DNA of 64,000 bases from Lingula anatina (GCA_051362555.1 CM120645.1:4402001-4466000); one strand, 5' to 3'; positions 1 to 64,000 are shown, numbered from the stretch's first letter. Numbers and translations: made by a program. Notes: generated by a model from the sequence alone, not told the origin.

Positions 1-3000
1 AGGAAGAAGTTAATGAGGCGGAAACTGAAGGGCTATATCAGCCTTGCATGTGTGAGGGGGCCATAGTAGACTACCTGGTCAAGGTTAGGCTTAGACATCC
101 ATTCAGGATCATACACTGTATATACCAGTAGTCAGTAACTCAGTGGGTTTTATTTACACAGTGAGCATGGCACAGAGTTAATACAGATGCTTGCCCTGAA
201 CCTTAAAAACCATTATGCTTGCCTGGTAAATTTTCGATCCAGGTTGTGATCATTCTGAGAAGGTGATGAGATGATGTGAGATTTGAAAAAAAAAATGATA
301 ATAAAAATTGACTCCTGTCTGAAATACTAAGTGATCTGTGATGAAGGAAATGTAGGGACCTCCTCTGGTATTTACTATTTACCTTGCCACACTAGTTTGT
401 TTGTGTGACGTGTTTAAGTAGTAAAGCCAGTATGATCACAGCAAACGGTTTCTTTTGTTGTAAAATAAAAGGGGAGCCAAAGACAGCACTGACTGCATTG
501 TATTGTTTACCATGGAATGTTGGTTTTAGGGGAAGTGTGTAATTGTCACTTTGCAGTAATATTTTATTTGTTAAAACATTTTGCTTAGTACCTCTTGAAT
601 TTGGATAATTTTATTTAAAAACATCTTGGGCCAAATATTTATGTATTGAACTTGGTCCTTATTTTTCCCCTAGAAACGCAAGTTACCGTAGATCATTTAG
701 TTACCCTGTTCTAGAAGAAATGTGATAAAGTAAAAATTAGTAAGACTGAGCTTAGAGGCTCCAAATAAGAAGCTGGTGGTGGAATCTTGGTGGAACCTAA
801 GTGTGCAATATCAAAATACCTAATGAAATGAAAATAAATACATAAATAAAATTACATAGATAGATAGCTAGGCAGATAGATAAGCAAACCAACAGGCCTG
901 GTTTTATTAGATGAAAACAGTATAGAATCGATATCTGATTGTGTCGGATACTAAGAACTTCTAAATGTCCCCTGGACACATGATTTGGCCTATTTTATGG
1001 AATGGATCCGTCTGGGAAACAAAAGTTTAATTAAACAGAGGAAGATAAATGTGTGTTGGTGATCTTTGTGACAGAAGACATCTAGATTGCAGGATCAGTA
1101 TTGACAGGTCAATTAACAGTCTAATGTTTAAGCATCATGCATGAAGCTAACTGACTGATGGCAAATGGGGACAGGTATGTTTTTATTAACTCCAGCCTCT
1201 AGAACTGGTTCAATACTTAGGGATAAGTATTTATTTTTATTTTTTTATGTTTTGATGAACGATACTTGTCAAAGTGTACATGGACAGATGAGCCTTTATG
1301 ATTGCTCATACTAAGAATGGGCCAAATTATTCGAGTGGGTATACTGGTACTTTTCTGCTTTGGGCTAATAGATTTTTTCTCCTGTTTTGGTGTCCTAGCT
1401 GAAGGCTAGTAGGCACAAGTTTAATAAGGTTTTTCATACAGACTGGAAGACTATCCCATTTTTAAGACTGGCTAAAAATGAAGATAATTCATGTGTTAAT
1501 TGCTTTATGACCTCAGAATAAGATATGGACCATCCCATAGAAATATAGAACATTTTGAGTCATGCCTGTGATGCAAACATGTATATTGTACATAATACTA
1601 GTATTTGCATAATTTTGGCTTGGCCCATTATTTTTGCTTTTCATACAAAGTAACCCCCATTATGAAAGAAAACCAACAGTAATTAAAAAGTGATATATGA
1701 ACCATTTATGCAAATATTACCCAAATGTTTTGTCACTGAAGTGACTCCAGTATTCACTTTTTTTTTTTTTTTTTTTTGAGAATTAACCCAGATACAGTAC
1801 CTGTAGATTAAATTTTGTCCCAATCTGTCCTTCTGAACTCAGGGTGCATAGACTCTATGTGGACTGTACAAGTCTGAACATCTATTGAACCATGCCTAAA
1901 TTGCTGCTTATGGACAGAAAATCTATCAGAGCTAAGCACCAACAGAAAACGAATTGATCCAGTTAAAGTCGGCTTAATCTGTATCTGAGTGAGATATGTC
2001 TCTCTGGCATTAGATGTACAGGCTAGCAGACTGGTCTACTAGTAGATTCTAACTTGGTAAAGAGAGGCTAAATTGTAGTTTTATATGAATTAAGGATCAT
2101 CTTCTGTTAGCAAAATATAGAAATACCATTGAATATATATTGGAGTACATACAAGTGATGTATTGTGTGAGGAAGCTTTTTGTGTGTGAGGGGGAAAAAT
2201 GACGTAATGCATTGATTAAATTTCTCAAGTGAAGTAACTATTGAGGATTCTGCCTTTTGTTTAAAAGTATTAACCATCGATGTGACAGAAGTGAATCTCA
2301 ACCTTCATCCACCTGTAGTTGGCTGAGTGAAATGAAGTTTTGATACATTGCCTGGATTTATATATTGATCTTACTGAACAACCAGAAAAATGATATTACA
2401 TCATTTTTGTAATTTCCTTCCGAAACTCCTTTTTTTTTTGTCATTCAATTAAGTTAGATAGAAATCTGAGTCTGCTGCTTTTAAATGTGGTGCAACATTG
2501 CCTCAGAGATATTATCAATTGGCTATTCATTGTTCAGCAAATTCATAAAAAAAAGATCTCACACATGCATATCTGATCTAGGAGATGTATTGATTAATCC
2601 TGGCAATTCATTTTTATCAGAAAGCACTCTCAGTTGTCAAGTAAAGGAGAGTTAGTGAATACCAATTGGCTTTTAACATGGCCTTTGTGAATGGCTTTGT
2701 GTCGGCTATCTCCTATAACTGATTCATATATTTATTACTTTGCAGTGTCAGTGAATGCAGATAAGCCTTGGTTGAGACTGCAGAAAAAAAATCATTGAGA
2801 TATCATGAAAAGTACAAGTGAGATTTTATGTTGTTACAAATTGAAGTGTCTTTTTACTTTACAGAAAAAAAGACCTCTACCCTGAGTTTCAGAGGTCTCC
2901 GGAAAATCTTAAAGATCTCTACTATCTGTATGCCTTGATATCTGTCATTAAAACATTAGAAGCATTATTAGATAGTAGAAACTCACCCTTCTTTTTATTG

Positions 3001-4567
3001 GCATGTCTGTGTCATTACTGAAAACGGCAGAAGTATTAGATAATGTAAACCCACTCCTCTATTTATTGGCATGCATGCTTCTGTTGTTATTGGAAGCTTC
3101 AGAGGCATGCTGTTAGGGCAGAGATGGGTTCACAAAGTCCACTTGTTACTCAGGGCACCCGCTGTGTGCCCTCTTCCACTTGTTTCCTGACAGCGACCTG
3201 ATCGAAATACCTGTGGGTTGAGTACACCGTGTCCCTGATTGAAACCCAAATACACAATGTATGATAAATGATATAGTATTTGGCCTTTATTTCAGGACTG
3301 CAGCAACTGCTGCAAGGCACAGTTATTTTGGGACAGTGGGACATGTGCAGTTTATATTCCCTTCTCCTTGGAGTTCAGTGTCCTTCACATAAAAGCAACG
3401 GAGTGTTGTGCTCAAGTTGACTCTGTTTAATCAATAAAAGTTGGAATTGATAAAAATTTGTGCAACATTTTGACTTTTGTTAACCAGACTATTTGTCTTG
3501 AGATGAAGTCTTTCTTTCCAGTGTAATATAATCTGTACATGAACATGACTAACATGTAAATTGTGTCTGTGTGAGCACAAGGACAAGAACACTAGAATAA
3601 ACCCTGGATCCACGACCTTAAAAAAAATTCCACATTTCATTTTTTGAAAGGATCCATTGTACAACAGGGCTGTTCTGAAAATGATAAATGATAAATCACG
3701 TACTTATCGTCTCGGTTTCTAGGGCAGCTTGTTTTGTTATACCTGTAAATTCCCCGCGGGTCTGTTCAAATTAGTCCAATTAACTGAAATTTGAAACACG
3801 GACACGCGTTTGCTTGTTGAAATTCTTTTAAGGTAGGCATAAAGGTATTTGGTGATGTAGCCTACCTGGATGAGGTTTGTTGTACACCTGTAAATCAGAA
3901 GCATATGCACACCTGTAGAGATGATGAATTGCTAAAATGTTGAAAAAATTTAGGTGGAATGCTCGAGTCGTGGGAGTGGTACAAGTACATACTTGTCAGC
4001 TTGTGAGCTCCTTAGGGTCATGAATAATGATGATAATGCTTTTTCTGGGGAAGACTGTATGCTATTAAAGATGCCCATTATTGAATTTATTTGAATTTTG
4101 TGCATAGAATAAGATATTTTACAGTATGTGTACAACTATTAGTACAAGATTTTCTTCATTTTGCACATGCATGTAGGTGGCTATTTGTTATTATATGCTA
4201 GAGCTCTCTTCCTTTAAAGAAGCTAAAGCTCATTCATGCATCAACTTAAGCTATAATTCTGCCGAGACTTAACCTTCATATGGATGCTACTTTTAGATTA
4301 AAGAAAAATAAGCAAGAATCCCCAGTGCTTGCTAGTTATGGAACTTACTGAATAGAATTAGGATAAACCACAGAACTCACCCCAGCATAAAATCGCACCG
4401 TCAATTTGCTCAGTGTAAGCTGTTTACAGAAGTGATGTCCAGAAATTGATGGCAAAGTTTTATCTATTTTCGCCCAGTCCTGCAATGAAGAACCTTATGA
4501 TTGGTTGTTCGAGGAGAGTTTCGTCAGTTTGGCACAATAAGTCCATGAAAGGCTCTGATCACAGCAT

Positions 4568-4602
<35 letters not shown>

Positions 4603-4734
4603 AAAATCTGAAAGCCTCACGCCCACAAAACAACCAGTGACAAGCCTGAAGATATTTTCTTTGGTTTGTGCATACTTGGCTTATCAAAGTATGCATTCAG
4701 ACAAGGATAAGCATGGACCGATATAGGCCCAAAT

Positions 4735-4834
<100 letters not shown>

Positions 4835-5884
4835 ATGCTGAATGTAATTTACAAGTGATTTAGCAGTGTCTAGGCCAGATTTAGTGATGCCATTAAGACC
4901 TTAACCAGTTGGGATTTATTTAATTTATATACTTGTAATTTATATGTCTGAACAGAGGAAGGGTAGAAGGCTACTAGTCTTGGCTGAGGTGAGGATATTA
5001 GACTACAGGAGGCATCCTGGGTAAAGTGCTCTTCCATCACCTGTCCTCCCTGGGCTTGCTGTGATCTCCAGCCAGATCAGCTTACTGATCTTCACCCCTG
5101 TGATCTTGTTGTGATGAATTACTACAGGCTCTAGTATATATGCTAAGAGTGTGTTATTTGTAGTTCTTGATCATTAACTTATGGGAGGTATCAACCTAAA
5201 CCCACCAGCCCACCAAAAAAAAAAAAAAGGAAAAAGTGATTATAGATTACTCTCTGTTGAATAAATTTTAAAAAGTTATAAAGTGGTTGCCATACAATAA
5301 AATATGTAAAAGTTGTATTTGTTTGAAAAAAAAAAAGAGTTAATTTTTAAGATGTATTTTATTATAATACTTAGTAGTATGTATGCTTATTATCAGACTA
5401 ATTACACCAAGATAATACTTCAAACAATACTGTGAATAAAAATGAAAAATAAGAAATATGACAAATTGGAAATTAATGATGTTTCTTATTCATGTATAAT
5501 TTTGATTTATAATTGCTCAAAGTTAATATATATCAAACTTCACAGAACAATTCCAAGGAATGCTACTTGCAGCAAAAACTACTAAAACTGAAATGGACAT
5601 CTGTTTCCAAGTCAGAATAATTGAAGAATTCTGTTTTTATGCCTCCAGTCTGCATGTATTTTAGGAATGACCAAATGACTTTAACAGAGCAAGAGATTCT
5701 CCTTGATTCCAGAGATTCCTTGCCTGGCCAATGTTTTGATCAATGACCCATTACCAACTCTAAATGTCCAGTCTGGACCAGAAGGAGCCTGGTTTTACAG
5801 AAAATCTTTGATAATTTGACCTTCACTAAATACACAGTAGCTGTGGTGAGTGGGTAACCTTTAAGAACTAGCATACCCAATCAG

Positions 5885-6115
5885 TGCTACTGGACAAACT
5901 AAATGATAGACCAATCATGATCAGGAACTGGACTGGACTGGGCCTGTTCACATACTGGACTAACTTAGACCATTCAGTAATGTTAATTAACTGCATTGGC
6001 TTGCACTGACTTGGCTTGTTCACAGACTGTATGCTTAATTAAATACACCAGTCACTATAACTGGTCTTTTCCATGCCTGTTTTTACACTTGCTGTAGACT
6101 AACTTATAGACCACC

Positions 6116-6205
<90 letters not shown>

Positions 6206-6425
6206 AACTACATTGACTGGACTGGCTTGTTCACATACAGTAGTAACTGGGACCAGTCACTGAATGGACTATGCCATGCAGTAACTGGACTGGACTTGTT
6301 CACATACTGGACTAACTTAACCAGTCTCTAACTGGACTGGGCTGGGCCTGTTCACATACTGGACTAACTTAACTAAATGAACTAACTTAGACCAGTCAGT
6401 AACAGCTGGGCCTGTTCACTTACAG
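5885..6425. repeat. Degenerate tandem repeat (actggactgg..tgttcacatactggactaactt) with an embedded (TA)n at about 6118-6202
   Basis: The motif recurs about 7 times at roughly 50-70-bp spacing. Confidence 0.75.
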
Positions 6426-7007
6426 AAATAGTCTAATATGTTACTAATCATTACCAGTTGAAAGATTACATATAGTATTGTAGGTTCAGACATTGTGCCT
6501 ATCTCAGTATCTGAGTCTTTTTTTCATCTTTCACTGGTTTAATTGTGAGTTCACAATACACATACTGCATAAATGAGTTAAATTGATCAATCATAAAGTG
6601 GCAAACCACTGTCAGTAAATTAACTACATGTAAGAGTCATGGGGAATTCAGATACACTGTAAACGCACGTTTCATACCAAGTTTTACCCTTAGTGAATTT
6701 GATTTAAGTACTACTTCTACTTACTAGAAGAAATTTAATAAACACATTATTAATTGTCATCAGAAACAAAGAACCAAGATCGTCATTAGCACTAGTTACT
6801 GTTTGTGTTCAGTGTATAAGATATTGAGGGAGGAAAATCAATAAAGTGAGGAAGAAGGACTTGATACAACACAGAGGGCCTCAGTGCTACATTAGTACTA
6901 AGTACTTTGTAGAAAATTACAGATTTCTGGTATAAATTGAAAGATCATGTCTTCAGTGATGACCTTCTCTTTGTCCTTCGTGCTGATTCTGTGCATGGTA
7001 ACCTTAA

Positions 7008-7221
7008 ACCGCATTCCCAGAGATAAGATCGATCCAACTAGATCGACCTAACTCCCTGGGGGTTCACGCTAAATAGCTGTCAGCCGAGCGGGCACGAAAG
7101 TTAATTACCCCCTTACAGCTTGTAGTAGGCAGGACGGACATTTAAGCCGGATTATCTGACAGTAATCTGGTGAAGACTCCCCAAGGGGATAGATCGATCT
7201 AATATCTATGGGAATGTGCCC
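7008..7221. mobile_element. ~200-bp dispersed MITE family member (CATTCCCAGAGAT..GATCGATC termini)
   Basis: Inverted ends cattcccagagat / atctatgggaatg. The same core sequence recurs at 28026-28210, 41500-41983, 53195-53711 and 60360-60791. Confidence 0.8.
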
Positions 7222-10200
7222 TTAAAAAAATTGATTTGTACAAACTGGTGTTAATCCACTGTGGGGCAATGTGGTTTAGAAAGGAGCTTTAGTCCCCCTC
7301 CAAAATTGGTCTAAAATCTTAGATCAAATATGTCATTCCAGTTTGACCCAAGGTAATTCTGTAAACCGTGACCATTATTTCAGTTAGATAAAAGTTTCTG
7401 CCTGTTTTATAACAAGAAAGATGTGGCTAATGTTTAAGACCAGTAACTTTAGTGAGTGGACTCATCAGAAAGTACATGTATATAGTAAAACATATAGTAA
7501 AACAAATGATTGGTCTAAGAGGTAAATCTCTCATGTCTCAGGGAAGTTGAAATTTCCTTATAAGATTGTCTCCTGTTTCAGATACAGAAAATCGATTGAG
7601 ATTCAGTGCCGAAGACAAATGTGTCTCCAGAGAGAATGGTGCTGATGATTTAGTCTAGCTCTTGAAATATGAAGTGACATTTGAGATTTAAACTGTCCGT
7701 TTGAGTCAATAAATTTTAAATGAGAAGGAGACAGCATGTCTGTTTTGTATTGTAATCAGGTGCTTTCATTTCTTATCTGATAGATCAGTAATGAGTGCTT
7801 CATTTATTGATGGTTGAGTTTTAACAGTTATTTACGGATCCCTGGTGTGAGACTCAATATTGTCCATGTTTAGTTGACAGTGTTGTGAACTTCATAAGGA
7901 ACAGTAAATTAATGGCATTTGAATGTAAAAAGACAACAGAAGCTGCTTAAAGTTGTATGCTTCTCTCTGAGAGAAAGAGAGATAGAGAGAAGTAGGGATG
8001 AGGAGAAATTAAGGGACATTATAACAAAGAAAACACAAAATTACAGTTAATGATGTTGCAAATTAAATCAATATGGATTCATATCAAAAATCAATCAAAA
8101 ACATCTTTCGAAGTAGACTGGGAACCTGGCTTAATTTCGTTTAAATTGCAATATTGGAAATTAGTCATGCATCTACATGTTAACGAGAAGTGTATGCGAG
8201 CTGCACGTATGATGTGCACGCACTGGCACATCAGGAAAAGTCATCATGCAAAACAACAACTCCGATATCACCTCAGGTGCAACATTCGCATACATGAGAG
8301 CCATAATGTGAGAAAATTGTCTTCCAAATTACCTGCTATTTTCATTGCAGTCTTCTTTTTTGCAGTATTATTTTGTGTATCATGTGGTAAAACAAGTAGA
8401 GAATGTGAGAGAAATGTGAATATTGCAGATATCACTAGCAAAGGTCTATATACGGAGACATTAAGTGGTTGGCTGCTGTTGGCACCCAGAGCCAAATTTT
8501 TGACTTATGTACAATAGGGATTTACTGTGCGTATCATTTTACTGCTGAGCTAGAAAGCAGGTGTCGGTTTTATAGATTTGACAAGTTATAACTTAGTCAT
8601 TCTTGGACACATTTAAATGATTGTAGTATTTTAGTGATGCAAGAATTTAATTAAAAGAATGAATAGTAAGCCTTTGGTGAAAAAAAAAAAAGCAAGAAAG
8701 AATTATACTAAATTGAAGAAAATGCAAGAGAGTGAGGAAGTAATGAAGTGGCAGACCTAGGGATATGTGCACATGTAAAGGGATAGATAACTTCCCAATT
8801 TACTTTTATTGAATGTTAAGCATCCAAGCAAAAACTCAAAATTATGCAATTATCATTAAGTTTGAACAGCAAGTCAGTGAGTTATACTTGTATGATTGTT
8901 TACATTTACCAGTAAATGGCTTTGGCTCATGAACATAAATGCGCTTCAGTCTTTGCTCTTGACTATATATCATTGAGCATTCGGCTCCTTCTAAAATATT
9001 GCTGTATTTACTTTGCAAATCAGTGTCTAAATATCTCCTTGAGGTATTAGAACTAACTTTAAAAAAAATTTGTGTAAATATCATTATATGCATACATAAA
9101 CACTCCTTCAGAATGTGTATTACCAATCATGTAGAAAATTATCCTGCAGGGAATGCATGTAATGTTATTTGGTATTTATGCTGAAGAGGCCCAATCATCA
9201 GCCACTTTGTGTATGAAAATACTCATGATGACTAGTCTCACTGTCTCAGTATAAATTTGCATTGACTTGATACATGTAGGCGGTGATTCATGCCATATCC
9301 AGTTATTTGCATACACATTTTGTGAGCAAAGGCCCCCGGGATTATACCTTTTTCTGCTGAGACAAAAAAATCCGCCCAGGCAAAGGAGACAGACGGGCAG
9401 GGAGACTGAAAAAGCCCTGATGTACTAAGTTTGTGCACAAGGAAAAGTATAAAGTTTGCAGTGGTTATTAAAATGAATACTACAAAAAGAGATGTACCCA
9501 CCTGACTCTGTTAGGGAGGGTTTTTTTTCTGTTGAAAATTGGTTTTTATCCCCTGGAGTTAACATTTTTAGGTGGATGTCAGAGGATAAGAGTTGGGCTG
9601 TAATTTAGCTTCTACATCTATCAGATGTTCACATTTATAACACAGTATTGCATCTGATATATTAGTCTGTTGACTGAGTGTTGAACTGAAAAGATAGAGT
9701 AACAGCAAGTTGATGCTAGACATTGGTGCTAAGAGGTTAAGGTGAAAAAACTTGCCTTAATTCACACCGTGTTCTTACAAGGAAGGAAGCAGTGTGCAGG
9801 TGGCTTAAACCAGACGTTCAGAGATCTCACTGTGAACTTTAAAAGTGCTAGTTCACTCACCTACATTACTTGTCACAAACACCCTGCACTACAGGGTGAT
9901 CAAAGTGACTAAAGGATATCAATGTACTAGTATGCATTTTGGTATCATGGCTTTGAGTTGTTGTTCAGGATACAGGTGTATTATTATTATATATACTCCC
10001 TGAAACGTGTAGGTCAGACAGGGTTTAAGGGCAGAGGAAGCTGTAAAGGTGGGGGAGGAGGTGAAGGCGGAACTTGTACCTTCTCACATCTGGGTTAACA
10101 TGAGCCACAGGTGTGTACTGAAAGAAATGGGCCAAAAGTAATACTAGCTCTCAGAAAAACCTTAGATTTATGCCCAGATATTTCTCCTTCTGTTTTAAAT

Positions 10201-10386
10201 AGATGTTGTCAACTGAGATATTAAGTAATAAACATATAGGTCTTTGACGTTTGTTTTCATTCCATCTTTCAGGGGCATTCCTGATCCCATACAGATATTT
10301 CTCCTGTTTTAAATAAATGTTGTCAACTTAAATATATATATTAAGAAATAAAATAGATTTGTGACATGCTTTTTAATTCTTTCTAG

Positions 10387-10529
10387 GTGCGTTCCTGATC
10401 CCGTACTTCATCTTCCTGGTGGGAGGAGGCATCCCTGTCTTCTTCCTGGAGGTGTCATTGGGACAGTTCATGAGTCAAGGAGGACTGGGGGCATGGAACA
10501 TCTGTCCTGTCTTTCAGGGTAAGGCTCAT

Positions 10530-10575
<46 letters not shown>

Positions 10576-10712
10576 TGTGTGTGTGTGTGGTGTGTGCATG
10601 CACACAGGTAAGTATATACATGAAAGTATACATACAAGGACTAATTAACATACACATGCATGCAAAGTCACAAACATACTGCTGCAGTTCAGTTGTTAAT
10701 GTAGTGGGTTAA

Positions 10713-10792
<80 letters not shown>

Positions 10793-13169
10793 GTAATTCA
10801 ATTCTAGTGGTTCAGAGACTCCAGAGATCTTTGATTTAGATCCATTTTGTTCCTTTGTATCTGATTCAATGACGCAAGCAGTGCCCTCTTCAGTGTACCC
10901 AGCTATACATTTACCATGATTGTATTACAGTTCATTTATTTGATTACGTGATGTATAAATCATTTTGCTGCGTTCCAAGGGCTTTGACTAAGCAAGTAAT
11001 TTTACATAGGTTTTTATATGTCTCATATCTCTTGTTCATGCCAGAAAATGCATACGTTTCACTTGAAATGCAGTAGGGCATGTAATTTGGAAAAAGGTGT
11101 ATTAACCCACCACATTGTTATATGCTAGGATCTGGATCCTAAATATATGCATGTGTAAAGGGGAAGCAACTACCAAGTTTGTTTAGTTATCATACAAGTA
11201 TTGCTACTAGTGTATCCTTTTGGTAAATGTCATGTTTTTTTTAGATATTGGCTGGCATATACAAGACATGCAATGGAAAAGGATGTGGTTGAAAACTACT
11301 TGATTAATTAGGGTGGGAGAGGGAGGGGGGGGATACAGGGTAAATTATTTTTATCGAAAGCAAATTAAGTATAGATACAGTATAACATGAAAACAGAAAA
11401 AAAGGATTGATCCATTTTACTTTGATCATGTGCAGAATATACACGAATGAAATTTTAATCACAGGAGAAGATGACATTGAAGAGAAAAGAGGCTTATCAA
11501 GCCACAGTAATTTTAGAATAAAATTGGTCTACTTCATTTGAAGTCATAGACATCATCTAAAATTTCCTAGTACCTAATAACATAAACATGTAAGTATTGA
11601 ACTGAAACATAAGCCAGGTTTTAAGTGTGATGAAATAAGGCACAGTATTTCATATTGGTCTACTACCAATTTACCTTTGGTCAAAGTAGTATAGACTGAA
11701 ATTTTGGTATAGAGTTCAGACCAGTTCCATTGTGAATTAACCAGTTGGTCCTTGGCACCTTGACTTACCTGTACTCCGTCTCACACCTGACGCTGATCCA
11801 GGTAAACCAGTCTGACTTCCAAGGTCATTCAGATATAGCAAATTACCCTTCTTACATTGTTCAAGTGTCTGTCAAGAATTTTATGTCTTCTGAAAAAGCC
11901 AGATAGAGCTGCCTGTATTCACTAATGTGAAGTTTGTATATTTTTTGGCAGAAGACCATTAGGCAGGCAAATAGACACCTGTTGTTGGAGTTCCCTGATA
12001 TGTAGAACATTTCCTTCCATCCTGAACATCTCACAGCCATACATGTGTTGTGCGTGTATGCATTCAGTATAGATATGTTAAACTGTTTGTTCATTTTTTT
12101 TCAGTTCATTTGATGCCCCATGCTCCCATAATTATTACCATATAAGATTACATAACTCTGATGGGGCATGCTTTAGTGACAGCTAGAGGTGAATTGTAAT
12201 CAAGCTGATTCAGCCTGGCTAAAACTATACTTGGAGGTCAAGGCTTCCTCAGCAGCTTTCGCACAAATACTAATGTGTGGGGCAGAGATTACACTTTGAA
12301 AGTGGAAGTAATTTGTATAGATTTATATCTGACCACTTGTAAGGCAAAGTAGACAAATTGGTTGGAGAAAATAATCCTTTTAAACAAACTTTCGATGGCC
12401 TATCCATTAAAAGTAATGGGCATGATAACATTTTATACATTGGTGATTATATTTCTGTTGACAGATCAATAAACTTGCAAAAAAATTATTGCTAGTTAAT
12501 TATGAGTAAAATTTGCCATCCATCTTCATTAACAGTCACCTTCTTTAACAGCACTTGAGTATGTTTTTATACTTAACACTGTTTTGTGTTTAAGCATGGC
12601 ATATGTATGCCATTTTAAGGTTAATAAACAGTTATAAAAGTCTATTTAGAAGCTTAAGGCTTGTCTGCTTTATTTTTTCAGATTATACAGGTCTGTAAGT
12701 AAAAAAAATGAATGAAAAACATAGTCTTGAATTTATGAATGCACACATGTACTGTCTTAAACCTTAAGACTGTATTGTTCTATATGAATTTTGGTATTCG
12801 CAAGCACTCATTACATGAACTTATTTTAGTTATTGTGACATAAAGTATAATTTCTAGGCTTGAGCATATACACTTGCTTAGAACCTCAAATGCCAATCAC
12901 CATGGAAACCGTTCATATTTATTTTAAGAAGGATCAAATATAACTAGTACCACTAAATCAATGTGCTATGTGCCAAATGCATGATTCCTGCTTTAAATAG
13001 ACTGAAACCTATCATTATAAAGGTGTTGACATTTTGCTTCCTTTGCATTGATTGGCTGGTAATCAAATGAATTTGGTCATTCTGTTGGAATTCAAGGAAT
13101 AAGTTAATTGTACATATACTTGTATGAATGAATAGTATCTAGGTTGAAGGATAGCTGATATGTATATAT

Positions 13170-13204
<35 letters not shown>

Positions 13205-16043
13205 TTTGGGGGGGGGAGAGAGAGAGAGAGAGAGAGAGAAAAGAAGGTGAGAAAGAGAGCAAGAGGGAAAGAGAGAGAAAAAGAGAGACAGGGAAAAGAA
13301 AGAGAGAGAGAGTGTTGACTAAGTTGCAGGTGTTGATGTGGAAGGCACTGGATGGCTCAGGTGTTACAGATCATTTGAAGGATGCCTCTACAGTGGGAAG
13401 TCATGAAATTAATTCAGTTTCTAAGAACAAACAAAACAACCAATTATTTCCACACAGGTTAACCTACATATTCACCAATTTCTTGGTGATATTTGGATAC
13501 GGTATACCTTGACGTAGAGGTGAAAGTGGCAGGCATTTTTCAAGGGAATAATTTAATTTTTGTATTTATGGCAGTCCATCGATCCCAGCACCATGCCTGG
13601 TTATTTGTCAGCCTTGCTGTCTCCTTTTAAATTTTTGTTCAGGAATATTGAATTTCATTATCATATTGCAGTACCGGTACATCGTTCTGTAGCCTCACTG
13701 ATTTTGTCATAACTGTAAAGAAATAAATTGCAGTTCGTTGTAATGCCAGTTAATAACTTTTATTATTTTGACACGAAAAGGACAACTTGACAGACACATG
13801 AAATGTTTTTAAATCCATACTCATATCAGCTACTAAGAGCAAAAACTTCTTGAATCTGAGAATTCTGTACCTTCTTTAAACATAATGGTATAAATCTTGA
13901 ATAATACAATCATACCAGTTGGTATTATTTGACCAAGTTGCTATTGTTACATTTACCTCTCCCAAAGAGGTTAATATGCTTTTGCCAATGTTGGTTTGCT
14001 ATATTAGCAGCCTAAATTAAAAAGATATTGACAGATTTTGATAATATTTTTTGTGGAGGAACAAAATAGTCTAACTAACTTAAAATCCTTTCGATTTTGT
14101 TGGTGTTTCATGAATTTTATCAGTTAATTGATAGGAATTAGAATAGAGTTAGCTTGTTAGAGCTCTGTGTTCTCTGCTTGCGTGCTTTTTTCAAGTTGAA
14201 AATGCTTTGTAGTTTTGTCATGAAAAGTCAATATTGAATGTCGGCCTTGAGAGTCTCAAAGCCCGTCAAAATTTATGCATCAGGTGTTACGCAACCCAGA
14301 TAAGTGTGCTCTTGAGAGACAGTTTTGTAGTACCAGTATATATATATATATTTGAGGAAAGGCTTGTTTTGGTAATTTAAGTTGCTCTGTTGTACATTTA
14401 GGCTGTCACTCTCATGAGAGGTGAAATAAATGAATTTCTGATCTTGAATACTGAAGATGAAAGAATCTTTTGAAAAATGTCGAGTTATGTTAACAATTAT
14501 AATCATATGATATTGATAAATATCAATAAATGATTTTAACAACAACATCATTATAATCAGAGATAGTTATCAGTGTGATCAAGATTAAAAGTGTGTTTGC
14601 CTACAAACATTATTTGAAATAAGGTGCACAAAAATGATATACTGCTTACCACCCTTGAATGAGCTTATTATTTGTTCTCTGAAGACAGGAAGGAAGGTGG
14701 GGTCAAGAATGATCAGCACTTCAACTGCCCTGTGCAAAGGTTGCATGAACACCTCTCATAACTTAATTATCAACCATGCTTTTGGAAAGGTTCAGGTGGA
14801 AATATCAGTTAATGGATCTGTCTCTCCCTCTCCTGGAAAACGTGTAATAGCATATAACCTGGGAGCAGGCTTCCTGCTAGCAACATATGTGCTGACATAA
14901 TATGTATATGTGGAATGCTCATTATTGTATATTTGTGAACATACACTTTTTTAACCGGCCATTTCAGGGCAATTCATATTTGTATCTTTTTTTCCTTTAT
15001 GTACTACAGATCCTTACCAGTACTTGCATTTCAGGGCACTTCACATAATAGTATACAGTTGATTTTTTGTAATGTATATACATCCTTACTCATACAGGTG
15101 ATTTTAGGGCGCTTCTCATGTGTCGTTGTTTTCTGAGGTGTATTTCCTTACAAACACCTGTCATTTCAGGGCACCTGTATTATCTTAGATTAGAGAACAG
15201 GTAGTTATCAAGGTGGATGAGGTCAGGCTGATAAATTTTTAGGGTTTGCCAAAAATGATTTTAACTGACCCAATAATGAATCGTTGACAAAAATAAATAA
15301 ATAAATAAATTAATTAATTGATTAAAAAATAATAATTTTTTTTTTAAAGCTGAAGTTACATTACATCCTTCGTTTGGAAAAACAGACATGCACAAACTAA
15401 CACAGTATGCATGCTAGTGTGTTTTTCCGAAATTGTGCATACAGTTTTGATGTTGTCTAACATGTGTCAATAAACAATTGTTTGACCTTCAGTCAAGTGT
15501 TTGGGAATGCCCTTGTGCCACTGTTTATACAGATTTATGGGACAGATCATGTTTTTCTTGTGAAAATTTGTTTTGAGCAGCTAGCTATAGCTAAGCTACG
15601 TCAGAGGAGTTGAATAGCGAAGAAGTCAACAAACATATTTCTTCTGACACTTGATCTGTTAATGGAGGGAAAAATTGGGGCAAACAATTAGTAAAACAAG
15701 AATGAGCCCTATGTGTTTATATGTCAAAGTGTGATACCTGTAATGTTTAGTAATTTTTTATATGCAGACTGTATGTGTCTAAATGCAACCTGATCACTGT
15801 CTGCGTCATTGCCCTCTGGTGCATCTGACTATGTTACCATTTCAGCATTTCAACCAACATAAGGCATTGCTTAGAAAACTGACAGTTCATACCTAACAAT
15901 TATTGTCATATTTCAAGTTATTTTTCTATAGCAAGCCAAGCTTTTCTATAATTGCCTTTGTAAGTTAAACACATATTATAAGTGTTGGCTTTTTCGTGTG
16001 GCAATTTGCTGCTGTGTATGAAAATATCTTATAGTTAATCCAT

Positions 16044-16094
<51 letters not shown>

Positions 16095-16979
16095 TATGTT
16101 GGTAATTTACATATGAGAAGCAATTTACACAATTGCCTGAGAGGCAAGTTAAGCCCCTACTTACCAGGTATCACTTTACAGTTTGTGCGGTTTTGCATTG
16201 ATTGCCTGCACAGCCACACCTCATTGTATTGAATTCATATCTGTGATCACGGTAAACATTCTTTGATGAATTCTTCTATGATAATAGTAAAAAAAGATCA
16301 ACTACGCTGGGGTTCAGGTATATCATGATGCATCACTGGTCAACTGTTTGTTTTGAGAAGTGTTTTATATCTGTCAAGTCTATGATTATTTTTAGGTGAG
16401 CCTGTTTTGCACTTGGTATATTTCATTTTGTTATATCCCTAATAAAGCTGTTCATGATATCAGCTAAGTATTTATGAAAGCAGGTGGTACGTATAAGAGA
16501 GCTATATTCATGTCTGGAGAGTGCTCAGTGTGGGAGTACAAACAGAGATGTGGAGAGGGCAATTAAAGGAATATTCAGCTATGGATTTGTCTGCTTTGAA
16601 TATCAAATTGTGAACAAGGGACACTTAATTTGTGGATAATCGAACATGAAGGTTGTTCAAGGATTTTTAAAGGACTTTGGTTATTTTTAGCATGTCAGAG
16701 TCATCATCTGTTGAGTTCATATGGGGTGATGTCTGTCTGAGAAATGTGGTAGTTGTGATTGTGCTTATCAGGTAACAGCTATGAGGAACACCTAACACAT
16801 TTTGATTTATTGGATGTACAAACAGTTACTAGTAGGTGGATGTGTTTACATCCATGAGTTAGAATATAGCAAAACACAATCCTTGAAGCAAATTTGCTGG
16901 GTTCACCTGAGAGGGCAGTGATTATTTCATATAAGGAATTAAACAATCAAAAAAGATAAAAATCTAAGATTTGAGGACA

Positions 16980-17012
<33 letters not shown>

Positions 17013-20000
17013 TCACATGTACATGAATTTTGAATGTACATGGTACATACTGGTATATAAAAATTTAGCTTACTTGGAATGAGAGTGATCTGCATAAAAT
17101 CATCTTATATACTTCTGATCACCGTACATTGCAACTATTAATTGTAATAAGAATGCCTAGTAGCTGAATGAAAGTAGAGTTTAGTATATTGATTTCAATT
17201 AATTTTTTTCTCTTCACGGATCTATACACAAGTACCTGTATACGTATATGCATATAAATTCATACAAATGTTTAACTTCTTTAGGTATTGGTGTGGCCTG
17301 TATAGTAATAGTATTCTTGATGAACTGTTACTACATCATCATCTTGGCCTGGGACATCTTCTACCTGGTGGAGTCATTCACTTCAGTGTTGCCTTGGTCT
17401 CACTGTAATAACACATGGAACACAGATAGGTATAGTCGGCAGACACGTGTGTGTGTGTGGGGGGGGGGGGGGGGGGGGTACATTGGGGGAAGGAGGGGGT
17501 CCAATGATATACCCCTTTGGCTGGGGATAGGTTTGCACAGAATCAAAATTTGATCTTGGTTTTATGCTTTGTACCACTGTGGTACAAACCCCCCAACCTT
17601 TTTAATTATCCCCCACCCCAACCCCCAACTTTAAAATTTCTGGCTACAGACCTGATATGTATTTGTGTGTATGTGCTTGTGTTTGCAATATGTTCAATGT
17701 TTTTTTTTTTGAGTTAATGTAAATGTGTGCTTTCATACCTCTTTTTAAGTGCAATCTTTTTTCATATACCATTATATTTTTTGTGGAAGCCATATTTTAG
17801 TTTCCAAAATGGCTCATATAAATTGTGACAAAAGTGATCTTCATCCTTATTGAAGGAAAAGAATTACATATGCATGATTGTAACTGGACATTGATATTTA
17901 ACCTTTCAGGTGCTCTGTGTCATTTAACAAGAATGTCAACGTCGGTGTCACACACTGCTCCAATGTGACAGGGACATTGTTTGGTACAAATGCAAGTTTG
18001 GTGAATGATTTGACGGTGAACTGTACCAATACAACCAACATCACTACAGTGGACCCTGTCGTGGAGTTTTGGGAGTAAGTTTACTTTGTAGAGATTGCAT
18101 TCAGTGATGGCTTGTTAAAGCAAAAATATAAATTGAGAAAGCAATAGTTAAAAAAATTGGAATAAGAATAAAATGAAAGGATTAATGAAATGGAGAATGA
18201 GGTCAAGATGACATAACACCGTGATTTAAGTAGTGTATATTAAGCAGGCTGTGTGCAGTCAGAAAATTCTACAAACTATCTCTACCCGCCTTTCAATCAT
18301 GGACACGGGTGTGCACACACACACACACACACAAGTACGCATGCGCATGCTAGCACGCATACGCACACATTTATCATCCATCATTTTTTGGTGGGAAGAA
18401 TATATGTAAGTTATATATTTGTTCTGAATTACTCTACTTTTGTATGTATATTTTTCCTAGGCGCCGCATCCTGCAAATCTCTGGTGGAGTGGATGAAGTA
18501 GGCACTATTGTGTGGCAGCTGGCGCTGTCGCTGCTGGTCATCTGGATCATTGTCTACTTCTGTATATGGAAGGGAGTCAAGTGGACGGGAAAGGTGGGTT
18601 ACTGTCGGTGGTTCAGGTTGTAGACTAGAATGGAAAGGTGATGCCAAGAGTTTAAAGTATCTTATTTCAGTATATGCATGTGGAAGAGGTTTGAGTGGAT
18701 GTGGAAGGTAGGTGCTGGCTGTGATACATGTCTAAGACAGGGTTTCATGAAATAACTTGATTTAGGCTGAAAACTGGTTTTAACTTTTAGACCAAAATTG
18801 TGGTCTAGTTCAGTTCAAAATAAATAGATATTAACTATTGTCCATTTTAATAAAATAAATATTAGTCTTAAACATTAGCCTAGTCTTTATTGCTAGAAAA
18901 TGGATATTTTTGATTAATTAAAATGTATTATATATATATATAATATTATCTCCCCATTCTTTATTCTCTAGGTTGTGTATTTCACAGCCACATTTCCCTA
19001 CCTAGTGATCACAGCACTTCTGATCCGTGGGGTGACACTCCCCGGCGCTGAGAAAGGGATTGAGTTTTACCTCAAGCCCAAGTTTCACCTGTTAGCATCA
19101 TATGAGGTAAGAAAGAAATGGTTTTACATGGAACTGTCTCTGCAAGCATAAGTGGCCTGATGGAAAAATGTATAATATAATTTTTTGGTTAATTAGGGCA
19201 AATGCAGCACAGAAATAGTGAATGTGTAATGAATGTGGGACTTTGCAAAAGATACAAAGAGAGTTGGAAATCTGGATGCTCTGGCATCTTGGTACTTATA
19301 TTTCCCATATATAGCCACATCTAAGGTGTTTGCATTTCTGTATTTTTAAAGATCCACTTTTCTTTCTGAATATATATATATATATATATATATAACATAA
19401 ACTGAAACACAGCAGGCTTACATGTATTCCATGTTTGTTAAATAGACTGCTTTGATCCAGATTTTCTTTATTGATTTTGTAGGTATGGATAGATGCTGGC
19501 ACCCAGGTTTTCTTCTCCTATGCCATAGCCCTGGGAGCCATGATAGCACTGGGCAGTTATAACAAGTTCCATAACAACCACTACAAGTAAGTGGAGGAAT
19601 CACACCATGTTAACTAACACAAAGTGTAAGCCTCAGATACCAGGGAGATGTTGAGAGAAGGGGGAGGGTAATGGGATAGAGAGTTGACTGTCTTAATTGT
19701 TATATTGTAGGTTTGGAAGACCCTTAAAGGTACATACGAACCGAGCATAGGTAGAGCGTGGATATCTAGTAACACATGTAAACCACTTCTTCTAGTTTCT
19801 TATGCGTCACAAATAAATTCGACATGCCAAGGGATAAACTGAATAGATCACTCGATCAGCCATAAAAGAGCTTTAGACTGCTCCTTTCTTTAAATTTTGG
19901 GTCAGGAATTTAACCTATTTCGTGACCTACTTTTCTGCCCCATTGACATACAGCATAGAATGCTAGCAGAAAAATCCGTTCAAACATAATTTTCGGGTAA

Positions 20001-22832
20001 AATTAAACACTGCCTTTTGGTAATTCTCTTAGTTATACTACTTGAAACTATATGCTGGCATTCGGTTGGTTTTATTGACAAAAATTGACTTTGTATGCAT
20101 CTTTAATAAGGAGGGTTTAAAACATCATGCCTCATTAGCAAAATATAAAGGAGGTTCCTAAAAAGCATTTTTTTTTTTACTGTCATTATGCAATAGTCAA
20201 AAAAAAAAAGAAAAAGTCAAGTGACATCTTTTCTTTGAATCATGTACCATACCTCAAGCATCCTTTCTCTTTCTGTTTTTTTCCTGTAGGGATGTGATCA
20301 TCATCTCCCTGGCCAACAGCGGCACCAGTTTGTACGCTGGTTTCGCCATCTTCTCCGTGCTGGGCTTCATGGCGTACGAGCAAGGCGTGGACATCACGGA
20401 GGTAGCAGAGTCCGGCCCGGGACTGGCCTTCATTGCCTACCCCAAGGCAGTCACACAGATGCCCATAGCACCGCTGTGGGCCATACTGTTTTTCTTGATG
20501 ATCATATTTTTAGGATTGGACAGTCAGGTATTTCTAGTGATGTCTTGGGCTGAGTTTAAAATGATATTAAGGTCATTTGTCAGTATAATATACCTATATT
20601 TTACCCTCCAAAAATTTCAACTTTCTCTACCTCATGAAAAGGGAAATTTGTATATCTATTTCTCAGTATATGATACATCCAAAATTATAATTCATTTGAT
20701 GAAAATTATAGTTAATTGGTGATAATAATAATATACAGTACGTCAAGTAAATTTCTAACAGGCAATGATTAAAATTTTGACAGTTTGTCTTTTTTATTTG
20801 TTATAAACAGCCAGTAAAAGCATTACCAATTTTTATTAAAAAATGTATGTACATTTCCTTCAGTTTGTTGGCGTGGAGGCCTTCGTGACATCCATATTGG
20901 ACCTGTTCCCGAGACTCCTCAGGAAAGGCTACAACAGAGAGATCTTCATTGCCATCTACTGCTTTGTGTCCTTCTGTGTGGGCCTGCTCATGGTGACCAA
21001 TGTAAGTGAATTTATTATTATTATTTTTTTTAACTGACCTCTTGCCAGGCAGTCCACATTATAGCTGCTAAATTTGGCAGGTTGTACGTGAGGTTTCTGA
21101 TGATGAGTGATTATAGTCTTTGAATGGAGGAGGCAATAAATTCATGAAATAAAGCGTTTTTGATGGGGTAACACTTAGCTTTCAATAAACCTCTGAAATT
21201 AGGGATTTATCATGTGAGTTTTGCTGCTCATGCATGTATATATATGTGCACATGAATTGGCCAGGGAGATATGGTGAGTGAGTGTGAGCATGAGAGCAAT
21301 TTGACTGTGAGCTGATTTTTGTATGTCATCTGTAACCAACTGAACCTGCTGAATGTACATTATTCTGTCAAAACATGATTGAAACTCTGTGCAGAAAAAT
21401 AGCATGGTCTATCTTTTTTTAAAAACCAAGTTAAAACCAAATTAAAGAAGAACCATCAGTGTGAAGGGGGTTCTGTTGGATTCTAGTTCAATATTTTTAT
21501 ATGAAATGGAGCTTACAAATCAGACTACATGCTACCCCTTCCCATAAATGATTAATTCCATCACTTAATTCTCTGTTTGTCCAAGTCATTCATCCAGCAC
21601 TCTGCCGGATCCAGTGCACTGCCATCTTTGCTCATCAACCCTAACCTTATCTATGTTCCAGGGAGGCATGTATGTGTTCCAGTTGTTTGACTACTACTCT
21701 GCCAGCGGGATAGCCCTGTTGTGGGTCTGCTTCTGTGAATGTGCAGCCATAGGATGGATATATGGTAGGAATATGGGTATATGTATATAGGCATAGGGTG
21801 GTTATATGGAATGTATATATGTAAAGCCATAAGATATATGGTAATTTATGCATAGCCATAGGATGGATATAAGGTATTATATCAGTATATGTATATAGCC
21901 ATAGGATAGATACTATGTTTATGAATATATGTATGGCCATAGGGTGGATATGTGGAAATGTGTATATGAGCTCGTATATGTATTTAAGGAAATGACAGGG
22001 TAATGTTGGGGTGCAAGCAATTTATGGGCGTCAAAATATAAAGAATAATTGCTTATGATGTTATGAACATCTGAAAATATTTGGTCCCATTTTCAATCTT
22101 TAGTTCAAATTTTTTTATTTCAAAATCTTTGACTGCTGTGCATTCTGTTTTGTGTTTCCAGGTGCGTCCAGGTTCTACAAGGACATTGAGCTGATGCTGG
22201 GCTTCAAGATCCTGCCCTGGTTCTGGGTCTGCTGGATTGTTATCACACCTCTGATAACCATGGTAAGTATAGGGGAGGGCAGTTGATTCAGTACCTGCTG
22301 AAGAGCATGACAGACACAACCAGATGACTTCATGAAGGATGTAACTTTCTGTGGCGCAGTGAGATATACGAGTCCCTGCCACTGTTATGAATTAAAATGC
22401 AATGTGCATTTATGAAAAGTTAAATCTGGATGAAATGGTGATAAGTTAGATAAAATTGAGCATTAATTGTGCACTTGTTAACTGATATATAACATTTTAA
22501 AAACTCTATCAAGATCTTACCTGTAATTAATCGGCTATCATGTTTTAATTTCAAAATAAAAAGATTAAATGTGTAAAATTTTTAACTTGCAGATCATTTT
22601 ACAGTTTACTTTTTTCCTTCCCAGGGGATGTTGATCTTCTTCTTTGCGACCTTCAAGCCGCTAACATACAACAAGACGTACGAGTACCCTCCGTATGCAC
22701 AGGGCCTGGGCATGTGCATGGCATTCGCATCCATGATCTGCATCCCGCTGACGGCACTCTACAGGATAGCTAGGGCCAGGGGGACATTGGCTGAGGTGAG
22801 TGGACAAATTGTGGACCTTCTGAGGAACAAAG

Positions 22833-22876
<44 letters not shown>

Positions 22877-25239
22877 GATATTTAGGATTTAAAGGTAAGT
22901 AATCTAGACTATAAACTGTTTACAGCAAGTAGAATGATGCAGTTTCATTTTAGAGTCAGTGGAAATGTTTTATATCTGGTTGACAATAATAATGATGTTA
23001 GAACCTGTTGGAAATTAGCTGTAGTGGGTTTAGAAAACTTAGCACAGAGTATTTATGAGTTGTGACATCACTGTGCATTGTGTGTGTATCTGACATCACT
23101 GCATTGTGCGTGAATGTGGCATCACTGCATTATGCTTGTATGTGACATCACTGCATTGTTCATATATGTGGCATTGCTGTGCATTGTGTGACATCATGGT
23201 ACAGTGTATGTGTGTGACATCACTGCATTGTGTGTGTGTATGACATCACTAAATTGTGTATATGGCATCACTGCATTGTGTGTGTGTATGTGACATCATT
23301 GTGCATTTTGTATGTGACATCACTGCATTGTGTATGTGACATCTCTGTGCATTCTGTATGTGACATCACTGTGCATTGTGTATGTGATATCACTGTGCAT
23401 TGTGTATGTGATATCACTGTGCATTGTGTATGTGATATCACTGTGCATTATGTGTGTATATGTGGCATATCAGGTGATATACTTGAAGGAAATGTCATAC
23501 TATGGTTCAGTCGTAATTGCTTGTTTTACTTTCTTAGGTATTTTGTTCAACATTTTATGTGCTTAATATTTTTGTACTATTTACATTGTGGAGAGAAAAT
23601 TAGAAATTGGAGTGTAACATGATAACTATTATAGCTAGATCTTGTCACCCAAGTAAATAGATAAAGAGGGACCGTACAGCTGCTGTAGTGCATGTTGTTA
23701 AATACTGTGGATTAATTTGCTGTTTTGTTGTGCAGTTTTTTAACAACCCAGACACCTTCAAATTGGTCTGAGGATTGCTTTTGACAATGTATTAATGTTT
23801 ACTGAACGTGCATGTGTTGTGCAGTGTTGAATTTCTGGAGTGATGCGTTTACAACGGTTACTGTTGCTGTACACTGTAGCTTTTCTGACTGTACATGTAT
23901 TATGGTTTGTTTGGTGGTTTTGATATTGTGGTGTTGGTGTAGTGAGCAAATGCACAGTACTGTTACAGTAGTTTTCACTGTATATGTGTATATGTGCAAT
24001 ACTGACTAAGTACTGCAGTCATGATCTGGTAGTTGTCACATAGGTATATTCACCTTTAAAATTGTTGTACAACATTCAGTTTGATTGCTATAAGAATTAG
24101 AATAATATAACATTCCTAAAAGCTCAACTAAAGATAGTTGTGGCCTTATACATCAATCCATCTGTGTTGCCTCTCTTTTGAGGTTTCTTTTGTTGTAAAT
24201 GTTTGTTTGAGTGTTGCACTGGAAATGTAGTTGTTTTCAGCATTTATATATTAGTCAGCCTTGTGTCCTGTGTAGTCTATAACATGCTGCATTGCTTAAT
24301 TGGCAGTTATCACTGCTTTTTTCAAATTTTAGTTATTTGATTTATAGTGTAACATAGATAAAGTTGTTGATTTGCCTTTATTTTTGTTCTTCATTTATTA
24401 GCAGTTACTTCTGATCAATACTTACCTCTGTAATTCAAGCTTATCTTCAAACACTGCATTCACTGATAACTATATGTTAACTTTTACCATAAAACAACTT
24501 TGAATAACAGAACTCGACTAAAAATTTCTGCTTCTTTTACTAACAATATGACAATTAATATGTATTAGACACGTTACTTTATAACTGAGTTGACCAAACT
24601 AAACTATTTCTGATGTCACTGACAAGTGGCAATGACTGGGTAAATTCTTTTAACATTATGCAGGGCTCACACCTAGGAGTTTTTTTTTTAATGAAATCGA
24701 TTTGTTCCTAATTTACAACCAAAAGGAATTTTTTTTACCAAAGCAGTAATGAATTTTGGAAATTTCTATTTCACTTTCTCTGGCAAAGAAAGCGTTTTGA
24801 AGTACATAACTGCATGGTTAAGAGAAGATTTTCCATAGCTGGTGCGAATTCAAATACAGCTTGCCACCTTTCTGACTGACTAAGTGTTGGTCTCATTGGC
24901 AAGTTGTTGTAGTAAGCCTAGTCAGGTGCTTTACATGATGCATTCATAAAAAAAAAGATACTTATTTCCCTTCACTCTCCATATATTATTTGCTTAATTC
25001 TTGCCTTGATGCAGCGTTGGGCATTTGTGACTACACCACGGAACCGACCAAAGGAGGCCAAAATTGCTCATCTAACTTACGCCGTCATCCCAACCTATGA
25101 TGTTGAAAACGTGTCCAAAGTTCCCACAGCAATGCAAAATGGCAGCGACCACGCCCATCCCAAAGAAAAAGCCACGAACAACAACGCCATCCCTATGCTC
25201 TCTCCGTCCGATCTAATGGCTAATGGAAATGCTGTATAA
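10387..25239 (+). CDS. SLC6 sodium/chloride-dependent transporter, GABA/taurine/creatine subfamily (5'-incomplete, multi-exon)
   Basis: GT-AG exons join in frame: 10387-10518 ([28 protein letters not shown]), 17285-17429 ([22 protein letters not shown]), 17910-18074, 18461-18593 ([11 protein letters not shown]), 18972-19106 ([10 protein letters not shown]), 19483-19586 ([18 protein letters not shown]), 20290-20527 ([19 protein letters not shown]), 20864-21001 (FVGVE), 21662-21764 ([16 protein letters not shown]), 22162-22262, 22625-22795 and last exon 25015-25239. These are standard SLC6/NSS motifs. No TM1 exon (GxGNVWRFPY) was seen in 1-10386. Confidence 0.95.
10716..10792. repeat. (CT)n(CA)n compound microsatellite
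   Basis: Direct reading. Confidence 0.95.
13170..13312. repeat. GA-rich microsatellite tract
   Basis: Direct reading. Confidence 0.9.
19728..20102. mobile_element. Kolobok-like non-autonomous element in an SLC6 intron
   Basis: TTAA|AGGTACATACGAA ... TTTGTATGCATCT|TTAA: a TTAA TSD and an imperfect 13-bp TIR starting with AG. Confidence 0.6.
23061..23470. repeat. Intronic minisatellite, ~22-26-bp unit gtgacatcactgtgcattgtgtat
   Basis: Many degenerate tandem units. It explains the repetitive ORFs at 23230 and 23330. Confidence 0.9.
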
Positions 25240-26481
25240 TACATTCTTCTTGTTTACTTTGGTGGTAGGTAGCACATGGGTATCTCTGCTTATAACAGGT
25301 TGTACTTTCTCTGCTTTTGCTTCTGGGTATTTTGCATGAGTTTTGCTTCTCTGTAATTTTAACAGTCTGATTCAGAAAAATGATTTTGTGTGCATAATGA
25401 AAGTTTGGACTTTGGGATGTTGCTGATGCTACATTTTTTTCCAGTCAATAATTTGATTTGCTTTTATTTTATTTTTGAGGAAATAACATAATAATCTGAA
25501 AAACTGCTGGTTTTTCTATAAAAAAAAAAGAAAAAAGAAGAATAATTTGTCTTTAAATGTATCAATTTTTGTGTGTAGGGACTGTTTCTTCTTTAATCAC
25601 CACTAATAATGTGCTTTTGTCTTAGTAAGAAAGAATACTGATTCCCATTCAGTTTTGGCAAGAATCTGTAAAAAGATTATACTCCATTAAATAAGCTGAA
25701 ATAAATTGTTTTCTGAATGCATAACTGCCTGTCTAGGCAGGTTTTTAAATTTATTGGAATTGTGATATTGAATTTTTGCTGTAATATTTAGTAATGAAAA
25801 GCCAGCAAGATCAGTATGTAAAGGAGCTTTTCATGTCAATATTTTGCTGACATTTGTCAGCATTTTCCCTTACAAGCTCTGTGTGTAATAGTCGTAAAAA
25901 AAAAGAAAGATAAAATGGATCTAAAACAACAGGTAGGAAAAAAATCAAAAGATATGTGATACATAAAATTTTTGGCAATGCTGCATTTTTTGTGTGATGG
26001 TGCATAGTGGAGATTGATTTGCTGTGGATAGGTTGCTTTTGGAGCTTCTGTTTTAATTTTGATACAGTTGACTGGTGAATTTGTTAATATGAAAGTTTTT
26101 GTTCTGATTATGATATTATTTTTGGCAGCTTGCTTGTGCCAGTAGTTGTTAAAAAACCCCATACACAAACACCCACAAAAGCATGCACATGCACAGACAC
26201 ACATGCATGCACACACGCAGGTCGTACAGATGTGTTTTTCCACCAGTGAGTGCACTCCTCGGGATCTGTGAATTTTCATGATAACTTTTGGTTTGATAAA
26301 CATATCTTACTGGAGAGATTAGGAGATACATGAAACATTATCAATATTATAGGTATTTTTAACTTCATATTTAGAATGACGAAGAACCTAGCACCTAGTT
26401 CAGTTTGTTAAAAGCTCCAAAGAGTTAAAAGTGCCCCAAAAGACCTGAGTTATTTACCATTTCATCTTCCTGCATTTTCAG

Positions 26482-26640
26482 CGATGGAGGACGGTGACGA
26501 CTCCAGTATTCTCCGAATCCACTCAGAAACACGTCCGCAATGCTGGAGATTCCTGGTCCACAATCAGTCACAGCTTTATGTCTTCACGAGATACAGTATT
26601 TACTCTTCAGTCCAGGTCTTATGACTTGCAAAAAGTTTAA
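26482..26640 (+). CDS. Alternative last coding exon of the SLC6 gene (isoform B C-terminus)
   Basis: Strong acceptor ttcatcttcctgcattttcag| in phase 0, matching the donor at 22795. It reads RWRTVTTPVFSESTQKHVRNAGDSWSTISHSFMSSRDTVFTLQSRSYDLQKV* and opens with the same RW-x-x-VTTP motif as the exon at 25015 (RWAFVTTP). Confidence 0.75.
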   Translation, partial: RWRTVTTPVFSESTQKHVRNAGDSWSTISHSFMSSRDTVFTLQSRSYDLQKV

Positions 26641-27695
26641 GTTGATTATTTTTTTTTTGCAAAAGCTGTTATTTTTATTGTGAAAGGCCTACATAGTTGT
26701 ATACTAGTATATCTAGTAGACTAAGATCTGTACATTCACTTACACTCTCTTTTGCTCGTTTTGTATCAGATTTTATATAGAAGTAAAATGGTATAGTAAG
26801 ACTTGGAAGAAAAACATTTTACCTAAGTATTATAATGTGCTGTACTTAACAAAAGATTTTAAAAAGTAGATATCATGTATTTTTCTAGATTCAAACAAAA
26901 CACCTTTTTTTTTTCAAATTTCATGAATGGAGCCTACATGAGTGGTGCCTCATAGATATATATTGTCTTTAACTGTAAAATCTTTATAAGGTACTTTACA
27001 ATACATAGAATGAATGTCTATAATAATAGATGTATTGTAATGGAAAGTGACAGACAAAGAACGTATCCAAATCTGGGAAAAATGTGTCTGCAACTCTCAG
27101 AATTTTCTCACAAGTGGACAGAGAGGGAGAGAAGAGTGATTTTCACCTGAATTTTGATGAGTAATCATTTATTTTCAAGAAATATGCCATTTCCAGTACT
27201 TTCTTTAACAGAACATTTTGTTTACTACTGGGCTTTTAGAAACTATTCTTTATTTGTCACTGAAAATGAATGGCTTTCTCCTTATAAGCAAAACGTAATT
27301 TCACTTGTTTTCATTGATTGGCATCATTGATTATTTTTTTGCCTGAAATATTTAAGTTATTTTTTAGAATGAATTGTGCCAGTGAACACAAATGTAAACA
27401 ATATTTTATATAAAAACATGTAGCAGTTAATAGTTGATATTGAATGAACTGGCATGTTGCGATTAAATGATATTGGGGTTTGTCTCCCATGGTGGAAAGA
27501 TACATCTTGAACTTTTTTTTTGTAAGTACAGCAAATGACTGTACTTAAATTTCAGAAAATATTTTGATATTTGATCATGTTCAGGCTATGCAGTCACCCT
27601 TAAAAAAGTGACTCTTATAGTGCTGGAAAAAAATCCTGGAAATTTCTACATTTTTCACGTTATCATCAGCATTGTAATTTTGTCAGTGATTTTAG

Positions 27696-27875
27696 ATATG
27701 GTGTGCATGGGCATTTGTGACCACACCACGGAACCGACCAAAGGAGGCCAAAATTGCTCATGTAACTTACGCAATCATCCCAACCTATGATGTTGAAAAT
27801 GTGTCCAAAGTGTTCAAATTTCAAGGAATTTTTTCTCTGTTATATGCTCAAGGTGTCTTTGAAAATATGAAATAG
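27696..27875 (+). CDS. Partial duplicate of the SLC6 last exon; possible third alternative last exon or pseudo-exon
   Basis: 27708-27811 is a near-identical copy of 25018-25121. The AG at 27694-27695 gives an in-frame exon [59 protein letters not shown], followed by AATAAA at 27890. The pyrimidine tract is weak. Confidence 0.4.
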   Translation: MWCAWAFVTTPRNRPKEAKIAHVTYAIIPTYDVENVSKVFKFQGIFSLLYAQGVFENMK

Positions 27876-28025
27876 AGAAATTACTAAGCAATAAAAGTGT
27901 CATCATAATGAATAGCCTTACATATAGCTTCAAAAGCAAGTAGTTTTGCAGAAATGGTTACTCCTGTTGAAACAGTAGTATATATATTTCAAAGTAAATA
28001 CAAGAGCAGGGGACATGCTCTCAAA

Positions 28026-28210
28026 GACCCCATTCCCAGAGATTAGATCGATCTACTTAAGAATAGCTGTCAGCCGAGCAGACCCGAAAATTAATTACCC
28101 CCTTACAGCTTGTAGTAGGCAGGACGGACATTTAAGCTGGATTATCTTACAGTAATCTAGTGAGACTCCCCATGGGGATAGATCGATCTAAAAGCTCTGG
28201 GAATACGCCC
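28026..28210. mobile_element. Same MITE family, internally deleted copy
   Basis: cattcccagag...ctctgggaat termini; the core is nearly identical to 7070-7200. Confidence 0.8.
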
Positions 28211-30379
28211 AAATCTTTCTCAAATTTTAAATTCTTTGAAAAATAAGGTATGTTACGCAAGCCCTCAGCAGGCTGAATGCACATACTAGTATTATTAATG
28301 CCAGGAGGTGGAATATTGCTAGAAAACCAATAGAATTTATCAGAAATTAAAGTGAGTCCAGAAAAAGTTTCAAGCTTAAATAATGCATGATCTTTAGAGA
28401 AAATGTCCCTTGCATCAAAGGCAGAATGCCCACTGTTATATGAACTCCGTATTATATGATCGGTCCTGTGATCATGATAATGAAAACTAAATAATGTTGT
28501 TACTGTTTTATCGTGGTATGTAACTAGACGTTTACTGATTTTTCCTGTTGCCTGATATATATACCTGTATATATAGATGTTTAGCCTGCATGTGTGGTAG
28601 ATGTGTAGCTGTTAATTATCATTATCCTCTTTCTTTGCAACTGTGTGTGTAGTGATATTTATTATTTTTTTTACCATTTATTTGTGTTGTTGGACTTTGA
28701 CTGAATGACATACTGATACTTTAAGAAATATAGTGTTAAGAAAAGAGACTTGGTTCAATGTAAGAAAGCTTTTTGTATCTTGTACCCTCTCAAGTAATAT
28801 GGAAAAATATTTTATTTTTTATGTGTATTCACTTTATGGTATCTTCTCTCCAGCTGTTTTCTACTGGTAGAAGCCATGATTGATCAGTTATACACTTATA
28901 AAAATACAATAATGTCATTTATTTTTTTGTGAATGTCTTTTAACTCTGCTTTGAACCTTTAACATTGATATACATTAAGTTAACTTAACCACTGATGCCT
29001 TTATTAATGTCTCAAGCTGCAGAACTTCCTCGATTTATTTAACTTTTTTTCTTAGAAAGGTCTGACATTTTGTTGTCTGTCGTATTGAAGTGTTGTGAAT
29101 GCTTACATTATTTCATATATTTTATTTTTGCAGTGTTGTAATGCATGTTTTAGTAGTTCTTATTTTATTTATTATTTTTGTTAGATGATCATTTTAAATG
29201 CATTTTATTTAACTATATGCACATGTACATGTAGCTTCAGTTTGTCACTGTCATAAAAAAAATTAATTGGATTGTAAAAGAGGACAGATTATTGATTTAT
29301 GCAGCGTGGTGTGCTCTGCAAGTTCTACATAGTACAATGCCATCTTTAACTTGAATACGTGTATGTTCTGAAAGATCTGCGTTGTGTTTTTACCGGTTAA
29401 AAGTTGGATGCATATAGGTTTTAAAAGACTTTTCTATATTTTTTTGCTGGTTTAAATTACGGTAATAACTGGATCTTTTCAAGGGTGTGAATTGTGAATT
29501 TTACAGATACTGTGTGATGTTTTTCCTTTATTGTCGTCATTTCTTAAAATTAGAACATTCCTATTGAGTGATAGCAACAAAATTAAAAACCAGTCGATGC
29601 TATAGTTGTGTTTTATGCAGTAAAAGCACAACAAATGCTGTAAAAATATAATTTTGTGATTATTAAAGTATGTATCTGAAAGTTTCATTATTTTTGCCCA
29701 TTGAAAAGATCGAGTCATTACCGTAGGTTTTAAGGGTCCTACATGCTTGCTGGATTTAATTAACTTGGGGCATGGAGATTTTGAAAGTTCTGCATTGTGT
29801 TTAGCCGGGTTAAATTGCCATGGGAAAATGTACATGTAGGTCTTGAAAGTCCTTGGGTACATGCAGGTTTTGAAAGTTTTACAATGCGTTTTGCGGTGCA
29901 GGCGCATTGATGTATGGGTTTGAGTTGAATAAAGTCTTGGAAATGCAACATTAGTCTCCTTGTCTTTTTTAAGTAAATATAAGCAGCAAATGGTCATATT
30001 TCTCACCGTTGCCAGTATTTGGAAGAAGGAATTATTTTAAAAAAGGATAATAAATGTAAAAAAAGAAAGGCACGGACTACTGTATCAATAGAACCTGTGG
30101 CCTGTAATCGGCTGTCTAATATTGTTAGCAATTCACATTATTTGCTCAGTAATAGCAGGGAATTATATCTGATATAATTCCCTGGTTACAGTAATCTGCT
30201 GTATTTACTGTATCATCTCAAGAGCCTATTTGATGGTAGTTTGTTTCTCTTAACAAATAAATATCGACCCGTAAGAGTAATTGCAACGCGAATTATTCTG
30301 ATTACACTACTTTATTTTTACTAATAATGACGAGACCTGGTACAGAAGCAGCGTCAGCTCAGTTGTCAAGGTGGGGAGA

Positions 30380-30990
30380 TATCGGCCCTTTCTGAATGTA
30401 GACCACACTCAAGAAATGGTTGTTGACTTTGGAAAGGAAAAAATTGTGAAAGAGCCAGTCTACATGTACGCAAGTGGCACTGCAATAAAGCAACTAACCA
30501 GTTTTAAACTGCTGGAGTTGTATTCATCAGCTTACTGACACGGAAAAATCACATACAGTCTCAAAAAAAAAAAAAAAAAAAAAAAAGATAAAAACAAGAC
30601 AAAGGGCATACTTTTTTCAAGAAAGTTGAATGATTTTACTTCTAATGGAATTATATTATCGAATTTTCACAGGTGCATAAATGTGATTTTATTTACATTC
30701 GTGGTATGAATGTGCCACTGAAGAAGATTGCAAGTGTGTAGTTGTGACAACTACGTGTAGTAAAATCACTGGTCTTGATCACCCCTCTTTTAGTGTCATT
30801 TACGTTGGCATTTACATGGATAGAAAAGAAGCAAAACAGGAAAAAATCTTGTCCTACTGTACCCACCCTGCACATGGTTCTTTTTAAAAAAAATTTTAAA
30901 ATTAAAATTGATTAACTGTAGACTTTTTACTTTCAAAGGACCCAAAGGTTTTAAAAGATTTTTTATCCATTTGCTGTCTCTAATTGTAAC
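30380..30990 (+). mobile_element. Degenerate Rex1/Babar-type LINE remnant (unit 1)
   Basis: Broken translation LNV..TQEMVVDFGK plus WY..K.TGLD segments resemble the RT C-terminal region of Rex1/Babar. 30700-30990 is homologous to 45400-45800 and 55160-55570. Confidence 0.55.
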
Positions 30991-31424
30991 AAATGGTATT
31001 AATAATGTAACAAATTATTAATCGTAATGTGTAATTACATGTATGTTACCTGAAGAAGACCGACTGGTTTACGGATTAATATTGTGAAAGTATAAATATA
31101 TATACTTGTCTTATTAGTCTGGCATATGCACTTATTTGTTCAGCTGTACATAAGAAGTATTTACTATCACATTACATGGTACTCAATGGCTCGCTCTCAC
31201 TATAGTACTGAATAAACCATTTGCACCATTAGTAGGTTTTGGTGTCGGTTAGTAGTAGTAGTAGTTATTATCATCACTGTATGCGTATGATTACATAATA
31301 AATATCTATCGAGCAGAACATTACATACAGGGATAAATGATCAATAAAGGCATTACAAGTATAATATGTAGCGCAATACACTACCATGACAAAAACTTAT
31401 AGTTCGGTACACCGTTTTTAAAAG

Positions 31425-34400
31425 CTACGTTTCTGATATTTTCAAGACCTTGTATACATATGAAACGACTAAGTGCAAATTGTTCTTTGAAAATAGATCC
31501 CCTAAGGACGTATATACCAGTTCAGGGTAGGCTGAACGCATCGCTGATGTGAGCTCGCATTTGCTTATAACATGTAGCTCTGTTTGCATTTCACCACACT
31601 TGCAGACACGTTCGTTCCTCTCTTTACGACACCAACGACCCGTTTCGATTGCCAATCTATGAGAACTTAACCTAAACCTAGTAGTAGCCATGCGTAGATA
31701 TTCCGGGATATCGAAGCGGTTTGCGTACATATCCCACACTTCCAGATCGGGGTTCATTTCTAAATAAGTCGTTGCTTTTGTTTGATTCGAATTTTTAAGT
31801 TGATCTTTTAGGTTCTCAATGTCCAAGTAAATATGATCGGATGTTGCCAACACTTTCTGATAGTACGTTGACGCTTTTGTCTTAGCCTCTGCACAAGTTT
31901 TCCACATGAATATGAAAGGGTCGTCCTCCATGTCTTTGCGTTCTTGCAACAATTTCTCCAGAAAATTACGTTGAGCGTCCATTACGCGTGCCTTTAGTGT
32001 GGGCAAGCCCAATTCGAGGAGACAGGTGTCGTTTCTCGTTGATGCCCGTACACCTAATAACGCTTTTACACTGTTCATGTACATGGGGTTTGCCGTATCT
32101 ATACTGTTTCCTATCCATGACTCGCATGCGTAAAGAATGGATGCAAACAATGCGGCGTCGAGCACCTTCCTCTTTATGCTGAAGGGGAAATCAACGTTCT
32201 TTGTAACAAATGCTGTATATTTCATAATATGACACTGCTTCATGTCCATTTGTTCCCTTACTGCTGTATCACTTTTTCCATCTTGAGTGAACATTGCTCC
32301 GAGATAACAATACTTGTCACAGGTCTTAATTGTTAGACCTTCCACTTCGAGGTCCTCCTTATCTTCAACGGTACCGTTTATAACCATTATATTGGTTTTG
32401 CTCTGATTCATCTCCATCCCTGACTGGGCACAGAATTGTTTTAGTATTTTTACTTTTTCTATGCATGCTTTTCGGGACGTTGCTAAGATAACAGTGTCAT
32501 CCATTAACAATAAACAGTGCAACCACTTAAGAAAACCGTCATCTTGGCACTTTCTTAACTCCCTCACTAGGTCATTGATATACAGAGTGAATAAAAAGCA
32601 GCTCGTTGGAGATCCTTGCCGCACACCTAACGAAGCTGATATATTGGCTGCACCCAGAGCCATGCTAGTGTTACTATAGATTGCGGCTAATATTTTTACC
32701 ATAGAGTATCCACAACCGTAGCGGATCAAATTGCGGATGAGCGCCCCACGTGGGACTTTGTCGTATGCTTTAACAAAATCCACATAAACTATATACAGTT
32801 TTTCTTTTTTGGACATAGCATAATCAATAGCCAAGCGTAGAGTTACTATATGTTCTAGGCACCCTCTTCCCTTCTGAGAGCCCGCCTGCTCTCTTTCGGG
32901 TTTAAACCATCTTTCTAAACGTTTGCATAGTATAACATCAAACAGTTTAGAAAATATGTCCATAACTGCAATGCCCCTGTAATTTCCAGTGTCCGTTCTA
33001 GGTCCTTTCTTATATAGTATAACTAAGCGGGACAACGCCCATTTCGCTGGGATCAATGTGGTGCTCAAAATCATAGAAAATGTAAGTACTAGAAAAGTTA
33101 TCCACCGCTGTGGCAAGGTCTTAAGTATTCCGGGGGGGATGCCGGAGGGTCCTCCACTTTTATTCGGTTGAACTGCTTTAATGGCGTCCCGTACCTCATT
33201 CTCAGTAATTAGGTCATCAGTCATTGGTATGTAAGGGCATTCCCCTGGGAGCGGCGTGAAAACGGGGTCAGCGTCGTTAGGTGAAAGCAGCTTTTCAAAA
33301 TGCTCCTTGAAGTCCTCGTCCGTCGGTCGCTTTTTTGCTGCGTCGCTTAATTCTAGTGTCCCACTCCAACCGATCGCCTGCCATATCTTGCGATGATCAT
33401 TCATGCTGTGAAGCGCTTCCCAGCGGTTTGTTGTTGGTCGTTTTTGCTCATTTTGGTTTGATTGGTGAATCTTTGCACGATCTAGACTTGATCTCATAAT
33501 GCGGTCAGTTTCGTAGAAAACCTGGTCCAAGTTATCATATGAACGTAGATTCGGCGGTTCGGCGTTTCCCAGAATCTCCTTAAATAAGGTAGAATCAATA
33601 TCAGTCCATTTAACTTGCCGATTACTACATGATGATGGATGTGTGTCCCTTGTCGGTGTATGATCATCTAGCTGTGATACGCAGTACAGTAGAGAGTTCA
33701 GGATGTCTGCGGTTGATGAGAGCTTTTCCTTAAAAAAAGTAATGCCTACTGGGGCGTGGTTCGATGGTAAATCCACGCTGTCATGAATTATCATGTTAGA
33801 TGTTGCGGCTACGAGGTGCGGGGAGACAAAGCAATGGTCCAATTCTGAGACCCATCGATCCCTTTGTCTAAATGTTAGTTTTAGTGGTAATTGCACGTTG
33901 TTAAAACATAAACCGTTTAGTAATACTAACGGTTTTACAATCCCGGTTACAAGTCGTGCATTTTCGTTAGGAATCCTTAATTTATCAGGCGATTCACTAT
34001 ACCGAACATCAGGAAACATTCCCTTTATGGAGTCTACAAATCTTTCTCTCAAATAAGAAAATCGACAGTTTGTGTCTCCCTCTATTATAAAAGTATGGTT
34101 AGGTCTATTCATGAGGAGTGCACTCAAATCAGCTAACACCTCCATTGAAAAGTATGGTGAACTCTTTGGTGCAACATAAATAGCCACAAATATTACTTGT
34201 GGGTGTTCCTTAAGTCTGAAATAAATATAGTCGTCTTTACCACACACAAGTTCAATTATAGATCTGTTTAACCAATCTTTTATGAGAACACCGCAACCTC
34301 CTCGGTTTGCGTTTTCATTTTTACTCATATAAGTATGGTATCCTGGTAAGGAGAACTCAACATTTGACTTAATTTCATTTAAACAAATTATATCGTATAA

Positions 34401-34514
34401 ACTTAAAAGTTCTTGCACCTTTTTGTTTTCTAGTTTATTTTTTACAGATTTTATATTCCATGTAACTATAGTCAACTTTCTGTTCTGCTCGCTTATACAA
34501 AATTTGCACTCCAA
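31425..34514 (-). CDS. LINE ORF2: AP endonuclease + reverse transcriptase + C-terminal zinc-binding motif
   Basis: 1029 codons. APE motifs TWNIKS, CLNEIK, GDTN, ELDH and SNH. RT motifs NYRGIA, VDFVKAYDKV, GVRQGSPTS and LMDD. The annotated start codon is TTG, not ATG. Confidence 0.93.
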   Translation of the reverse strand: MECKFCISEQNRKLTIVTWNIKSVKNKLENKKVQELLSLYDIICLNEIKSNVEFSLPGYHTYMSKNENANRGGCGVLIKDWLNRSIIELVCGKDDYIYFRLKEHPQVIFVAIYVAPKSSPYFSMEVLADLSALLMNRPNHTFIIEGDTNCRFSYLRERFVDSIKGMFPDVRYSESPDKLRIPNENARLVTGIVKPLVLLNGLCFNNVQLPLKLTFRQRDRWVSELDHCFVSPHLVAATSNMIIHDSVDLPSNHAPVGITFFKEKLSSTADILNSLLYCVSQLDDHTPTRDTHPSSCSNRQVKWTDIDSTLFKEILGNAEPPNLRSYDNLDQVFYETDRIMRSSLDRAKIHQSNQNEQKRPTTNRWEALHSMNDHRKIWQAIGWSGTLELSDAAKKRPTDEDFKEHFEKLLSPNDADPVFTPLPGECPYIPMTDDLITENEVRDAIKAVQPNKSGGPSGIPPGILKTLPQRWITFLVLTFSMILSTTLIPAKWALSRLVILYKKGPRTDTGNYRGIAVMDIFSKLFDVILCKRLERWFKPEREQAGSQKGRGCLEHIVTLRLAIDYAMSKKEKLYIVYVDFVKAYDKVPRGALIRNLIRYGCGYSMVKILAAIYSNTSMALGAANISASLGVRQGSPTSCFLFTLYINDLVRELRKCQDDGFLKWLHCLLLMDDTVILATSRKACIEKVKILKQFCAQSGMEMNQSKTNIMVINGTVEDKEDLEVEGLTIKTCDKYCYLGAMFTQDGKSDTAVREQMDMKQCHIMKYTAFVTKNVDFPFSIKRKVLDAALFASILYACESWIGNSIDTANPMYMNSVKALLGVRASTRNDTCLLELGLPTLKARVMDAQRNFLEKLLQERKDMEDDPFIFMWKTCAEAKTKASTYYQKVLATSDHIYLDIENLKDQLKNSNQTKATTYLEMNPDLEVWDMYANRFDIPEYLRMATTRFRLSSHRLAIETGRWCRKERNERVCKCGEMQTELHVISKCELTSAMRSAYPELVYTSLGDLFSKNNLHLVVSYVYKVLKISET

Positions 34515-35446
34515 CGGTCGATTACCTCACCATCTTTGGTAATTACTCTTTTCTTTTTATCAAAAAAGATCTCATGGCCCATATTTTCTGGCTTTTGCTT
34601 TTCTGTGTCCAGTGCCCTGAACATGCGTCCCCACTCAGCTCTTATTGCTGGGTGTTGGTCACGTTTTATCCTCAGTGTGTCGTTAACATGCGGGATCTGA
34701 AGCTCTCCCTGCCCGCCGTTCCTTTGTGCCAATTTTTGGAGGATGTCCCTCCTCAGGGATTCGCTGCCGAGCGTTACCAGAATCGGGCGGGGTGTGCCAT
34801 CCTGCCTTGGCTGACCCAAGCGTTTGCAAACAGGTTTATTTGCAAGTTGAGTGGCGGTGATCGCTTCTAAAACATATTTAACTTTTTCCGCATCCCCAAC
34901 TACATCTCCATAATTCTCATTTTCCGACATACCGATCACAATGAGATTCTTTTCTCTTTGCTTTGAGTCAAGTTTTTCTAAATATAATTGCTGGCCACTT
35001 ATTATGTCGGTGACTTTATCAAGTGTGTTGTTTATTTTGATCACCTCTGCTTTCATCCTATTTTGCTCTTCTTTTTGCACGTTTATTTCCGTTAGGATTT
35101 CTGCAAATTGCATTTTCATTCCTTTCATTTCTTCTTCTAAGTGGTTTAGTTTTAAGTCAAATGATTTTCTCATCTGATCTTGGTTGTCCTTTAAATCTTT
35201 TACAGCTTTTAATAAAGTGTCCATTTTTTTAAACAGCGCTTGGTTAGGGGTTTCGGATACGCTAAAAACTGGAGGGTTATCGTGGGTTTTTGAATCGTGT
35301 AGGACACTGTTTGCTTCCTGGAGTATCTCACTAGTCGCCTTCATATTTTCCTTTGGGCTTTCGACCTGGCACTCTTTCTTTGCGTGGTTTTCATTTACAC
35401 TTTCCGTGCTTCCTCTGCTTCTCTTTTTCCTATTTGTTTTGGGCAT
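34493..35446 (-). CDS. LINE ORF1 (basic N-terminus, coiled coil, RRM-like NLIVIGMSE..RLG..PRPILV region)
   Basis: First ATG at 35446 (MPKTNRKKR). A heptad-rich middle is followed by REKNLIVIGMSE and RLG..PRPILVTL motifs typical of LINE ORF1 proteins. It lies directly upstream of ORF2 and overlaps it. Confidence 0.88.
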   Translation of the reverse strand: MPKTNRKKRSRGSTESVNENHAKKECQVESPKENMKATSEILQEANSVLHDSKTHDNPPVFSVSETPNQALFKKMDTLLKAVKDLKDNQDQMRKSFDLKLNHLEEEMKGMKMQFAEILTEINVQKEEQNRMKAEVIKINNTLDKVTDIISGQQLYLEKLDSKQREKNLIVIGMSENENYGDVVGDAEKVKYVLEAITATQLANKPVCKRLGQPRQDGTPRPILVTLGSESLRRDILQKLAQRNGGQGELQIPHVNDTLRIKRDQHPAIRAEWGRMFRALDTEKQKPENMGHEIFFDKKKRVITKDGEVIDRWSANFV

Positions 35447-36051
35447 TTGCAAATAATAAACCACCAGAAGTTAGTAGCTTATAATGTTATGCGGTAAATA
35501 CATACAATGTCTTGAACACTTTTTTGGTTGATATTGTTCCCGTTTTGGTTGACGACGATGATTACTACAACACCCGCTCTCTGTGCTACCTGGCGTTTGC
35601 CCCTCATTATTTCTGTAATTGCTATGGGTTATATGCAACAATTGCTGTCACCAAAATGCATGGTAAAAGTGAGTAGATGTTGACCTATATCTGCCGTTAT
35701 CTTACCAAGTCCGAATATATATACGAATTTGTTTTCCAAATATCTCGTCGGCAATACTTCGAATAGTCACGCCGAAAACTGTGAACCGACCCCGACCAAC
35801 TTACGAAGGTGTCTCCCACAAATCAATAGCCTGCATTGTCTTGAAGTTGCCAAAATAGCATCAAATTCCGAGAGCAACATACATACGTCTCCTCGTCTCC
35901 TCCTCCACTAACATACATGTTACATGTTACAATTTACCTTCTACATTATCAGCAACTATATTGTGATCTTAAACTTTATACATTTTATCCAGATAGCCAG
36001 ATTTTCCATTGTGCAGGGCTATGTGAAATTTTAATAAGTAAATTAATGGCT

Positions 36052-36089
<38 letters not shown>

Positions 36090-36450
36090 CTTGGAATCCC
36101 ACAGGATCCTATAGGGAGTGTTTGCAAGGGAAGAGTTTGGCACACAATACACACCGATAAATATCTTTATGTCTTTTGGATACCATACTCGAAAGAATCA
36201 ATAAAGGACAAACACAAATATGATGTTCGAAATTTGGCGGCCGCTTTTACTGTAAGGTCCCTCTAATAAAAGAAAGTATTTAAATAAATGGATAACATTG
36301 AATAATGTTAAGTAATAATGTTTGCTTAATGTTTAGAGCTGATTATTGCACTTATATTATTTTCAAAGAAATAATGCACATATGTCAATTTGTGTGGCAA
36401 ACCCATCAAACCCAGATATTACCAGTATCAATTAAAATCGTTATAAATTG

Positions 36451-38642
36451 TTATCTGTTAAAGAACCACCAAGATCCACAGTTCGTACAAGTATTATATT
36501 CCTTCCAACATTCGTACTTCCAAACACCATAAGTAGGGATGCAATATTGTGACTCACAAATTCTATTACTGCAGGGGTTGCGTTTCTCGCGATCATGATC
36601 ACCATCTATAATATAATATAATATAATATAATATAATATAATATAATATAATATAATATAATATAATATAATATGAAAAATCAAGTTAAAAATAGTTACA
36701 CTGCGCTGACATAGCTGTACGTTTCGCAAATAATGATGATTAATGGTCAGAGATTGATTTTGTGCGTACCTTCTGGGTATTGCGTGTTGGCGCCATCTAT
36801 ATGTACAGTATTGTTGTCCATCTGAGTGAGCCAGTATGCATCAAGATCCCTGCAGAATTCTTGAATGCTGGGACTAAGGATTGTTTTGTTCTTGATCTGG
36901 GAGGCGCTAACAAAGAAGGTCAGCTGGTCATCATCATTGTGATCTTCTACATCTGACATATTTTCTGCAATTTTCTAAAAGCCAAGTGTTTAAAGTAATT
37001 ATGTTATGTGACATAGATAAAATGTTATGTCATGTCACCATAAAGTTTTGTTATTATAAGCTGTTCGCACCTTATATATGTTTTTATCTAATTTTAAAAT
37101 ATTTTTCTATATCTTAAACACCACTTAATTGAACACGTTTGTAAGTTGTTCAGAAATGTTTAATTAATATGAATAAATATCAAGTAAATCATACCTCGTG
37201 AATGTCGTCAGATGTGTTCATTGGAGTAAAAAAACAAACATACGTGTTGTTTATTTTCAGCTGGTAAATAATCAGACTCTGAAATGAATCCAACAAAGCA
37301 ATGCATGCATCTATAGTATCTTTGTGCTGAGTTAAAACAAAATCCCCTCTAAAATATCAATTTCGTCAAAAAAGTTGTCCCACATTTAGGTGCATGTGAT
37401 TATATTTACAAATTATCACCGCACAGGTGTAAACTGTTAAAACTGTGATCATGTATGCTCTCTTGTTGAAGCCTTAAGTTAACCGCAGAGACACCTCTTG
37501 CAGATGAAGGGTGATAAATTTATTTCAGATTTAAGGAGTTCATGTTACAGATTGAGAATGATGGTTTAAAATTTGGATGTCTCGCTTGTATTTTGTATCT
37601 TGTATCATTAGTCATGTTAGATGTGGTGTCTCGAACAAAAGCACTTTAAAACAGTTAACAGCTGTGGGGTAATTATTTGAAAGCAAAAGCACGTGGAATT
37701 AAAGGTGGGAATGAACACTATAGCAACATGGCTCTTTATACAGCACAATAGTTTATTTAAGCTTTTTCATCACAATCTTTTAAAAGTCGGTTAATTCGGG
37801 TATATATATCGGTACCAACAGTCCAAAGGCCCTAAAATTCGCACCTCTCTGGTCGCCGACCAAGCCCCACAACAATACGCCGCCAAGAGTACATGTAGTT
37901 TAAACAGTAAAGCGCTTGCGGCTAGTATAATTTACAAATTTCATCAACATCTATACGTTAACAGAACGCACTAACAACGTTACTTGGAACAATGTCAGTG
38001 TAAAACGTTAAAATAACATTCTCTTAACGCGTGCTGGTGGTCTAATCAGTTAATATGTGACCCTGTGGGGACATAATCTGTGTTACCTTGGAATGGATTT
38101 TGGTTGCGTTTAGGTATAGTACAAGAAAAATAAGCTTTCTTAATAATTTGTAATAAAATGATTGCTTAATTAAGTTAAAGCTGTTTTTTCTCACCCTTGA
38201 GCTGTTCATGGCAACCTGGAACTGCTCATCCGTGACGTTGTTTATGGTGACACTGTCTTCGACATTGACCTGGACATTCTCATTCTTTCTCTTGACGCCC
38301 TTGTAAAGGTGGTACTTCTGAAAAATGAAACCTTATTACGTCGATTCCGTATTGTAACGTACGTCACTGAAATTGGAAACGTCACAGTGTTGTGAGTTTC
38401 TAATACAACAAACAAATCTCAAAAGAAGTGAAAAAATGTCATTAAAGCAATTGTAGCATTGATAGAAGAAATAAAAAAATATATTATTGTAAATAAGCGT
38501 ACGTACGTGAAGTCAGAATACCCACCTTCCCCACATCCGGTGCTGCTTTTTTAGAGATGGGAACTGCTCCTAATGTTCCAACAAGAGCAACAGCAGCGAT
38601 GACAGTAACAGCAACAATGCTGTAATTCTTGTGCAGGGTCAT
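36451..38642 (-). CDS. Secreted BRICHOS-domain precursor of a 6-Cys peptide, copy 1 (227 aa)
   Basis: Exons 38642-38526 (signal peptide MTLHKNYSIVAVTVIAAVALVGTLG), 38317-38195, 37278-37195 (SLIIYQLKINNTYVCFFTPM), 36974-36770 (ILSPSIQEFCRDLDAYWL), 36605-36451 (DHDREKR|NPCSNRICESQYCIPTYGVWKYECWKEYNTCTNCGSWWFFNR*). All introns are GT-AG with phases 0,0,0,1 and there are no internal stops. BRICHOS was assigned by eye from the two-Cys pattern. Confidence 0.85.
36607..36673. repeat. (ATATA)n pentanucleotide microsatellite at the acceptor of the mature-peptide exon of copy 1
   Basis: About 13 units directly abutting the AG acceptor on the minus strand. Confidence 0.95.
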
Positions 38643-39187
38643 TGTCTGAAATATCAGAAAACAACAAAGAATAAATGTATTTTGTTATATTTAGCTATGT
38701 TGTGGTGTAATGGAAAATAAATAAATGCAACTTTTTTTAAAATATTATTTTATGAAATCCAAGAAAAGTAGTACGAGTATAAATTTGCTTCAAACTGCAA
38801 TTCCTTCTTGCAAATTTGCAGCAATTTTTTGCATATTGCTGCAAATAAGAAGCAATAAATTTCTTCTTTCAAACTCATTGCCGCCTCTGCAAAGTTTGAC
38901 TTTGCAGCAATAAAAATAAATAGAATTGCAGCAAAGTTTTTTTTTCGCTAATTTCGGATTTTAAGGGTTTTGTGTTTATTTTAAAGTCTGGATTAGGTTC
39001 GATTAGCAGATGAGCAGAATACTTAGACATAAAATGGGCCACTGTCAAGCATATAGAACAGTATACCTAGCTGTAAAGGATATGCCGAGGCATTGTCTGG
39101 AACTCAGATATCATAGAAAGGCAAATTGAGAATTTTAACTTTTAACCCATCTACTGGGTAAAATTCTACCAAGCCGGACAGCCGTAA

Positions 39188-39412
39188 TGCCCCTATTTCA
39201 CACAGACCACGAATCCTACGAATCGCCAGGAATTAACAAATTTCAGGATTCGTGGTTGAATCGTAATCAGTTCGTGATTGATCAAGAATTGCAATAACTG
39301 ACTACGAATATATACGAATCTGTTAAGAACTTCACGAACTGATTACGATTCAACCACGAATCCTGAAAGTTGTCAATTCCTGGCGATTCGTGGTCTGTGT
39401 GAAATAGGGGCA
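39188..39412. mobile_element. Foldback MITE with TAA TSD (Tourist/Harbinger-like)
   Basis: Long inverted arms starting TGCCCCTATTTCACACAGACCACGAATC, with TAA on both sides. Empty site gtcgtaagacat in unit 2 at about 52148-52160. Confidence 0.88.
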
Positions 39413-39500
39413 TAAGACATGCTGTCCCATGTTCGAACAGGTCGCCCAAATGACGTACTGAAAGGACTAGACTATGCGCTAGCTGAACGTTTACATGGAG

Positions 39501-39502
<2 letters not shown>

Positions 39503-39563
<61 letters not shown>
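39503..39563. repeat. (AT)n microsatellite
   Basis: Direct reading; expanded only in unit 1. Confidence 0.95.
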
Positions 39564-39566
<3 letters not shown>

Positions 39567-39693
39567 GACACGTCCAGGCATTGTATTGTACTCAGGTATC
39601 TAATACTGTAAGAGAAACCCCGTTGTAATCACCAGTCGGTTGGTTTTTCAGGGGTTTTTTGTTATTGGTTTTCATCAATAAGAACACTGAGAC

Positions 39694-40425
39694 TACCCTA
39701 TGTTCTAGATTTCAGTTTTGCCAGCTCGATCTTGATTTCATATATAACACATATCAATAAAACTGGCTCTAGCCACTACCGTCAACCTGCAAAATGCTGC
39801 GTGGGGCGCTTCCATATTTGGAAGTCACAATTAAGTCTCTTACGTCACAGCTATGTGCCGCATGGAGCTGCCTTTCCCGCCTTGCGCTTACCTTATCTCG
39901 TGCAGACGAGGCATGAAGCAGAGTGGCTGATGCAGAGTTTGAAGTTTGAACTAAGAATATTTTGCTATCGAAGGTCAGTGCCACAACATAAGCAACTTTC
40001 TGCCTTAAAAACTGATTTTTGTGTATAGCCACTGCGCAGTGCTCATAGTAGTATTGGGCATCCAATGTAGCTGTCAAACTTGGCACACGACAAGCACGTG
40101 CATTGTGTTTATATCTCCAGGAGCAAATGTTTTTTGTGAAGCAAAAAATACAAAAACATCTGATATATCTTTTTCTTTTAAAATATTATTTATTTTTCAA
40201 TTTACATCTTATACACAGTAAAAAAATTAAAAAACGCAAAATTAAATCTGTTGTACGTTTCATTTTGGACTAATGACATTCAACTGCAGATTCGCTGCGG
40301 AGCAGTTCGTTTTGATCGACGGATACGCCAATTTCGCTGTTCCTGAGGGCCACTGTGAAGCTATCTCATAAAAACGTTTGAATAGTTAGCAAGCTAGCTT
40401 CACAGTGGCCCTGACACTCAGGGCA
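39694..40425. mobile_element. ~730-bp insertion with 8-bp TSD (unclassified DNA transposon)
   Basis: actgagac at 39686-39693 and 40426-40433. Units 2 and 3 have a single actgagac (about 52356 and 59506). The ends TACCCT...AGGGCA are only weakly inverted, and there is a subterminal hairpin at 40346-40412. Confidence 0.6.
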
Positions 40426-40848
40426 ACTGAGACAGGCATTTATCATTTTCTACTACATGGTTAATTTCTGCAGAGCTATCTATAACGGCAAGACTCTCTA
40501 TGTATGGCTGTCCATCTCACTGTCTATTTTTGTATATCTTTTTACCTCCTATTTCATACTAATGACATTCAACTGCAGATTCGCTGCGGAGCAGTTCCTT
40601 TTGATCGACGGATACGCCAATTTCGCTGTTCCTGAGGGCCACTGTGAAGCTATCCCATAAAAACGTTTGAATAGTTAGCAAGCTAGCTTCACAGTGGCCC
40701 TGACACTCAGGGCAACTGAAACAGGCATTTATAATTTTCTACTACATGGTTAATTTCTGCAGAGCTATCTATAACGGCAAGACTCTCTATGTATGGCTGT
40801 CCATCTCACTGTCTATTTTTGTATATCTCTTTACCTCCTATTTCATAC
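40269..40848. repeat. Recent 289-bp tandem duplication
   Basis: The unit starting actaatgacattcaactgcag occurs at 40269 and 40558 with few mismatches. It spans the right end of the 730-bp insertion and its flank. Confidence 0.9.
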
Positions 40849-41499
40849 GTTTACTTAATTTACATTTTAAATGAACTTTTATAGCTGACATGCAATCTGC
40901 CACATATACATGGAACTGAATGTATTCAAACTTAATGCAAATTAAACTTTAAATTTACTTAATATTTTCCATCAGTTTAATTATATCTGAATATATCTAA
41001 AATCATATTAGTGTCAACATGACTACTGGTATTAAAGGTTTGCTAGTCATTTAGAGAATGCTGAGAGATCCACTTACTGTATGACAAACAACAGTGCGTC
41101 ATTTACGTAGAGTGTAAAACACGGCTATTGATGGAAGAGCTATATCTTTCAATATGCATTTGGTGTAAAGCTTAAAATACTGGTACTCTTTCAGCTCTGT
41201 TACAGTAGCTATTGCAGTGCATATGATTTTAGAAGGATACACTGAGAAGTTAAACGAGCCATCCAATTGCCAGGATTTTAACAAGTCCTCCAGCTGCAAG
41301 ACAAGTTCGAACAGGTCACCCAAATGACTCTGGACTGCTCTGTATAATCGTTGTATTTACACATCGGTAGTTATGTTTATCAAAGCTATATATAAATTAA
41401 ATCAAATATTCAACTATCCCAACATAAGTTCAGTAATTGTTCACTCAAATCCCAAACAAAATGATTCGTGTCACGTTCTGGTGGAGACTATGACTTAAA

Positions 41500-41981
41500 C
41501 TGGGTTCCCACAGATTTAGATCGATCCATCTGGATCGGCCTAACTCCCTGGGGGTTCACACTAAATTGCTGTTAGCTGAGCGCGCACAAAAGTTAATTAC
41601 CCCCTTACAGCTTTTAGTAGACGGGACAGACATTTAAGCCGGCTTATAAGCCGACAGCAATCTAGCGAGACTCCCCAAGGGGATAGATCGATCTAAAATG
41701 TGTGGGAATGCAGTGTTAGATTGATTCATCTGGATCGGCCTAACTTCCTGGGGGTTCACGCTAAATTGCTATCAGCTCAAGAAATATTTTTGTTCATAAG
41801 CTCTATAAAAACAATTAGGGACCATTTCCACAGATATTTGGATCGATCTATCTCCCTGGGGAGACTCACTAAATTGCTATCAAACTAACTTGCTTAAATG
41901 TCTGTCACGCCTAGCGAATCAGCTAGGGGTAAAAATAATTACCCCCTAACAGTTTTAGTAGGCGTGACAGACGTTTAAGCA

Positions 41982-41983
<2 letters not shown>
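41500..41983. mobile_element. MITE cluster upstream of BRICHOS copy 1; the last element is split by the L1 and continues at 45018-45075
   Basis: Tandem copies of the MITE family. 41842-41920 is the reverse complement of 41958-41983 joined to 45029-45075. Confidence 0.8.
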
Positions 41984-42036
<53 letters not shown>

Positions 42037-45017
42037 TCACGAAAATTAATACAAGACATGTACAACACAATAAGAGACAAATACACCTTCCACACACCAT
42101 TCACACACTACAAACGAAGTTCTTACAAATGTTGATTAAAATTACATGTAGAATTTTTTTTTAAATAAAAGAATCTTATTAGGCCTAGTCTACAACAAAT
42201 GTTCTTTTTTATTCATATCAATATTTTTTCTATACTGTCCCATTTTTTCCTTAGATTATCTGCCTTTTGAGGACCCAGTAGGTATAAAGATTGAAAATCT
42301 ATTATCTTTTGCTTTTCCAAATACTTTTTGCAGGCATTCCAAAGAGGTGTAATTTTATTTTGTCTACATAAAGTGAAATATTTCTTTATATAGAGAAGTA
42401 GTAGATTAATACCTAAGAGAGGGCTGTCGTCCAGGATTCCAAATATAAACAAGCACGGTTGATGTTTTAATTCAACAGAGTACTGTGTACGTAGGTTCTG
42501 AATGAGACAAGTCCAAATAGCTTGAACATATGTACAGTCCCAGAAAATATGCAATAAAGTTTCTTTTGGGTCATTACAGAAAGTGCATCGCTCATGTTCT
42601 AACATATTGTATTTAAAAAGCATCGAGTTCGTAAAATAAATTCTATGTAAAATTCTAAATTGCAATGTGAGAAGTTTATGATCATTGGTTTCTCGAAAGG
42701 GCAATGCATGAACTAGCTTCCACTTTTCACTTGGAAAATCAATGTTCAGCTTTTCCATCCACTTATTATGGATGTTAAGAGGTATTGCTTCCTTATCCGA
42801 AATAAATTTCGGGTAAAAGAGTTTCGTTAATTTGTTTTTCGATTTTAATAATACGAGATTTTTATTTGTTATTGCTGCAAGATTCTTTTGACACCCTCTT
42901 ATAACAGTTTTCCAGGCAGAAGGTAAAGCGCTGATGACGGCTTGATAGTCAAGGAAATTACAATCTATATTATATTCATCACAAAAAACGTCTAGACTTT
43001 TTACTGAACCAGTATTATCAATCAGGTCATTAACGTAAAGCACTCCTTTTCGAAACCAAGGTTTATAGAAGATTATCTTTTTATTAATCTTAATATGATC
43101 ATTTCCCCATAAAGGTTGTGCTAGGATATCATCCGGAGAAGTAGTAGAAAATTCTTGCACAGAAGCCCATATTCCCAAAATCTCTTTCCAGAAAGTATTT
43201 AGTATATTAATATTGCGTATAGACTGTAGGCCCTTCGAGGGAAGTAGCAATACGTCAATTCCCCCGATTTCCGCAATCTCATCCATCAAAAGAGTTTTCC
43301 ACGAAGAATAATTATGTGGATTTACCAATTTCTTTAGCCATATCAATTTAAGAGCTTTACAGAAGGATTTCACCTCGGGGACCTTTAATCCACCGTTTTC
43401 ATAAGAATTAATCATAACATTTCTCTTAACTTTATCTATTTTACTGTTCCAAATAAAGCGATAAAAAACTCGCTCCAAATCTTTAAAAAAAAGATCAGCA
43501 GGCATAGGAAGGACAGTTAATATTTGGATGATGGTAGGGAGTGCCAAGGATTTTAAAATAGTTACTTTACCTAGGAGTGAAATGTGACGGAACGACCAAT
43601 CATTTAACAACGATTTGATGGAATGTAATTTTTCTTTAAAATTTTCTTCATAAATGTCATCCTTTGCTAGGTTATACCAAATACCCAGTAGTTTAAATTT
43701 CCCACTATGATTCCAAAATATACTTTTAGAGGTTTGATACTCCTCACCACAGCAGCGCTTTGCTCCAATCCAAACAGCCTGGCTTTTTTCAAAGTTTATT
43801 TTCAATCCTGAACATTGAGAGAACAATTCTAGCATATCCAGAGCTGCATTCAATGACTCTCTATCATCTGCTAGATGAAGCGTAGAGTCATCTGCGTATT
43901 GTGTAATGACGTATTCTGAGTTATTCAGTAAGATCCCTTTTATGTTTGGATCAAATTTGACCGCCGCGCTGAGCAATTCTATGCAGATAATAAATATGTA
44001 AGGGGACAGAGGATCACCCTGTCTAACACCCCGACTGACATTAAAGAATTCTGTTAGATGTCCATTATTTTCCACTGCAGTGGAAACATTGGAGTAAAGG
44101 GTTTTGAACCAGTTTTGAATATCTTCACTAAAATTAAAAAATTTAAGACACTGCAAAATATATGCCCACTCTACAGAATCAAAAGCTTTTTCGAAATCTA
44201 GCATTAATAAAATTCCTGAAATGTCATCTTTTTCTGTTTTATGGATGATATCTTGAATAGTTCTGGAACATTCGCCTATATACCGACCTTTAACAAATCC
44301 AGCCTGTGTAAAAGAGATTATATCGTCAATGTGTAATTGGATTCTGGCTGCTATGCAAGCAGAAGCAAGTTTGTAATCAACATTCAGCAAAGTAATTGGA
44401 CGCCAATTCTTAAGGAATACTTTCTCCTTCCCCTCTTTTGGTATACACTTGATTATACCTTGGCGTTGAGATGTAGACATTGACTGTACCTCAAAGGATT
44501 TATTCAGTGACCTAAGCAGAGGCTCTTTAAGATCAGTCCAAAAGAATTTATAGAATTCTACCGTATAGCCATCTAAACCAGGAGATTTTCCATTCTTCAT
44601 TTTCTTAAGTACTTTGAGACATTCTGTTTGGGACAGAGAGCCATTCATAGTAATCTTTTTTTCTTCTGGAAGTTTTTTAATAAATGGATTTTCGTCATTG
44701 AAAAAGGTATAACTATGGACGTTATCCATTAGAGTGTCTTTTGATTGGTATAAATCGCTATAGTAGCTTTTTTGTTCTTTTAAGATATCGTGAATATTTG
44801 TTATTTCTTTTCCGTCCTTCCTCCTCAATTTAGATATCGATTTCTCACAATAATTCCTTTTTTCTAAATTAAGAAAATATTTTGAACTTTTTTCTCCTTC
44901 TACTTTCCATTTTGCTTTTGCCCTTAAAATAATCCCCTCAATTTTTTTGTCACGTATACTTTTCAATTCATCTTCTTTTCCCCGAATTGCCAACCGAATA
45001 GTCTCATCATCTCTGTT
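41984..45017 (-). mobile_element. 5'-truncated L1/Tx1-group LINE with poly(A) tail and target-site duplication
   Basis: About 50 nt of poly(T) at 41984-42034 (minus strand AATAAA runs into the tail). TSD gtttaagcaag at 41973-41983 and 45018-45028. The ORF lacks the endonuclease domain. Confidence 0.93.
42213..44993 (-). CDS. L1/Tx1 ORF2 fragment (RT + zf-RVT/CCHC), no native start
   Basis: 926 uninterrupted codons with motifs EGEKSSKYF, KSPGLDG, NWRPITLLNVDYK, LDFEKAFDSV, GVRQGDPLSP, QYADD, GGLKVP and CTFC..ETLLHIFWDC. Confidence 0.9.
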   Translation of the reverse strand: MAIRGKEDELKSIRDKKIEGIILRAKAKWKVEGEKSSKYFLNLEKRNYCEKSISKLRRKDGKEITNIHDILKEQKSYYSDLYQSKDTLMDNVHSYTFFNDENPFIKKLPEEKKITMNGSLSQTECLKVLKKMKNGKSPGLDGYTVEFYKFFWTDLKEPLLRSLNKSFEVQSMSTSQRQGIIKCIPKEGKEKVFLKNWRPITLLNVDYKLASACIAARIQLHIDDIISFTQAGFVKGRYIGECSRTIQDIIHKTEKDDISGILLMLDFEKAFDSVEWAYILQCLKFFNFSEDIQNWFKTLYSNVSTAVENNGHLTEFFNVSRGVRQGDPLSPYIFIICIELLSAAVKFDPNIKGILLNNSEYVITQYADDSTLHLADDRESLNAALDMLELFSQCSGLKINFEKSQAVWIGAKRCCGEEYQTSKSIFWNHSGKFKLLGIWYNLAKDDIYEENFKEKLHSIKSLLNDWSFRHISLLGKVTILKSLALPTIIQILTVLPMPADLFFKDLERVFYRFIWNSKIDKVKRNVMINSYENGGLKVPEVKSFCKALKLIWLKKLVNPHNYSSWKTLLMDEIAEIGGIDVLLLPSKGLQSIRNINILNTFWKEILGIWASVQEFSTTSPDDILAQPLWGNDHIKINKKIIFYKPWFRKGVLYVNDLIDNTGSVKSLDVFCDEYNIDCNFLDYQAVISALPSAWKTVIRGCQKNLAAITNKNLVLLKSKNKLTKLFYPKFISDKEAIPLNIHNKWMEKLNIDFPSEKWKLVHALPFRETNDHKLLTLQFRILHRIYFTNSMLFKYNMLEHERCTFCNDPKETLLHIFWDCTYVQAIWTCLIQNLRTQYSVELKHQPCLFIFGILDDSPLLGINLLLLYIKKYFTLCRQNKITPLWNACKKYLEKQKIIDFQSLYLLGPQKADNLRKKWDSIEKILI

Positions 45018-45354
45018 GTTTAAGCAAGTTAGTTTGATAGCAATTTAGTGAGACTCCCCAGGGAGATAGATCGATTTCTGATATTGTGCTTTAACATACA
45101 GGCGCGCCTCAGGTTTGTAGTCTGTCGCAATGATTATAAAGCTTTTCACAAATGATTGTGTTTCGTCCCATGAGAGTAATTGTGTCACTTGAAGTTTGCT
45201 GATTACAGTGATGGCTACTTTAATTGGTTTATTTATAGTGATAATGATGAGGCCTGGTAGGCAGTGGTGGATTTGGGGGGGGGGGGGGGGGGGGGGGGCA
45301 GGGGGGTCCAGACCCTTCAAATAATCCTGGATTCGCCTCTGGGTACAGAAGCAA

Positions 45355-45800
45355 CATATTATCAAACTTTCACGAGTGTATAATTGAGATTTTTTTAGCA
45401 TTTGCAATCAGTGTGGTATTGACGTGCCACTAAAGAAGACCGCAAGTGTTGAGATGACATCTACGTGTAGTAAAATCATTGGTCTTGATCTCCTCTCTGT
45501 AAGTGCCATTTACATTTAAACAGATAGATAAGAAGCAAAAAAACAGAAAAAGGATCATTTTTGACTTTACCCGCCCTGCAGATGGTACTTTTTAGAATTT
45601 ATTACTGATTAAGAATATTGTCAGACTTCGCTCAGAACTTATTTACGGCCTTACATAAATTCTTTTGAGTAACAAATAAATCTTCAGTGTTTGGTGTTCA
45701 ATTTTTTTTTAAATTTATTACTGATTAACTGCAGACTTTACACTTTCAAAGGACTCAGAGATGTTTAAAGCATTTTTATCCACCCGCTGTTGCTTCTTTT
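45355..45800 (+). mobile_element. Degenerate Rex1/Babar-type LINE remnant (unit 2)
   Basis: FAISVWY*RATKEDRK..SKIIGLDL translation; near-identical to 55130-55570. Confidence 0.55.
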
Positions 45801-45844
45801 AACAAATCATATAATAATAAGAAGATAAATATTTATATTATTAA

Positions 45845-46778
45845 GGCCACACTTTTTTATTTTTATGGATGACATCCTGCGCGCACCGATTTTTGTCCGT
45901 TCTCTGAAAAAAAAAAAAAACACCCCCAACGAAGTCGGTTGTTGAAGTCGTTTTCTGCGCATGCGTATTATCTCCACGTTGAAATGTGCCGCTTTGCCGT
46001 CAAATTCATCTTTAGGATTACTTTCAAATTAAACGACAATTAAAGTCATAAAGAGAACAGGGCCTGTCATTTTGGATTGATATGCCATTGATATTAGGCA
46101 TGGAGATATCACCTTTTTACAATTATACGAAAGGCTGGCGTCGGCCATTGATTATCGCCCGGAAAGTTTCAGTGACATTCTGTCCAAAACAGCACATTGG
46201 CCTACCAGCTTTTTTGGAGCGAAAAAGGGGTCGACAAGGGCGTCGAGGTATTTGATGGGCTGAAGGTCGGACAGGCCGCCCGACAGTTTGGCTGCTTCGT
46301 GTGAGTCAACGTAGACAAAATTGCATCGACCGAAATGTCCTTTAATAGATTTGGTAGTATTAAACACCTCCTTGCATCATTTTTTAACATTTCTGTGAAG
46401 TGTGCATAATGCCTTAATATTCTGAAGGTACAAAGAAAAAAAACGCTGTTTGTTTGATATTGGTTTTATTGATTGCTATAAAAACAAAATGCATGAAGAA
46501 ACCTTAAATAAATTTAGTTATATGCAGCATGTCAATTCATGACTTTTTATTTACCTTTCTACGAAGTATTCCCAATGCTTTAATATTTTGGGAGCATGGA
46601 TATGGATATATTGTTAGTTTGATACGGGTTTCTGTTGTAAATTAGTGTTTCCAGCTGTGTACTGACAGCATTCCTTTACTTAAGCAGTACTTTTTTGTTG
46701 GACCGTTTTTTTTCGCCCTCTCGCACCGATTTCGGGGTCCCCAGAGGATGTCATCCATAAAAATAAAAAAGTGTGGCC
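45845..46778. mobile_element. Non-autonomous DNA transposon with 34-bp TIR and TAA TSD (PIF/Harbinger- or Zator-type)
   Basis: TIR GGCCACACTTTTTTATTTTTATGGATGACATCCT at both ends, flanked by TAA. The empty site is seen in unit 3 at about 55605-55620. Confidence 0.85.
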
Positions 46779-47114
46779 TAACAACAGTAAATTGTGACCT
46801 TACACTTTATACATTTTACCCGGATAGCAATTCCATTTCCGTTGTATGTGATTAATGACTAAATATACACTTACATCTTACTTATCTTAGGAATGCTATA
46901 GGATCATACAAGGGATTTTCCCAAGGGAAACGTTTGGCATGAAATACAAATAACATCTTTATGTCTCTTGGATAGCATACTTGGAAGTATCAATAAAGGA
47001 CAAACACAAGTATTATGCTCGAAATTTGGCCGGTGACTACCGCATTTATTAAAGTGGCGGATTTGGGGATGCCAGAAGAGGTGACAAACCCATCAAACAC
47101 AAATTATTATAATG

Positions 47115-50100
47115 TTATAGGAACGGTACCACTATAATATCCTCCTTTGTTAAAGATAAACGCTCTTTTTGAGATAAATATAGTGACCACTTAAAACCTC
47201 TGCATTTTTCACAAGAAAAATGAAATCTGTCAAAACAAGTGTAATTCAAAACATAATCCCAAATACCGGGGCATCTGCGTACCACACAGTTATAATAGCC
47301 ACAGTGGAAGCGTTTCTGGCGATCATGAACATCTCCTGAAATAAGATATGATATAATATGATATAATCCCCTATGCATTCTACACATAAAGAAAAAATAA
47401 GTCCACTGTACTGATCCACTGCACTGACGTCACTGTACATATCACAAGTAATGATGATTAATGGTCAGAAATTTATTTTGTGCGTACCTTCTGGGTATTG
47501 CGTGTTGGCGCCATCTATATGTACAGTATTGCTGTCCATGTGAGTGAGCCAGTATGCATCAAGATCCCTGCAGAATTCCTGAATGCTGGGACTAAGGATT
47601 GTTTTGTTCTTGATCTGGAAGGCGATGAGAAAGACGTTCATTTGGACTTCATCATTGCCATCTTCTTCATCTGACATATTTCCTACAATGTTCTGAAAGC
47701 AAAGTGTTTAAAGTTATATGTTATGTTATATTATGTTATATAACACAGGTATGTCACTGTAAATGTTTAGTTATTAAAAGCTATTACATCTTACATTATG
47801 TTTTATCTAATTCAAAATCTTTTTCTGTATTTTAAACACCACTTATTTAAACATGTTTTCAAGTAGTTTAAGAATGTTTAAGAATATGAATAAATATCAA
47901 TACCCCGTGAGCCTCCTCAGATGTGTTCATTGGAGTCAATAAACAAACATACGTGTTGTTAATTTCCATCTTGTAAATAATCAGACTCTGAAATGAACCC
48001 AACAAGGCAAATTTGTAGGTATTTATTGCATATCTGTACATAATGTTTGCAAAAAGAGCGCATAGTAGTACATTCAGTTATTAATTCTTCGGATTTAATG
48101 TCAGGGATTCTTTAAGCGTATTGAAAGCCCTTATCATACAAGTACTGAAAGTGAGGTTTTTCCTGCATCTATTATTCAATAATACGTCTATAGTAGCTTT
48201 GTGCTGATTGAATCCAATAAAAATTTTAAAAAAGATTTTTAAAAACTATAAAATATTGGCGTTCATATGTGAATAGGAGCAGACGACCGTGAAGTACAAT
48301 TCAAAGGAAATGTCAACACTTGATTTTTTCCACAGCTGGATTTATTCACTCTTGTGGTAGCTGACCTTGCGAGCACTTTGATTGAGGTGTATTCTCTTGG
48401 TCAAAAAGGTTGTCCCACATTCTGGACATGTGATTACAGGGTATATTCGCAAATTATCACCGCACAGGTGTAAACTGTTATTAACTGTGCTTTTTATGCT
48501 AAATACCATATTTAACATGACTCATGGTATATAAAATATAAAGTACCGGTGAAGATATCCGTATTTTATACAAAATCATTCAAAATTTTGACAAGCACCC
48601 CCTCATATGTGATGTTCTAATGTGATTTAAATAGATATAAAAATGTCTATTGAACTGAAAATGTACAAAAATGTACAAAAATTAGCAACCTTATGCACTT
48701 GGTGAAAGTCACATCTACATGCGAATCTGTCTACTGCGTACTGCAATAATCTCTTGTAGACGGTGCAGCATGACTTCAACTAACAATTGCAATAATTCTG
48801 TTTTGTAGAATATTGTCCCGTTCTTCCTAAAAGTTAGCCGGAGTTGGCCGCGATCATTTGGAGGCTTATTCCCCTTTGCATTGCACATGTGCTAATTCAT
48901 GTTGCAGGCGCTCAGTAGGGTTAATATCAAGGCTCCACCTTTGTTTCTGCAACAAATTATTCAGCAGAATTTATCTGTGAGCATGTATGCTCTCATGATA
49001 AAGCCTTAACTTATCCGCGAAGACACCTCTTGCACATGGAGGGAGATAATTTTTTTTTTTCAGATTTAAGGAGATCGTATTGCAGTTTGAGAATGATGGT
49101 TTAAAATTAGGATTTCTCACCGGTATTTTGTTTCTTGTATCATTAGTCATGTTAGTTATGGTATCTCGAACAAAAGCACTGTTTTAAATAGCTGTTAGGT
49201 GATCATTTGAAAGCAAAAGCACGAGGAATTAGAGGTGGGAATGAAAATTACAACATGGCTCTTTATTCAGCATAATAGTTTATTTAAGCTTTTTTCATCA
49301 CAAGCTTAAGTCGGTTATTTCGGGTATATACCAACAGTCTGAAGGCCTTAAAATTCGCACCTCTCTGGTCGCCAACTAAGCCCTACAACAATAAGCCGCC
49401 AAGTGAACATGTAGTTTAAACAGCGTAAAGCGCTTGTGGCTCGTATAATTTGCAAATTTCATCAACATCTATACGTTAACAGAACTCGCTGGCAACGTTA
49501 CTTGGAACAATGTCAGCGTAGAACGTTAAAATCACATTCTCTTAACGCGTGCTGGTGGTCTAATCAGTTAATATGTAACCCTGTGGGGACGTAATCTGTG
49601 TTACCTTGGAATGGATATTGGTTGCGTTTAGGTATAGTACAAGCAAAATTAGCTTTCCTAATGATTTGTAATTAAATAATTACTTAATTAAGTTAAAACT
49701 GTTTTTTTCTCACCTTTAAGTTGTACACGGTGAAATTGTCTTCGACATTGACCTGGACATTCTCATTCTCTCTCTTGACGCCTTTGGGAAGGTGGTACTT
49801 CTGAAAAACGAAACCTAATTACGTCGATTCCGTATTGTAACGTCACTGAAATTGAAAACGTCACATTGTTGTGAGTTTCTAATACAACAAACATATCTCA
49901 AAGGAAGTGAAAAAATATCATTAAAGCACTTGTATCATTGATAGAAGAAATTAAAAATATATATTATTGTAAATAAGCGTACATACGTGAAGTCAGAATA
50001 CCCACCTTCCCCACATCCGGTGCTGCTTTTTTAGAGATGGGAACAGCTTCTAATATTCCAACAAGAGCAACAGCAGCAATGACAGTAACAGCAACAATGC

Positions 50101-50122
50101 TGTAATTCTTCTGCAGGGCCAT
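47115..50122 (-). CDS. Secreted BRICHOS-domain precursor of a 6-Cys peptide, copy 2 (237 aa)
   Basis: Exons 50122-50006, 49800-49714 (in-frame deletion relative to copies 1 and 3), 47987-47904, 47692-47488, 47335-47115 (DRQKR|FHCGYYNCVVRRCPGIWDYVLNYTCFDRFHFSCEKCRGFKWSLYLSQKERLSLTKEDIIVVPFL*). AATAAA on the minus strand at 47045-47050. Confidence 0.85.
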
Positions 50123-53100
50123 CGTCTGAAATATCAGAAAACAACAAATGATAAATGTATTTTGTTATATGTAGCTATGTTGTGGTGTAACGGAAAATAA
50201 ATATGTACAACTTTTTAAAGCATCATTTCATGAAATCCAGGAAAATTATTTCTTCTTTTTAACTCATTGCCGCCTCTTCAAAGTTTGACTTTGCAGCAAT
50301 ATTGCTTCAAAATTGCAGTAAAGTTTTATTTCGCTAATTTCGGATTTTAAGGGGTTTGTGTTTATTTAAAGGTCTGGATAAGTTTTGATGAGCAGAATAC
50401 TTAGACATAAAAGGGGACACTGTCAAGCATATAGAACAATATACCTAGCTGTAAAGGATGTGCCGAGGCATTGTCTGGAACTCAGATATCCTAACAGCTA
50501 GTTTTGTACAGTAGAAAAAAAACATTTATGTTCACAAGCACAACGAAGCTCTGTTTTTGCTCCAAATTAAGTAAGATAAGTCCATATGACTGAAATTGTC
50601 ATTTATTAATGACGAAAACTAAAAAGATACAAAGTTACAAAACTGGGGAGATAATAAACATCCCCCAAACTATATAAGTGCTAAATATAAAAATAATAAA
50701 GTAAGTTTATGAAATGTAACCAGGATTAATTATGAAAAATATGAGAAATCACAACAGCTATAGGAGCAAAAAGTTGGCGGAAATGAAAATAAAAGGCTTA
50801 TGAAAAATATGAGAAATCACAACAGCTATAGGAGCAAAAAGTTGGCGCAAATGGTTGGCGCAAATGAAAATAAAAGGCAAAAGGCACATTCTAAAGCCGG
50901 CCTAGGCTGAGAGCGAGCTACGCAACCCCTACCTTTTTAGGACGGGGACGTAGGTTTCCTCATTGCTCTGACAGCCCAATCATAGAGTTGTCTCTCTTGG
51001 CCTACGTACTGCCACATATGCCCTGCATAGTACATTTACCTAACTATAGTTTTAAAGTAATAATCTCACATGTATGATATATATCAATAAACAAATGATA
51101 ACCAGATAATCTGAAATGACTAATTAAGGTGCCAAATGAGTTATAGCTAACAAGCATAAATACAACCATGTTACATTGAGCCAATGCTCAAATCTGCTTC
51201 ATTAGTCATGAAAAGAGAAAAAAAATATTGGAGGGGGGGGGGGGGGGGAGTTTGAATAAGTTTACCAAACATCACCTTAAAAATTTTACTCCTGAATAAT
51301 GCACTTCTGAATGTTGTGAATATTACGAGAAAAGTGAGGGAGAGCATTAACTGTCTCCTGAATAACTGAACTCTTATGCCTCCGATTAGCAGGCCTTCCA
51401 GAGGCAAAGTGGCACTGTCCAATTAGGTGCCCCCCTTAACACAGGTGCCGCTTGAAAGTAAATAAGTCTAAGTGTTAAAAACACCACAAGGATGAAGGCA
51501 GGTGGTAGGGGAGGGTGGAGGGTGTACAAATAACAATAAAGAAACGTAAGTAATAATACAGTGTAGCTGCTAAAACTGCGGGTAAATATATCCGCAGCTA
51601 CGAAGCTGAATGACTTCTCACTGAATGCAGCTCGATGGAATTAATCTCCAAAACATCTTTCATAGATTATACTTGTGTGTGCCTTGATACACAGCAGCTA
51701 AGACATTCCTTAACCCTGGACATCTGTTATCACCTTGTCTTGGTCAACTACTTAAGGTCAAAATGTGCACAAGACCCAAACAAAACGTTGATGTATTACC
51801 AAAAAGTTAATAGCACCACTAAAACAAACCATTTGCTACATAAATACAATTAATTCTCTTAATTGTAGTTTGTCTGAAGTTAGAGAGATCCCTTCTGAAT
51901 GTCAAGAGGCCTGCTAATGACAATCATAACAGATGCAGCTGTGCGTTACCCGCTTAAAAACAATTAACGGTTAAAGATGGAAGGGATATACTGGTATGTT
52001 TAATTTGCAGTCGGCATAAAGCTTAAAATGTGTTCAGGGTGCAGTTACTATAGCAGTGTCCATGATTTTAAATCATATCATAGAAAGTCAATTTGAGAAT
52101 TTTAACTTTTAAGCCATCCAGTCGGTAAAATTCTATCAAGCCGGACAGTCGTAAGACATGCCGTCCCATGTTCGAACAGGTAGCCCAAATGACGTACTGA
52201 AAAGATTGGACTGTTCGCTAGCTGAACGTTTACCTGGAGCAATATATAGTATACCTAAAGGACACGTCTAGGCATTGTCTGGTATCCTATACTGTAAGAA
52301 TCAAGTCGGTTGGTTTTTCAGGCGGTTTTGTTATTGGTTTTCATCAATAAGAAAACTGAGACAGGCATTTATCATTTTCTACTACATGGTTAATTTCTGC
52401 AGAACTATCTATAACTGCAAGACTCTTTCTATGTATGGCTGTCCATCTCACTATTTTTGTATATCTCTTTGCCTCCTATTTCATACGTTTACTTAATTTA
52501 CATTTTAAATGAACTTTTATAGCTGACATGCAACCTGTCCTATATACATGGAACTGAATGTAATCAAACTTAATGCTCATTACACTATAAATTTACTTAC
52601 TATTTTCCATCAATTTAATTATATCTCAATATATATCTAAAATAATATCAGTTTCAACATGACTACTGGTATTAAGGGTTTGCTAGTCATTTAAAGAATG
52701 CTGAGAAATCCACTTATGGCAAGAAACAGTGTCATTTACGTAGAGTGTAAAACAAACACACGGCTATTGATGGAAGAGCTATATCTTTCAATATGCATTC
52801 GGTGTAAAGCTTAAAATACTGGTACTCTTTCAGCTCGGTTACAGTAGTTATTGCAGTGCATATGATTTTAGAAGGACACACTGAGAAGTTAAACAAGCCA
52901 TGCAACTGCCAGGATTTTAACAAGTCCTCCAGCTGCAAGACAGGGCGTCCTCTGTTCCAACAGGTCACCCAAATGACTCTGGACTGCTCAGTGACTAATT
53001 GTTCAAGTGGAGCACTTACCCCGTATAATCGTTGTATTTACACATTGGTAGTTTTGTTTATCAAAGCTATATGAATATTAAATCAAATATTCAAATATTC

Positions 53101-53194
53101 CAACATAAGTTCAGTAATTGTTCACTCAAATCCCAAACAAAATGATTCATGTCACACACTGGTGGAGACTAAGACTGGGTTCCCATACTCAAGC

Positions 53195-53711
53195 TGGGTT
53201 CTCACAGATTTAGATCAATCCATTTGGGTCGGCCTAACTCCCTGGGGGTTCAAGCTAAATTTCTGTCTGCCGAGCGTGCACGAAAATTAATTACCCCCTT
53301 ACAGCTTTTAGTAGACAAGACAGAGATTTAAGCCGGCTAAGCCGACAGCAATCTAGCAAGACTCCCCAAGGGGATAGATCGATCTAAAATGTGTGTTAAT
53401 GCAGTGTTAGATCCATCCATCTGGATCGACCTAACTCCCTGGGGGTTCACGCTAAATAGCTGTCAGTCGGGCGGACATGAATGTTAATTACCCCCATACA
53501 GCTTGTAGTAGGCGGGACGGACATTTAAGCCGGGTTATCTGACAGTAATCTAGTGAGACTCCCCGTGGGGATAGATCGATCTAAAAGCTCTATGAATACA
53601 GCCGAACTGTTTTACTAGGCGTGACAGACGTTTAAGCCGGTTAGTTTGATAGAAATTTAGTGAGACTCCCCAGGGAGATAGATGGATCCAAATATCTGTG
53701 GAAATGGTCCC
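53195..53711. mobile_element. MITE cluster upstream of BRICHOS copy 2
   Basis: Two tandem copies plus a right arm ending atatctgtggaaatggtccc|taa. Confidence 0.8.
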
Positions 53712-54899
53712 TAATTGTTTTTATGGAGCAAATGAACAAAAATGTTTTGCATCAAGAGGTAAGACTGTATTTTGGATTTGAGAACTAATCCTGAAACCAC
53801 CAATCGACCAGTCAAATTACCCATGACCCCAAACCACAACAAAAGGTGACATTTCGGGCAATACCCTGCATGCTGGGAAATGTTTTTTTGACCTCTCACG
53901 AGTTTATTTTCATTTTTCCCTCACAACACAGATTCTCCATGTTTAGTGGTACTTTCAAAGCCCAGATTTTAGTTGAATATGCGAGTTCTGTATAAAAGAT
54001 ACGCATGCAATACAGAATCAGTACTTCCTACTCCAATGCAAAACTGATGTAAAATAAAACTAGACATATTCTATATAGTTCAAAAATATTTTAACCGTTA
54101 CTATGAAAAACTGCTGCATAGATTTATCATTTTTACAAATGGCTGCACATTCAAGGATGAATACTTATAACTAAGGTAAATATAACAACCTACTTGTATA
54201 TCTTGTAGGACCGTTTATGTTGTAGAAAAACGTCTGGTAGTTAATGATGCTCACAATTTTCCAAATGCGCTGTGACTATAGAGTTCATATTGTTTAAAAC
54301 ATCCCGTTAACCCGGGGGGAGCACACCTAGGAGGGTCAGGTATGGATTCTTATATACACTGTAATGTACACTGTAATAGTCCTATAGTTTGGCCCATGGA
54401 TGCGTACTTCTGAATGCCCTTTCTTTGTTTTAAGCACAATGAATTGTATTTTAAGAAACTAGGTAATGCAATTTACCCAAAACACTACCTTCTGCGTTTC
54501 ACTTTTCCTCAATAATTTGCACCCGACGAAATCTGTAGTGCTCCTCCCGGGAAATAATCATAGGTTTATGGTAGGCAGCCTTATAGGGGTGCTTTTATCT
54601 GCATATTTGGTATCAATCTATTAGAAAGTACCTGTATAAACTCGTTGTAGACTGATTAAAGCAGAATAACCTGTGCCCAAGTGGGAGGCGTGCGCCATAT
54701 TTTCAAGACCTTATCCTTCTCATCAACACTTTCAACCCATAACTACTAGGTGATGGTTTGCCATGTCATTACACTGAAGCAAATTGACAAATCTGGCCAT
54801 GGGAACCTGTACGAATTTCCAAGCATGTATTAACAAAAAAACTCCAGGTTTTAACTCCTTGGATAGCTGCAAGCTATCGCTTTGCTCTCAGCGAGTTTC

Positions 54900-55570
54900 T
54901 CTAGCTTGGAACACAACTAAAAAATCATCCCTGTGCCGAAGTCTAAAACAGTTTACGAACCATCTCTGGCTGGGCGTGTGGACTCCAAGTCCGATTCTTG
55001 TGAAACTGGTTTTATCGTATATATTAAAACCACCTTACCAGAGTCACAATTTGCATATAGAAGCAATAGAAGCGTGGACGACGTCCTCAGTTTGTGCATG
55101 CACAACGTTTTAGAATATATATATATATATAATCAAACTTTTACAAGTGTATAATTGTACATTTGCAATCAGTGTGGTATTGACGTGCCACTAAAGAAGA
55201 CCGCAAGTGTTGAGATGTGGTGATGTGACATCTACGTGTAGTAAAATCATTGGTCTTGATCTCCCCTCTGTAGGTGCCATTTACATTTACACAGATTGAT
55301 AAGAAGCGAACAACTGAAAAACTATCATTTTTGACTTTACCCGCCCTGCAAATGGTACTTTTTAAAAATTATTACTGATAAAGAATATTGTCATACTTCG
55401 CTCAGAACTTATTTACGGCCTTACATAAATTCTTTTGAGTAACAAATAAATCTTCAGTGTTCGGTGTTCAGTATTTTTTAAATTTATTACTGATTAACTG
55501 CAGACTTTAAACTTCCAAAGGACTCAGAGATGTTTAAAGCATTTTTATCAATCCGCTGTTGCTCATTTTA
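54900..55570 (+). mobile_element. Degenerate Rex1/Babar-type LINE remnant (unit 3)
   Basis: QFAYRSNRSVDDVLSLCMHNVLEY (compare Rex1 QFAYRxNRSTDDAI) followed, after an internal deletion, by FAISVWY..SKIIGLDLPSVGAIY. Confidence 0.65.
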
Positions 55571-55965
55571 ACAAATCATTTAATAATAAGAAGAGAAACA
55601 TTTATATTATTAGCAACAGTAAATTGTGACCTTACACTTTATACATTTTACCAGAATGGCAATTCCATTTCCGTTGGATGTGAAAGTAACATTTGTTTAT
55701 TAATTCCTAAATATAAACGCATCTAATTATCTTAGGAATGCTATAGCATCATATAGGGAATTTTCGCAAGGGAAACATTTGGCATACAATACAAGTAAAT
55801 ATCTTTATGTCTCTTGGATAGCATACTTGAAAGTATCAATAAAGGACAAACACAAGTATTATGCTCCAAATTTGGCCGGTGACGACCGCATTTATTAAAG
55901 TGGCTTATTTGGGGGTGTCAGAAGAGGCGACAAACACAAATCAAACACAAATTATTATAATGTTA

Positions 55966-58850
55966 TCAGAACGGAAACACTATGATACCTTCCCTATTTT
56001 TCAAAATAGTACGGTCTTCTGCAGATAAATATAGTATCCAGTGACCTCCGCAGTTATCACAAGGAAAATGAGATATGTTAAAACAAGTGTGCTTCCAACC
56101 ATTTTCCAAAATAGGGCCGCATCTACGTATCACACAAAAATAATAGCCACAGTAGGAGCGTTTCTGGCGATCATGAACATCTCCTGAAATAAGATATGAT
56201 ATGATATAATTTCATGCATTCTACACATACATAAAAAACAAGTCCAGTACTGCACTGACGTCACTGTACATTTCGCAAGTAATGATGATTAATTGTCAGA
56301 GATTTATTTTGTGCGTACCTTCTGGGTATTGCGTATTGGTGCCATCTATATGCACAGTGTTGTTGTCCATCTGAGTGAGCCAGTATGAATCAAGATCCCT
56401 GCAGAATTCCTGAGCACTGGGACTAAGGATTGTTTTGTTCTTGATCTGGGAGGCGATGAGAAAGCCGTTCATTTGGACATCATCATTGCCATCTTCTTCA
56501 TCTGACATATTTCCTACAACGTTCTGAAACCAAAGTGTTTAAAGTTATATGTTATGTTATATTATGTTATATAACACAGGTATGTCACTGTAAATGTTTT
56601 GTTATTAAAAGCTATTACATCTTACGTTATGTTTTATCTAATTCAAAATCTTTTTCTATATGTTATACACCACTTATTTAAACATGTTTTAAGTAGTTTA
56701 AGAATGTTTAAAAATATGAATAAATATCAATACCCCATGAGCCTCCTCAGATGTGTTCATTGGAGTCAAGAAACAGGCATACGTGTTGTTTATTTCCATC
56801 TTGTAAATAATCAGACTCTGAAATGAACCCAACAAGGCAAATTTGTAGGTATTAATTGCATGCCTGTACATAATGTTTGTAAAAAGAACACATACTAGTA
56901 CATTCAGTTAATTCTTTGAATCTAATATCAGGGATTCTTTAAGGGTATTGTAAGCACTTATCATCCAGGTACCCAAAGTGAGGTTTTTCCTGCATCTATT
57001 ATTCAATAATACGTCAATAGTATCTTTGTGCTGATTGAAACCAATAAGAATATTTAAAAAAAAAAACGATAAAATATTGGCGTTCATATGTGAATAGGAG
57101 CAGACGACCGTGAAGTACAATTCAAAGGAAATGTTAACACTTGATTTTTTCCACAGCTGGATTTATTCACTCTTGTGGTAGTTGACCTTGCGAGCAATTT
57201 GATTGAGATGTATTCTCTTGGTCAAAAAGATAATATTACATTTAGGTACATGTGATAATATTCGAAAATTATCATCGCACAGGTGTAAGCTGTAATAAAC
57301 TGTACTTTTTATTCTAAATACCATATTTAACATGACTCATGGTATATAAAATATAAAGTACCGGTGGAGACATCCGTATTTTATACAATTTATTCAAAAT
57401 TATGACAAGCACCCCCTCATATGTGATGTTCTAATGTGATTTAAATAGATATGAAAGATGTCTATTGAATTGAAAATGTACAAAAATGTACAAAAATTAG
57501 CAACCGTATGCACTTGTTGAAAGTCACATCTACATGCGAATCTGTCTACTGCGTGCTGCAATGATCTCTTGTAGACGGTGCAGCATGACTTCAACCAACA
57601 ATTGCAATAATTCTGTTTTGTAGAATATTGTCCCGTTCTTCCTAAAACGTTAGCCGGAGTTGGTCGCTATCATTTGGAGGCTTATTCCCCTTTGCATTGC
57701 ACATGTGCTAATTCATGTTGCAGGCGCTCAGTGGAGTTAATATCAAGGCTCCACCTTTGTTTCTGCTACAAATCATTCAGCAGAATAGATCTGTGAGCAT
57801 GTATGCTCTCATTATTAAGCCTTAAGTTATCCGCGAAGACACCTCTTGCACATGGAGGGAGATTTTTTTTTTATTTCAGATTTAAGGAGATCGTATTGCA
57901 GATTGAGAATGATGGTTTAAAATTAGGATTTCTCGCCGGTATTTTGTTTCTCGTATCATTAGTCATGTTAGTTGTGGTATCTCGAACAAAAGCACTATTT
58001 TAAATAGTTAGCTGTTAGGTGATCATTTGAAAGCAAAAGCACGAGGAATTAGAGGTGGCCCACTGGGTATGAACACTTGAACATGGCTCTTTATTCAGCA
58101 TAATAGTTTATTTAACCTTTTTTCATCACAAGCTTAAGTTGGTTAATTCGGGTATATACCAACAGTCTGAAGGCCTTAAAATTCGCACCTCTCTGGTCGC
58201 CAACTAAGCCCTACGACAATAAGCCACCAAGTGTACATGTAGTTTAGAGAGAGTAAAGCGCTTGCGGCTCGTATAATTTGCAAATTTCATCAACATCTAT
58301 ACGTTAATTGAACTCGCTGGCAACGTTACTTGGAACAATGTCAGCGTTGAACGTTAAAATCACATTCTCTTAGCGCGTGCTGGTGGTCTAATCAGTTATA
58401 TGTCATATGTAACCCTGTGGGGACGTAATCTGTGTTACCTGGAAATGGGTATTGGTTGCGTTTAGGTATTAGCTTTCTTAATGATTTGTAATTAAATGAT
58501 TACTTAATTAAGTTAAAACTTAATTGTTTTTTCTCACCCTTGAGTTGTCCATGGCAACCTGAAACTTATCCGTGAGCTTGTACTCGGTGACATTGTCTTC
58601 AACATTGACCTGGACATTCTCATTCTCTCTCTTGCCGTCCATGTGAAGGTGGTACTTCTGAAAATCGAAACCTATTTAAATAAAAAATATATTATTGTAA
58701 ATAAGCGTACGTACGTGAAGTCAGATTACCCACCTTCCCCACATCCGGTGCTGCTTTTTTAGAGATGGGAACTGCTCCTAATGTTCCAGCAAGAGCAACA
58801 GCAGCAATGACAGTAACAGCAACAATGCTGTAATTCTTGTGCAGGGCCAT
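55966..58850 (-). CDS. Secreted BRICHOS-domain precursor of a 6-Cys peptide, copy 3 (247 aa)
   Basis: Exons 58850-58734, 58657-58538 (..FQVAMDNSR), 56817-56734 (SLIIYKMEINNTYACFLTPM), 56523-56319, 56183-55966 (DRQKR|SYCGYYFCVIRRCGPILENGWKHTCFNISHFPCDNCGGHWILYLSAEDRTILKNREGIIVFPF*). AATAAA on the minus strand at 55891-55896. Confidence 0.87.
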
Positions 58851-60359
58851 CGTCTGAAATATCAGAAAACAACAAATAATAAATGTATTTTGTTATATTT
58901 ATCTACATGTATGTTGTAGTGTAACGGAAAATAAATATATACAACTTTTTAAAGCATCATTTCATGAAATCCAAGAAAATTAGTACGAGTAGTACAAATT
59001 TGCTTCAAACTGCAATTCCTTCTTGCAAATTTGCAGCAATTTATTTTTATATTTTTTGCAGTATTGCTGCAAATAAGAAGCAATAAATTTCTGAAGGGTT
59101 ATACTGGTATGTTTAATTTGCAGTCGGCATAAAGCTTAAAATGTGTTCAGGGTGCAGTTACTATAGCAGTGTTCATAATTTTAAATCCTATCAAAGAAAG
59201 GCGAATTGAGAATGTTTGTTTCTTGACTCCAATGAACACATCTGAGGAGGTTCACGGGGTATTGACAGCTGTAAGACATGCCGTCCCATGTTCGAACAGG
59301 TAGCCCAAATGACATACTGAAACGACTGGACTGTTCGCTAGCTGAACGTTTACCTGGAGCCATATATATACTATAGTGTACCTAAAAGACACGTCCAGGC
59401 ATTGTCTGGTACTCAGGTATCCTATACTGTAAGAGAAACCCCGTTGTAATCACAAGTCGGTTGGTTTTTCAGGGGTTTTTGTTATTGGTTTTCATCAAAG
59501 AGAAAACTGAGACAGGCATTTATCATTTTCTACTACATGGTTAATTTCTGCAGAACTATCTATAACTGCAAGACTCTTTCTATGTATGGCTGTCCATCTC
59601 ACTGTCTGTTTTGTATATCTCTTTGCCTCCTATTCCATACGTTTACTTGATTTACATTTTAAAGTAACTTTTATAGCTGACATGCCACCTGCCACATATA
59701 CAAACTGGATATATGGAACTGAGTGTATTCAAACTTAATGCAAATTACACTTTAAATTTTCTCACTATTTTCCATTAATTTTATATCTGAATATATCTAA
59801 AATTATATTAGTTTCATTGAACATGACTACTGTTATTAAGGGTTTGCTAGTCATTTAGAGAATGCTGAGAAATCCACTTATGACAAGCAACAGTGTCATT
59901 TACGTAGAGTGTAAAACAAACACACGGTAATTGATGGAAGAGCTATATCTTTCAATATGCATTCGGTGTAAAGCTAAAAAATACTGGTACTCTTTCAGCT
60001 TGGTTACAGTAGCTATTGCAGTGCATATGATTTTAGAAGGACACACTGAGAAGTTAAACAAGCCATCCAACTGCCAGGATTTTAACAAGTCCTCCAGCTG
60101 CAAGACAGGCCGCCCTCTGTTCGAACAGGTGACCCAAATGACTCTGGACTGCTCAGTGACTTATCGTTCAAGTGGAGCACATACCCTGTATAATCGTTGT
60201 ATTTATACATTGGTAGTTTTGTTTATCAAAGCTATATGTATATTAAATCAAATATTCAAATATTCCAACATAAGTTCAGTAATTGTTCACTCAAATCCCA
60301 AACAAAATGATTCATGTCACGTTCTGGTGGAGACTAAGACTGGGTTCACATACTTAAAC

Positions 60360-60791
60360 TGGGTTCCCGCAGGTTTAGATCGATCGGCCTAACTCCCTCG
60401 GGGTTCACGCTAAATTGCTGTCAGCCGAGCACGCAGGAAAGTTAATTACCCCCTTACAGCTTTTAGTAGACTGGACAGACATTTAAGCCGGCTAAGCTGA
60501 CAGCAATCTAGCGAGACTCCCCACGGGGATAGATCGATCTAAAATGTGTGGGAATGCAGTGTGAGATCGATCCATCTGGATCAACCTAACTCCCTGGGGG
60601 TTCACGCTAAATTGCTATCAGCTCGAGAGGCTTAAATGTCTGTCACGCCTACCGAATCAGCTAGGGGTAAAAATAGTTACCCCTAACAGTTTTACTAGGC
60701 GTGACAGACGTTTAAGCCGGTTAGTTTGATAGCAATTTAGTGAGACTCCCCAGGGAGATAGAACGATCCAAATATCTGTGGAAATGGCCCC
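60360..60791. mobile_element. MITE cluster upstream of BRICHOS copy 3
   Basis: Two tandem copies homologous to 41500-41983 and 53195-53711. Confidence 0.8.
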
Positions 60792-61695
60792 TAATTGTTT
60801 TTATGGAGCTAATGAACAAAAAAAAATTGCAACACGAGGTAAGACTGTACTTTGGATTTGAGAACTAATCCTGAAACCACCAATCGACCAGTCAAATTAC
60901 CTATGACCCCAAACCACAAACGGTGACATTTCGGGCCATACCCTACATGCTGGGAGATGTTTTTTTTAAACCTATCACGAGTTTATTTTCATTTTTCCCT
61001 CACAACACAGATTCTCCATGTTTAGTGGCACTATCAAAGCCCAGATTTTGGTTGAATATGTGACTTCTGTATAAAAGATACGCCTGCAATACATAATCAG
61101 TACTTCCTACTCCAATGCAAAACTGATGTACAATAAAACTAGACATATTCCGTAGAGTTCAAAAACATTTTAACCATTAACATGAAAAACTGCTGCATAG
61201 ATTTATCAATTTTACAAATGGCTGCACATTCAAGGATGAAAACTCAGAACTAAGGTAAATATAACAACCTACCTGTATATCTTGTAGGACGTCTGGTAAT
61301 GCTGCTTACAATTTTCCAAATGCGCTGTGACTACAGTGTTTGTATTGTTTAAAACATCCCGTTAACCCGGAGGGAGCACACCTAGGAAGGTCAGGTATGA
61401 GTTCTTATATACACTGTATCCTACACTGTAATAGTCCTACAATTTGGCCCATGGATGCGTACTTCTGAATGCCCTTTCTTTGTTTTAAGCACAGGTGAAT
61501 TGTATTTGAGGAAACTTGGCAATGCAATTTACCCAAAACACTACCTTCTGCATTTCACTTTTCCTCAATAATTTGCACCTGACGAAATCTGTAGTGCTCC
61601 ATATAGGTTTATGGTAGGCAGCCTTATAGGGGTGCTTTTATCTGCATATTTGGTATCAATCTATTAGAAAGTACCTGTATAAACTCGTTGTAGTC

Positions 61696-61808
61696 TGTGT
61701 GTCAGATCGCATTTCGGAGTATCAGTCAGACCACCGACAGGATGAGCCCGCGGTCGTCCTACAAAATTGTTCTGGGGTATGATACTCCGAAATGCGATCT
61801 GACACACA
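61696..61808. repeat. Perfect 29-bp inverted repeat with a 55-nt spacer (small MITE or hairpin)
   Basis: tgtgtgtcagatcgcatttcggagtatca (61696-61724) and its exact reverse complement (61780-61808). Confidence 0.85.
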
Positions 61809-63137
61809 CCTTGAAAACGGGTAGTGTGGTCCGATATACCGGTTAATTCGGGATCCTTATGTCACAAGTCTGGTAGTTGGGTAGGCCTGTTATACAGACC
61901 AAGTGATTTACAGTTGAGGTGCTAATTGTTTGTATGACATGTGTGTGTGTGTTTTTAATTAAGTTTCATGTTGAGAAATTTGAAATTCAATGAAAAGCGC
62001 ATTAAAAATGCATGTACATGTATCATGATAAGTTCATAGGTGAGAAAGAGGTTAATTAGAAAGTGAATAGATTTTGGTGGTGATCCATTAACCATTAGTT
62101 AATGTCTGTTTGTCTGTTAACAACATTGTGCACAAAGTAATGGAGGGTTTTGAGCTGCCTTGGCAGAGGTCTGTGTTCTCTGAGTGTTTTTAGTAAGTCC
62201 TGTTTAATTGGTCTACAGTATGGACGACAGGTTAGCAGAATTCCATTCCTAATACACACTTCTATAGTAAGTTGGGAAGCAGCATCTTTTCATGACCGCC
62301 ATGGTGTCTTATTATACAACATGATGTGATCTTGACTTGTGCTATCGTATGGCAGTAATTACACAATAAATTACCTTGCAGGTTTGTCCAATTTGCAAGA
62401 TTGAGCTTAATAAACTAAAACAAAACTTTTTTTTTGAAGGCTCTTCAACAATACTGAGGCAAATACGCTATCGTTTAAATGCTATGTTGGCATCTTTCAT
62501 GTCTTGTAGAACCTCCACATGCCTCCAAAAGAGATTCAAGAGATAGTATTTACATATATGTATCTGAGGGTGATGCCTTTGTTCTTTTGTATAATTTCTT
62601 CTGGTGCTTTGCCATTGCCGTGAGATGTTCCACTGGCAAATCCATAAAGAGCTTATGTTCTTGACATATTTATCACAGGGTACTCTAAGGCTATGAAGGT
62701 TATTTCTCCAGCAGGTAAAACACCGGCTATGATGTGTTTTCCACAGAACAACTAAAAACTGACTGATGTCTAAGTTTATTTCTCTGGCTGAGAGATCTGG
62801 AGTGTCCTAAAGACAACACGGACAATCCATCTTTGGTTTGACTGACCAAACTTAGTCTGTGATGTATTCTTTATACAGGGGTATATACTGATACAAAGGA
62901 AGAAGCTCAGAAATGCATTTAAGTTATTTCAATAGCAAGGGAAATTGAAGCCAATTAAAGAATTAAGACATTACTAGAGAGTAGTTACATCCGTACTATA
63001 CGGGAGAAAAGAATTCCACTTTTTTCTTTTGTTATGTTACATCATTTGAACAATGGAAAACCTATACCGGACAATGGGGATGTTTACAAAATAAACAAAC
63101 AATTTTTTTAATGTAAACAAACGAGACTCCCTATTTT

Positions 63138-63233
63138 TGTTTACGTTTCACTATGGTAACGGATGACGTCACAGAACGGGCCTGGGCATGTCGGGGTAAT
63201 GTTTACGTTTTGTCATAGCGACGGATGACGTCA
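63138..63233 (+). promoter_or_regulatory. Duplicated composite motif TGTTTAC...CGGATGACGTCA upstream of the ORF
   Basis: Two copies (about 63138-63171 and 63200-63233), each with a forkhead-like TGTTTAC, an X-box-like core and a full CRE palindrome TGACGTCA. Confidence 0.45.
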
Positions 63234-63353
63234 AGCGCAATTCTTTTGTTAGGCGTGTTGCATGTTCAGGCGTGCAATTTGAAGGCTATATATGTTGGAA
63301 TGGTCAAATCAAACTCCAATTCACTGACCTAAGTTGTACGTTCGAACATCAAA

Positions 63354-64000
63354 ATGTCGCAGTTCTTCAAACTTGGTGAAGATAGTCTGTTGTCGATATG
63401 CAGAAGCAAACAGGGGGTCCAGTTGGTCGTCTTCAGCGATTTGAAAACGTTGAACAAGATCCGGATGCCTCGAGAAGCATGGGAAGATTTTAAAAACACC
63501 CTGCCTTCCGTCCAAACTGCTATGTCTACCGATACTGAAATAGATGATCAGCTGGGAGAAAACTATAATGTCCGTGTGCTGTACGACATTGGTAAGGAGG
63601 AATCTGTGATGAAGCTAGCCTACGCGCCGGTAAGTGCGTCGTATGAAGCGATGTACGATGTACAATTTGACAAACGCACATTGGAGACGTTGCTGACCAA
63701 AATGCCTGAAATCAATGCAGCGCTGGGTGAAATCCCACCGACAACAGTCAGCGAGGAGCCGGAAGAAAGTGATGAAAGAATGTTTGGAGCCGAAAACGAT
63801 GTAGAAGCAGACGTAGTATTAATTCATCTCATTTACGTGAAGTTGATCGTGCAGGAAATAGAGGCCATGCGTTACAGGTACTGTACTGGGTGTATAGCCG
63901 CGCACGGTTCCCAAAAGCATCACATGGATGGGTGTATGGCCGACTGGTCAGTTTCGGTACATGTGTACTTCACCAGGGCAAAAGCTGATGTAAGTCATGA
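63354..64000 (+). CDS. Intronless ORF (>215 aa, runs off the window) with a Cys/His zinc-binding motif; Polinton accessory-protein-like
   Basis: MSQFFKLGEDSLLSICRSK...RYCTGCIAAHGSQKHHMDGCMADW..., with no stop up to 64000 (hence absent from the ORF track). A TATA-like tatata lies at about 63287. Confidence 0.75.
   Translation, partial: MSQFFKLGEDSLLSICRSKQGVQLVVFSDLKTLNKIRMPREAWEDFKNTLPSVQTAMSTDTEIDDQLGENYNVRVLYDIGKEESVMKLAYAPVSASYEAMYDVQFDKRTLETLLTKMPEINAALGEIPPTTVSEEPEESDERMFGAENDVEADVVLIHLIYVKLIVQEIEAMRYRYCTGCIAAHGSQKHHMDGCMADWSVSVHVYFTRAKADVSH

Follow-up and report, generated by a model that had tools for sequence, protein, structure and literature searches.

What do three tandemly arranged genes in the genome of the brachiopod Lingula anatina encode? 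The question is raised by a stretch of 64,000 nucleotides (GCA_051362555.1 CM120645.1:4402001-4466000; here, the window), in which an earlier note had described three intact BRICHOS-chaperoned precursors, each releasing an unfamiliar six-cysteine defence or toxin peptide. Splicing of the window sequence gave five coding exons per gene, all on the minus strand. The genes (A, B, and C) and the features associated with them are as follows.

Gene A, 58850-55966, minus strand: 247 aa
Gene A coding exon 1, 58734..58850, minus strand: putative signal peptide, former anchor segment; hydropathy 2.43 (19-residue window)
Gene A exon 2, 58538..58657, minus strand: linker and first BRICHOS strands; Asp kept at the likely conserved position
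Gene A exon 3, 56734..56817, minus strand: BRICHOS, first Cys
Gene A exon 4, 56319..56523, minus strand: second half of BRICHOS, second Cys; PF04089 E 0.13, below cut-off
Gene A exon 5, 55966..56183, minus strand: RxKR, peptide, stop
Gene A predicted mature peptide, 56157-55969, minus strand: 63 aa, Cys spacing 4-4-11-7-2, 27-aa tail
Gene B, 50122-47115, minus strand: 237 aa
Gene B coding exon 1, 50006..50122, minus strand: putative signal peptide
Gene B exon 2, 49714..49800, minus strand: in frame, 11 codons shorter, missing both the likely conserved Asp and one predicted strand of BRICHOS
Gene B exon 3, 47904..47987, minus strand: BRICHOS, first Cys
Gene B exon 4, 47488..47692, minus strand: second half of BRICHOS; PF04089 E 0.011
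Gene B exon 5, 47115..47335, minus strand: RxKR, peptide
Gene B predicted mature peptide, 47309-47118, minus strand: 64 aa, Cys spacing 4-4-11-7-2, 28-aa tail
Gene C, 38642-36451, minus strand: 227 aa
Gene C coding exon 1, 38526..38642, minus strand: putative signal peptide
Gene C exon 2, 38195..38317, minus strand: Asn in place of Asp at the likely conserved position
Gene C exon 3, 37195..37278, minus strand: BRICHOS, first Cys
Gene C exon 4, 36770..36974, minus strand: second half of BRICHOS; PF04089 E 0.00034, 21.2 bits against a cut-off of 25; matches XP_013383879.1
Gene C exon 5, 36451..36605, minus strand: RxKR, peptide; preceded by a 5-bp tandem array; junction as in the RefSeq model
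Gene C predicted mature peptide, 36579-36454, minus strand: 42 aa, Cys spacing 4-4-10-6-2
Remnant upstream of gene A, 59212..59265, plus strand: inverted exon 3 fragment with donor, 96% identity over 49-54 nt with exon 3 of A and B
Upstream block copied along with each gene, 59505..60628, minus strand, also 52354-53466 and 40714-41775: putative promoter
TATA-like motif common to the upstream blocks: 59679, 52525, 40887

The reading frames are open, all 12 introns run from GT to AG, and the intron phases (0,0,0,1) are identical among the genes, as described earlier; "intact" nevertheless holds only in part, since gene B lacks 11 codons within BRICHOS. The homologous introns of A and B are 93-97% identical, and the exon 4/5 junction of gene C is that of the RefSeq model XP_013383879.1, so the gene structures are not due to chance. 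Gene C shares 110 of 114 residues with a RefSeq protein of Lingula anatina, which makes this brachiopod, and not a polychaete, the most likely host; no database protein matched genes A or B, and both appear to be unannotated. LINE insertions lie near the gene cluster.

In each gene an acidic pro-region with exactly two Cys leads to an RxKR motif ahead of the C-terminal peptide, in agreement with the earlier note, and cleavage is predicted at this motif. The signal peptide proposed there finds support in a hydropathy peak of 2.43-2.67 from residue 9, which predicts an N-terminal hydrophobic segment, but this segment corresponds to the type II membrane anchor of paralogous precursors. Because an acceptor-like TTTCAG lies 3 nt ahead of the ATG in all three genes, the transcript probably starts with an exon upstream of the first one listed. 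A tblastn search with seven paralog tails for an upstream exon encoding a cytoplasmic tail returned nothing better than E 0.13. The sole ATG-to-donor candidate for an upstream coding exon common to A, B, and C falls within a dispersed repeat and was rejected.

The presence of BRICHOS in the three precursors is supported by sequence profiles and a structural model. Scanned alone, exon 4 matched PF04089 below the cut-off in all three genes; the full-length paralogs P0003 and P0004 scored above the Pfam cut-off (44.1 and 43.1 bits), and a profile of 13 paralogs matched A, B, and C with E values of 1e-60, 1.6e-44, and 6.6e-56. For a model of paralog P0019, the top Foldseek match was the BRICHOS domain of proSP-C (2yad; probability 0.92, E 0.2), which VIA-align also recovered (Z 6.1, rmsd 3.6, 66 aligned) as the only chain with Z>=5 among 48,161. 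Used as a query against PDB sequences, the family profile retrieved no BRICHOS chain. The earlier assignment of the domain is thereby upheld, as is the layout of a BRICHOS precursor with a processed C-terminal peptide.

Members of the BRICHOS superfamily (proSP-C, Bri2/ITM2, chondromodulin, tenomodulin, and gastrokines) share with this family the two Cys and a beta-prone C-terminal client, and the family's Asp sits in the same local context as D105 of proSP-C (context from a published primer). The Lingula client differs from theirs in being hypervariable and tandemly expanded. At this likely conserved position, gene A encodes Asp and gene C encodes Asn, a residue that 2.7% of natural single BRICHOS domains have there; gene B has a deletion. 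The missing codons of exon 2 cover a predicted strand, leaving BRICHOS incomplete in B, and its chaperone may be crippled.

The peptides are not as unfamiliar as first supposed, since they belong to an expanded Lingula family. Counted on RefSeq proteins, one family search returned 13 members and another 15, all from L. anatina, and 23 proteins yielded 15 distinct paralog peptides. Six Cys is the commonest type (10 of 15), and 12 of the 15 peptides carry a charge of +8 to +15, a chemistry like that of the BRICHOS antimicrobial peptides (AMPs) of worms. In RefSeq, the paralogs (XP_013414043.1, XP_013414042.1, XP_013389723.1, and others) are labeled "uncharacterized" or "LECT1-like." The four paralogs compared with A, B, and C were 46-55% identical to them over the aligned precursor, and all three genes have the homologous pre-pro region, the RxKR motif, and the nested six-Cys geometry of the family, with a spacing of 4-4-8-7-2 in P0019 against 4-4-11-7-2 in A and B. 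A HMMER search of representative proteins gave five matches, four of them from Lingula; the fifth (P0005), in which Pfam found no BRICHOS, was dropped as unrelated. A word-based protein search with exon 4 gave none at E<=0.01 among three candidates. No annelid sequences were retrieved by these protein searches, which are insensitive to distant relatives.

In a midpoint-rooted tree, A, B, and C form a separate clade with P0001 and P0002 (support 100/100). In the RefSeq model P0002, exon 3 is missing and the sequence ends after a single Cys. Compared with main-clade paralogs, A, B, and C lack the cytoplasmic N-terminal tail, have longer C-terminal tails, and contain less Arg (5-8% against 14-33%). 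Against a profile built from 11 mature peptides of paralogs, A, B, and C scored no better than their own shuffles (18, 39, and 58 of 300 reached the score); we call them a divergent clade because their mature peptides show no similarity to the paralogs beyond composition.

The spacing of the six Cys in the last exon is as first reported (4-4-11-7-2 in A and B, 4-4-10-6-2 in C), with 27-28 residues beyond the sixth Cys in A and B and 8 in C. The peptides are rich in Trp, Tyr, and Phe, and their net charges (K+R minus D+E) of +1, +3, and +1 confirm the low charge remarked on before, a property that matters because most paralog peptides are so strongly cationic. The predicted fold is a long beta-hairpin whose strands are linked by three disulfides (C1-C6, C2-C5, and C3-C4), as suggested by correlated changes in spacing and by two models of low confidence. 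When the positions of the two Cys in each nested pair are added, the three sums have a spread of <=4 in each of the 10 six-Cys peptides from paralogs and of 2-3 in A, B, and C; the sums of gene C (37, 39, and 37) equal those of five paralogs. Among six-Cys peptides the spacers grow in step on both strands, and a two-Cys paralog peptide retains the outer pair only. Sums compatible with a ladder arise in 6-10% of random Cys placements. The model of peptide C has strands at 4-15 and 22-34 and no helix (pLDDT 73 for the best model and 39-44 for the other four; pTM 0.32); the P0019 model has strands at 223-237 and 240-255, with low confidence.

Peptide C had no match among solved structures (best E 3.9), nothing notable in the ESM Atlas (top 0.77), and only generic hairpins by fold, none at E<=0.001 (best Z 3.0). 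A Pfam scan of the three peptides found no toxin, CS-alpha-beta defensin, or ShKT family; a Zn-ribbon match in peptide A (E 0.017-0.021, below cut-off) covered 11 residues around CxxC and was rejected as a motif coincidence. The Cys spacing is presumably also unlike that of CS-alpha-beta defensins and ShKT-domain peptides.

We consider it probable, though well short of certain, that A, B, and C are tandem BRICHOS precursor genes of Lingula that make weakly cationic host-defence peptides. A short signal peptide would direct the precursor to secretion, BRICHOS likely chaperoning the aggregation-prone C-terminal peptide; a furin-type protease would cut after RxKR, and the peptide so released would be the three-disulfide hairpin. 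In the A/B/C clade, most of the positive charge has been lost from peptides rich in aromatic residues, the type II membrane anchor has probably become a short signal peptide, and A and B carry a C-terminal tail. Given these changes, we expect microbes to be recognized or killed through aromatic and hydrophobic contacts or a specific target, not by general cationic lysis.

The closest parallel is with the annelid BRICHOS AMP precursors (arenicin, alvinellacin, capitellacin, abarenicin, nicomicin, the HfBRI series, and AmBRI-44a), which likewise have a hydrophobic N terminus (signal or anchor), an acidic BRICHOS pro-region, a dibasic site, and a Cys-containing peptide in the last exon, and form a tandem multigene family. 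A, B, and C may work like these precursors by analogy; we do not claim membership. They differ in their brachiopod host, their low charge, the tails of A and B, and their six Cys in a predicted single-hairpin ladder, as opposed to the zero to two disulfides of annelid peptides or the four of the defensin-like AmBRI-44a. The earlier view that worm BRICHOS peptides stop at one or two disulfides is contradicted by AmBRI-44a, with four according to a review, and by HfBRI-75/91 (11 Cys). Charge counts against a defence role: worm BRICHOS AMPs range from +3 to +6 (table, PMC6780910), and only peptide B reaches the bottom of that range. In Lingula it is the peptide that diversifies and the chaperone that is conserved; alvinellacin shows the opposite pattern, its last exon being monomorphic in Alvinella pompejana. 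Theta-defensins are also single beta-hairpins with three disulfides, but they are 18-residue, backbone-cyclised (head-to-tail) primate peptides, whereas A, B, and C would yield open chains of 42-64 residues from a BRICHOS precursor; any likeness would therefore be convergent.

Reviews describe BRICHOS-associated AMPs from marine worms only, and a 2026 review of beta-hairpin AMPs mentions three disulfides only for theta-defensins and has no brachiopod entry. Our literature search found no report on Lingula or brachiopod BRICHOS peptides; Gerdol et al. 2018, on Lingula immunity and possibly mentioning the family, lay outside it. The Lingula genome paper, in one supplement, contained no BRICHOS, PF04089, or antimicrobial term.

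An alternative hypothesis, which we regard as unlikely, is that the peptides are secreted effectors that are not antimicrobial, acting in chondromodulin- or gastrokine-like signalling, in mucus, matrix, or shell, or in immune recognition without killing. The near-neutral charge and the tails of A and B would suit such roles, and worms also have non-cationic BRICHOS peptides of unknown function. The ESM Atlas clusters nearest P0019 are chondromodulin/LECT1 (0.91), tenomodulin (0.90), and a mostly molluscan BRICHOS group (0.89), in keeping with the LECT1-like labels of some members, but this likeness covers the whole precursor and probably reflects BRICHOS. The sister peptides, moreover, are strongly Arg-rich and predicted to be hairpins, and the peptide exon is hypervariable. 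A hypervariable peptide with fixed Cys in a tandemly growing family is the usual pattern of defence peptides, and it argues against a non-antimicrobial role here.

Divergence in the peptide exon is accelerated. A and B differ at 22% of the Cys core (24 of 108 nt) and at 5.8% of intron positions (122 of 2115 nt; Fisher p 4e-8), so that the core diverges about four times faster, and yet all six Cys are retained. In this core dN is 0.32 and dS 0.09; the excess of nonsynonymous change is significant for A/C (p 0.017) and not for A/B alone (p 0.063). In the A/B tail, synonymous divergence (0.41) is as high as nonsynonymous divergence (0.42), so the contrast could be due in part to conversion elsewhere in the gene.

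These rates bear on a further, distinctly unlikely explanation, that relaxed selection is letting A, B, and C decay into pseudogenes, B being the most advanced. Purifying selection on the pre-pro region is weak (dN/dS about 0.7, 0.9, and 1.5), and the genes were nearly silent in all eight same-species raw-read RNA runs used (of nine, X6 being left out; tissues unspecified). The spliced reads by which the earlier note would have had the junctions confirmed did not appear: among the joints listed, no read from the eight runs crossed a junction of A, B, or C. A main-clade paralog was very abundant in two of the four runs mapped at 85% likeness, with >5,000 of 10.7 million records in run X8, which counts in favour of the host-defence reading. 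The BRICHOS deletion in B, the Asn in C, the inverted exon remnant and LINE insertions nearby, and the truncated P0002 also fit decay. Against it, no splice pair (12 of 12), reading frame, RxKR site, or Cys (24 of 24) has been lost from the three genes; the peptide exon outpaces the introns, which it would not do under neutral decay; peptide C matches its RefSeq allele at 41 of 42 residues; and the Asn of C occurs in natural domains.

That the peptides are toxins or deterrents against animal predators or foulers is very improbable: three predicted disulfides, aromatic richness, and a conserved pro-region with a hypervariable mature peptide, as in many toxin families, would fit, but searches of Pfam toxin families, solved structures, and folds gave no match for the peptides, the paralogs resemble cationic AMPs, and Lingula is a burrowing filter feeder with, to our knowledge, no venom organ. 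Of the earlier "defence or toxin," defence thus stands as the best reading, and nothing was found to support the other half.

A bolder extension of the host-defence reading, less likely than not, is that brachiopods have their own undescribed radiation of BRICHOS-chaperoned, open-chain hairpins with a three-disulfide ladder (18 distinct peptides), in which an A/B/C offshoot may have gained a start codon and become freely secreted, its charge dropping under positive selection toward a nonlytic, target-specific action on microbes, with Asp, Asn, and deletion variants of the chaperone side by side. The value of these findings would be lower if the A/B/C clade is decaying or if Gerdol et al. 2018 had described the family before. 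If host defence is the true function, this brachiopod family would extend BRICHOS antimicrobial peptides beyond annelids and, having strongly cationic as well as near-neutral predicted hairpins with a three-disulfide ladder, would broaden the range of BRICHOS biosynthetic design. The predicted Lingula hairpins would be candidates for antibiotic screening, and A, B, and C would offer a natural series on how the conserved BRICHOS Asp affects the folding of a native client.

Gene models were obtained by reading the minus strand and translating exon by exon, and three tandem BRICHOS precursor genes were recovered.

Coding exons of the three precursor genes
58850-55966, minus strand: gene A, five coding exons, 247 aa
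50122-47115, minus strand: gene B, five coding exons, 237 aa
38642-36451, minus strand: gene C, five coding exons, 227 aa

Every one of the 12 introns has GT..AG ends, and the phases are 0,0,0,1 in each gene, in line with the identical phases described in the earlier note. Each precursor has a hydrophobic N-terminus (peak hydropathy, 2.43 to 2.67), an acidic pro-region with two Cys, and an RxKR site, as that note had read them; the Cys spacing it gave for the six-Cys peptide (4-4-11-7-2 in A and B, 4-4-10-6-2 in C) was confirmed, and its net charge of about +1 to +3 was computed as +1, +3, and +1 for A, B, and C (17 to 24% aromatic residues). The view that all three precursors are intact holds for frame, junctions, and RxKR site but not for exon 2 of gene B, which is 11 codons short. 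Tails of 27 to 28 residues follow the last Cys in A and B. The tandem duplication units also take in upstream and downstream DNA. The gene C upstream block contains a 289-bp tandem duplication (40269-40848; two copies, 98% identical) just past a TATA-like motif common to all three blocks.

The three genes are members of the BRICHOS superfamily, as the earlier note proposed. Exon 4 alone matched the C-terminal half of PF04089 (E values of 0.13 for A, 0.011 for B, and 0.00034 for C, all below the 25-bit cut-off), paralogs P0003 and P0004 scored above that cut-off, and a 13-paralog profile matched spliced A, B, and C with E values of 1e-60, 1.6e-44, and 6.6e-56. The Foldseek comparison that the note had suggested, made with a structure model of paralog P0019 that is itself of low confidence (mean pLDDT, 42.6), gave the proSP-C BRICHOS domain as top match (probability, 0.92; E, 0.2), as did VIA-align (Z, 6.1; rmsd, 3.6; 66 residues). 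Residues 105-112 of the model form a strand with an Asp at its end; its context matches that of proSP-C D105 in a mutagenesis primer in PMC9627735, and the two residues may be equivalent. This putative conserved Asp is kept in A and is Asn in C, and the strand is lost in B. That paper reports 97% Asp and 2.7% Asn at the conserved position of single BRICHOS domains, and altered chaperone behaviour in Asn mutants.

Exon 4 of gene C, queried against 1.84 billion representatives, had five matches: four Lingula anatina RefSeq proteins and one unrelated. XP_013383879.1, whose RefSeq model spans exons 4-5 only, shares 110 of 114 residues with gene C and agrees with it at the exon 4/5 junction, the only one of four coding junctions so matched. 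These matches make the brachiopod Lingula the most probable source of the window. No close database protein was found for A or B, the best matches (76% and 72%) both being to the partial model P0002 (XP_013401927.1). P0002, of the same clade, is without exon 3 and stops after the peptide's first Cys; it represents either a copy in decay or a faulty model from another genomic location. Searches with P0004 and a 13-sequence profile found 13 and 15 proteins, all from L. anatina, and cluster look-up gave more. In a midpoint-rooted pre-pro tree of 18 sequences (three rows half-filled or less), A, B, C, P0002, and the database protein P0001 form one clade versus the other 13 (support, 100/100). By sequence comparison, then, A, B, and C are a divergent, low-charge clade of a Lingula BRICHOS family.

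Among 23 proteins of the main Lingula clade, the RxKR site is missing from one, and the others yield 15 distinct peptides, with six Cys in 10, ten in 3, seven in 1, and two in 1; charge is +8 to +15 in 12 and +1 to +5 in 3. The six-Cys peptide is thus the family's commonest form, and the earlier opinion that it is assignable to no known scaffold gives way to this family context. An 11-paralog peptide profile scored A, B, and C no higher than their own shuffles (18, 39, and 58 of 300 as high), which counts against close kinship of the mature peptides themselves. Very Arg/Tyr-rich peptides occur in the main clade (P0003, P0004, and P0015-P0035), with charge up to +15 and ten-Cys forms included.

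Full-length main-clade proteins have a type II layout, a cytoplasmic tail of ~35 residues followed by a hydrophobic stretch. The first exon of A, B, and C aligns with their anchor exon, Met lining up with their Lys, and acceptor-like sequence lies 3 nt before the ATG in all three genes. Loose read ends from an expressed paralog, translated by eye, have an AAG codon at the Met position and a continuing upstream frame; a search of the window gave neither a cytoplasmic-tail homologue nor a convincing coding exon upstream. These alignments favor, with the direction unrooted, a start codon gained in the A/B/C clade, the anchor probably becoming a signal peptide. Both layouts occur among Heteromastus BRICHOS precursors in PMC10745061.

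In same-species RNA runs (tissues not stated), depth was 0 to 0.64 in the exon-holding bins of A and B (four runs, 95% likeness). Four other runs at 85% likeness on C, which would catch A and B reads as well, gave 0 to 0.08 in the exon 2 bin, 0 to 0.78 in the exon 3 bin, and 0 to 1.66 at the 3' end; of the predicted A, B, and C junctions, across which spliced reads were sought, none is among the 15 of 27 joints listed for these four runs. In runs X8 and X9, whose reads have many letter differences from the window, thousands of reads confined to 36804-36878 and 38582-38632 run on into main-clade sequence. These two runs must therefore contain a different family member at very high abundance, one that is rare or missing in runs X3 and X5. 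Reads in X5 cover the 3' end of the neighbouring transporter and are spliced there, which shows that the runs contain the organism or a close relative.

This transporter is a multi-exon SLC6 sodium:neurotransmitter symporter gene (10377-25239, plus strand; PF00209 E, 1.5e-34) whose 3' UTR reaches about 30300; a GT..AG joint at 25263-26481, just beyond its last listed open frame, has 13 spliced reads in X5 and is apparently an intron in that UTR. In an apparently full-length LINE (31425-35470, minus strand) both frames are open, ORF1 coding for 325 aa and ORF2 for 1033 aa (endonuclease and reverse transcriptase); the part at 34140-36047 has a depth of 12 to 31 in X8 and X9. A dispersed, partly palindromic MITE-like repeat (7003-7225, 28062-28218, 41494-41985, 53199-53747, and 60382-60822) is abundant in RNA reads, within other transcripts. 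Inside this repeat between genes B and C sits a 5'-truncated LINE (41984-45044, minus strand; 943-aa open frame with RVT_1 and zf-RVT). Its poly(A) tail is 51 bases long, a ~13-base direct repeat lies at both flanks, and its insertion looks recent. An intron-free, higher-GC reading frame, 222 aa or longer (63333-63998, plus strand), is directed away from gene A and open at the window end.

Comparison of the mature peptides with peptide families and folds gave no match to any known one. Nested Cys pairing across a hairpin, a ladder, would make the position sums of the pairs nearly equal. The sums are 37, 39, and 37 in C and in five paralogs and 39, 41, and 38 in A and B, and lie within 4 in 10 of 10 six-Cys paralog peptides. 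Paired spacers on both strands lengthen jointly (4/2 to 6/4; 4/6-7 to 6/8-10), ten-Cys paralogs carry their extra Cys inside the inner pair, and it is the outer pair that remains in the two-Cys paralog. Because random Cys placement gives ladder-like sums in 6 to 10% of cases and the paralogs are kin, equal sums are support for, not proof of, a ladder. AlphaFold gave peptide C strands at 4-15 and 22-34 (best pLDDT, 73; other four models, 39 to 44) and P0019 a long hairpin (local pLDDT, 62 to 80).

We consider it fairly probable that the A, B, and C peptides are three-disulfide hairpins for host defence: the precursors would be secreted, the BRICHOS domain would chaperone the C-terminal peptide, and furin would release it at RxKR. 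By analogy, the precursors may work like annelid BRICHOS-AMP precursors; membership of the annelid family is not claimed. A non-antimicrobial secreted role, in keeping with chondromodulin and tenomodulin as the nearest Atlas clusters for paralog P0019, is possible but rather improbable.

A and B are 93 to 97% identical in introns and 79% in the last exon, and their Cys cores differ at 24 of 108 nt versus 122 of 2115 nt in introns (p, 4e-8). Core dN is 0.32 and dS 0.09 (p, 0.063 within the core and 0.0008 versus pooled synonymous sites); nonsynonymous versus synonymous change in the A/C core gave p of 0.017. Every Cys is retained. Since dN/dS in the pre-pro region lies close to 1 (about 0.7, 0.9, and 1.5) and synonymous divergence in the A/B tail is likewise high (0.41), upstream gene conversion or relaxed constraint may contribute. 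We regard it as quite unlikely that the three genes are decaying paralogs, and highly improbable that their peptides are animal-directed toxins. The fast-diverging peptide exon of A and B reverses the pattern of alvinellacin: PMC5431198 describes the exon for that peptide as monomorphic in Alvinella pompejana.

Literature searches pairing Lingula or brachiopods with BRICHOS or arenicin turned up no relevant work, and one supplement of the Lingula genome paper had nothing on the subject either. Gerdol et al. 2018 reportedly surveyed Lingula immune effectors and could about equally well describe the Lingula BRICHOS family or pass over it. In the portions available, PMC7203481 cites that survey on Lingula immunity, PMC6780910 restricts BRICHOS AMPs to polychaetes, PMC11767717 and PMC12466427 have annelid members only (four-disulfide AmBRI-44a among them), and PMC13001179 has no brachiopod entry. 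Within the Lingula family, as candidates for classical AMPs, the unnamed main-clade RefSeq proteins rank above A, B, and C, whose peptides, if they serve defence, would rely less on charge than their Arg-rich sisters.
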